Origin: Chrysomallon squamiferum
Lineage: Eukaryota; Animalia; Mollusca
Assembly (NCBI GenBank): GCA_012295275.1
Contig: CM022671.1
Location: forward strand, 33,356,001 to 33,420,000
DNA length: 64,000 nt
Direction of reading: 5' to 3'
The translations under genes were made by a program, and so were the position numbers. Positions 1 through 64,000 of this stretch are shown here, piece after piece. The notes below the pieces were generated by a model. The model was not told the DNA's origin, searched no databases, and saw nothing but the letters and a program-made list of their open reading frames with translations. Position 1 is the stretch's first letter. Every line of letters begins with the position of its first letter.

Positions 1-254
1 ACCAAATTTAATTAAAAAATCAATAAATAAATCAATAATAAATTTAAAAAAAAAGAAAAAAAAAAAAATCAAATTTAATATATTATAAAATTAGCATTAC
101 ATCTGGAGAAAATAAATAAATAAATAATAACAATAACAATAAAAATAATAAAAATAAAAATACAATACAATACAATACGATACAAATGAAAAAGGTTTTG
201 ATAAGCGAACATAGCACTGTTTTATATTATAATTAACAATTAAAACGTCTTAAT

Positions 255-560
255 AAAGCGGTCAGGCGTACGATATTAATAAAGTACTTCCGAGAACAGG
301 AAGATCAAGATGAAACATTTATGAACTAAGCGCGAGGCGTAACGGTCGCTTCGTGAAAAGTCGACTCTCTACGGGCCGTACGAAATACGTGACAATGCAG
401 AACACAGGGAAAAACCCGAATGCTAATTTTATACTCTTTTCTCCGTAAAAATAGTTTTAACCAATAGATAACTGGATTACAAATTGAGTTCAAAATCCAG
501 CCAATCAGTTTTATTGCTGTACATTTGTATGGAAAGATCCGAAGATTCCCTGTAAGATGA
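255..560 (+). promoter_or_regulatory. CpG-enriched putative promoter of gene A with STAT (GAS) and NF-kB-like sites
   Basis: Local CpG enrichment in an otherwise CpG-poor AT-rich background. TTCCGAGAA (288-296) fits TTCN3GAA. GGGAAAAACCC (407-417) and GAAGATTCCC (541-550, reverse complement GGGAATCTTC) are kB-like. All lie just upstream of acceptor ctgtcag|661 and ATG 681. Confidence 0.45.
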
Positions 561-680
561 TGCAGTTCATCACAAAACCACAAACAAACCGCAGTAAACT
601 TTAATAAGTAATTAGTAAACAGATATTCATTCATTCAATTATTTATTTATTTACTGTCAGGAATTGGATTATAATAAAAC

Positions 681-951
681 ATGGGTCCGACTAAAGAAGA
701 AGATCTGGTAAGAAGGTTGACACCAAAATTTATGGAATTGATTGACCCATCTACATTTATGATTCATCTTGAAGTTCATGTTCTCACTTCCATTGATGAG
801 GTAAGTGACAATTTAGATCCATCAAGTTGTGTCACTAATTAAGTGAGAATTTGTTTGTAATGTTTTTACTGGTAACACACTTTCTGTGGATACTGAAAAC
901 TAATCATCAACAAGTGATTCTTTGTACCAAAAAGAGAAGAACAAAAAAATA

Positions 952-994
<43 letters not shown>

Positions 995-1049
995 GAATCA
1001 AAATTATCAATTTGAGCCAGTAACTGATAATCATTATTCTTTTTATGTA

Positions 1050-1102
<53 letters not shown>

Positions 1103-1292
1103 ATAGATCTGTGGATAGATATATACATTTGTATAAAGCCTTTTTATGAAACATCAACATTTCTTTCTTACATCGTTAATTATATCAGTTACAGTATTGC
1201 ATTATAATTATTCTGTTGTGAAATAGAAGAAAAATTTCTATTTTTTTTTATCATCGTACAATATTTACTGACGTTTAAATAATAATAATATT

Positions 1293-1333
<41 letters not shown>

Positions 1334-3104
1334 CAATATAGTTTAATATAAAGACATTCTACTTGTATTCTGGTTTATTACATTATAATTTTCTGAACAC
1401 ATTCACTCTGATTGGTAAATGTTATTTTCTCTCACTGACCAGTGATGGAGCTGGTTGGCAATGGTGATCATGTTTAGTGACTGTCACAGTCAAAATGTCC
1501 ATTAGTAACATTATCTGCATCTCATTATAACTTCAGACAGTTCAACCCCCCCACACACAAACCCTTTTATAGCATTCATTTTTTGTTTTTCTGGTAGAGT
1601 TTGATAGAGGCTGAAGAAAAGTGTAAAGGAAGACAATATGCAGCGAAAAAATTGTTGGATATTCTTTCTAGAAAAGAAAACTGGTTTGAGAAAATAATAG
1701 AAACTCTGAGAATTGAAGAGGTGAAGTTGAGCCATGTTGCAGATAAATTTCTACAAATTAAAAGTAAGTATTTTTTAAAAATTATTACTGAAACAAAAGG
1801 TTTCATGCTAAAATACCTCACATATATCATTACCAGAGAGACAACTGTAACAAATATTGAATCACATTCATATAGTACTTCCCAGTATATATGTATATAT
1901 ATATTATAAAAGGTAACCGTAACAGATTACTGACAACTGTAATAAATTATATTATTTAACTGGTTTATATAATTTGATTTAAAAAAACCCACAAACCACA
2001 AATTTAGTTGAACACTCAGTGTATGGTTTTATTTACTTATATTCTTTTTCTAGTCTATTTTGTATGATTATAATTATAAAATGATAATTTCTGTTAGCTT
2101 TTGAAGAAACCAATGTTCTCTTTGTTACTTGGAGCTATTAAATGTTCAGATATTGAGAAAGTCATTCATAAGTTTCTGTTTGTTTTCAGAAGAGGTAGAT
2201 GCTGACTGGATTAAATTAGAACAAAAGTCCAGAGGTAAGCAGTTTTCTACACATCATGAGTCTAGATTGTTATCATTATTTAATTGCAGTCTTAAAAGCA
2301 GAAAACTTACTTGAGTTGTAAGTGGTTGTAGGATCAACTCTTCTCATTTCTTCAATTTGTCTTGGTCATAAGACCAAGAGCTTTACTAAAGGCCACTTTT
2401 TTGTGTTTCCCTCTCAGTGTGCAGTGAAAAATAACTCTTGCACTTTCATAAATGATCACTTAAGTTTCCTATTATAACAGATATAGTAAAAACATTTGTT
2501 TTCTTATATTGTTTTTACTTTCAAAAGATGTAATTCTATTAAAGAAAATATCATCTGATCTGAATATGTAGCTTAAACACATGGAGTATTATCAATATAA
2601 CACCTAATAATTATTATATCCAAGTGGTACAAATTACTGCTTCTGTAACATATTAATTTTGTTCTTATTTTTTACTGCAGGAGCTGAGTCACATCAGTCA
2701 GTTCTGTGTGAAAATAAAACAGCTCTGAGCACTTTTATTTTTGGTAATTGTTTGCCAAAACCTAAAGGTAATGTTTTATACAAAATCAGCATAATGTGTT
2801 ACTATGGTTACCATTCTAATTATTCATTATAAATAAAATTAGTACAGAATAAAATGGTTTTTTATTATTTTCTTTGCATTTTATTAGTGTTGTAAAAATT
2901 CATGTTCATTTTTAAAATAGATTATTTTGTTTTATGTCATTCTGTTTAGGTACACTCTTATTTTATTATTATGAAACATGAGTAAACACACACACACACA
3001 CACATACACTCATTTGTTGATATAATGATTTTCTACCTGTAAAACCAAAGATAATTTTCCAGATAAGATGAGTAATAAATATATATTTACATATACAAAA
3101 ACAG

Positions 3105-3161
<57 letters not shown>

Positions 3162-5061
3162 GTTATATGAAAACATTCAGACATTTAGGTATGAAACACA
3201 TATTCATATTGGTATAAAACACATATACCTAATGAAGAAATACACCTACTGATATGAAACAAAGAGAAACACTTACTGGTATAACACACATAGACTTACA
3301 AGCACACATACCTTTACAATACAGACACAGAGATGCTATGATAAATTAGCAATACTTATGTATGTACATACTAACTGACGTGACAATTATATTTTTAGAT
3401 CACTATAAAACAGATGGGAAAAGACATGAACAGAACGAAAATAAAAATCCCACTGTTTGTGATTCTCCCAGGAACGATTTTGGGAATGACAAATTTGTAA
3501 GACCATGTTTTGTTTATTTGGGTGTGCCTGTGTGTGGGTATGTTGTAACTCATATGAAACTTGTTTATTGTTCATCATGGAGTTGTAAGTAGGTTTGAGG
3601 AAGCTGCTTGAAACTCATATAGTCCATCAAACTTCACGCCACCCACTTAAAATGTCTCCAAAAGTAACAGTGTTGGACACAAGTTTGTCGTGTATTGACT
3701 TTAACCCTTCAGAGCATGCATCTGTGTGGTTTGCTGTGTGCAGTGTTACGTATCCACTAATGTGCCTTGTTGTGTGCAGTGTTAAGTATCCACTAATGTG
3801 CCTTGTTGTGTGCAGTGTTTATCCACTAATGTGCCTTGTTGTGTGCAGTGTTAAGTATCCACTAATGTGCCTTGTTGTGTGCAGTGTTAAGTATCCACTA
3901 ATGTGCCTTGTTGTGTGCAGTGTTAAGTATCCACTAATGTGCCTTGTTGTGTGCAGTGTTAAGTATCCACTAATGTGCATTGTTGTGTGCAGTGTTAAGT
4001 ATTCACTAATGTGCCTTGTTGTGTTCAGGGTTAAACTGTCAAAAGTCACTTATTTACTTACTAGTCCCTAGCAATTTGGTAACACAGACTTCACAATTCA
4101 GATTACCTTTTTTGTGATAAAAAGAAGTATACCACTTCCACAACAAAATACTATTTTTTTAATTTACAATACACCCAATCACATAAATGTGAGATTACTA
4201 TACATTTCAATTTTAAAAATATTTTCAATTACCTGAGTTGGTAAATAATTTTCTTTTCTTTTTCTTTCTTTCTTTATTTTTTTGTTGCTTTTTAATTTGT
4301 TATTACAGTTAGGCAATCTTAATTTTGAAAATTGTTTTTCATTTTCTTTCATTGTAGAATGATTTAGAAAGAAAAATTATAAGATTTTTGAGAACTAAGA
4401 CAGAGCCACAACTAACACTGACAATTGCGAAAGCTTGTGGTTGTGAAACACGGAAGGATGTTAATCCATCACTGTATGGCCTTGCCAAAAAAAACATTAT
4501 TAAACAATGTGATACCCGTTCGCCTACCTGGCAGGTGAGTTAATGAGATTTTTAAAACTAAATTTGTTAATTGAAAGAGTTATAAAATGTTAAAAATTAT
4601 AATATTTAATCATTTAGTTTAAGTAAGTCACTTCTTGTTGAATAATATTTATTTCAGTGTTGTTAAAAATAAAAAAAAGTGTTTATTTTTGTTTATTTGA
4701 TGAAAATGATGACTACATAAAGATTAGTCACATAATTACATGAATAAATTTGTGTGGTTGTATGACTAAATTCTGTACTTCTAACTTTCCTCTATCACTT
4801 CATATCAACCTTTAATAATAAAAAAGTATTTTTGTTAACAATTTCTGGAGTATGCATAGAGGCTGAAACTTTTCTTTTGTTTTGTGATAACATTTCATAC
4901 ACAGAAGTGCAAATAATTCAAGTAATGTAAGGTTTTATGTTAATAATTTAAATAATATCTGCAAACAATAAATCTGAAAATAATTTTCTCTTCACAAATT
5001 TCATTTGATGTTATCATTTAACTTTAAAAATATTTTGTTTGGTTTTCAGATGATGTCATAA
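681..5061 (+). CDS. Gene A: CARD + Z-alpha protein (~234 aa, 7 coding exons)
   Basis: Phase-consistent GT-AG exons 681-800, 1598-1763, 2190-2234, 2681-2767, 3399-3496, 4358-4534, 5050-5061 (705 nt, open). CARD: MGPTKEEDLVRRLTPKFMELIDPSTFMIHLEVHVLTSIDE/SLIEAEEKCKGRQYAAKKLLDILSRKENWFEKIIETLRIEEVKLSHVADKFLQIK. Z-alpha: NDLERKIIRFLRTKTEPQLTLTIAKACGCETRKDVNPSLYGLAKKNIIKQCDTRSPTWQ, then MMS*. Confidence 0.85.
3735..4035. repeat. 36-bp minisatellite (~8 copies) in the intron before the gene A Z-alpha exon
   Basis: Unit gtgcagtgttaagtatccactaatgtgccttgttgt repeated in tandem. Confidence 0.95.
4358..4534 (+). CDS. Z-alpha domain exon (type A) of gene A
   Basis: Hydrophobic helix 1 (KIIRFL), helix-3 motif VNPSLY and wing motif SPTW match the Z-alpha signature N-x3-Y...P-x-W (ADAR1 N173/Y177/P193/W195). 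Confidence 0.88.
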
Positions 5062-5329
5062 GAACCAAAATGAGATGCTTCCAGACGTATGAAATATACT
5101 ACAGCATGGCAGGAAAAAACAAACAAAATAATAAAAGTGCTTATTTAAAATTACAGATGTAAACTGGAAGCAAGCACAGTGATAATCTCTGATGTACAAA
5201 TATCTGATCTGTACTGGTTCTGTTCAAAGTTTACAAAATCTGCCAATATTTAAATCCAGAATGAAATTTGTTATTCATCTAAAATATAAGTAATTTAGGT
5301 TGTATATTTAAATAGGAATTTTTAAAATA

Positions 5330-7470
5330 GGAATTAAAATAACTTAATTTATTTGGTGACCTATTTTAATCAAAGAGTTAAGACTTATTCAAAGGATTAT
5401 GAAATTTAATTTTTTTAAATAGATGAATTTCATGAATTTAATTTTTAAATTCTTATAAAGAAATTATTTACAGCTTTTAAAAATGTTCTTATATCTTGAT
5501 TTAAATATTTGTATGAATATTTAAGAATGATCAATTTATACTTAACGAATTTAAATAAAAATTATAACATTTGTATTGTTTATAATTTATTAAATCTGTT
5601 GAACAGCAGAGTTATAATAATTTTAACATTAGTAGCTGTAGATTCATGATATCTTGTTAATCATATACTTGATTATAATTGAAAAATACATTATTACGAA
5701 TAACTGTATAATGTTTTTATATAAACAATAAATTATTTTACAGTGTATTCAGTTTTGTTTCAGTCAGTTAATCTTCTGCTGCAGGATTACAAAATCAAAA
5801 AAACAAACAAACAAACAAACAAATAAACAAATTAGTAATTAAAAAAATCTATAAAATGACTAATGGGAAAGAAGGTAGAAACATTTTAATGACACGATCA
5901 GCACATTCCAACCTACCATTGTGTGAGTCATATTATACAGGTTTAAGATCCATCATAAGAGAAATCCCACTTCCATTAGACTGAGTTTGTTCTTTAATCA
6001 TTAGCTGTAATATACATATATTCAAAAAGAAAGAAAGAAAAATTATTAATAAATTCCAGCTGCAAGCACACGCACAACAATATTTATTTATTTTAATTGT
6101 AACTTTACAATTTTTGTTTCTTTAAACGTATTCCAAACTGAAATAAACTTAGTCTTCAGTTCTTTGCTAATGGATTAAAACTGCTTGGTCTTTGCATGAT
6201 GACAAATCCAATCCAAACACTTAAACAGCGAGTGTTATTTATATACGATACAAACATTACCAGAATAGTGTATAACACCTACTTGACATGGATACAAAAA
6301 AAAAAAAAAAAAAAAAAAAAAAACAGAAATAAAAAAACAAACAACACATATAATTAAATAAATAATAATAAAAATAATAAAATTAAACCAAAAAAAAAAA
6401 AAAGTTAAAAAGAAAAATAATAATAATAATTTTTTTTAATAATAATAATAAAAAAAAATAAAATATAAAATTTTTAAATAAAAAAGAAATAAAACAAAAC
6501 GATTGATATGCCCTTGACTTGTAAAACCGTAACGACGTATAGGCGTGAATTATATTGATAAATTAATTGTTATAGGCCAGGTACCCGAGTTACTATCAAA
6601 CATAATATAACTGAATTAAAAATTATTTAAACAGTTTATGAAATTAAAAAATAAAAAAATATAAAAGAGGCCTTTTAAAATCAAGTTCATGAAATTAATT
6701 ATAAAATTGTTACCGAAAAATTATGTGCAGTTTTTAAAAGAGTTGTTATATACAGATTTTGATATTTTTGTCAGAGGAACATTTCTAAGAATGTTTAAGA
6801 ATGATCTATTTTTACTTACGTAATTTAAATAAATATTACTATTTTTATTTATTCATTTATTATTTTATTAAATCTATTGATCGGCAGTGTTATATTTTAA
6901 CATTAGTTGTTTTTGATTCATATCTGGTTAATTATACAAATGGTTATGTTTGAAAAATACACTTTTAAGAATAACTGTTCTGGTGCAAATACATTGTGAA
7001 ATGTTTTGATATATGTAATAGATTATTTTACTATGTTTTCTGATTTGTTTCAATCAGTGAATCTTCTACTGCAGGCAAACAAAATCAAACAAACAAAATA
7101 CAACAACAAGAAACAAACAAAACAAACAACAACAACAAAAACAAAAACAAACAAAGAAACAGTAAATAAAAATAAAATGACCAATGCGAAAGAAGGTAGA
7201 AACATTTTAATGACATGATCAGCACATTTCAGCCTACATTATGTGAGTCATATTATACTGGTTTAAGGTTCATCATAAGAGATATTTTAATTGTAATTTT
7301 ACTATTTTTGTTTGTTTAAACTGATTCAAAACTAAAATAAATTTAGGCTTCAGTTCTTTGGTAATGGAACAAAACTGCATGATCAATCGAATCCAAACAC
7401 TTAAACAACGAGTATTATTTATATACGATACAAACCTTGCTATAATAGTGTGTGATATCTACTATACATC
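5330..7470. repeat. Locally duplicated non-coding 3' block (about 5330-6300 and 6600-7470), also repeated at about 15650-16640, 27630-28630 and 33183-33760
   Basis: Shared strings such as gaaagaaggtagaaacattttaatgacacgatcagcacatt and atccaaacacttaaacagcg recur downstream of each CARD-Za gene. Confidence 0.8.
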
Positions 7471-7867
7471 AAAAAAAATAAATAAATAAATAAATAAATA
7501 AAATAAAATAAAATAAAAATAAATAAATAAATAATGATTATAAACTTTAAAAAGAAAAACTAAGAAATAAAAATGAAAAAAAGAAAGAAGATAGAAGAAG
7601 AAAAAGGAAATACATGTACAACGAGAGGGAGGAGTGGGTAGGTGCGCAGCAAACTGTGGAAATTACATAGAAAAAACTGTGGAAAACACTGTACGTAAAA
7701 TCTTCGTCAGGAGTTTACTTTTCAGTTTTATTTGAAATGTATATATAGTTATAATGATTTTAACAAAAATTCATTTACGATCATTAGAAATTATATTTCA
7801 GTTTATTTTAACTGAAATTTCAGAAACTTTATAACATAAATAATCATTTCCTAGCCGACAAATTTCT

Positions 7868-7879
7868 ACTTTCACTTTC
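7868..7879 (-). promoter_or_regulatory. ISRE/IRF-E upstream of gene B
   Basis: ACTTTCACTTTC = GAAAGTGAAAGT on the minus strand, the canonical GAAANNGAAA IRF element, about 420 bp before ATG 8299. Confidence 0.6.
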
Positions 7880-7963
7880 TCGTTGAAATCTTGTAGAATA
7901 ATTTGACTAAACTGACACTTTAAAATATTCTATATCATTATATCTTTGAGATAAAACAAACTG

Positions 7964-8013
<50 letters not shown>

Positions 8014-8298
8014 ATTAATAAAAATGAATTGTCAAACTCTAAAATTTTAAATTCATTTGAAATATGAAATTAGTAAGAATAATACCCATGTTGTGTACTT
8101 AGATGTTTATTTTGTGTTGTGGGTTGTGCTACATTAACTGAGATTACAAGTTCATTTATTTCACCTTTCAGATACAAACATTACAAAACCCCAAACAAAC
8201 CACAATAAATATTAATATTAAAATGTGCTACAATTAGTAAACAAATGTACATTCACTCAGTTATGTATTTATTTTTAGGAATCTGATTAGAATAAAAC

Positions 8299-8885
8299 AT
8301 GAATCCAACTAAAGAACAAGATCTGGTACGAAAGATGACACCACAGTTTATGGACTTGATTGATCCATCTTTGTGTATGATTTACTTTGATGTTCATATT
8401 CTCCTTCCCTCTGAAACGGTTAGTAATAATTTAGATAAATCCCGTCTGGTTATTAACTAAGTTAAAATTTGTTTGTAATGTTTTTACTGGTAACACACTT
8501 TCTGTGGATACTGAAAACTAATCATGAACAAATGATTCTTTGTACCAAAAAGAGAAGAACAAAAAAAATATTCTGTGTGTTGACATGTGTGCATGTGTGT
8601 GTGTGTGAATGATGAATCAAAATTATCAATTTGAGCCAGTAACTGATAATCATTATTCTTTTTAAGTAAAAATCATATATATATATATATATATATATGG
8701 ATAGATCTGTGGATAGATATATACATTTGTATAAAGCCTTTTTATGAAACATCAACATTCTTTCTTACATCATTAATTATATCAGTTACAGTATTGCATT
8801 ATAATTATTCTGCTGTGAAATAGAAGAAAAATTACATTTTAACACTTTTATTATTTTATCATTGTACAACATTTACTGAAGTTTA

Positions 8886-8927
<42 letters not shown>

Positions 8928-11900
8928 CAATATAGTTTAAATAAAGACATTCTACTTGTATTCTGGTTTATTAAATTATAATTTTCTGAACACTTTCAGT
9001 CTGATTAGTAAATGTTATTTTCTCTCACTGACCAGTGATAGAGCTGGTTGGCAATGGTGATCATGTTTAGTGACTGTCACAGTCAAAATGTCCATTAGTA
9101 ACATTATCTGCATCTCATTATAACTTCAGACAGTTCAACCCCCCACAAAAAAACCTTTTATAGCATTAATTTTTTGATTTTCTTGTAGTCTTTGATAAAC
9201 GCTAAACAAGAGCAGAAAGGAAGACATCTTGCAGCAAAAGAATTGTTGGATATTCTTTCTAGAAAAGAAAACTGGTTTGAGAAAATTATAGAAACTTTGA
9301 GAATCGAAGATTTGAAGTTGAGCCATGTTGCAGATATATTTCTGCAAATTAAAAGTAAGTATTTTTTTAAAATTATTACTGAAACAAAAGGTTTCATGCT
9401 AAAATACCTCACATATATCATTACCAGAGAGACAACTGTAACAAATATTGAATCACATTCATATAGTACTTTCCATTATTTATTTTTTTATAAAACATAT
9501 TATAAAAGGGGATTGTATATATTGTTTGGTTTAAAAAAAGCACAGACCATAAATTTAGTTGAAAACTCAACTGGAGTTATTAAATATTAAGATGTTGAGT
9601 ACATCATTGATCAATTATCTGTTTATTTTCAAAGGAGATAGATGCTGGCTGGATTAAATTAGAACGAAAGGACAGAGGAAAATCCCCACACAATATAGAC
9701 ACACACAAACACACAGATATGAAAACATGCAGACATACTGGTATGAAACATATATATATAAAACATTTTCACTTCTTTCTTAGAAAATTCCTTTTCATTA
9801 TCCACCTTATGTCTGTGTGTGTGTGTGTGTGTGTTTATAAATCTGTGTAATTTGAAATTCAGGTATTCTAACCTTTCTTATATTTGTTTTTGGTCATCTT
9901 TCCAGGAGAAGTTGATGATCACTGGAACAGTCTGCCGCCAGAAAAGCCTCATTCTGTTTCAGACATAAATCAGACTACAGTTAAAGAATTTAAATTTGGC
10001 AAGATGAAAAGTAAGTTCTATTTGAAAAAACATAAAAAGAACAGAATAATGAATTTAATTTTAATTCAACTCTTAAAACTGACCTAAATTAATCTCTTCA
10101 TAAATAATGGTAGACATACTGGTAGAGTATTTGCCTAATCACCATTGTCAATGATCCTCACTACATCAACTGGATTATTACAGTCAGTATTTATACTAGT
10201 GTATGTGTAGATGTATTATGTACCTAGCTATCTCTATATAAATATAAAACAGTTAGTGAAAACTAATTAATTAATTTAAATTCAGACTGAATTAATTGAT
10301 ATAATGTGTAATCCAAACTACATTGTAATAGTTCTGAGAAATTTCAGTGCCTTTGAGGTTCTTCATGAAAAAAAGTTTGTTAAAGTTTTGTTCTCTCAAA
10401 CTTTTTTCATTTGCATTTTATTTTTTGCTTTTTAAAATATTTCTGGTTCTCCTTCCCACCTTTGATTTCTGTATTTAAAAATGTATATATATATATGTGT
10501 GTGTGTGTGTGTTTTAGAAGATTATGCCACAGATGTTGGTCGTCCAGGAATGCCTGGTGCCAGAAGAGCTGATAACAAGTCAAATAAGGTAAAAATAAAT
10601 GTTTCATTATTATCCCAATCTTTGTGACTGATGTATAAAATCTGAACTGTAAGTAAATATTAAAAATGGATCATACAGTATTCTGTATTTTTACAGTTCT
10701 TCTGTAAAAATATCAGTTTGAAAGTATGTTTTTCCCTGGGCAAGTTTTGATGGTTGGATTTATCAAAGAATTAAGCTTATCACAACATTCACAATCATAA
10801 GTCTTTGGCACTGAATAGCAGCTTTAACTTTCCTTGTATGACCAGCAATCACTAAATAAAAGTTTGTCTCATAATTGTCATATATATTCTCACCATATAT
10901 ACACACATGTAATAAAAGTATATTATTCTACTGAATATGCATTTTCAATTATTTATTGTTTAACATTAGGAAAATTAGTAATTTACAGCTGGATAATGTG
11001 CCTGTCTCTTCTGCAGCTTATGACTTCATTTTTCTCATTTTATTTCCATTTGTAAAAATACTGAGGACATTTAGTACACTGGTATGAAAATATTGAGGAA
11101 AATGAGTTTTAAAAAATGTATTTTTTTCCAAGTCTGAAAATGTCACTATAATTCTATAACTTAACATGGGCAAACACATGTTCATGGGTAGGAATAAATA
11201 TTCCTTACCTGGAGATAATATTCTTTTACAAAAGAAATAATTATATGGACTTAGCTAACAAGGCTGTTATTCTGAGAGTTGACTGCAAATGAATCAAAAT
11301 AAAATTTTAAGATTAAAAAAAAAATATGCTTTATCAGTGCTGTTTCACATTCATCAACTAAATATTTAAAAATATGTACACCTTAACATCTTTTCATTCT
11401 TTGGTTTGTTAATAAGTTATAATTCAAAGACTTACAAAGGGAACAGAAATATAATGGAACAAATTGTAGATAACTAATATTTCATATTTGTAAGTGTTCT
11501 CTTAACAGATATTCAATATAAAACAAATTTACAAATGACTCCAATAGTTTTTCCATGTTCCATTTGCTTAAGACTTGGTTAATCCCGGATTCAGCAACAG
11601 AAATGCTTGGCATTACAAGGACAAAAAACACTACAGCAAAAAATGTATAATTAATAACATTATTAAATTACTTCAAAATTTCAAAACTTCTTAGTGATTT
11701 CTGTTTAATGAACTACTTTGTAGACTCCTGGAATAAAAGAACAGTGCTTTAAGTCTTTCAAACTGAATCAATTATTATATTTTGCAGGCTCAGTCATGTT
11801 CACAGGTTGCAGAAGAACTTGAAGGAGCACGAGCTAATGAGACAGCCAGTAAGTTATCTAGTTAACTAAAAATGTAATTAATATACGTTTTTTTATTCTT

Positions 11901-14900
11901 CTTGATAATGTTCAGTAGCAGTATATATTCCACTTTATCTAACACACTGTGTATACACTTTTTCATTAAGTACTATGTGTTATTTTATGTTTAAAGGAAA
12001 AGAAACAGGACACTTCGTTTGTTAGAGTTCACATATTATGATGGCTAAATGTCAGAGGTCGGTTCATTTATGAAATTCAGAATCTAGAAATGTTTTATTT
12101 CAAAATACAAAACAAAAAAACCCCAGTAAAATACCCAAAATAGTAAACATTTTTGATGGTGAATAAATCGTGAAATCAAAGCCATAAATAAGTGGGTATA
12201 TTTCAATAATTTATATGATGATGGAATAACATTATAAAATACTGAAGCTATTTTTAATATAAGTCTTAGAAATAAATTGTCTTTGTTTATTTTCAAACCG
12301 TTTTGAAGGAAATGGAGCAGAATGAAAAAAGGAACACAGAATAGCTCATACACTGAAGATAAGATTCAGTAAATCTGTAAAATAAATCAAAATAAATTTG
12401 AATATAATAAGATCAGTTTCTTATATCTCTATATAAAATTACATTATTAGAGAAGGTGAAATGTAATTTTCATAATGATATTTTATATACTTTCACATCA
12501 GTCAGGTTGTGTGAAAATAAAACAGAATATCAAAATAATACATTCTAAAAATGAACATGAATTTTTATAACACTAACAAAATGCAAAGAAAATAATAAAA
12601 AAGCATTTTATTTTGTACTAGTTTTATTCATAATGAATAATTAGAATGGTAACCATACTAACACATTATGCTGAATGCATAAACCATTATCTTTAGGTTT
12701 TGGCAAATGATTACCAGAAATAAAAGTGTTCTGACCTGTTTCATTTTCACACACACACACACACACACACATACACACACAAAGATATACATATATGAAA
12801 ACTGACGACATTTAGGTATGAAACACACATATACAGATTGGTACAAAAAACATATATGTAATGTAAGAACACACATACATACTGGTATGAAACACAGAGA
12901 AACACTTACTGGTATAACACACATAGACTTACAAGAACACATACCTTTACAATACATACACAGAGATGCTATGATAAATTAGCAATACTTATTAGCAGTA
13001 CTTACAATCTGATGTGACATTTATATTTTTTTGATCTGTATAAAACAGACAGTGGGAAAAACACTAAAAGGGTAACTCATGAAGAGAATGAAAATAATAA
13101 GCCCACTTCTCATGTTTGTGGATCTTCGTACAACCATTGTGAGCAGCAGAAATTAGTAAGACCATGTTTTGATTATTTTGGTATACGTGATAACTGTGTG
13201 TGTGTGTGTGTCTGTGTGTGTATTTGTGTGTGAGTGTGCATGTGTTATAACTCATATGAATCTTGTTTATATTATAATATATTATCTACATTATTTTCAT
13301 TGTATTACTATATACATTTATTTTGTTATTACAGTGAAGCATATAAAGGTACCCATATACAGACACACATATACATATATCTATAAACATTTTGTAAGAT
13401 ATTCAACTCGCAGAAATGATTATATAACAAAATTAATATCTTATTAGAATAAAAGGCTGATTCCAGAGTTTGCATTTATTAGTTAACTGTTCTATTAAAA
13501 ATAATGTTATTGAAATAGTTAAGCACTGAAAACATTTGATCAGTTTTGTGAAATCTGCACACTGTGATGAAATAGATGTTCTGCATTGATTATGTGGTAA
13601 TTAGATGGTCAGGCATTTTTATTTTATTTGAAAGATGAAATTAATGTTTATAAAAAAAACCTGGTTTCTTTTGTTAGGTTGCTGTCTTTTTCATCAAAAT
13701 AATAATCCATTTCATACTTTAAACCTAAAAAAGGTTTAATTTGGGAATTTTTTAAACCAGACTGAAGTCATTTGTCTTTTTCAAGTCATTATATCATGCA
13801 ACTAGAAGTGTTAATGTGTGGTGTGTCACTGAAACAAACTTATGCATGCTACAACATGCCCTTTATAATTGTGTTATGACAAATAAATGGTCTAATAAAA
13901 TTCTTTATTTTTTCGAAGATGTTGGTGCCTAAGAACTTAACTTAAAGATCTTGTAAGAGAAGAATCATTTAATGTTCTCTAAAGTTTCCTAAACATGTCA
14001 GACACAAAAGTGTTTTACTTTGACTTTGCCCCTTTAGAGAAATACATTCTTCTGACTGAAAAAAACCCATCCTTTGTACAGAAGTAAGCATCCACCTTGT
14101 TCCTTGTGTGTGTGGAGCTAAGTGTGCACCTTGTGTGTGTGGAGCTAAGTGTGCACCTTGTGTGTGTGGAGCTAAGTGTGCACCTTGTGTGTGTGGAGCT
14201 AAGTGTGCACCTTGTGTGTGTGGAGCTAAGTGTGCACCTTGTGTGTGCAAAATTAAATACCCACCAGTGTCTCTTGTGTGCAGAGTTAAACTGTCAAGTG
14301 TCACTTATTTACTTACTAGTCCACACCAATTTGGTAACACAGACTTCACAATTCAGATTACCTTTTTTGTCATAAACATAAATATACCATTTTGCCAACA
14401 AAATATATTTTTTACTGTAAACAAGATATCAACAAGATGTAACTATACATTACAATTTTAAACCTTTCATTTATATGAACTGGTAAAAATATATATGTAT
14501 GTATTTCTTAAAATTATTTATTATTATTGTTTTTTTTTTTTTTTAAATTTGTTATTACACTTAGGCAAAGGGCTACTTTGAATCTTAGTTTTGAAAATTG
14601 TTATTGTTTTCTTTGTAGAATGATTTAGAAGAAAAAATAATAGCATTTTTGAAAACTAAGACAGAGCCACAACTAACACTGACAATTGCGAAAGCTTGTG
14701 GTTGTGAAACACGGAAGTATGTTAATCCATCACTGTACGGCCTTGCCGAAAAAAACATTATTAAACAATGTAATACCCGTTCGCCTACCTGGCAGGTGAG
14801 TTAATGAGATTTTTAAAACTAAATTTGTCAATTGAAAGAGTTATAAAATGTTAAAAATTATAATATTTAATCATTTAGTTTGAGTAAGTAGATCAGTCAT

Positions 14901-15226
14901 TTCTTTTTAAATGATTTCTTCCAGTGTTGTTAAATATGAATCACTTCTGTACTTCTAACATTCCTTTACAACTTCAGATCAACCTTTAATAATAATAAAG
15001 CATGGTGATAACAATTTCTAGAGTATGCAGACAGACTGAAATTTTCCTTTTGTTTTGTGGCATTTCATATATAGAAACGGAAATAATCCAAGGAAAGTAA
15101 GGTTAATGTGAAATAATATATCTTTATAAAATCTGTATAAAATATATCTGAAAACCTCTTTCTTTTTGCAAATTGCATTTGATGTAGTCTTTTAACTTTA
15201 AAAACTTTTGTTTTCAGATGATGTGA
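8299..15226 (+). CDS. Gene B: CARD + Z-alpha protein (~271 aa, mosaic linker)
   Basis: Exons 8299-8418, 9189-9354, 9906-10010, 10518-10588, 11788-11848, 13049-13155, 14619-14795, 15218-15226 give an open 816-nt CDS. The CARD is paralogous to gene A. Z-alpha: NDLEEKIIAFLKTKTEPQLTLTIAKACGCETRKYVNPSLYGLAEKNIIKQCNTRSPTWQ. Linker exon choice is less certain: the 13049 acceptor is a downstream AG because the ancestral one is mutated. Confidence 0.72.
9633..9677 (+). pseudogene. Dead copy of gene A exon 3 inside gene B
   Basis: gag ata gat gct ggc tgg att aaa tta gaa cga aag gac aga g is homologous to 2190-2234, but the acceptor (cag>caa) and donor (gt>ga) are mutated. Confidence 0.65.
14095..14290. 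repeat. 27-bp minisatellite in the intron before the gene B Z-alpha exon (also 26045-26270 and 43040-43330)
   Basis: Unit ttgtgtgtgtggagctaagtgtgcacc in tandem. It is related in sequence to the 36-bp family. Confidence 0.95.
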
Positions 15227-16952
15227 AAAGAACTTTCGTAGATATAATGAAATACTGGGTAAAAAAAGCGACAAAATGAGAACCTTCCAACACATCATTT
15301 TTGCATATGATAAATGTTTTCTTCAAATCATACATCTGTGACTTTTTAAATAACATTACAGCATGGCAGGAAAAACAAACAAAATAAGAAAAGTGCTTAT
15401 CTAAAATTAGAGAAGTCACGTCTCTGTGAGTGAATTTGGAACAGTTCCAGGTTGTGAAGCAGTTAATTGTAACTGGAAGCGAGCACATTGATAATCTCTG
15501 ATGTACAAATATCTGGACTAGTACTGTTCAAAGTTTACAAAATCTGTCAATATCCAGCTGTTATTTAAATCCAAAATGAAATTTGTCATTCATCTGAAAT
15601 GCAAATAATTTAGGTTGTACACTTTAAATGTGAAATTTTGAAGTTGGAATTAAAATAACTGAAATTGTTTTGATGACCTATTTTAATCTAAGAGTAAAAA
15701 ATTATTCAAAGGAATTTATAAGATTTAAATTTTTTAAATAGCAGAGGCCTTTTAAAATGAAGATATTGAAATTGTCTTTAAAATTCTTATGAAACAATTA
15801 TGTACATTTTTTAGAAATGTTGTTATATATTGATTTTATATTTGTATGAGTATTTAAAAAATGATCTATTTATTATGTAAATCAAATAAATATTATAATA
15901 TTTGTATTTATTTATTTATTATTTTTTAAATCTGTTGAATTACAACATGAGATCTTACAAATTATTAATATCTTGTTAATCATATACTTGATTATGATTG
16001 AAAAATACCTTTTTAAGAATAACAGTTCTGGTGTAAATAAAATATTAAATATTTTTATATAAAGAATAAATTATTTTATTATGTATTCAGTTTCGTTTCA
16101 GTCAGTTAATCTTCTACTGCAGAAGTACAAAATCAAAGAAACAAAGAAACAAACATACAAAAAAAAACAAAAACAAAACAAACAAATAAACAAATTAGTA
16201 ATTAAAAATATCTATAAAATGACTAATGGGAAAGAAGGTAGAAACATTTTAATGACACGATCAGCACATTCCAACCTACCATTGTGTGAGTCATATTATA
16301 CAGGTTTAAGATCCATCATAAGAGAAATCCCACTTCCATTAGACTGAGTTTGTTCTTTAATCATTAGCTGTAACATACATATATTCAAAAAGAAAGAAAG
16401 GTTATGAATAAATTCAACCTGCACGCACACGCACAACAGTATTTATTTGAATTGTAACTTTACAATTTTTGTTTCTTTAAACTGATTCCAAACTAAAATA
16501 AACTTAAGTCTTCAGTTCTTTGCTAATGGAACAAAACTGCTTGGTCTTTGCATGATGACAAATCCAATCCAAACACTTAAACAGCGCGTGTTATTTATAT
16601 ACGATACAAACATTACCAAAATAGTGTATAACATCTGCTTTAAATTTAAAAAACAAAGAAACAACAGCTACAACAAGAACAAGAAAAAAATCAAAGAAAA
16701 AGTTAAAATAAATAAATAAACAATAATAATAAAATTAAATTAAAATTTTAAAATAAAAAAAATTAAAAATTAAAAATAACAAAAAAGATATAAAACATGA
16801 GGGGGGAGAGGGTAGGTGCGCAGCAACCTGTGGAAATTACACAGAAAGAAACACTACTATGGAAAGCACTAGCAGTAAAATCTTCGTCGGGTGTTTATTA
16901 GTCAGTTATATTTGAAATGTTTGTATATTATTATTATTATTATTATTATTAT

Positions 16953-16984
<32 letters not shown>

Positions 16985-17070
16985 TTATTATAAATTCAGT
17001 TACGATCATCAGAAATTATATTTCAGTTTATTTTAATTCAAAATTAGAAACTTTGTTATACAAATATTTA

Positions 17071-17103
17071 CTTCCTGGTCAGCAAATTTCTACTTTCATT
17101 TTC
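17071..17103 (-). promoter_or_regulatory. ETS core plus ISRE-like element upstream of gene C (also 29072-29083 for D and 34185-34196 for E)
   Basis: CTTCCTG at 17071-17077 and ACTTTCATTTTC at 17092-17103 (reverse complement GAAAATGAAAGT). The element sits at the homologous position of the gene B ISRE. Confidence 0.55.
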
Positions 17104-17365
17104 TCGCTGAATAATTTGACTAATATAGAAATATTATTATATATCGTTGAGATAAAAAAAAAAAAAAAAAAAAAAAATAATAAAAAATAAAAATAAATGT
17201 TTAATATTTTATTTAAAAAAAGAGTTAATTGTCAAATTCGAAACAGTTTAATATATTTGAAATTAGTGTAATATCTTTCGTTACTATTAGATATATATAA
17301 AGAGAGAAAAAATTATTTTTGTATTAGATTAAAATAGTAAGATTTTATGTTTCCAGTTGTTTATC

Positions 17366-17963
17366 ATGGATAAAGAGCATTTGAGAGAAAATGACTTAGT
17401 AAGAAGATTATCGTCTGAGTTTAAGTCAAAAATAGTGCCATCTCAAATAATACCTTATTTAGATGTTCATCGTATTTCCAGGGAAGATGAAGTTAGTTGG
17501 TGTTTTGTATTAAATATTAAAATAATAGAACTTTCATTCTTTAAACAACAATGACAGACAGTTTAACAAAGTCACCAATAACAAAAATAAATAATATATT
17601 TAAAAAAAAGAAGAAAAATGGAGAAAGAAATTTTAATTAATATTATTATTATTATAATTATTATTATTATTATTTTGAATGGATTTAATTTTATAGTTTC
17701 ACTTTAGGTTGGAAAATAAGAGATATAGGGTGTGTCTAGCAGAGATTTTAAATATTTGTCAGTAAAAGTTTCAAGTCAAGGAGGTTTTGAATAGTTTCAT
17801 GAGAACCATATAATTTCATAACCAAAAACATATTGATAATTGATTTGTAACCAAGTAATAATTAGTTAGATATTAAAGTTTTTAAATGTAAAATAATTAT
17901 ATTATTACAATCTTAAAAATGTTCATTAAGCAAAATACATAATCAGTTTATGTTTTAAGTTAT

Positions 17964-17994
<31 letters not shown>

Positions 17995-18341
17995 TATATT
18001 ATTAGTATTTTTTATTTTTTGCATAGGATTTAATATTAGCAAAAGAAACAACTGAAGGAGCAATGGCAGCAGCTTATTTATTGCTGAATCGTCTTTCACG
18101 TAACTATGACTGGTTTAACAGCTTACTGAGAACACTCAGACATGAAGAAGTCCGGTTGCATCACGTAGCATGTACTTTTGAAGAAATTAAAAGTATTTTT
18201 CAATTTCAGTTTTAACATGTCTTCATGTGAACTAACAAAAGAACTTTACAAATATAAATACTACATGGGACTGTGTTTATGTTTATTGATATATTTTTAA
18301 ATTAATAGTTCTTGGTTGCAAAACTTGATTTATTTATTTAT

Positions 18342-18434
<93 letters not shown>

Positions 18435-21400
18435 GCAGCAACAGATTTGTAATATATTTTTTTTTCTCTAGAAATGAAAAAGATCATAGCTTGGTGTTTG
18501 TTAAAAAAGTGATTGGCCATCACCTGCAGTAAAATTAGGAGGATTGATCCTGGAGCATGTCATTGCTACCCTGTGATTAACTAAGTCATGGAAACGTTTC
18601 AATAAATTAATTTGACTGTTTCACACAAACCGACTACAAAATTTACAAGAAAGTTGTTCATATGTGATGCATTGTTGAATTTATAAAGGATTTGTAGATA
18701 TGTGTGGCCTTATTGTCCTTATCTGTTCATTGTTAGAAAATTCCTTTTTGTTATCCAGCTTATGAAGTGTGTGTGTGTGTGTTTGTTTATAAATCTCTAT
18801 AATTTGAAATTCATTTATTCTGAATTTTATTTATTTTTAATGTTTGTTGTCATTTTTTGCAGGACAAGTGGATAATCACTGGAACAGTCTACCGCAAAAA
18901 AATCCTCATTCTGTTTCAGACATAAATCGGACTACAGTTAACGAATTTAAATTTGGCAAGCCAAAAAGTAAGTTCTATTTACAAAGAAAACAAAGAAAAG
19001 AATAATGAATTTAATTTTAATTGAATTCCTGAAACTGAGCTATGATATCCTGGGTGTGACAGATTTGGATAAGATAAATGAATGGCTTAAATTAATCTCT
19101 TTATAATATGTAATAGATATTGATACAGTATTTGCCTGATCAGCATTGTCAGTATTCCTCACCACATCTACTGGATTATTACAGTCAGTATTTATACCAG
19201 TATAGGTATGTGTGTATTATTTACATATGTATGTATATATTTATCAGAAAACAATTGATGAAAACTAATGGATTAATTTAAATTCAGACTGAATTAATTG
19301 ATATAATATGTAATACAAACTACATTTTAATAGTCCTGAGAAATTTTAGTGCCTTTCAGGTTCTTCATGAAAAATAAAAATAAAAAGTTAAAGTTTTGTT
19401 CTCTTTCTCATACGTTTTTCATTCTCCCTCCCACCTTTGTATTATAGCTGTATTTAAAAATGTGTGTATGCATTTTAGGTGATTATGTCACAGATGTAGG
19501 TCATTCAGGAAGGCCATATTTAAGAAACATTGAAACTGCAGAAAAAGGGGAAGCTTCCATGTATGTTGATGCCAGAAGTGCTGATAATAAGCCAGATAAG
19601 GTAAAAATAAATGTTTCATTATTATCCCAATCTTTGTGACTGATGCATAAAATCTGAACTGTAAGTAAATATTAAAAATGGAAACATACAGTATTCAGCA
19701 TTTTCTAATTTCTTGTGCAAATTGATTTAGAGAAGTGGGTTGTGTGTTTTATAACATGCTAACACCATTACAGGACACCTGGCAAAGCAGCACACTAAGG
19801 GCATTTCACACAGAACCACTTAAAAAACCTATTAACAGCAATCCACAGCATACATGGAGAGCATGGGACTTATGGTGCCTATTATCTTAAAACAGAATCA
19901 GAATATTTTCTCTTTATTATGAATAGTATGTCTATAAGTGTGTGCATGAAAATTATCTCTTCCTGCTAAAAAGTAAGAATGGTGTGCAGAACTGAGGTGT
20001 CAGATTTTTTCTTTCCCTTGTTACATAAAATCATTTCACATAGAATTAATATTATGATGCTGTCCATTATTCATGATATTATTATAAAAATATTCAAAAG
20101 CACATTTAAAGAAAGTGAATTCAATCCTTTTGTTTACTTTTCAGAGTGAATTAAAAGATAAAATACTAGAATTTTTAAAAACTAATCCAGGACCACAGGA
20201 AACAATAAAAATTGCAAAAGCCTGTGGTTATAAATCACGTTCAGATGTGAATCCTGTAATTTATAGCCTAGAGAAAGAGGGTCTTCTCCAGAAATGTACT
20301 GACCAACCTCCCTCCTGGCAGTACATCAATATGAGTATTGTAGACAGGGTAGAAAGATAAGAAATAAAATAAAATTACACATCCACTTTTTTTCTTTTTT
20401 TTTTTTGTGTGGGGTGAATGGGCAGAGAAATAAGCATCAAATTAAAAAGTTGTTTAATCTTTCTGATCTTTGTTTAAACTGGTAAATGATCAAGAAATAG
20501 AAACCAATTTCTATACTGTTAACGTCAAATGTAATAGATAATAAGAAATTTTAAAAAGCATTACATGAATCACCATTGTTTTTTAGTAATCACAAATGTA
20601 GCAGGAGGCATCTAAGAAGATCTCAGTTTCCAAAATATCATACTTGCAATACTGCTGTGAAAAAAATAATAATAACATTTGTTAAGAATTATAATATTTT
20701 TAAAATTTGACAAAAACTTTTGTTTTCTAATATTTTCAGACAAATGAATGTACAGAACACAAGGAAGATGATGGTTATGCAACATTAAATTATAGGTTAA
20801 TTTTAACTTCACGAATATCCAGTGTGAGATTGAAATTGTTCTGTTTTAAGTTATTTGCATAAATCAGTAATATTTCTATAAAGATGAAATGCATGCATCA
20901 GTTGGAATTCCATACTTGATCTTGAATTGAGCTATATTTCTAGGTGTTTAAATTAATATATTAAAAATCTTAGCATTTATTATAAAAAACAAAATAATAA
21001 TAATAATTTGTAATTATTTAACTCTGAAAATATACTGAACTGCCTGTTATTTATTTTTATTATTATTATTTTTATTATTATTATTATTATTATTAGTTTC
21101 ATACTCTACGTGAAAGGGTTTACTTTTGGAAACTGTTAGAAGTTATCATGACAACAGTTATTTTATTTATTTAATTATTTATATTTTAAACTAAATCAAC
21201 ACATGGAGAAATTCTTTATCAATATAAAATCCTGCTTGGTATTATTTTCCAGTATTCAAAAGTCCACTGACGAAAGTGATGTTTATGATCAGCTTGAGAA
21301 TATTCATTTTGATGACAATCCGGAATACCATGACAGACAGCGTGACACTGCAGTAAGTTATAATAAAACAACTACTTCGAAAATCACACACACCAACATT

Positions 21401-22714
21401 TCTAGTACTGAATTAATAGTGAGATGAGTAGTGGGTTGTAGTAGAGTAAGTTACATTAGTACATGTCACACTACAGCACGGCAGTGTACATCACTACACT
21501 GCATCATATCATGTGTCAGTGTACATCATTACATCATGTCAGTATGTCATATATCATGTTAGTTTACATCACTGCATCATTTCAGTATGTCATATATCAT
21601 GTTAGTTTACATCACTGCATCATTTCAGTATGTCATGTATCATGTCAGTGTACATCACTATATATAGTTTATATTATTGCATCATGTCATTAGAGATCAA
21701 ATTACAGTAAATGCTCAATTTAATGGATTGATATTTTATTATAACATGAAATATTTAATGTACTCTCCAGTTTTAATATTAAATATTGAGTAACAGCAAT
21801 TCCTTTGCTCTAATTAAGTCTGCTCGGGAATAAAAATGTATCTGAATTGTAATATATGGATGGAGATGTACCATTTGTTTTCTGGTAGCAGGTTGAAGAA
21901 GTCAAAGTCACTTTTTAAAAAAAAAATAATTATACTAACCCCTCTTAAAAAACCCTAAAAATAATAATAAAAGATATAAATCTCTAAATGATGGCAGTCT
22001 CAGAAGTTGTTCTTCAGATGATGTAAAAGTTTCTGGTTCATCCATCTGCACAAATCATTGAGTATGAGACTTCCTTTGCACCTAAAACAGTCTGCTAAAT
22101 CCAAATATTCATTAAATCAGATACACTGTATGTCACGTTGTTATGTGAAGTTATGTCTGGTTCTCTCTCACTGTTAGTACTCACATTGCAGAAACATGAA
22201 GAGAAGGAATATACCAAAGCAGAAGTAACACAAGCCCTTCAACATCTGGCAGTACATCACTGTGAATATTGTAGACATGGTAGAAATTGTCTCATAATTA
22301 TCATATATATTCTCACTATATACACATAAATGTAATAAAAGTATATTATTCTACTGAATATGCTTTCTCATTTATTTATTCTTTAACATTACAGCTGGAT
22401 AATGTGCCTCTCTCTTCTGCAGCTTATGACTTCATTTTTCTCATTTTATTTCCATTTGTAAAAATACTGAGGACAGTTAGTACACTGGTATGAAAATATT
22501 GAGGAAAATTAGTTTTAAAAGACTTACAAAGGGAACAGAAATATAGATATAACAGATATTCAACATGAAATATTTTTAACCAGTGGTTACATAACTCCAC
22601 ACATGTGGATATATACTACACAGAAAAGCCAAGGAAGCTTGCTGCTGTCACATAAGGAGCCATTTTCTAATCTCAACAAGAGATCCTTTTTAATCAGCCT
22701 CCGCAAGGCAGTGT

Positions 22715-22746
<32 letters not shown>

Positions 22747-24232
22747 GTAAAATACCACAAACATTGTCTGCATAACTTGTGGCACCCAGACATTTTTTCA
22801 CTGGTAACCTCTTTCAGTGACAGTCTACTGAAATTAGGAACACTATAACAGTAAGAGGGAAATAGTTTCATAAAAAACATATATAATAATAAACCTTTAA
22901 ATGGAAAGGTGTAGCTGATGAAAGAAGAGTGTTGAGCTGGAAATTGGTGGGTTTTACAAATGACTCCAATGGTTTTTCCATGTTCCATTTGCTTAAAACT
23001 TGGTTAATCCCAGACTCAGCAACAGACATGCTTGGCATTAGAAGGGAAAATGTTTTCACTACAGCAAAAAAATTTGTAATTAATAACATTATTAAATTAC
23101 TTCATGCATTTGACAAGAAGACGAAGAAATTGCTGCAAAATTCCAAAACTTAAATCAACTTCTTAGTGATTTTTTTACTCACTGACATGTTTAATGAACT
23201 ACTTTGTAGACTCCTGGAAAAAGAACAGTGCTTTAAGTCTTTTAAACTGAATTAATTATTATATTTTGCAGGCTCAGTCATGTTCACAGGTTGTAGAAGA
23301 ACTTGAAGGAGCACGAGCTAATGAGACAGCCAGTAAGTTATATTGTTAACTAAAAATGTAATTAATATACGTTTTTTATTCTTCTTGAAATATTCAGTAA
23401 CCGTATAATTCTACTTTCTCTAGCACTCTGTATTGGCACTTAATGATAAACTGGAATGTGTTCTGTTATGCTTAAAGAACAAGAAACAGGAAAATTTGTT
23501 TCTTTCATGACTGAATATCAGATAAAAATTCATGTATAATATTCAGAATCTATAAATGTTTTATTACAGAAATCAAGCTATTTTTAATTTAAATCTTAGA
23601 AACAAATTGTGTTTATTTTCAGTTTTAAAGGAAGTGGAGCAGAATGAAAAAAAGAAGACAGAAACCTCATACACTGAAGGTAAGTGTCAGATTAAAACTG
23701 TAAAATAAACCAAAATAAATTTCAGTATAATAAGATCAGCTTCTTATACCTTTATATAAAATGACATTATTAGAAAAGGCGAAATATAATTTTCATGATG
23801 ATTTTTTATACACTTTCAATAAGTCATGTCTGTTTGAAAATAAAACAGCTCAGTAAACTTTTATTTTTGGTAATCATTTGCCAAAACCTAAAGGTAATGT
23901 TTTATACACAATCAGCAAGATGTGATACTATGATTACCATTCTAATTATTCATTATAAATAAAATTAGTACAAAATAAAATGTTTTTTTATTATTTTCTT
24001 TGCATTTTATTAGTGTTATAAAAATTCATGTTCATTTTTAAAATAGATTATTTTGTTTTATGTCATTCTGTTTAGGTACACTCTTATTTTATTATTATGA
24101 AACATGAGTAAACACACACACACACACAGATATACACTCATTTGTTGATATAATGATTTTCTACCTGTAAAACCAAAGATAATTTTCCAGATAAGATGAG
24201 TAATAAATATATATTTACATATACATAAACAG

Positions 24233-24271
<39 letters not shown>

Positions 24272-24985
24272 GTTATATGAAAACATTCAGACATTTAGGT
24301 ATGAAACACATATACCTAATGAAGAATTAGTACAAAATAAAATGTTTTTTAAAAATTATTTTCTTTGCATTTTATTAGTGTTATAAAAATTCATGTTCAT
24401 TTTTAAAATAGATTATTTTACTGTATGTGACATTTCTTCATTCTGTTTAGGTACACTGTTATTTTAGTATTATCAAAACATGAATAAACACAGACACACA
24501 CATTTGTAGCTATAATGAATTTCTTCTGATAAAACCAAAGATAATTTTCCAAATAGATGAGTAATACATATATATTTACATATACAAAAAGAGAAAGAAA
24601 CCGTAGAGATTTAGGTATGAAATACACATGTACATATTGGTATAAAAACCATATGTCTAATGCAAGAACACACATACACATACTGGTATGAAACACAGAG
24701 AAACACTTACTGGTATAACACACATAGACTTACAAGCACACATACCTTTACAATACAGACACAGAGATGCTATGATAAATTAGCAATACTTATTAGCAGT
24801 ACTTACAATCTGATGTGACATTTATATTTTTTTGATCTGTATAAAACAGACAGTGGGAAAAACACTAAAAGGGTAACTCATGAAGAGAATAAGCCCACTT
24901 CTCATGTTTGTGGATCTTCATATAACCATTGTGAGCAGCAGAAATTAGTAAGACCATGTTTTTATTATTTTGGTGTAAATGATAA

Positions 24986-25020
<35 letters not shown>

Positions 25021-27207
25021 AACTCATATGAATCTTGTTTATATTATAATATATTATCTACATTATTTTCATTATATTACTATATACATTTATTTTGTTA
25101 TTACAATGAAGCATATAAAGGTACACATATACAGAAACACATATACATATATATATATAAACATTTTGTAAGATATTCAACTTGCAGAAATGATGATTAT
25201 ATAACAAATTTAATATCTTATTAGAATAAAAGGCTGATTCCAGAGTTTGCATTTATTAGTTAACTGTTCTATTAAAAATAATGTTATTGAAATAGTTATT
25301 AGCAAATTATGTACAAATTTAAAGATGGGATTTACCTAAAAATGGTCTTATTCTAGGCCAAAATTATGAAACATTATGTTGAATGATGAATAATATTTGT
25401 CTTTATAACAAAAATAAGAAATCGAAATATTTATAGAGTATTTACAAGAAAGCACTGAAAACATTTGATCAGTTTTGTGAAATCTGCACACTGTGATGAA
25501 ATAGATGCTTTGCATTGATTCTGTGGTAATTACATGGTCAGGCATTTTTATTTTATTTGAAAGATGAAATTAATGTTTATAAAAAAAATAAATAAAAAAA
25601 AATGGTTTCTTTTGTTAGGTTGCTGTCTTTTTCATCAAAATAATTATCCATTTCATACTTTAAACCTAAAAAAGGTTTAATTTGGGAATTTTTTAAACCA
25701 GACTGAAGTCATTTGTCTTTTTCAAGTCATTGTATCGTGCAACTAGAAGTGTTAATGTGTGGTGTGTCACTGAAACAAACTTATGCATCCTACAACATGC
25801 CCTTTAAAGGTGTATAATTGCGTTATGACAAATAAATGGTCTAATAAAATTCTTTATTTTTTCGAAGATGTTGGTGCCTAAGAACTTAACTTAAAAATCT
25901 TGTAAGAGAAGAATCATTTAATGTTCTCTAAAGTTTCCTAAACATGTCAGACCCAAAAGTGTTTTACTTTGACTTTGCCCCTGTAGAGAAATACATTCTT
26001 CTGACTGAAAAAAAACAACACCATCCTTTGTACAGAAGTATGTATCCACCTTGTTCCTTGTGTGTATGGAGCTAAGTGTGAACCTTGTGTGTGTGGAGCT
26101 AAGTGTGCACCTTGTGTGTGTGGAGCTAAGTGTGAACCTTGTGTGTGTGGAGCTAGGTGTGAATCTTGTGTGTGTGGAGCTAAGTGTGCACCTTGTGTGT
26201 GTGGAGATAAGTGTGCACCTTGTGTGTGCAGAATTAAATACCCACCAGTGTCTCTTGTGTGCAGAGTTAAACTGTCAAGTGTCACTTATTTACTTACTAG
26301 TCCACACCAATTTGGTAACACAGACTTCACAATTCAGATTACCTTTTTTGTCATAAACATAAATATACCATTTTGCCAACAAAATATATTTTTTACTGTA
26401 AACAAGATATCAACAAGATGTAACTATACATTACAATTTTAAACCTTTCATTTATATGAACTGGTAAAAATATATATGTATGTATTTCTTAAAATTATTT
26501 ATTATTATTGTTTTTTTTTTTTTTTAAATTTGTTATTACACTTAGGCAAAGGGCTACTTTGAATCTTAGTTTTGAAAATTGTTATTGTTTTCTTTGTAGA
26601 ATGATTTAGAAGAAAAAATAATAGCATTTTTGAAAACTAAGACAGAGCCACAACTAACACTGACAATTGCGAAAGCTTGTGGTTGTGAAACACGGAAGTA
26701 TGTTAATCCATCACTGTACGGCCTTGCGAAAAAAAACATTATTAAACAATGTAATACCCGTTCGCCTACCTGGCAGGTGAGTTAATGAGATTTTTAAAAC
26801 TAAATTTGTCAATTGAAAGAGTTATAAAATGTTAAAAATTATAATATTTAATCATTTAGTTTGAGTAAGTAGATCAGTCATTTCTTTTTAAATGATTTCT
26901 TCCAGTGTTGTTAAATATGAATCACTTCTGTACTTCTAACATTCCTTTACAACTTCAGATCAACCTTTAATAATAATAAAGCATGGTGATAACAATTTCT
27001 AGAGTATGCAGACAGACTGAAATTTTCCTTTTGTTTTGTGGCATTTCATATATAGAAACGGAAATAATCCAAGGAAAGTAAGGTTAATGTGAAATAATAT
27101 ATCTTTATAAAATCTGTATAAAATATATCTGAAAACCTCTTTCTTTTTGCAAATTGCATTTGATGTAGTCTTTTAACTTTAAAAACTTTTGTTTTCAGAT
27201 GATGTGA
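17366..27207 (+). CDS. Gene C: CARD + Z-alpha + tyrosine (ITAM-like) region + second Z-alpha (~426 aa)
   Basis: Exons 17366-17491, 18027-18192, 18863-18967, 19479-19600, 20145-20348, 20740-20795, 21253-21352, 23272-23332, 23623-23679, 24850-24947, 26600-26776, 27199-27207 (1281 nt, open). CARD: MDKEHLRENDLVRRLSSEFKSKIVPSQIIPYLDVHRISREDE/DLILAKETTEGAMAAAYLLLNRLSRNYDWFNSLLRTLRHEEVRLHHVACTFEEIK. The central exon path is inferred. Confidence 0.72.
20145..20348 (+). CDS. Z-alpha domain exon (type B) of gene C; identical protein at 37152-37355
   Basis: SELKDKILEFLKTNPGPQETIKIAKACGYKSRSDVNPVIYSLEKEGLLQKCTDQPPSWQ retains N, Y, P-P-x-W. Compare ADAR1 Za [27 protein letters not shown]. Confidence 0.92.
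21470..21690. repeat. Degenerate intronic tandem repeat (also 38460-38685)
   Basis: Recurring tacatcactgcatcatttcagtatgtcatatatcatgttagtt-like units. Confidence 0.75.
22192..22250 (+). pseudogene. 3'-truncated copy of the first SH2 exon (also from 39183)
   Basis: KHEEKEYTKAEVTQALQH and about 300 bp of upstream intron match 47085 onward. The sequence then diverges before the SH2 Trp and lacks the original donor. Confidence 0.7.
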
Positions 27208-28910
27208 AAAGAACTTTCGTAGATATAATGAAATACTGGGTAAAAAAAGCGACAAAATGAGAACCTTCCAACACATCATTTTTGCATATGATAAATGTTT
27301 TCTTCAAATCATACATCTGTGACTTTTTAAATAACATTACAGCATGGCAGGAAAAACAAACAAAATAAGAAAAGTGCTTATCTAAAATTAGAGAAGTCAC
27401 GTCTCTGTGAGTGAATTTGGAACAGTTCCAGGTTGTGAAGCAGTTAATTGTAACTGGAAGCGAGCACATTGATAATCTCTGATGTACAAATATCTGGACT
27501 AGTACTGTTCAAAGTTTACAAAATCTGTCAATATCCAGCTGTTATTTAAATCCAAAATGAAATTTGTCATTCATCTGAAATGCAAATAATTTAGGTTGTA
27601 CACTTTAAATGTGAAATTTTGAAGTTGGAATTAAAATAACTGAAATTGTTTTGATGACCTATTTTAATCTAAGAGTAAAAAATTATTCAAAGGAATTTAT
27701 AAGATTTAAATTTTTTAAATAGCAGAGGCCTTTTAAAATGAAGATATTGAAATTGTCTTTAAAATTCTTATGAAACAATTATGTACATTTTTTAGAAATG
27801 TTGTTATATATTGATTTTATATTTGTATGAGTATTTAAAAAATGATCTATTTATTATGTAAATCAAATAAATATTATAATATTTGTATTTATTTATTTAT
27901 TATTTTTTAAATCTGTTGAATTACAACATGAGATCTTACAAATTATTAATATCTTGTTAATCATATACTTGATTATGATTGAAAAATACCTTTTTAAGAA
28001 TAACAGTTCTGGTGTAAATAAAATATTAAATATTTTTATATAAAGAATAAATTATTTTATTATGTATTCAGTTTCGTTTCAGTCAGTTAATCTTCTACTG
28101 CAGAAGTACAAAATCAAAGAAACAAAGAAACAAACATACAAAAAAAAAAAAAAAAAAAAAAAACAAACAAATAAACAAATTAGTAATTAAAAATATCTAT
28201 AAAATGACTAATGGGAAAGAAGGTAGAAACATTTTAATGACACGATCAGCACATTCCAACCTACCATTGTGTGAGTCATATTATACAGGTTTAAGATCCA
28301 TCATAAGAGAAATCCCACTTCCATTAGACTGAGTTTGTTCTTTAATCATTAGCTGTAACATACATATATTCAAAAAGAAAGAAAGGTTATGAATAAATTC
28401 AACCTGCACGCACACGCACAACAGTATTTATTTGAATTGTAACTTTACAATTTTTGTTTCTTTAAACTGATTCCAAACTAAAATAAACTTAAGTCTTCAG
28501 TTCTTTGCTAATGGAACAAAACTGCTTGGTCTTTGCATGATGACAAATCCAATCCAAACACTTAAACAGCGCGTGTTATTTATATACGATACAAACATTA
28601 CCAAAATAGTGTATAACATCTGCTTTAAATTTAAAAAACAAAGAAACAACAGCTACAACAAGAACAAGAAAAAAATCAAAGAAAAAGTTAAAATAAATAA
28701 ATAAACAATAATAATAAAATTAAATTAAAATTTTAAAATAAAAAAAATTAAAAATTAAAAATAACAAAAAAGATATAAAACATGAGGGGGGAGAGGGTAG
28801 GTGCGCAGCAACCTGTGGAAATTACACAGAAAGAAACACTACTATGGAAAGCACTAGCAGTAAAATCTTCGTCGGGTGTTTATTAGTCAGTTATATTTGA
28901 AATGTTTGTA

Positions 28911-28945
<35 letters not shown>

Positions 28946-29131
28946 GTAGTAGTAGTAGTAGTCATTATTATAAATTCAGTTACGATCATCAGAAATTATA
29001 TTTCAGTTTATTTTAATTCAAAATTAGAAACTTTGTTATACAAATATTTACTTCCTGGTCAGCAAATTTCTACTTTCATTTTCTCGCTGAATAATTTGAC
29101 TAATATAGAAATATTATTATATATCGTTGAG

Positions 29132-29173
<42 letters not shown>

Positions 29174-29339
29174 TTTAATATTTTTTAAAAAAAAAGAGTT
29201 AATTGTCAAATTCGAAACAGTTTAATATATTTGAAATTAGTGTAATATCTTTCGTTACTATTAGATATATATAAAGAGAGAAAAAATTATTTTTGTATTA
29301 GATTAAAATAATATGATTTTATGTTTCCAGTTGTTTATC

Positions 29340-29576
29340 ATGGATAATGGGATTTGAGAGAAAATGACTTAGTAAGAAAATTATCGTCTGAGTTTAAGTC
29401 AAAAATAGTGCCATCTCAAATAATACATCATTTTGATGTTCATCGTATTTCCAGGGAAGAGGAAGTTAGTTGGTGTTTTGATTTTGTATTAAATATTAAA
29501 ATATTAGATCTTTCATTCTTTGAACAACAATGACAGACAGTTTAACAAAGTCACCAATAAGAAAAAATTAAATAAT

Positions 29577-29614
<38 letters not shown>

Positions 29615-30319
29615 GACAAAGAAATTTTTAATTTTTATTATTATTATTTTTGAATGGATTTAATTTTATAGTTTCACTTTAGGTTGGAAAATAAAAGATA
29701 TAGGGTGTGTCTAGCAGAGATTTTAAATAATTGTCAGTAAAAGTTTCAAGTCAAGGAGGTTTTGAATAGTTTCATGAGAACCATATAATTTCATAACCAA
29801 AAACATATTGATAATTGATTTGTAACCAAGTAATAATTAGTTAGATATTAAAGTTTTAAAATGTAAAATAATTATATTATTACAATCTTAAAAATGTTCA
29901 TTAAGCAAAATACATAATCAGTTTATGTTTTTTAAATATATCTATATATATATATATATTATTTTTTTTTTTTTTTTGCATAGGATTTAATATTAGCAAA
30001 AGAAACAAATAAAGGACCAATGGCAGCAGCTTATTTATTGCTGAAACATCTTTCACAAAAATATGACTGGTTTAACAACTTACTGAGAACACTCAGACAT
30101 GACGACGTCCGGTTGCATCACGTAGCACATACATTTGAAGAAATTAAAAGTATTGTTCAATTTCAGTTTTAACATGTCTTCATGTGAACTAACAAAAGAA
30201 CTTTACAAATATAAATACTGCATGGGACTGTGTTTATGTTTATTGATATATTTTAAATTAATAGTTCTTGGTTGCAAAACTTGATTTATTTATTTATATT
30301 ATATGTATGTGTGTGTGTG

Positions 30320-30399
<80 letters not shown>

Positions 30400-32982
30400 G
30401 CAGCAACAAATTTGTAAATTTTTTTTTTTCTCTAGAAAAAAAAAGATCATAGCTTGGTGTTTGTTAAAAAAAAGTGATTGGCCATCACCTGCAGTAAAAT
30501 TAGGAGGATTGATCCTGGAGCATGTCATTGCTACCCTGTGATTAACTAAGTCATGGAAACGTTTTAATAAATTAATTTGACTGTTTCACACAAACTGACT
30601 ACAAAATTTACAAGAAAGTTGTTCATATGTGATGCATTGTTGAATTTATAAAGGATTTGTAGATATGTGTGGCCTTATTGTCCTTATCTGTTCATTGTTA
30701 GAAAATTCCTTTTTGTTATCCAGCTTATGAAGTGTGTGTGTGTGTGTGTTTGTTTATAAATCTCTATAATTTGAAATTCATTTATTCTGAATTTTATTTA
30801 TTTTTAATGTTTGTTGTCATTTTTTGCAGGACAAGTGGATAATCACTGGAACAGTCTGCCGCCAGAAAATCCTCATTCTGTTTCAGACATAAATCAGACT
30901 ACAGTTAACGAATTTAAATTTGGCAAGCCAAAAAGTAAGTTCTATTTACAAAGAAAACAAAGAAAAGAATAATGAATTTAATTTTAATTGAATTCCTGAA
31001 ACTGAGCTATGATATCCTGGGTGTGACAGATTTGGATAAGATAAATGAATGGCTTAAATTAATCTCTTTATAATATCCAATACATATTGATACAGTATTT
31101 GCCTGATCAGCATTGTCAGTATTCCTCACCACATCTCCTGGATTATTACAGTCAGTATTTATACCAGTATAGGTATGTGTGTATTATTTACATATGTATG
31201 TTTATATTTATTAGAAAACAATTGATGAAAACTAATTGATTAATTTAAATTCAGACTGAATTAATTGATATGGTATTTGTAATACTGAGAAAAGCCTTTC
31301 AGGTTCTTCATGAAAATAAAAATAAAAAGTTAAAGTTTTGTTCTCTTTCTCATACGTTTTTCATTCTCCCTCCCACATTTGTATTATGTCTGTATTTAAA
31401 AATGTGTGTATGTGTTTTAGGTGATTATGTCACAGATGTAGGTCATTCAGGAAGGCCATATTTAAGAAAAATTGAAACTGCACAAAAGGGGAAGCTTCCA
31501 TGTATGTTGATGCCAAAAGTGCTGATAACAAGCCAGATAAGGTAAAAATAAATGTTTCATTATTATCCCAATCTTTGTGATTGATGCATAAAATCTGAAC
31601 TGTAAGTAAATATTAAAAATGGAAACATACAGTATTCAGCATTTTCTGATTTCTTGTGCAAATTGATTTAGAGAAGTGGGTTGTTTGTTTTATAACATGC
31701 TAACACCATTACAGGACACCTGCAAAGCAACACACTAAGGACATTTCACACAGAACCAGTTAAAAACCTATTAACAGCAATCCACAGCATACATGGAGAG
31801 CATGGGACTTATGGTGCCTATTACCTTAAAACAGAATCAGAATATTTTCTCTTTATTATGAATAGTATGTCTATAAGTGTGTGCATGAAAATTATCTCTT
31901 CCTGCTAAAAAGTAAGAATGGTGTGCAGAACTGAGGTGTCAGATTTTTTCTTTCCCTTGTTACATAAAATCATTTCACATAGAATTAATATTATGATGCT
32001 GTCCATTATTCATGATATTATTATAAAAATATTCAAAAGCACATTTAAAGAAAGTGAATTCAATCCTTTTGTTTACTTTTCAGAGTGAATTAAAAGATAA
32101 AATACTAGAATTTTTAAAAACTAATCCAGGACCACAGGAAACAATAAAATTGCAAAAGCCTGTGGTTATAAATCACGTTCAGATGTGAATCCTGTAATTT
32201 ATAGCCTAGAGAAAGAGGGTCTTCTCCAGAAATGTACTGACCAACCTCCCTCCTGGCAGTACATCAATATGAGTATTGTAGACAGGGTAGAAAGATAAGA
32301 AATAAAATAAAATTACACATCTTCTTTTTTTCTTTTTTTTTTTTGTGTGGGGTGAATGGGCAGAGAAATAAGCATCAAATTAAAAAGTTGTTTAATCTTT
32401 CTGATCTTTGTTTAAACTGGTAAATGATCAAGAAATAGAAACCAATTTCTATACTGTTAACGTCAAATGTAATAGATAATAAGAAATTTTAAAAAGCATT
32501 ACATGAATCACCATTGTTTTTTAGTAATCACAAATGTAGCAGGAGGCATCTAAGAAGATCTCAGTTTCCAAAATATCATACTTGCAATACTGCTGTGAAA
32601 AAAAATAATAATAACATTTGTTAAGAATTATAATATTTTTAAAATTTGACAAAACTTTTGTTTTCTAATATTTTCAGACAAATGAATGTACAGAACACAA
32701 GGAAGATGATGGTTATGCAACATTAAATTATAGGTTAATTTTAACTTCAATGAATATCCAGTGTGAGATTGAAATTGTTCTGTTTTAAGTTATTTGCATA
32801 AATCAGTAATATTTCTATAAAGATGAAATGCATGCATCAGTTGGAATTCCATACTTGATCTTGAATTGAGCTATATTTCTAGGTGTTTAAATTAATATAT
32901 TAAAAATCTTAGCATTTATTATAAAAACAAAATAATAATAATAATTTGTAATTATTTAACTCTGAAAATATACTAGAACTGC
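29340..32982 (+). pseudogene. Gene D: frameshifted, gap-truncated copy of the CARD-Za(B) gene (pseudogene, allele or assembly artefact)
   Basis: Exons 29340-29464, 29984-30149, 30830-30934, 31421-31541, 32084-32286, 32678-32733. Exons 1, 4 and 5 are each 1 nt shorter than in genes C and E (the exon 4 and 5 deletions are in A-runs). The copy ends at the N gap. Confidence 0.7.
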
Positions 32983-33182
32983 NNNNNNNNNNNNNNNNNN
33001 NNNNNNNNNNNNNNNNNNNNNNNNNNNNNNNNNNNNNNNNNNNNNNNNNNNNNNNNNNNNNNNNNNNNNNNNNNNNNNNNNNNNNNNNNNNNNNNNNNNN
33101 NNNNNNNNNNNNNNNNNNNNNNNNNNNNNNNNNNNNNNNNNNNNNNNNNNNNNNNNNNNNNNNNNNNNNNNNNNNNNNNNNN
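32983..33182. other. Assembly gap (200 N)
   Basis: Run of N in the sequence. Confidence 1.
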
Positions 33183-34045
33183 AATTATTTTATTATGTAT
33201 TCAGTTTCGTTTTCAGTCAGTTAATCTTCTACTGCAGAAGTACAAAATCAAAGAAACAAACATACAAAAAAAAAAAAAAAAAAAAAAACAACAACAAATA
33301 AAACAAATTAGTAATTAAAAATATCTATAAAATGACTAATGGGAAAGAAGGTAGAAACATTTTAATGACACGATCAGCACATTCCAACCCTACCATTGTG
33401 TGAGTCATATTATACAGGTTTAAGATCCATCATAAGAGAATCCCACTTCCATTAGACTGGAGTTTGTTCTTTTAATCATTAGCTGTAACATACATATATT
33501 CAAAAAGAAAGAAAGGTTATGAATAAATTCAACCTGCACGCACACACGCACAACAGTATTTATTTGAATTGTAACTTTACAATTTTTGTTTCTTTAAACT
33601 GATTCCAAACTAAAATAAACTTAAGTCTTCAGTTCTTTTTGCTAATGGAACAAAACTGCTTGGTCTTTGCATGATGACAAATCAATCCAAACACTTAAAC
33701 AGCGCGTGTTATTTATATACGATACAAACATTACCAAAATAGTGTATAACATCTGCTTTAAATTTAAAAAACAAAGAAACAACAGCTACAACAAGAACAA
33801 GAAAAAAAATCAAAGAAAAAGTTAAAATAAATAAATAAACAATAATAATAAAATTAAATTAAAATTTTAAAATAAAAAAACTTTAACAATTAAAAATAAC
33901 AAAAAAGATATAAAACATGAGGGGGGAGAGGGTAGGTGCGCAGCAACCTGTGGAAATTACACAGAAAGAAACACTACTATGGAAAGCACTAGCAGTAAAA
34001 TCTTCGTCGGGTGTTTATTAGTCAGTCATATTTGAAATGTTTGTA

Positions 34046-34085
<40 letters not shown>

Positions 34086-34244
34086 AATTCAGTTACGATC
34101 ATCAGAAATTATATTTCAGTTTATTTTAATTCAAAATTAGAAACTTTGTTATACAAATATTTACTTCCTGGTCAGCAAATTTCTACTTTCATTTTCTCGC
34201 TGAATAATTTAACTAATACAGAAATATTATTATATATCGTTGAG

Positions 34245-34277
<33 letters not shown>

Positions 34278-34434
34278 AATATTTTATTAAAAAAAAAAAG
34301 ACTTAATTGTCAAATTCGAAACAGTTTAATATATTTCAAATTAGTGTAATACCTTTAGATACATAAGAAAGAGAGAAAAAATTATTTTTGTATTAGATTA
34401 AAATAATATGATTTTATATTTTCAGTTATTTATC

Positions 34435-35395
34435 ATGGATAATGGGACTGCGAGAGAAAATGACTTAGTAAGAAAATTATCGTCCCAGTTTAAGTCAAAA
34501 ATAGTGCCATCTCAAATAATACATCATTTTGATGTTCAACGTATTTCCAGGGAAGAGGAAGTTAGTTGGTGTTTTGATTTTGTATTAAATATTAATATAT
34601 TAGATCTTTCATTCTTTGAACAACAATGACAGACAGTTTAACAAAGTCACCAATAAGAAAATTAAATAATGTTATTTAAAAAAAAGAAAAAAAAAAAAAA
34701 AAAAAATGGACAAAGAAATTTTAATTTTTATTATTATTATTTTGAATGGATTTAATTTTATAGTTTCACTTTAGGTTGGAAAGTAAAAGATATAGGGTGT
34801 GTCTAGCAGAGATTTTAAATAATTGTCAGTAAAAGTTTCAAGTCAAGGAGGATTTGAATAGTTTCATGAGAACCCTATAATTTCATAACCAAAAACATAC
34901 TGATTTGTAACCAAGTAATAATTAGTTAGATATTAAAGTTTTAAAATGTAAATTAATTATGTTATTACAATCTCAAAAATGTTCATTAAGCAAAATACCT
35001 AATCAGTTTATGTTTTAAATTATATTATTATTATTAATTTTTTTTTTTTTTGCTTAGGAATTAATATTAGCAGAAGAAACAAATAAAGGACCAATGGCAG
35101 CAGCTTATTTATTGCTGAAACATCTTGCACAAAAATATGACTGGTTTAACAACTTACTGAGAACACTCAGACGTGACGACGTCCGGTTGCGTCACGTAGC
35201 ACATACATTTGAAGAAATTAAAAGTATTGTTCAATTTCAGTTTTAACATGTCTTCATGTGAACTAACAAAAGAACTTTACAAATATAAATACTGCATGGG
35301 ACTGTGTTTATGTTTATTGATATATTTTTAAATTAATAGTTCTTGGTTGCAAAACTTGATTTATTTATTTATATGTATGTGTATGTGTGTGTGTG

Positions 35396-35469
<74 letters not shown>

Positions 35470-38400
35470 GCAGCAACAAATTTGTAATATTTTTTTTTTT
35501 CTCTAGAAATTAAAAAGATCATAGCTTGGTGTTTGTTAAAAAAGTGATTGGCCATCACCTGCAGTAAAATTAGGAGGATTGATCCTGGAGCATGTCATTG
35601 CTACCCTGTGATTAACTAAGTCATGGAAACGTTTTAATAAATTAATTTGACTGTTTCACACAAACTGACTACAAAATTTACAAGAAAGTTGTTCATATGT
35701 GATGCATTGTTGAATTTATAAAGGATTTGTAGATATGTGTGGCCTTATTGTCCTTATCTGTTCATTGTTAGAAAATTCCTTTTTGTTATCCAGCTTATGA
35801 AGTGTGTGTGTGTGTGTGTGTTTGTTTATAAATCTCTATAATTTGAAATTCATTTATTCTGAATTTTATTTATTTTTAATGTTTGTTGTCATTTTTTGTA
35901 GGACAAGTGGATAATTACTGGAACAGTCTGCCGCCAGAAAATCCTCATTTTGTTTCAGACATAAATCAGACTACAGTTAACGAATTTAAATTTGGCAAGC
36001 CAAAAAGTATGTTCTATTTACAAAGAAAACGAAGAAAATAATAATTAATTTAATTTTAATTGAATTCCTGAAACTGAGCTATGATATCCTGGGTGTGACA
36101 GATATGGATAAGATAAATGAATGGCTTAAATTAATCTCTTTATAATATCCAATACATATTGATACAGTATTTGCCTGATCAGCATTGTCAGTACTCCTTA
36201 CCACATCTCCTGGATTATTACAGTCAGTATTTATACCAGTATAGGTATGTGTGTATTATTTACATATGTATGTTTATATTTATTAGAAAACAATTGATGA
36301 AAACTAATTGATTAATTTAAATTCAGACTGAATTAATTGATATGGTATGTAATACAAGCCTTTCAGGTTCTTCATGAAAAATAAAAATAAAAAGTTAAAG
36401 TTTTGTTCTCTTTCTCATACGTTTTTCATTCTCCCTCCCACATTTGTATTATGTCTGTATTTAAAAATGTGTGTATGTGTTTTAGGTGATTATGTCACAG
36501 ATGTAGGTCATTCAGGAAGGCCATATTTAAGAAAAATTGAAACTGCACAAAAAGGGGAAGCTTCCATGTATGTTGATGCCAAAAGTGCTGATAACAAGCC
36601 AGATAAGGTAAAAATAAATGTTTCATTATTATCCCAATCTTTGTGATTGATGCATAAAATCTGAACTGTAAGTAAATATTAAAAATGGAAACATACAGTA
36701 TTCAGCATTTTCTGATTTCTTGTGCAAATTGATTTAGAGAAGTGGGTTGTTTGTTTTATAACATGCTAACACCATTACAGGACACCTGGCAAAGCAACAC
36801 ACTAAGGACATTTCACACAGAACCAGTTAAAAAACCTATTAACAGCAATCCACAGCATACATGGAGAGCATGCGACTTATGGTGCCTATTACCTTAAAAC
36901 AGAATCAGAATATTTTCTCTTTATTATGAATAGTATGTCTATAAGTGTGTGCATGAAAATTATCTCTTCCTGCTAAAAAGTAAGAATGGTGTGCAGAACT
37001 GAGGTGTCAGATTTTTTCTTTCCCTTGTTACATAAAATCATTTCACATAGAATTAATATTATGATGCTGTCCATTATTCATGATATTATTATAAAAATAT
37101 TCAAAAGCACATTTAAAGAAAGTGAATTCAATCCTTTTGTTTACTTTTCAGAGTGAATTAAAAGATAAAATACTAGAATTTTTAAAAACTAATCCAGGAC
37201 CACAGGAAACAATAAAAATTGCAAAAGCCTGTGGTTATAAATCACGTTCAGATGTGAATCCCGTAATTTATAGCCTAGAGAAAGAGGGTCTTCTCCAGAA
37301 ATGTACTGACCAACCTCCCTCCTGGCAGTACATCAATATGAGTATTGTAGACAGGGTAGAAAGATAAGAAATAAAATAAAATTACACATCCACTTTTTTT
37401 CTTTTTTTTTTTTGTGTGGGGTGAATGGGCAGAGAAATAAGCATCAAATTAAAAAGTTGTTTAATCTTTCTGATCTTTGTTTAAACTGGTAAATGATCAA
37501 GAAATAGAAACCAATTTCTATACTGTTAACGTCAAATGTAATAGATAATAAGAAATTTTAAAAAGCATTACATGAATCACCATTGTTTTTTAGTAATCAC
37601 AAATGTAGCAGGAGGCATCTAAGAAGATCTCAGTTTCCAAAATATCATACTTGCAATACTGCTGTGAAAAAAATAATAATAACATTTGTTAAGAATTATA
37701 ATATTTTTAAAATTTGACAAAAACTTTTGTTTTCTAATATTTTCAGACAAATGAATGTACAGAACACAAGGAAGATGATGGTTATGCAACATTAAATTAT
37801 AGGTTAATTTTAACTTCACGAATATCCAGTGTGAGATTGAAATTGTTCTGTTTTAAGTTATTTGCATAAATCAGTAATATTTCTATAAAGATGAAATGCA
37901 TGCATCAGTTGGAATTCCATACTTGATCTTGAATTGAGCTATATTTCTAGGTGTTTAAATTAATATATTAAAAATCTTAGCATTTATTATAAAAAACAAA
38001 ATAATAATAATAATTTGTAATTATTTAACTCTGAAAATATACTGAACTGCCTGTTATTTATTTTTATTATTATTATTATTATTATTAGTTTCATACTCTA
38101 CGTGAAAGGGTTTACTTTTGGAAACTGTTAGAAGTTATCATGACAACAGTTATTTTATTTATTTAATTATTTATATTTTAAACTAAATCAACACATGGAG
38201 AAATTCTTTATCAATATAAAATCCTGCTTGGTATTATTTTCCAGTATTCAAAAGTCCACTGACGAAAGTGATGTTTATGATCAGCTTGAGAATATTCATT
38301 TTGATGACAATCCGGAATACCATGACAGACAGCGTGACACTGCAGTAAGTTATAATAAAACAACTACTTCGAAAATCACACACACCAACATTTCTAGTAC

Positions 38401-39705
38401 TGAATTAATAGTGAGATGAGTAGTGGGTTGTAGTAGAGTAAGTTACATTAGTACATGTCACACTACAGCACGGCAGTGTACATCACTACACTGCATCATA
38501 TCATGTGTCAGTGTACATCATTACATCATGTCAGTATGTCATATATCATGTTAGTTTACATCACTGCATCATTTCAGTATGTCATATATCATGTTAGTTT
38601 ACATCACTGCATCATTTCAGTATGTCATGTATCATGTCAGTGTACATCACTATATATAGTTTATATTATTGCATCATGTCATTAGAGATCAAATTACAGT
38701 AAATGCTCAATTTAATGGATTGATATTTTATTATAACATGAAATATTTAATGTACTCTCCAGTTTTAATATTAAATATTGAGTAACAGCAATTCCTTTGC
38801 TCTAATTAAGTCTGCTCGGGAATAAAAATGTATCTGAATTGTAATATATGGATGGAGATGTACCATTTGTTTTCTGGTAGCAGGTTGAAGAAGTCAAAGT
38901 CACTTTTTGTAAAAAAATAATTATACTAACCCCTCTTAAAAAACCCTAAAAATAATAATAAAAGATATAAATCTCTAAATGATGGCAGTCTCAGAAGTTG
39001 TTCTTCAGATGATGTAAAAGTTTCTGGTTCATCCATCTGCACAAATCATTGAGTATGAGACTTCCTTTGCACCTAAAACAGTCTGCTAAATCCAAATATT
39101 CATTAAATCAGATACACTGTATGTCACGTTGTTATGTGAAGTTATGTCTGGTTCTCTCTCACTGTTAGTACTCACATTGCAGAAACATGAAGAGAAGGAA
39201 TATACCAAAGCAGAAGTAACACAAGCCCTTCAACATCTGGCAGTACATCACTGTGAATATTGTAGACATGGTAGAAATTGTCTCATAATTATCATATATA
39301 TTCTCACTATATACACATAAATGTAATAAAAGTATATTATTCTACTGAATATGCTTTCTCATTTATTTATTCTTTAACATTACAGCTGGATAATGTGCCT
39401 CTCTCTTCTGCAGCTTATGACTTCATTTTTCTCATTTTATTTCCATTTGTAAAAATACTGAGGACAGTTAGTACACTGGTATGAAAATATTGAGGAAAAT
39501 TAGTTTTAAAAGACTTACAAAGGGAACAGAAATATAGATATAACAGATATTCAACATGAAATATTTTTAACCAGTGGTTACATAACTCCACACATGTGGA
39601 TATATACTACACAGAAAAGCCAAGGAAGCTTGCTGCTGTCACATAAGGAGCCATTTTCTAATCTCAACAAGAGATCCTTTTTAATCAGCCTCCGCAAGGC
39701 AGTGT

Positions 39706-39737
<32 letters not shown>

Positions 39738-41223
39738 GTAAAATACCACAAACATTGTCTGCATAACTTGTGGCACCCAGACATTTTTTCACTGGTAACC
39801 TCTTTCAGTGACAGTCTACTGAAATTAGGAACACTATAACAGTAAGAGGGAAATAGTTTCATAAAAAACATATATAATAATAAACCTTTAAATGGAAAGG
39901 TGTAGCTGATGAAAGAAGAGTGTTGAGCTGGAAATTGGTGGGTTTTACAAATGACTCCAATGGTTTTTCCATGTTCCATTTGCTTAAAACTTGGTTAATC
40001 CCAGACTCAGCAACAGACATGCTTGGCATTAGAAGGGAAAATGTTTTCACTACAGCAAAAAATTTGTAATTAATAACATTATTAAATTACTTCATGCATT
40101 TGACAAGAAGACGAAGAAATTGCTGCAAAATTCCAAAACTTAAATCAACTTCTTAGTGATTTTTTTACTCACTGACATGTTTAATGAACTACTTTGTAGA
40201 CTCCTGGAAAAAAGAACAGTGCTTTAAGTCTTTTAAACTGAATTAATTATTATATTTTGCAGGCTCAGTCATGTTCACAGGTTGTAGAAGAACTTGAAGG
40301 AGCACGAGCTAATGAGACAGCCAGTAAGTTATATTGTTAACTAAAAATGTAATTAATATACGTTTTTTATTCTTCTTGAAATGTTCAGTAACCGTATAAT
40401 TCTACTTTCTCTAGCACTCTGTATTGGCACTTAATGATAAACTGGAATGTGTTCTGTTATGCTTAAAGAACAAGAAACAGGAAAATTTGTTTCTTTCATG
40501 ACTGAATATCAGATAAAAATTCATGTATAATATTCAGAATCTATAAATGTTTTATTACAGAAATCAAGCTATTTTTAATTTAAATCTTAGAAACAAATTG
40601 TGTTTATTTTCAGTTTTAAAGGAAGTGGAGCAGAATGAAAAAAAGAAGACAGAAACCTCATACACTGAAGGTAAGTGTCAGATTAAAACTGTAAAATAAA
40701 CCAAAATAAATTTCAGTATAATAAGATCAGTTTCTTATACCTTTATATAAAATGACATTATTAGAAAAGGCGAAATATAATTTTCATGATGATTTTTTAT
40801 ACACTTTCAATAAGTCATGTCTGTTTGAAAATAAAACAGCTCAGTAAACTTTTATTTTTGGTAATCATTTGCCAAAACCTAAAGGTAATGTTTTATACAC
40901 AATCAGCAAGATGTGATACTATGATTACCATTCTAATTATTCATTATAAATAAAATTAGTACAAAATAAAATGTTTTTTTATTATTTTCTTTGCATTTTA
41001 TTAGTGTTATAAAAATTCATGTTCATTTTTAAAATAGATTATTTTGTTTTATGTCATTCTGTTTAGGTACACTCTTATTTTATTATTATGAAACATGAGT
41101 AAACACACACACACACACAGATATACACTCATTTGTTGATATAATGATTTTCTACCTGTAAAACCAAAGATAATTTTCCAGATAAGATGAGTAATAAATA
41201 TATATTTACATATACATAAACAG

Positions 41224-41262
<39 letters not shown>

Positions 41263-41976
41263 GTTATATGAAAACATTCAGACATTTAGGTATGAAACAC
41301 ATATACCTAATGAAGAATTAGTACAAAATAAAATGTTTTTTAAAAATTATTTTCTTTGCATTTTATTAGTGTTATAAAAATTCATGTTCATTTCTAAAAT
41401 AGATTATTTTACTGTATGTGACATTTCTTCATTCTGTTTAGGTACACTGTTATTTTAGTATTATCAAAACATGAATAAACACAGACACACACATTTGTAG
41501 CTATAATGAATTTCTTCTGATAAAACCAAAGATAATTTTCCAAATAGATGAGTAATACATATATATTTACATATACAAAAAGAGAAAGAAACCGTAGAGA
41601 TTTAGGTATGAAATACACATGTACATATTGGTATAAAAACCATATGTCTAATGCAAGAACACACATACACATACTGGTATGAAACACAGAGAAACACTTA
41701 CTGGTATAACACACATAGACTTACAAGCACACATACCTTTACAATACAGACACAGAGATGCTATGATAAATTAGCAATACTTATTAGCAGTACTTACAAT
41801 CTGATGTGACATTTATATTTTTTTGATCTGTATAAAACAGACAGTGGGAAAAACACTAAAAGGGTAACTCATGAAGAGAATAAGCCCACTTCTCATGTTT
41901 GTGGATCTTCAAACAACCATTGTGAGCAGCAGAAATTAGTAAGACCATGTTTTTATTATTTTGGTGTAAATGATAA

Positions 41977-42015
<39 letters not shown>

Positions 42016-45000
42016 AACTCATATGAATCTTGTTTATATTATAATATATTATCTACATTATTTTCATTATATTACTATATACATTTATTTTGTTATTACA
42101 ATGAAGCATATAAAGGTACACATATACAGAAACACATATACATATATATATATAAACATTTTGTAAGATATTCAACTTGCAGAAATGATGATTATATAAC
42201 AAATTTAATATCTTATTAGAATAAAAGGCTGATTCCAGAGTTTGCATTTATTAGTTAACTGTTCTATTAAAAATAATGTTATTGAAATAGTTATTAGCAA
42301 ATTATGTACAAATTTAAAGATGGGATTTACCTAAATGGTCTTATTCTAGGCCAAAATTATGAAACATTATGTTGAATGATGAATAATATTTGTCTTTATA
42401 ACAAAAATAAGAAATCGAAATATTTATAGAGTATTTACAAGAAAGCACTGAAAACATTTGATCAGTTTTGTGAAATCTGCACACTGTGATGAAATAGATG
42501 CTTTGCATTGATTCTGTGGTAATTACATGGTCAGGCATTTTTATTTTATTTGAAAGATGAAATTAATGTTTATAAAAAAAATAAATAAAAAAAAATGGTT
42601 TCTTTTGTTAGGTTGCTGTCTTTTTCATCAAAATAATTATCCATTTCATACTTTAAACCTAAAAAAGGTTTAATTTGGGAATTTTTTAAACCAGACTGAA
42701 GTCATTTGTCTTTTTCAAGTCATTGTATCGTGCAACTAGAAGTGTTAATGTGTGGTGTGTCACTGAAACAAACTTATGCATCCTACAACATGCCCTTTAA
42801 AGGTGTATAATTGTGTTATGACAAATAAATGGTCTAATAAAATTCTTTATTTTTTTTCGAAGATGTTGGTGCCTAAGAACTTAACTTAAAAATCTTGTAA
42901 GAGAAGAATCATTTAATGTTCTCTAAAGTTTCCTAAACATGTCAGACCCAAAAGTGTTTTACTTTGACTTTGCCCCTGTAGAGAAATACATTCTTCTGAC
43001 TGAAAAAAAACAACACCATCCTTTGTACAGAAGTATGTATCCACCTTGTTCCTTGTGTGTATGGAGCTAAGTGTGAACCTTGTGTGTGTGGAGCTAAGTG
43101 TGCACCTTGTGTGTGTGGAGCTAAGTGTGAACCTTGTGTGTGTGGAGCTAGGTGTGAATCTTGTGTGTGTGGAGCTAAGTGTGCACCTTGTGTGGAACCT
43201 TGTGTGTATGGAACTAAGTGTGAACCTTGTGTGTGTGGAACTAAGTGTGCACCTTGTGTGTGTGGATTAAGTGTGAACCCACCAGTGGAGCTAGGTGTGA
43301 ATCTTGTGTGTGTTGTGTGCACCTTGTGTGTTAAAAACCTGTTAAACTGTCAAGTGTCACTTATTTACTTACTAGTCCACACCAATTTGGTAACACAGAC
43401 TTCACAATTCAGATTACCTTTTTTGTCATAAACATAAATATACCATTTTGCCAACAAAATATATTTTGATGATGATATACCATTTGTTTTCTGGTAGCAG
43501 GTTGAAGCAGTCAAAGTCACTTTTTGTAAAAAAAACACAATTATACTACCCACCCCAAGAAAACCACTAATAATAATAAAAGATATAAATCTCTAAATGA
43601 TGGCAGTCTCACAAGTTGTTCTTCAGTTGATGTATAAGTTTCTGGTTCATCCATCTGCACAAATCATTGAGTATGAGACTTCGTTTTCATCTTGGAGTTT
43701 GTAAGCAGCTTCGGAAAAAATGAGATTTGAAGATTTCAGGAGGCTGTTTGAAATGTATACTTACCATCAAATGACATACACCCACTTATAATGTCTTTGA
43801 AAGAAACAATGTTGGACACAAGTGTGCCATATATTGACTTTAACCCTTTAGAAAATATATTATTCTGACTGAAAGCATCAGAGCATGCTTCTGTGTGCTT
43901 TGCTGTGTGCTGGGGTTAAGCATCCACCTGTGTCCCTTTTGTGCAGAATTAAGTATCCACTAATGTGCTTTGTTGTGTGCTGAGTTAAGTGTCTGCTTGT
44001 GTGCCATGTGTGCAGAGTTAAGTATCTGCTTGTGTTCCTTGTTGTGTGCAGAGTTAAGTGTCTACTTGTGTGCCTTGTTGTGTGCTTAGTTAAGTATCTG
44101 CTTGTGTTCCTTGTTGTGTGCTTAGTTAAGTGTCTACTTGTGTGCCTTGTTGTGTGCTTAGTTAAGTATCTACTTGTGTTCCTTGTTGTGTGCAGAGTTA
44201 AGTGTCTACTTGTGTGCCTTGTGTGCAGAGTTAAGTATCTACTTGTGTGCCTTGTTGTGTGCAGAGTTAAGTATCTACTTGTGTGCCTTGTTGTGTGCAG
44301 AGTTAAGTATCTACTTGTGTGCCTTGTTGTGTGCAGAGTTGTATCTTGTTGTGTGTTTAGTTAAGTGTATCTACTTGTGTGCCTTGTTGTGTGCTTAGTT
44401 AAGTATCTACTTGTGTGCCTTGTGTGCAGAGTTAAGTATCTACTTGTGTGCCTTGTTGTGTGCAGAGTTAAGTATCTACTTGTGTGCCTTGTTGTGTGCT
44501 TAGTTAAGTGTATACTTGTGTGCCTTGTTGTGTGCTTAGTTAAGTATCTACTTGTGTGCCTTGTGTGCAGAGTTAAGTATCTACTTGTGTGCCTTGTGTG
44601 CAGAGTTAAGTGTCTACTTGTGTGCCTTGTGTGCAGAGTTAAGTGTCTACTTGTGTGCCTTGTGTGCAGAGTTAAGTGTCTACTTGTGTGCCTTGTTGTG
44701 TGCAGAGTTAAGTGTCTACTTGTGTACCTTGTGTGCAGAGTTAAGTGTCTACTTGTGTGCCTTGTTGTGTGCAGAGTTAAGTGTCTACTTGTGTGCCTTG
44801 TGTGCAGAGTTAAGTGTCTGTCTGTTGTGTGCAGAGTTGTCTACTTGTGTGCCTTGTTGTGTGCAGAGTTAAGTGTCTACTTGTGTGCCTTGTTGTGTGC
44901 AGAGTTAAGTATCTACTTGTGTGCCTTGTTGTGTGCAGAGTTAAGTGTCTACTTGTGTGCCTTGTTGTGTGCAGAGTTAAGTATCTACTTGTGTGCCTTG

Positions 45001-48000
45001 TTGTGTGCAGAGTTAAGTGTCTACTTGTGTGCCTTGTTGTGTGCAGAGTTAAGTATCTACTTGTGTGCCTTGTTGTGTGCAGAGTTAAGTATCTACTTGT
45101 GTGCCTTGTTGTTGCAGAGTTGTGTCTACTTGTGTGCCTTGTTGTGTGCAGAGTTAAGTGTCTACTTGTGTGCCTTGTTGTGTGCAGAGTTAAGTATCTA
45201 CTTGTGTGCCTTGTTGTGTGCAGAGTTAAGTGTCTACTTGTGTGCCTTGTTGTGTGCAGAGTTAAGTGTCTACTTGTGTGCCTTGTTGTGTGCAGAGTTA
45301 AGTATCTACTTGTGTGCCTTGTTGTGTGCAGAGTTAAGTGTCTACTTGTGTGCCTTGTTGTGTGCAGAGTTAAGTGTCTACTTGTGTGTGCCTGTGAGTT
45401 GCCTTGTGTGCAGAGTGCAAATGTCTACTTGTGTGCCTTGTTGTGTGCAGAGTTAAGTATCTACTTGTGTGCCTTGTTGTGTGCAGAGTTAAGTATCTAC
45501 TTGTGTGCCTTGTTGTGTGCAGAGTTAAGTGTCTACTTGTGTGCCTTGTTGTGTGCAGAGTTAAGTATCTACTTGTGTGCCTTGTTGTGTGCAGAGTTAA
45601 GTGTCTACTTGTGTGCCTTGTTGTGTGCAGAGTTAAGTGTCTACTTGTGTGCCTTGTGTGCAGAGTTAAGTATCTACTTGTGTGCCTTGTTGTGTGCAGA
45701 GTTAAGTGTCTACTTGTGTACCTTGTTGTGTGCAGAGTTAAGTATCTACTTGTGTGCCTTGTTGTGTGCAGAGTTAAGTATCTATCTTGTTGTGTGCAGT
45801 GTCATCTACTTGTGTGCCTTGTTGTGTGCAGAGTTAAGTGTCTACTTGTGTGCCTTGTTGTGTGCAGAGTTAAGTATCTACTTGTGTGCCTTGTTGTGTG
45901 CAGAGTTAAGTGTCTACTTGTGTACCTTGTTGTGTGCAGAGTTAAGTATCTACTTGTGTGCCTTGTTGTGTGCAGAGTTAAGTGTCTACTTGTGTGCCTT
46001 GTGTGCAGAGTTAAGTGTCTACTTGTGTGCCTTGTTTGTGTGCAGAGTTAAATGTCTACTTGTGTACCTTGTTGTGTGCAGAGTTAAGTATCTACTTGTG
46101 TGCCTTGTTTGTGTGCAGAGTTAAGTATCTACTTGTGTGCCTTGTTGTGTGCAGAGTTAAGTGTCTACTTGTGTGCCTTGTTGTGTGCAGAGTTAAGTAT
46201 CTACTTGTGTGCCTTGTTGTGTGCAGAGTTAAGTGTATACTTGTGTGCCTTGTTGTGTGCAGAGTTAAGTGTCTACTTGTGTGCCTTGTGTGCAGAGTTA
46301 AATGTCTACTTGTGTACCTTCTTGTGTGCAGAGTTAAGTATCTACTTGTGTGCCTTGTTGTGTGCAGAGTTAAGTATCTACTTGTGTGCCTTGTTGTGTG
46401 CAGAGTTAAGTGTCTACTTGTGTGCCTTGTTGTGTGCAGAGTTAAGTATCTACTTGTGTGCCTTGTTGTGTGCAGAGTTAAGTATCTACTTGTGTGCCTT
46501 CTTGTGTGCAGAGTTAAGTATCTACTTGTGTGCCTTGTTGTGTGCAGAGTTAAGTGTCTACTTGTGTACCTTGTTGTGTGCAGAGTTAAGTATCTTCTTG
46601 TGTGCCTTGTTGTGTGCAGAGTTAAGTGTCTACTTGTGTACCTTGTTGTGTGCAGAGTTAAGTATCTACTTGTGTGCCTTGTGTGCAGAGTTAAGTGTCT
46701 ACTTGTGTACCTTGTTGTGTGCAGTTGAGTATCTACTTGTGTGCCTTGTTGTGTGCAGAGTTAAGTATCTACTTGTGCGCCTTGTTGTGTGCAGTCGAAG
46801 TCACTTTTTGTAAAAAAAACAATTATACTAACTCCCTAAAAAAATACCTAAAAATAATAATAAAAAATATAAATCTCTAAGTGATGGCAGTCTCACAAGT
46901 TGTTCTTCAGTTGATGTATAAGTCTCTGATTCCTCCATCTTCACAAATCATTGAATATGAGACTTCCTTTGCACCTAAAACAGTCTGCTAAATCCAAATA
47001 TTCATTAAATCAGATACACTGTATGTCACGTTGTTATGTGAAGTTATGTGTGGTTCTCTCTCACTGTTAGTACTCACATTGCAGATACATGAAGAGAAGG
47101 AATACACCAAAGCAGAAGTAACACAAGCTCTTCAACATATGTCAAATTGGAGGACAGTTTTGACAGAAGAAGAGGTGAAATAAAATTATAAATAAATTCA
47201 CAAGAGAATTTAATTGGCTTGACATGCTCAGAAATACATCAGCACTCAAACAAATTTCAGATACCTGATATTGTTTTTTTAATGTCATAAAACCAGTTAA
47301 AAAAAGTAGTATTCAGAATTGTCAGAATAAGTTAATAAATCTTTTAAAAAAATGATAAAAAAATAAATTTGTCACACCAATTTTTGTTTTGTGTCTTAAG
47401 CATTATTTCATATTTCCTAATCATCATACATGCAATAAAAAAAACCAAAAAAAAAAAAAACAAAAAAACCCCAAAAAACCATTAAACGTTAAAAACGTCC
47501 AATGAAAACCAAATAGAAAATATCCTTGCAAATTCAGTTATTATTTAAATATATATAATTTTTTAACAATTAATTATTTATTTATTTATTCCAAAGGTTA
47601 AGGATTACATGAAAGACTTTATAGATTCAGATGGCACTTACATTATATGGTTTTGGGAAAGAAAAAGAAGACCTGTGATTTCTGTTCTGTGAGTATTTGT
47701 AGAAACTGATTGTGACTTTGTGACCGGGGCATTTATTTACTGAAATATTTAGATATCAAATAATTTCTTCTTCTATTAAATCTGTCCTTAATTAACACTG
47801 CTTTTTTGTGAGTATTTGCACAGATATAATGACTACTCCTTTACTGCATCATTATGAGTTCTAACAGCAACAAATACTAGTGAACTAATTCTATATATGT
47901 GATCTCTACCACTATTACTTTGATAAAACAACTGTTGCTAGTAAAATTATTTTTACACTGGCATTTCCTGGCTTATGAAATTGGGCTCTATTCTTAGATC

Positions 48001-48760
48001 TGTCTGTATGTTTTTTTCTCGTGTCTGCTAGTTAAATATTTGTCTTAGTATATATTTTACTTAAAACATTTTAAACATAATACAATAATAATAATAATGT
48101 CTGTATCACCTAAAACACATACACACATTTTTAAATACAGACATCATACAAAGGCGGGAGGGAGAATGAAAAAAAAAAGGAAAAAGAGAACAAAACTTTA
48201 ACTTTTTATTTTTATTTTTCACTAAGAACCTGAAAGGCACTAAAATTTCTCAGGACTATTAAAACGTAGTTTGTATTATATATTATATCAATTAATTCAG
48301 CCTAAATTTAAATTAATCGAATAATTTACAATAATTGTTTTGTGATGAACATGTACATACACATACATGTGTGTGTGTGTGTGTGTGTGTGGAAAATATG
48401 CATTGCAAAGTAGTCTTGCCATTTCATTATAACCAAGTTATGTAACTTGCATTCTTAATACAGTAGTCTTTAGAGTGAACAATGCATAACTATATATGTT
48501 TGTTACTACTATTATTTCAGATACTCTGAAGAAATAATTACATTTCTGTTTTGTATTGTTTTTGTTTGTATTTTAGACACCATGGTGAAATTGTAAATTT
48601 TATTGTACACAAGAGGAAGAAGCAGAATGAAACTAACTATTTCATTGAAACAGATCAGGAAATTTGTTCAACACTTGATGATGTTGTCAGCTTCCATATT
48701 AAACATGGAATCAGAGACACACGTAACGAATCATATGGACAAGTCATACGACTACTATAG
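34435..48760 (+). CDS. Gene E: CARD + Z-alpha + ITAM-like region + divergent SH2 domain (~486 aa, or ~414 aa if 38344 splices directly to 47085)
   Basis: Exons 34435-34560, 35058-35223, 35902-36006, 36486-36607, 37152-37355, 37747-37802, 38245-38344, 40263-40323, 40614-40670, 41841-41938, 47085-47174, 47597-47688, 48577-48760 are phase-consistent and open. No second Z-alpha exon follows 43467. Confidence 0.72.
43900..46795. repeat. ~2.9-kb 36-bp minisatellite array (33-bp variants) in the intron before the SH2 exons
   Basis: Unit gtgcagagttaagt(a/g)tctacttgtgtgccttgttgt, roughly 80 copies by length, same family as 3735-4035. It is flanked by a duplicated ~180-bp block (about 43505-43685 and 46790-46970). 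Confidence 0.97.
47085..48760 (+). CDS. SH2 domain exons (three) of gene E
   Basis: Spliced: ...QHMSNWRTVLTEEE/VKDYMKDFIDSDGTYIIWFWERKRRPVISVL/HHGEIVNFIVHKRKKQNETNYFIETDQEICSTLDDVVSFHIKHGIRDTRNESYGQVIRLL*. This follows the SH2 pattern W..helixA..GTFLVR..LSV..V.H..I..Y.I..F.SL..LV.YY. Confidence 0.75.
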
Positions 48761-49199
48761 TGAAACACACACACAAAAAAGTGTTTATGAATCGTTAAAC
48801 ATTTTAAAAATTGCTTTTAAGAGTGTTTAAAATTATCATAATGTAAGCATTTTATATTTTAATCCAAAGGAATGAAATGCAACGTACACTTCATTAAAAA
48901 TTCATTTCATTTTGCAATTGGAAGAAAATACCAACAACAAAAACAAAATAAAACCAAAAAATCAAAAATCAAAATAACTCTGGAAGAAGTCATCAAGTAT
49001 TCAGTGAAAACGTTTTTGTGTGTATAAATCTGTTTTAGGAATTCTGTGTTCTGTAATGGAATGGAAAATTTTACTTTTCAATATTTTGGGCCTGAAGTAA
49101 TTTCATGAATTCAGTTAAACATTACTTTTTATTTATTTACTTATTTATTTAATCAAAATGCAAAACTGTTTATGAAATTAAATTTCTCCCAAAAAATCA

Positions 49200-49530
49200 T
49201 ATAAGGACATAATATCTTATTACTATTATTACTATTACTATTATTGCTACTACTATTACTATTAATATTACTGCAGTTACTACTACTATTACTACTACTA
49301 CTACTACTATTACTGCTGTTGCTACTGCTGCTGGTACCATCAATACTATTGTGAGTACTAATAATACTGCTGATACTACTACAATTGTTAGACAATGAGA
49401 CATGATGTTACTGCTACTACCATTACCACTACTGCTACTAATATTATTCCTAGTCTACTTTTGCAAATTCTACTACTAGTGCTACCAGTACTATTACTAA
49501 AGCTGCTAAAATTGTTAGTGCTATTGTTGT
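49200..49530. repeat. Degenerate (TAC/TAT/TGC)n low-complexity tract
   Basis: tactattattactattactattattgctactact... trinucleotide periodicity. Confidence 0.85.
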
Positions 49531-49849
49531 GAAACTTGGTTGTGCACGATTATTATTTCATCATGAACAACAACATTTATTTTGTTTGCAATAAAGGCAG
49601 AGGTTTGAAGTCAGAGTTAGTTAATCTACTACATATTCAGGAAATAATTCAGAAACATGATTTCTATCACACATACAGAGCGCTCCTCCTTCTCACTTTA
49701 TTTTAGCCAGTGAGGTGCTGCATCAAAGGCTAGCTAAAAAACTTAAAACAATTTTTGTTTAATTCACAAACTATATACTGAATAGTATATAACACTCTAT
49801 TTTAGTAAACATACAACATAATGATTGAGATTAACATAACATACAACAA

Positions 49850-50250
49850 AATATAGACACTAACAGAAAATGCAACACTATAATAAAAGAAACGAGTTAA
49901 ACGTATAAAATTAACAATATAAACATTGTATAAAAGAGTAAACTCATAGAATTAACAGAATAAACATTGTACAAAACTTACAAAATAAACACTTTGTATA
50001 AAGCTAACAAAGTAAACTTATAAAATTAACAGTCAACATTGTACAAAACTAACAAAGTAAACGTTGAAGAAAATTAACAAAGTAAATACGTTGTATAAAA
50101 ATAACAAAATAAACACATTGAATAAAACTAACAAAGTAAACACACTGTATATAATTAACAAAGTAAAACAGTGTATAAAAATAAGGAACATATACATAAC
50201 TAACAAAGTAAAAACTATAAAACAAAGTAAACACACTGTATAAAACTTAA
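49850..50250. repeat. Degenerate ~25-30-bp A-rich tandem repeat
   Basis: Recurring aactaacaaagtaaacacattgtataa-like units. Confidence 0.75.
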
Positions 50251-50726
50251 ACCTCGATTATTGATTTAATCTGCAATTAAATTTTATTGTAGAATGAACT
50301 ATATGATCATCTTAATATATTTATCTATTGATCTATCTACCTAACTATTCATACTTTAGCCTAATTATTTTTTCATGCTGTGTTTAAATTAAAGTCACAT
50401 TGTTTTTGATATTATTATTATCTTTTTTATTATTTTATATACTGATAGAAATTTGTTTATATATATATATAATCATCTAGTGACAAAACCAATCTGTTTT
50501 CTTTAAAATGTAAAAATATTGTATACCTGTATACAGATAATTTTGCAGTAAAATTAAAAATTACACTGCAATATAATCTAGTTTATCTCTGTATTAGTAA
50601 AAAATTACTTAAATATTTGAACGTTTCTTCTCCTTTTTCGTTTACTGTATGTAAACAAACGATTTAGTTTATTCATGAATCGAAACTTGCATAAACTCTA
50701 TATGGTACCTAAACACCACCCGATCT

Positions 50727-50875
<149 letters not shown>

Positions 50876-51325
50876 ATACTTTTGATGCCGTTTGCAAGTA
50901 ACGAAATCTTTAACCACGGTTATCTTCTTCAATCGGCCTGTTCCATGACAGAACACTACACATTTTTTTTTAATAAATTTAACCAATCTCAGATTTGGAT
51001 TAAAATTTGGAATAAATATGGACTAAACTCGCTTCTCGGATCCGTACTGGATTAGGGGCCATAAAGCAGACATAAAGGTGAATAATTTTCGTAACAGGTC
51101 CGCCCCTGCACACACATGTAAAACAGAAATAACAAAATAACAAAAATTCATTATTGTCGTCAACATTTATCCTACATCTCTGCAAGACACCTAATTATGG
51201 CTAAAAAGAAAGAAAAGAAGAATCGTCTGTCACGGACTCGTGCACAATGGAAACTGGTCCTCCTTAGCTTCCTCGGCAAGCTTTGAAAAGATATTCATTT
51301 TTAATGAATGTGTAATTTGTCATGT

Positions 51326-51381
<56 letters not shown>

Positions 51382-52226
51382 GAGATAGATAGATAGATAG
51401 ATAGATCCAAAATTAACTAAGGCATTTATTTTGAGAAAGACCTTTTTGAATAATGATTTCCCGGTTGTGTTTCCAGACCATATCATAGAATTATATTTTA
51501 ATTGTTAGCAGTTTCTATAATTTGAAATACATAGGGGTCAAAAGAATTAATTTCTACACTGATCTGTATCGAAGTTATTTTTTTATTGTTTTTCCCTGGA
51601 CTGGTGTATAATACACTAGAAATACAAATCTGAATCGTATTGCTAACATGATGGACCATCCAATTTGTGACGTCACGTTAAAGAACTTAAAACGGAATAA
51701 AAAAAAATAAAAAATCATTTTCAGGGACAAAGCTACATAAACATTTGTCTGTTTATTTTTGTAAAACTCAGTTCTTCTGTCAAACATTCGTTAAAAATTA
51801 TACTCAGAGAATCAAAGTCTCCTCTGCCCTCCTTTTTGTGCAGCAGAAACTATTCTGTCCAGCTTTACTATTTAGTCTAGTTATGTACCAGTTTATTATT
51901 TTTTTTCTTAATTTAACTTTCATTGGAGCAATAGTTTTACCAGGTTTCCTTAATACTTCCTTGGGCGTTTAAAATAGACAGGATTTCGTTTAAAATATAT
52001 AAAAAGATGATCAAGGTAGTGTCCCGTGATGTTTTTCAAGCTTTAATACATCTCCCTACAATAGGTATTTCGATTATTCTTTTAGAAATTTATTAAGCGA
52101 TACATTCCGAAAGTGACATTTTGCCTCCATAGCAAAAACAAATTTATTAAACACCCGGATATTCGGTTACTATAGTCTAATAAGTAATATCAATAAGGCG
52201 GCGTAACACCTTTACTGGATCATGCT

Positions 52227-52251
52227 AGAAAGTCCCAAACTGGAATTTCCC
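52227..52251 (-). promoter_or_regulatory. Tandem NF-kB sites
   Basis: AGAAAGTCCC (reverse complement GGGACTTTCT) and GGAATTTCCC (reverse complement GGGAAATTCC, a perfect kB consensus), about 40-60 bp before the Inr-like motif. Confidence 0.65.
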
Positions 52252-52454
52252 AGTGTAACCAATATCAGTGTACATATTTTGTAACTATTTCATTCTGTTT
52301 TCGCAGTTGTTGAATTTAAGCGTGGTCATAATTTAATTAAGTCTTCGTATTTGTAGTAGAAAAATTAGAAATAACAGCAGACATAAAGGTGAGTAATTTT
52401 TGACTCGTCAGCTTTGAAAATGCCAAATGTAAGAATTAAATTTGTATATACAAG

Positions 52455-52491
<37 letters not shown>

Positions 52492-52603
52492 TTACGCCTT
52501 CTCAGCAGAGGGTTTACTGAATAATTTGCATTCATTTGTTTGTACAGATACAAAAATAGTAATGTATGACATACTTCACTTTCCATTGTGAAAAAAAAAA
52601 ATA

Positions 52604-52658
<55 letters not shown>

Positions 52659-52818
52659 GTAATAATGAAAACAAAAATAGGGAATTAAATTTAACCGATA
52701 TTCATTTAAATATTTTACTGGTTTCTTTCTCTTTTTTTGTCACATCATAACAACACTATTAAAATGATACTGAAAAGTTATCATTGTAGAACAATTACAA
52801 GAATGATCAAATGATATT

Positions 52819-52877
<59 letters not shown>

Positions 52878-53932
52878 AAAAGCAATGTAAAATAGAAAAT
52901 TTGTTTTTAATTGGAAGCGTATCAACATCGAAAGCTACTTTTTGGCGAGATGAAGAACCTGGTTGATTTGTTAAACCATGGTGAGATTTGAGACTGCGCA
53001 TTGGAGAAAAATATTCAGTAAAACTTCAGAGAGGAAGTGTCACAATGTCAATATAGATATCTGGTAATCTTGCAGTTTAAAACTGAATCTCAAATTCAGC
53101 ATTACGCGCTCCATGTAAGTCGGATATTCTGACATACATTCTCGTTGGATAAAAACAACAACAACAACAACAAAAACCATTCAGTATTGCAGAAATGAAA
53201 AATAGAAGGTGGGAGTGGCCATTGTTCTAAGTTTGTAATTGGATTTATGGGGTGTTTTGTGATTTGAAATTGCTTTCTGTTTATTTTTCTCAAAACAAAC
53301 GTCAAATATCGGGCTAGTCTAGCATAGGGTGTCTGTCAAACATTCATTAACAATTATAATCTGAGAATCTCCGCTTTATTTACATTAGTTTTTAAAAGAG
53401 TTACACAGGAAATGTTTCAGGTAAATAGTTGTTCTCACCCACCTTCTTCAGCATTACTTTTTACTTTACGATAGTCACGGTAGTATACAGTTATGATTTT
53501 GTTTCACATTTTAATATAACTCCCTACACCAGTCCTGTCGATTACTCTTTTAGAAATTTATTAAACGCTACATTATTAAAGTGACGTAATGTCTCCATAG
53601 AAAAGACAAAGCTATTAAGTACCCGGATATTCGGTTACTGTAGACTAATATCAGTCTGCGGCGTAACACATTTACTGGAACATGCAAGGAGCTCCCACCC
53701 GTGCAGGTCACAGTGTAACTAACCTCGGTGTACATTTATTTTTATATTTCATTCTATTTTCACAGTTGTTGAATTTAAAGTTAGTGATAATTAATTAATT
53801 TATGTGTACTATCATCGAATTTTATGACAAAATTACAAATAAAAGCAGACATAAAGGTGAGTAATTTTTCTACTTTCACTTTCTTGACTCGCCAACTTTG
53901 ACGTAAGTTGTAAGATCTGAATTTTTCCACGC

Positions 53933-53971
<39 letters not shown>

Positions 53972-54450
53972 GACACACACACACATCGTTTGTTATAGAA
54001 AATAAAGTTTTGGTCATTTTGTAATTTAAGTCTACTCCTTGTCAGCAGAAGGTTTACTCAATATTTTGAGTCCATTCGTTGTCAGACGTCAAATGCACAA
54101 ACTTTGGTTCATATCGACTAGTCAAAAAAAATAAAAATAAATAAATAAATAAAAAATAAATAAATAAATAAAAATAAAATAAAATAAATAAATAATAATA
54201 ATAATAAAAATAATAATAATAATAAAAAAAATTAATAAAAAATAATAATAATAATAATATATTTTTTTTTAATAATAAATAAAGTTGGCAGATATTCATT
54301 TAAATATTTTATTGCTGGATTTTTGTTTGTTTGTTTGTTTGTGTTTTTTGGCTTGTTTAAATCTTAACAACAATATTACAGTGGTGCTTTACAAGATATC
54401 ACAGTAGAGCAATTATAAGAGTGATAAAATTAGAATTAAAAAATGTTAAC

Positions 54451-54516
<66 letters not shown>

Positions 54517-56198
54517 TAAAACGCCATGTAAGATATATCATTTGTTTTTAATTGGAAGCATATCAACATTGAAAGCTACTTGTAGGGGAAATAAAAAAAA
54601 ATTGGTTGATTTGTTAAGTCAGTGTGAGATTCGACACATTTATATGAGACTGTGCATATAGGTAAATTGCAACAAAATATATAGTAAAACTGCTGACAAG
54701 AATTGCGAAATGATTCCTGGTGATCTTGTACTTTAGAACTGAATCTGAAATTCAGCACTCCCCCTCCCTTAAGTCGGATTTTCTGACGTACGTTGTGCTT
54801 GTTGGTTAAGAAAAAACAACAACATTCAATACAGTACCAAAGAACTGAAATACAGAGAAAAGAAGTTGTGAGTAGCCGATGCTGTAAGTTTGTAATTGGA
54901 TTTATGTGGGGTGTTTTGTGATCAGAAATTGCTTTCTGTTTATTTTTCTCAAAACAAACGTTAAATATCGCGGCTAATCTAGCATCGGGTCTGTCTGTCA
55001 AACATTTATTAAATGATTAACAATTATAACCAGAGAATCAGAGCGTCTCCGTTGTTCTCTTTATTTACATCAGTTTTTAACACAGCAACCTCGTTACGCA
55101 GGAAGTGTTTAAAATAAACAGTGGTTCTTACCTGCCGGCTCTAGCTTTACTATTTAGTCTTGCTATATTATTGTATATACTACTACCAACTTATTTTTTT
55201 TTACAGTCCTAAAATTACTACTATCAGTTTGAATTTACCAACTTTCATTAATACCTCCTTGGACATCGTAAACGAAGGGTGTTTCTTTTAAAAGTTTTAA
55301 TACATCTCCCTACAACAGATATTTCGATTACTGTTTTAGAAATTTATTAAACGGTACATTTTGAAAGTGACGTAATGTCACCATAGAAAAATAAAAATGT
55401 ATCAAGTACCCGGATATTCGGTTATTATAGACTAATATCAATCTGCAACGTAACACATTTACTAGAACATGATAGGAAAACCCGAAAGGGAATTTACCCG
55501 TGTAACTAATATCAGTGTATATATATTTTTGAATATTTCATTCTGTTTTCGCAATTGTTGAATTTAAGCTTGGTCATAATTTAATTAATTCATGTGCACT
55601 ATCTTCGTATTTGTATTACAGAAATTACAAATAATAGCAGACATAAAGGTGAGTAATTTTTGACTCGTCAGCTTAGAGAATGTCAAATGTAAGAACTGAA
55701 TTTGTATATATAGGCTTATATATATATATATATATATAATTTGTTATCAAAAATAAAGTTTTGGTCAACAGAGGGTTTACTGAATATTTTGAGTGTATTT
55801 GTTGTACATATATAAAAGTAGTAATATATAACTAACCTCACTCTTCATTGTCAAACTTACCAAATCAACAAGGTTTTGCTTCAAATCGATTAGTGAAGAA
55901 CAAATATATATATATATATATAAAAAAAAAAAATAATAAAAATAAAAAAAAAAAACAAAAAAATAAATAAAAAAAAAGAATAAAAAGAAAGAAAGAAATA
56001 AAAGAAATAATATAAATAATTAAATTTAGCTGATAATCATTTAAATATTTTATCGGTTTCTTTCTTTCTTTTGTTTGATTGTTTATTTATTTGTTGTTAT
56101 TGTTTGGTTATTTTTAATCTTAACAACACTATTAAAATGGTGCTGAAAAGATACCACTGTAGAGCAATTACAAGAATCATAAAATTAGAACCAAAATT

Positions 56199-56252
<54 letters not shown>

Positions 56253-57153
56253 AAACGTAATGTAAAATAGAAAATTTGTTTTTAATTGGAAGCGTATCAA
56301 CATCGAAAGCTACTTGTTGGCGAGATGAGAAAACTGGTTGATTTGTTGAGATTTGACACATTTACATGAAATTTTACATTTGCAATAAACTGCAGCAAAA
56401 TATTCAGTAAACTTCTGACAGGAATTTCCGAAACGTCAGTAGTGATAGATCCCAGGTAATCTTGTTTCGTAAAATCGAATCTCAAATTCAACACTTCTCC
56501 CTCTCTGTAAGTCGTATATTCTGACGTAAAAAAAAAAAAAAAGAAAAAAACCAAAAATAAAAATAAAAAAAAAAAAAAAAACACACCCTCCACCAAAAAA
56601 AAAAAACCACTGCAGAGCTGAAAAAAAAGAGAACAGAAGGCGAGAGCAGCCGGTGTTTTCCAATTTGTAACTGGAAATATGGGTGTTTTGTCTTCAGAAA
56701 TTGTAACTCGGACATATGGGTGTTTTGCTTCGGATATTTTTGTCAAATTTTCATTAACAATTATAATCAGAGAATCAGAGTGTCTCCGTTATTCTCTTTA
56801 TTTACATCAGTTTTTAACAGAGATTAACTCAAGTTGTGCAGCAGATATTTCAGGTAAACAATCGTTTTTACCCAACCAAATTTCGTAGAAAAGACAGGGT
56901 TATTAAGTACCCGGATTTTAAATCATTATAGACTGATATCAATTTGCGGCGTAATACATTTACTAGAACATGATAGGAAAACCCGAACGGGAATGTACAC
57001 GTATAACTAATATGAATGTACATAGTTTTAAATATTCATTCTATGTTCGCAGTTGTTGAATTTAAGTTTGGTTATAATTAAATTATTTGCACTATCTTTG
57101 TTTTTGTATGACAAAGTGATAAAGAAATTCTGACAAAGGTGAGAAATTTTTCT

Positions 57154-57165
57154 ACTTTCACTTTC
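57154..57165 (-). promoter_or_regulatory. ISRE/IRF-E just after the first-exon donor of the proximal module (also 53872-53883)
   Basis: ACTTTCACTTTC = GAAAGTGAAAGT. Confidence 0.6.
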
Positions 57166-58000
57166 TTGACGCGTCAAGTTTGAAACTGTTAGTTGTAAAA
57201 AATTAATTTATATATACATTCATATCGTTTGTTATAGAAAGAGTTTTAGTAATTTAGCAGCAGACGTTGTTTTTTTTTTTTTTGAATATTTTGCTTCAAT
57301 TTGTTGTCCAGATGTAAAATAGTCATATAACTAACCCCACGTCCATTTGTCAACTTTGTCAAATCAACCATTTTTTTTTTGTGGCACACTGTTGACAAAA
57401 AATTAAAATAAATAATAAAATAAATAAATAAAAAAAAATATATAATAAAAAAAATACTAAAAAAATACTACTACTAATAAATAAATAAATAAAAAAAAAT
57501 TTAGCTTGTGTTCATTTAAATATTTGTTCATTGTTTTTACAGCTTAATAACACTATTAAATAGAGTCGAATTATTATAGTAAAGCAATTACAACACTGAT
57601 AAAATTCGGAACCATAAATGTGAATAGAAATTAGGAAGAAAAAAAATTATCTGGTGGCATAAATAAACACACAGCTGCTTGTTGATGAGAAGATAAAAAT
57701 GTGTCTGTCAAGTCAGAGTGAGCTTTCACATATTTCTGAGATTTTACATTTGCATAAACTGCAGGAAAATATTCTGTTAAACTTCTGGCAAGATATGGAC
57801 CAAAGTTTAATCATTTTGAAACGATATAGTTAAATGGTATTATAATTTTAGGTTACACAAACCATAAAGCCAATTTTATTTGGAATAATGTTTACTGAAT
57901 TTATTTCAGATGCTGTTATTTGTTGGGTACATTATTATTAGAAACAGTATCACTAACATCTGTTAACACTGGTTGACTGTTGTGGAATATTATTTCAGCT

Positions 58001-61000
58001 ATGTCTTCTAAACGCAAGAAAAAGAAGGCAGCAGCCAAGGTAAGATTGAGAAAAATCAGAAAAAAAAAAAAAAAAAATTACAATACAAATGTATATTTCC
58101 AGTGTCATGTCAGTCCTTTTTAAACTGTACATTTGATATTATAAAAACATCATTTAAACATATTTTGAATACTTCCATAAGTTATGCTTCCATCAGTCAT
58201 AGTTATCTGACCCATTCATTTATCCTGAAGAATGACCATCCACCTCAGTGTGAGCAGTCAGTGTACTCACAGTGTGACACATTTTGGTGGAGTGCCATTA
58301 TCTTAAGCAAACAAATGTGATGGAATCATTTCAGTTTCACACCAATCTTTGTTTTAATAAATTTGACAGTTACACAAGTTTACTATAAATTTTTATTTAG
58401 AAGTAACTTGAATTGTTTTCAACATTACCTTTGCTTAAGACTCAATTTACTTGGTTAACACCAAACTCAACCACAGAAATGCTTGGGGTTACAAGGAAGA
58501 ATGTTTTCACCACAGCACAAAATTTGTAATGAATAACATTATTAAATTACTCCATTGATTTCACAACAAAGAAGAAATTATTCCAGAATTTCCAAAACTT
58601 AAATCAACTCCTAAGTGATTTTTGACCCCTGGAAAAGTTTAATTAACTACTTTGGATATTCCTGAAATATCCAAACACTGCCTTTTAAACTGAACTAATT
58701 ATTATATGTTACAGGCACAGTCAGATTCAGACTTGAAGGAATTCATTAAGAAAGAAAAGCTGCAGATATGCTATGAGTTTATAAAAGATGAGATCGAACC
58801 AAGACACTTCATGGATCAGATGGTTACAAAAGGAGCACTAACATTTGATGATGAAGATTTAATTAATAACACACAACCCCCAACTCGTAAAACACGAGCA
58901 GAAAAATTGCTAGAAATTGTCCGGAATGGTAAACCTAACATATCAATGTATGACATATTTGTTGAAGCATTAAAAGAAAACTATCCATGGGTTGTAAAAA
59001 AACTTGAAGAAACACAAGTTGATGAGAAATCCAGTAAGTTATCTTGTTAACCAAAATGTTATTAAATTATATATCTTTTTATTCTTCTTGACAATGTTCA
59101 ATAACAGTATAAATTCTTTCTTTCTCTAACTCACTGTATTGGCACTTAATGATAGACTAGAATGTGTTCAGTTATGTTTAAAGGACAAAAAACAGATCAT
59201 ATATTATGATGCCTGAGTATCAGGGATAAGTTCATTTATGATATTCAGAATCTAGAAATGTTTTATTTCAGAAAACAACAACAAAATGATAGTAAATTAT
59301 GGTGAAAAATCATGAAATCAAAGCCATAAATAAGTGGATAATATTTTAATAATTTATGTGATAATTGGATAACATTATATTGTATTGAAGCCATTATTAA
59401 TTTAAGTCTTAGAAACAAATTGTCTTTGCTTCTTTTCAAACAGTTTTGAAGAAAATGAAGCAGACTGAAAAAAAGAAGACAGAAACTGTATACACTGAAG
59501 GTAAGTGTCAGAGAAAAACTGTAATACAAATCAAAATAAATTTCAGTATAATATCAGTTTCTTATTCCTTTATATAAAATGACATTATTAGAAAAGGTGA
59601 AATGTAATTTTCATGATGATATTTTATATATTTTCATAAATCTGTGTGAGCAAAGACAAGAATCTAGTAAGAAATGATTTCAGATATTTAATGTACAAAA
59701 GGTACTCTTTCAGAATCAGATTATATATCAACACAGTTGTAAAGTGCTAAACCAGGCAAACTAATTTAATTTTTATTTTATTTTTGTAGGTGAACGTCAG
59801 ATCATGGATGTTTTCAAAGACATTTTGACAAACACAGACGCTAAACAACTCCTTGCTGAAAACATGTCACTAATTGGCCAAGCCCAAAAATTTCTTAACA
59901 TTAAAGGTATATTTAAAGATTTTTCACCTGATTGGGTTAAAAAGAAGATAATTTAGTTGTCTTAATTGTATATAAATCCCATAACAATAATAAAAAAATG
60001 TATTTGTAAGTTGAACTTTTTTTGCAGATGGGAGCCAGAACTATACAGATAATGACAAATTGATAGCTCTAGTTACAAGCATCATTAATCCAACAGAATC
60101 ATCAAAAGAGAAAGAAATGAAGCTTGCTGAATTACAAACTCGGTTGGAAAAACTGTTTTCAAATACACAAGGGAAGAAGACCACATTTAAGGATGTTTAT
60201 GGTAAATCACTGGAACATTTTATTAAACAAAATATTGACAACTTTGATTTAAAAAAAAGAAAGGTGAATTATTTGTGAAGTTAAAGGTTCCCAAAGACAA
60301 AAAACAAAGCAGGAAATCATCCAAGGAACAAGGTCTGACAAGTGAATCATTTGGCAGAAGTGAAAATACATCTGTGCCAGAAAAACCTGTTGATGCTATG
60401 ACAGCAACTGCCCCTGTAGCTTCTGGTTTCAATGAAGAAAGTTCCACTGATAATCAGGGAGAATGGACAGACGTTACCCCAAATCGTCGAAGCAAGGTGA
60501 CTAAAAGAAAAGAAAAGACTGCCTGCTTTGATCCTATGGTAGAAAAAACTGAAGAGCAAACACCAAAAATATTAATAGAACACTTTTTGAGACAAAAAGA
60601 AAGTAGTTGCTTGAGGTTTTATGCTGATGATAAAATGTACCAAGATAATATTTACAAATTTATGCAGGATGTTGTTAGTTTGTGGAATGTTCCTTCAAGG
60701 GATAAAAGTTATATTGTTCTTGGTGTGATGTGTCAGTCTAATATGCCTCATAGAGTGACAGGCATTCAGGTTTCTAAAGATAATGATTTTTATCAGAGGC
60801 TTTTCAACTCAGAATATTTTACTAGCAAACCACTCTATAAATATAATGAGTATGTTTATGACAAGAAACTTGTGGGCATTATTACAGTATATAGTAGTAA
60901 AGGATGTGGACGCCCATCATATGTAAAAATCAGTTCTCCTCAATCTGAAATCATAAAAGAACAATTATGGGTTAGTTATAACAAAGAAAACAAGGTGGTA

Positions 61001-64000
61001 CCCCAGGATGATGATTTACATCATGAAATATTTAAGTGGTTCATCTCAGAAGAAACATATCCTCTACCAGCAAATGACAACAAATCAGTGACAATTTGCA
61101 GAGGAACAACAAATGCCCCCTCTGGACAGCAAACTCATGAAAACACTATAGAATTTGCATCAGCTGTAGAGCATTTCAGAAAGGGTCACTTTGTACTTAT
61201 CTCAGGTACATCCTTAAAAAGGTCAAAAAGACTTGAAAGTTTTGCCCTAGTCCCTTGGATAGCTGTCTATGATTTTGATAAATATACCAGAGATAACGGA
61301 TTGCTCTGTTATGTTGAGGATAGCATAAGGAAAACCCGAAGTCTGCATGTTTTGACATGGAAAAATGATGTAATTGACTTGACAGAGAATGGAACCCAGT
61401 GGTGGTGCTTAAGAGGACTCAGAGAAAGTCCAGAGAGTGAGACACCTGATAACCCTGTGACATGGATCAAGACAACAAGAAAAGCCCTCAAAGCAGTGTC
61501 CAGCAGTTTGGGTAGATTTTGTGAGGATTACACAGTCTTAAAAATTGTAATTATTTGGCCACCTGGAAAAACAGAAGCAGATTACATGAGAAGGTTTTTG
61601 GATCATCTTGAAGAATATTTGTATTCTTCTAAATTAATAATTATCTGTTTTGAAGATCTAAAGGAAAATGAATCTGAATCTCTGTTAACTTTGTTGACTG
61701 ACAGTCACAAAGATAGTGTGAGGATTAACATTCATCAGGATGATTTGTGTCATGAAATAGAAAAACTGTTAGAAAAGGAGGAGTCTGAGAAACACATTAA
61801 ACACACATTACCAAAGGACAAAGGCTGTACTGATAGCTATATTGATGAAAGTGATGCTGCATGGTTGCTAGAAGATATGGATGTCCTCTTTGAACTAAAT
61901 CCATATACTAAATCCACCTTGGATATAGACATTCTTGAAAAAGAAGAAGAAATCTTTTATCACGGAGGTACTATCAAATGGTCTACTTGGTATGAAATTG
62001 GATCTGGATTAGAAATTGAAAGAGATATGTTGAACAGAATGAAAGAACATATCCAACAATGTGCCAATAATTTCAAAACTGTCACTGTTACTCTCTATCA
62101 TGCACCAGGTGGTGGTGGAACCACAATGTCTCAAAGAATTTTGTGGGATCTCCATAAGATTATCCCATGTGTTGAAGTGAAAAAGAATGCTCATGTTGAA
62201 GGATTAATAGACAGAATTACTTTCATTCATGATAAAACGCATCTACCAGTATTGGTATTACTAGATGGAGATGATGAGGTGAAGGTAAAACAACTGAACA
62301 CAGGTTTGAAATCAGTGTATTCTGTATTGTTGTATGTCAAAAGATACATTGGACCAATGCTAGAACCAAATTATAACCTGGATGAAAATAAATTTTGGTT
62401 AAAAGGAAGAGTATCAGCATGTGAAGCCAACAGACTTGCACTCAAATTTCAAGACCACTGTGATGATGAAGCAAAGAAAAGAAAGCTTGCCAAACTCAGC
62501 AGAGAAGTGCGGGAGAAACAAATTTCACATTATGTTTTTGAATTTGGGATGACAACATATTGTGCTGAATATAAAGGTATTGCATCTTTTGTTAGAGGTT
62601 ATTTAAGTTTAGACAGATATCCAGAAATGGACCTTTTACCATGGCAAAAGCTTTTAGCATATTTGTCCTTGGTATACTACTATGGCCAGGCATCAGTGCC
62701 TTGTCAGTTTTTTGGACAACTACTGAACAAACCATCAAATTATGTCATTGACATGGATGATTTTCCACATCCACTTTGTTTATTTGTTGTACCTAGTTCA
62801 AATAAATATAGAGCTAATGAGATCAGAATCTGTCATTACTTTGTTGCTAAGGAGGTACTTGAATATGTACTTAATCCTTTGAAAGATGGTTTACAAGAAA
62901 ATTATCTCAGCAGAACTGCTAAAAGGAACTTAAAAAAACTGTGCATTGAGTTCATAGACTATGCTGGTCACAAAAATCTGAAATCTTCTTTAACTGCCAC
63001 AACAGTCATACGTATTCTAACTGAAACGTTTATCTATAGAGACAACAAAAATATTGGAGAAAGTGAAATCTCCAAAAACAGGAAACCTGTGTTTGCAAAG
63101 GCAGTCATTGATGTTGACCAATATCAACCCTTTACAGGGAGACTTGAAGTTCTGCGAAAACTAACAACTTCTTTTCCTCAGGATCCAAACTTTCATGCTC
63201 ATCTTGGACGATTTTATGCTTGCTGCAGACCAGAAGAAGAAGACAAGGCAGAAGCTTGTTTTGAAGATGCTCTCAAACTCTGTGAGCAACAGAACTTGGG
63301 GAAAGAAATAAATGATATTGAGGATAGCATGCGTTTAACTCTCATGCATGTTTATCATATGTATGGTACCATATTTAAACAAAGAGTGTCAAAATTTACT
63401 GGAAAACCACCATGGAACAAAACACAAGTAAACATAGATGACAGTCAGTTCTTGTCTAAAGCTGAAAACCTAACAATTGTTGCAGAGAAGGCTTGCAAAT
63501 ACTTTGGACTCAGTAGAAAACATAAACCACTAGGACATGGTGAAACAACTGATTATTCATTTTCTTCTGAAATCATAGTCCGTCTTCATGTATGTGACTT
63601 TGTAAGAAAACACCAAGGACAGAATGGAATAACAAAGTTCATTAAAGAGAATAATGATCATCCAGCAGCTAAATTCATTAAGAAAAGTGTTTATACCATT
63701 GAAGATTTAATGGTAGAATACTACAATACAGTTGATCCTGATAATGCAGATCAAGAATATCAGAGAGCCATAGTTTGGTATCATGTTTTATTCAGTGAAC
63801 ATACAGATAAACTGAAAAACTGTTTCCAACTGTTGATCATGATTCTAGGAGATTAACAATTGCTGCTATCAAAACTAAAATATCTTGAAAATTTTAAAGG
63901 CACCTTGTAGTGTTTTTGAGGAAAACCATTTCAGAAGATGACATACAGTTGGTAACATTATATGAAGGAAATTTCATCGATGCTCATATATCTTCTGAAA
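58001..64000 (+). CDS. SAMD9-like: SAMD9/SAMD9L-family STAND NTPase with N-terminal CARD (CARD - AlbA_2-like - SIR2-like - P-loop NTPase - TPR); 3' end runs off the window
   Basis: Exons 58001-58039 (MSSKRKKKKAAAK), 58715-59033 (CARD), 59444-59500, 59790-59906, then a giant exon from 60028. SAMD9-type motifs: VVSLWN..SYIVLGV..VTGI (AlbA_2), PWIAVYDFD..NGLL (SIR2-like), LYHAPGGGGTTMSQRILWDL (Walker A; compare SAMD9 [20 protein letters not shown]), PVLVLLDG (Walker B), DPNFHAHLGRFY (TPR). Single-base frameshifts occur at the A-run 60251-60258 and after about 63815. Confidence 0.88.
58715..59033 (+). CDS. CARD exon of the SAMD9-like gene (Apaf-1/caspase-type CARD)
   Basis: KLQICYEFIKDEIEPRHFMDQMVTKGALTFDDEDLINNTQPPTRKTRAEKLLEIVRNGKPNISMYDIFVEALKENYPWVVKKLE shows the six-helix CARD pattern (D.L...lT..d.e.I...TR..RA.KLL.i...Y..F..AL...YP). 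Confidence 0.85.

Follow-up and report, generated by a model that had tools for sequence, protein, structure and literature searches.

A stretch of 64,000 nucleotides of the Chrysomallon squamiferum genome (the window) holds at least four intron-split genes clustered in tandem, in which a CARD lies N-terminal to Z-alpha. We read these genes as a lineage-specific CARD-Z-alpha family and as a candidate sensor of Z-form nucleic acids that would act by clustering its CARDs, and we give this reading a probability of roughly one half. It draws on the exons, the open gene models, the scores of the domains and RNA junctions that form a chain, while the steps of origin, binding, clustering and partner recruitment are those that we infer. 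No description of a CARD-Z-alpha family was found in the literature searched, which agrees with the statement of an earlier note on this DNA that no characterised family of this kind was known to its author.

Gene models of the cluster

In the four open models (A, B, C and E, with 6-13 exons), a two-exon CARD_2 domain is spliced in the model to Z-alpha exons. None of the four has an internal stop, and their junctions are GT-AG throughout, apart from the donor of the type-2 Z-alpha exon (Z-alpha-2), which is AT (Table 1). The earlier note had counted 4-5 spliced paralogues, of which these four stand, the fifth, D, being broken. Because D has 1-nt deletions, ends at a gap of 200 N and lies on a contig whose end overlaps the start of E's contig (33183-38050; 96.4% over 4.9 kb, with D versus E substitutions of 1.66% and 0.35%), four genes are likelier than five, and D is probably a second, redundant haplotype of E. 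A candidate exon 3 of 37-45 nt in B, C and E was rejected, since B has lost the donor and exon 2 is followed directly by exon 4 in an RNA contig. The cluster has a CARD-SAMD9-like immune gene as its neighbour. Upstream of the genes are ISRE-, kB- and GAS-like promoter patterns, as these are generally known, from which we draw no inference because B-E share homologous DNA and the patterns have chance rates of 0.03-0.6 per 900 bases.

Table 1. Features of the CARD-Z-alpha cluster, in positions of the window
Feature	Position	Strand	Remarks
Gene A: CARD, short linker, Z-alpha type 1; 205 aa	681..5061	+	Open model, junctions all GT-AG (predicted splicing); Pfam CARD_2 34 bits, z-alpha 29.6 bits
Gene A exons	681-800, 1598-1763, 2190-2234, 3399-3496, 4358-4534, 5050-5061	+
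Gene B: CARD, linker, Z-alpha type 1; 271 aa	8299..15226	+	Open model; Z-alpha junction predicted
Gene B exons	8299-8418, 9189-9354, 9906-10010, 10518-10588, 11788-11848, 13049-13155, 14619-14795, 15218-15226	+
Gene C: CARD, linker, Z-alpha type 2, acidic Tyr motifs, further exons, Z-alpha type 1; 420 aa	17366..27207	+	Open model; terminal Z-alpha-1 junction predicted; read-through form of 244 aa, stop at 20360
Gene C exons	Z-alpha type 2 20145-20330 (donor AT); Tyr motifs 20740-20795, 21253-21352; 23272-23332, 23623-23679, 24850-24947; Z-alpha type 1 26600-26776	+
Copy D: partial CARD-Z-alpha-2 gene, cut by assembly gap	29340..32982	+	1-nt deletions in three exons
Assembly gap, 200 N, between D and E	32983..33182	.
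Gene E; 480 aa with Z-alpha, 418 aa without	34435..48760	+	RNA joints, loose ends
Gene E exons, 5' part	CARD 34435-34560, 35058-35223; 35902-36006, 36486-36607; cassette Z-alpha type 2 37152-37337	+
Gene E exons, 3' part	Tyr motifs 37747-37802, 38245-38344; 40263-40323, 40614-40670, 41841-41938; then SH2-like exons	+
SH2-like domain of gene E (47085..48760)	47085-47174, 47597-47688, 48577-48760	+	ESM Atlas 0.92
Polymorphic Z-alpha-2 donor	37338..37339	+	AT in window (also at 20331, 32269); GT in run X5 contig
CARD exon pairs (starts)	681/1598, 8299/9189, 17366/18027, 29340/29984, 34435/35058
Z-alpha exons (starts)	Type 1: 4358, 14619, 26600; type 2: 20145, 32084, 37152

Encoded domains

The window contains six Z-alpha exons, five of which were taken into the Pfam scan, the frameshifted exon at 32084 being left out; all five exceeded the z-alpha (PF02295) cut-off of 21 bits, with scores of 24.6-36.4 bits. 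The equivalents of N173, Y177, P193 and W195 (key-residue list taken from PMC11298590) are present in all five intact exons, while the P192 position is Pro in two type-2 exons and Ser in three type-1 exons, and the R174 position is Pro in all of them, like gastropod ADAR1. The Z-alpha profile had 25 matches in PDB, namely ADAR1, PKZ, ZBP1 and viral Z-alpha constructs and two entries titled uncharacterised. For the structure model of the type-2 domain (pLDDT 96.9), the top fold match was the PKZ Z-alpha with Z-DNA (Z 11.2, rmsd 1.2, 59 residues aligned), with which generic winged helices tied, and an Atlas search with ADAR clusters excluded gave HTH clusters that were all bacterial or unplaced. 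The best pairwise matches were ADAR1-like N-termini from gastropods and unnamed fragments of ADAR, having the signature N-P-x-[LI]-Y in common, and in a weakly supported tree the window domains do not cluster with RHIM-bearing rows. No model contains the RHIM core [IVA]Q[IVLF]G, a dsRBD or a deaminase domain. Judged from their sequences, the domains are likely to bind Z-RNA or Z-DNA. Binding is the sole criterion for Z-alpha as put in PMC11298590, where flipping of A-RNA was not seen with two viral Z-alpha domains.

CARD exon pairs occur five times, one per gene, with no tandem CARDs. Both second exons that were scanned passed the Pfam CARD_2 cut-off of 28.2 bits (31.4 and 34.0 bits). When the CARD profile was compared with PDB, the 12 best of 15 matches were RIG-I or MDA5 (best E 6e-8), RIG-I CARD1 and MDA5 CARD2 being the best solved matches, and MAVS was absent among the 15. 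Vertebrate RLR signalling goes through tandem CARDs. The models, of 205-480 aa, contain no helicase, RLR C-terminal domain or membrane anchor (the highest 19-residue hydropathy, 1.3, lies within the CARD), and the TRAF6 and pLxIS motifs, in their commonly known patterns, had no match in them. The CARD and Z-alpha domains that the earlier note had read from the letters are confirmed, together with its N/Y/P/W residues and the lack of a RHIM, deaminase or helicase. Of its RIG-I/MDA5/MAVS-like CARD, the likeness to RIG-I and MDA5, the closest solved relatives, holds, but that to MAVS found no counterpart among the PDB matches, and its architecture had omitted the SH2-like end of gene E.

Gene E runs through acidic tyrosine motifs into this predicted SH2-like domain; among the tyrosine motifs of the cluster are DDGY, DVY and PEY. 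For the region, all ten of the ten best family matches in the ESM Atlas were SH2, whereas its exons, scanned singly, gave no Pfam or PDB match; the middle exon is an open frame, and the single-sequence structure model of the last one (pLDDT 54.7) was too poor for a fold search. In the SH2 domain (PF00017), the Arg of the FLVR motif binds phosphotyrosine; by eye, against the consensus as commonly known, gene E has Trp in its stead, with YIIW at the FLVR place. SLP-76 and BLNK are laid out as an N-terminal interaction domain (SAM), acidic Tyr motifs and a C-terminal SH2, and the layout of gene E is alike, differing by a CARD for SAM, by a cassette Z-alpha and by the SH2-like domain without the Arg. 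The first SH2-like exon also occurs as half copies at 22192 and 39184, which traces C and E to an SH2-bearing ancestor.

Splicing and divergence

In RNA contigs, CARD exon 2 is joined to exon 4 in one of three runs, exon 4 to exon 5 in two, exon 5 through Z-alpha-2 to exon 7 in one, and exon 7 to exon 8 in all three. RNA also links upstream exons to the first SH2-like exon (47085), and sequence of exons 7-8 and of the SH2-like exon is present in every run. The chain leading from the CARD through linkers and Z-alpha-2 to the first SH2-like exon is pieced together from several runs and from C- and E-type alleles, and no single contig in the three runs spans CARD to Z-alpha. Z-alpha-2 is skipped in all three runs and included in one; the gene E contigs of all three contain a Z-alpha-less route from CARD to tyrosine motifs to SH2-like domain. 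The proposal that CARD and Z-alpha exons share one transcript thus gains a junction chain as far as Z-alpha-2, but this exon is often skipped and the chain mixes runs and paralogues. The contigs contain the C-type exon-1 start and exon-5 end, and a loose end in run X3 is identical to the last part of B's CARD exon 2 spliced onto a linker exon. All three copies of the Z-alpha-2 donor in the window are dead; at the donor of gene E, an unspliced X2 contig keeps A, and an X1 contig is spliced.

Each of the two subfamilies pairs a CARD with its own Z-alpha type, and between them dS is 0.8-2.0 and dN/dS 0.29-0.49, so the CARD-Z-alpha pairing looks old and constrained. For the CARDs of C versus E, dN/dS is 3.5 (30.5 replacement versus 2.5 silent differences; one-sided Fisher p 0.013-0.046), and the two genes diverge by 11% in CARD exons versus 2-5% in flanking introns. 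Homologue and metagenome searches found no CARD-Z-alpha relative in other species: none of the 150 best Z-alpha matches contained a CARD, metagenome scans confirmed none of 105 and none of 412 pattern matches, and word-indexed searches gave 0 of 16 candidates with the Z-alpha-2 exon alone and 0 of 86 with CARD exon 2 alone, both of which are weak evidence.

Candidate function and rival explanations

Exon shuffling within a single mollusc lineage likely built the tandem family; its Z-alpha exon (phase 0-0) would have come from the N-terminus of ADAR1 and its CARD from a gene of RLR type. Z-alpha would bind Z-form duplexes accumulating during infection or when ADAR1 is outrun, the single CARDs would oligomerise via several molecules per duplex, or via the two Z-alpha domains in C, and the oligomer would recruit a CARD partner. 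MAVS is doubtful as this partner, because it is reported missing from five abalone genomes (PMC11103948) and from Aplysia (PMC9334734). The likeliest adaptor would be gene E's CARD-Tyr-motif-SH2-like product, feeding tyrosine-kinase or death pathways, and skipping of Z-alpha-2 may switch the protein from sensor to adaptor. The earlier note had proposed dedicated Z-sensors that signal via MAVS/IRF/NF-kB or caspases. Their architecture, RLR-type CARD and Z-binding residues suit sensors, but "dedicated" fits gene E poorly because its RNA includes the Z-alpha-less route in all three runs; the MAVS/IRF output is doubtful given the gastropod reports, the presence of just one CARD per protein, the lack of anchor, TRAF6 and pLxIS motifs, and a single-CARD cnidarian protein described as a basal repressor (bioRxiv 10.1101/2025.11.22.689925).

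According to reviews, the eukaryotic Z-alpha proteins are ADAR1, ZBP1 and PKZ only (PMC10523160), and a kept CARD-Z-alpha family would mean that Z-form signalling re-evolved outside vertebrates, with a third output domain. In a bolder version, which we regard as unlikely, MAVS-lacking gastropods would possess a self-contained Z-RNA alarm, in which the A, B and C sensors cluster on Z-RNA and recruit the E product CARD to CARD, a polymorphic splice site choosing between sensor and adaptor; if true, it would be the first signalling pathway dedicated to Z-nucleic acids in invertebrates, and convergent with ZBP1. These small soluble proteins could be used for testing Z-RNA sensing in invertebrates, and are candidates for the question raised by abalone and Aplysia, namely by which route RNA sensing signals without MAVS.

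In the main rival reading, that of a decoy or regulator, the single CARD might instead cap or sequester RLR CARDs, or bait viral CARD antagonists, while Z-alpha masks Z-RNA, and antiviral signalling would then be tuned or restrained, not started. We consider this somewhat unlikely: A, B and C do have one CARD and no recognised downstream motif, rapid CARD change suits a bait, the SH2-like domain is without the usual Arg, and the single-CARD Nematostella protein CARDIB is reported to bind RLRb and repress basal immunity, but the same preprint (bioRxiv 10.1101/2025.11.22.689925) describes CARDIB as also required for activation, constraint has preserved Z-alpha, a domain of nucleic-acid-binding type, next to the CARD, and the known Z-alpha fusions treated in PMC11293857 link sensing to an effector. 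The skipping of Z-alpha-2 in all RNA runs, in which exons 7-8 and SH2-like sequence persist, the SH2-bearing ancestor of C and E, and the reported absence of MAVS from abalone and Aplysia (PMC11103948, PMC9334734) would agree with a core that is a CARD-Tyr-motif-SH2-like adaptor of SLP-76/BLNK-like layout, serving RLRs in a MAVS-less lineage with Z-alpha exons as optional passengers. This is distinctly unlikely, however, as A and B end in Z-alpha and have neither SH2-like exons nor Tyr motifs, N/Y/P/W were kept in both Z-alpha types after dS near 0.8, and a GT donor and a spliced-in Z-alpha-2 form exist.

It is very unlikely that the genes are decaying by-products, that is, recent duplicates and shuffled exons of an unstable immune cluster, transcribed without a kept function, with some copies being assembly duplicates. 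Signs of this are that the donor is dead, copy D broken and some exons truncated, that blocks within the cluster are nearly identical (0.12-0.7% substitutions), that there is an overlap across the gap and that the searches found no orthologue; but the four multi-exon models are open, RNA splicing is precise, and dN/dS is <0.5 between subfamilies and >1 within one.

Compared with known systems, the candidate sensors resemble ZBP1/DAI in being non-enzymatic and in combining Z-alpha with a homotypic signalling module, but this is a CARD, N-terminal to Z-alpha, instead of RHIMs. With RIG-I, MDA5 and lophotrochozoan RLRs, the last of which carry grafted N-terminal domains (PMC8998645), they share a CARD_2-type CARD N-terminal to the nucleic-acid-binding part, and differ by the single CARD and by Z-alpha in place of the helicase and C-terminal domain. 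The N-terminal Z-alpha of mollusc ADAR1 is closest to that of the window, whose models are without a dsRBD or deaminase exon; they are also without the C-terminal membrane anchor, TRAF6 and pLxIS motifs of MAVS. CARDIB shares the single RLR/MAVS-like CARD outside a helicase, but is almost CARD-only, whereas the window family adds Z-alpha, Tyr motifs and an SH2-like domain. A Z-binding-domain caspase reported in an annelid, by annotation only (PMC11463336), likewise ties a lophotrochozoan Z-binding domain to death-signalling machinery, in a single gene with a caspase, whereas the window holds a tandem family with a CARD.

Organization of the CARD-Z-alpha cluster

Translated searches of the window, which is AT-rich animal DNA with a single 200-N gap (32983-33182), recovered five pairs of CARD exons and six Z-alpha exons, every one on the forward strand. 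Gene models A, B, C and E were put together from splice sites and contain no internal stops, and, apart from the donor that follows Z-alpha type 2, all model junctions are GT-AG; this donor is AT in genes C and E and in copy D. Of the four to five spliced paralogues claimed in the earlier note, four are open models, whereas copy D is broken and is probably the second haplotype of E, because the 4.9 kb to the left of the gap matches the 4.9 kb to its right at 96.4%. However, CARD exon 2 of D departs from that of E by five replacement changes, so D may be a fifth gene of the cluster. Both types of Z-alpha exon are phase 0-0, which suits exon shuffling.

Features of the CARD-Z-alpha cluster and its neighbour (window positions)
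Feature	Position	Strand	Content	Basis
Gene A	681-5061	+	CARD-linker-Z-alpha type 1, 205 aa	splice-site model
Gene B	8299-15226	+	CARD-linker-Z-alpha type 1, 271 aa	splice-site model
Gene C	17366-27207	+	CARD-linker-Z-alpha type 2-acidic region-Z-alpha type 1, 420 aa	splice-site model
Copy D	29340-32982	+	1-nt deletions in three exons; stops at gap	sequence
Gene E	34435-48760	+	CARD-linker-Z-alpha type 2-acidic region-SH2-like, 480 aa	splice-site model
Neighbouring gene	58721-63853, continuing rightward		Apaf-1-type CARD exon and 1202-codon SAMD9-like exon	Pfam CARD 39.9 bits; PDB SAMD9 E 3e-13

Linker exons of B, C and E have homologues in two exons of the neighbouring gene (58972-59032 and 59444-59501), at 79-86% identity. 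Several direct repeats of 260-620 bases (75-83%) occupy 52027-57198, between this gene and E. A 36-bp satellite with 83 copies (43892-46794) lies in the E intron preceding the SH2-like exons, a related array of 8.5 copies (3731-4034) lies in the A intron preceding Z-alpha type 1, and the last intron of E holds an inverted 89% copy (48105-48364) of intron-4 sequence 19225-19483. Upstream of A, a CpG-rich patch (150-450) that contains one GGG(W)5CC and one GAS-like site is a possible promoter.

Z-alpha, CARD and SH2-like domains

The winged-helix exons score as Z-alpha, as had been claimed: all five exons scanned passed the Pfam cut-off, and the N173, Y177, P193 and W195 equivalents, also said to be retained, were present in five of five intact exons. 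The P192 position is Ser in type 1, and the R174 position is Pro in all five window domains, as it is in the ADAR1 domains of Aplysia, Biomphalaria and Physella. A profile of four window exons and 14 relatives gave 25 PDB matches, which were ADAR1, PKZ, ZBP1 and viral Z-alpha constructs, with two entries titled uncharacterised. The type 2 structural model (pLDDT 96.9) was best matched by PKZ Z-alpha on Z-DNA (Z 11.2, rmsd 1.2, 59 residues), with generic winged helices tying. Closest pairwise matches were gastropod ADAR1-like N-termini and unnamed ADAR fragments, and in a tree of 240 rows and 59 columns both types adjoined ADAR-derived rows, away from RHIM-bearing rows. Because support for this placement was just 81-85, we infer an ADAR1 origin only tentatively.

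Each gene carries one CARD, whose exon 2 alone passed the CARD_2 cut-off in both cases scanned. The best 12 of 15 PDB matches were RIG-I or MDA5 and none of the 15 was MAVS, so that the earlier assignment to a RIG-I/MDA5/MAVS-like CARD holds for its first two members. The CARD intron positions presumably resemble those of human MAVS. Searches of the gene models found no TRAF6 pattern, pLxIS pattern or membrane anchor, and no RHIM core, the last in line with the claim that no gene has a clear RHIM.

The CARD and Z-alpha layout described earlier was recovered, but it had overlooked acidic tyrosine motifs (EDDGYATL, ESDVYDQL, NPEY) downstream of Z-alpha type 2 in C and E, and the three exons at 47085-48760 that E enters past them. 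In the ESM Atlas the last of these matched SH2 clusters with a score of 0.92, and its best family matches were SH2 in 10 of 10 cases. We call the domain SH2-like because neither Pfam nor the PDB returned SH2 for its exons searched singly, and because Trp occupies the position expected to hold the phosphotyrosine-binding Arg. Both C and E have a rearrangement breakpoint, marked by half copies of the first SH2-like exon at 22192-22251 and 39184-39242; these sequences show that the genes were rearranged from an ancestor that carried SH2.

RNA joints and divergence between copies

Sequence of the E region was present in five runs, and joints were read from all contigs of three RNA runs of one study (X1, X2, X3) and a run without recorded kind (X5) mapped over 34400-39300; as contig joints or loose ends, they indicate presence and not expression level. 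CARD exon 2 was joined to exon 4 in X3, exon 4 to exon 5 in X2 and X3, and exon 5 through Z-alpha type 2 to exon 7 in X1, while exon 5 joined exon 7 directly, skipping Z-alpha, in X1, X2 and X3. Exon 7 to exon 8, exon 8 to an exon at 40263, and sequence unique to 47142 onward were found in all three RNA runs. The first SH2-like exon was joined to a linker exon at 41.9 kb in X1 and directly to exon 8 in X2; among the joints listed, none came from X5. This chain links CARD and Z-alpha, which had been placed on one transcript, but no single contig of the mapped runs covers both, and C- and E-type sequences are mixed (C-type exon 5 at the X1 junction, E-type exon 2 in the X3 contig). The Z-alpha type 2 donor is found in live and dead versions, since position 37338 is G in X5, giving a GT donor, and A in an unspliced X2 contig that retains it. 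The dead donor should lead to Z-alpha skipping or to a 244-aa CARD-Z-alpha read-through form.

By pairwise counts from one assembly, CARDs of different subfamilies had dS 1.1-2.0 and dN/dS 0.29-0.45, and Z-alpha type 1 versus 2 had dS about 0.8 and dN/dS 0.45-0.49. Between C and E, 27 of 97 CARD residues differ; replacements (30.5) outnumber silent changes (2.5), giving dN/dS 3.5 with a one-sided Fisher p of 0.013-0.046, and exon divergence is 11% against 5.2% and 2.1% in the adjoining introns. Their Z-alpha type 2 proteins are identical; because C and E are nearly identical throughout their 3′ part, this contrast may reflect recent conversion. A and B had dN/dS 0.85, with silent and replacement divergence both exceeding that of the intron.

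Proposed mode of action and relatives

We put at about 0.5 the probability that the family is ZBP1-like in logic and RLR-like in output: Z-alpha would bind Z-form duplex, crowding on the duplex would draw the single CARDs together, and the clustered CARDs would recruit a CARD partner. Rather doubtful is a role as decoys; that the proteins are adaptors carrying Z-alpha as a passenger is unlikely, and decay of the family slightly more so. For the proposed CARD clustering, the partner is probably not MAVS, the route suggested earlier: two published studies did not find MAVS in five abalone genomes (PMC11103948) or in Aplysia (PMC9334734), where the RLRs have no CARD and RIG-I/MAVS-type CARDs lie in separate genes. 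The adaptor-like product of gene E is the first candidate.

The family does not belong with ZBP1, RLR, MAVS or ADAR1, because each of these has a defining feature that it lacks. It would share Z-alpha sensing with ZBP1 but lacks the RHIM, and RIG-I and MDA5 are its closest CARD matches, yet each gene has a single CARD; MAVS differs in its anchor and its TRAF6 and pLxIS patterns, and ADAR1 in its dsRBD and deaminase domains, which are absent from all models.

The architecture appears undescribed; the earlier note knew of no characterised CARD-Za family. No CARD-Z-alpha protein was found in the accessible, mostly open-access literature (including PMC8998645, PMC11463336, PMC8195603 and the CARDIB preprint, bioRxiv 10.1101/2025.11.22.689925), whose supplementary Z-alpha lists could hold one; two text supplements of PMC11298590 gave no match, and the word CARD is absent from the main text of PMC11293857. 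An exhaustive search gave 241 Z-alpha relatives, of which the best 150 were examined. Pfam (thresholds 1e-4 and 1e-6) found no CARD in 123 of these 150, a profile built from four CARDs of the window had no match among the 150 (best E 0.38), and all 12 matches of a profile search lacked a CARD. The pairing therefore looks lineage-restricted, judged on 150 of 241 relatives, and further cases may be concealed among the other 91 or in poorly annotated genomes. Since the matches include Z-alpha joined to frog DEDs, to a tubeworm kinase-ribonuclease and to trypsin-PDZ, the domain is a mobile module, and CARD-Z-alpha adds a further fusion to those of an established sensing domain, so far confined to one genome.

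The frog protein (XP_068120700.1, Hyperolius riggenbachi; P0138/P0151) combines two DEDs and two Z-alpha domains with a RHIM-like stretch; it is either a fusion of a ZBP1-like protein with death effector domains or a gene model that merges separate genes. The tubeworm protein (KAI0216220.1, Lamellibrachia satsuma; P0094) joins Z-alpha to a kinase and an RNase L/IRE1-like Ribonuc_2-5A domain. Two Z-alpha domains occur with trypsin-PDZ in P0072, with a nucleotidyltransferase-like motif (by eye) in P0045, and C-terminal to an unassigned helical domain in P0048 from krill.
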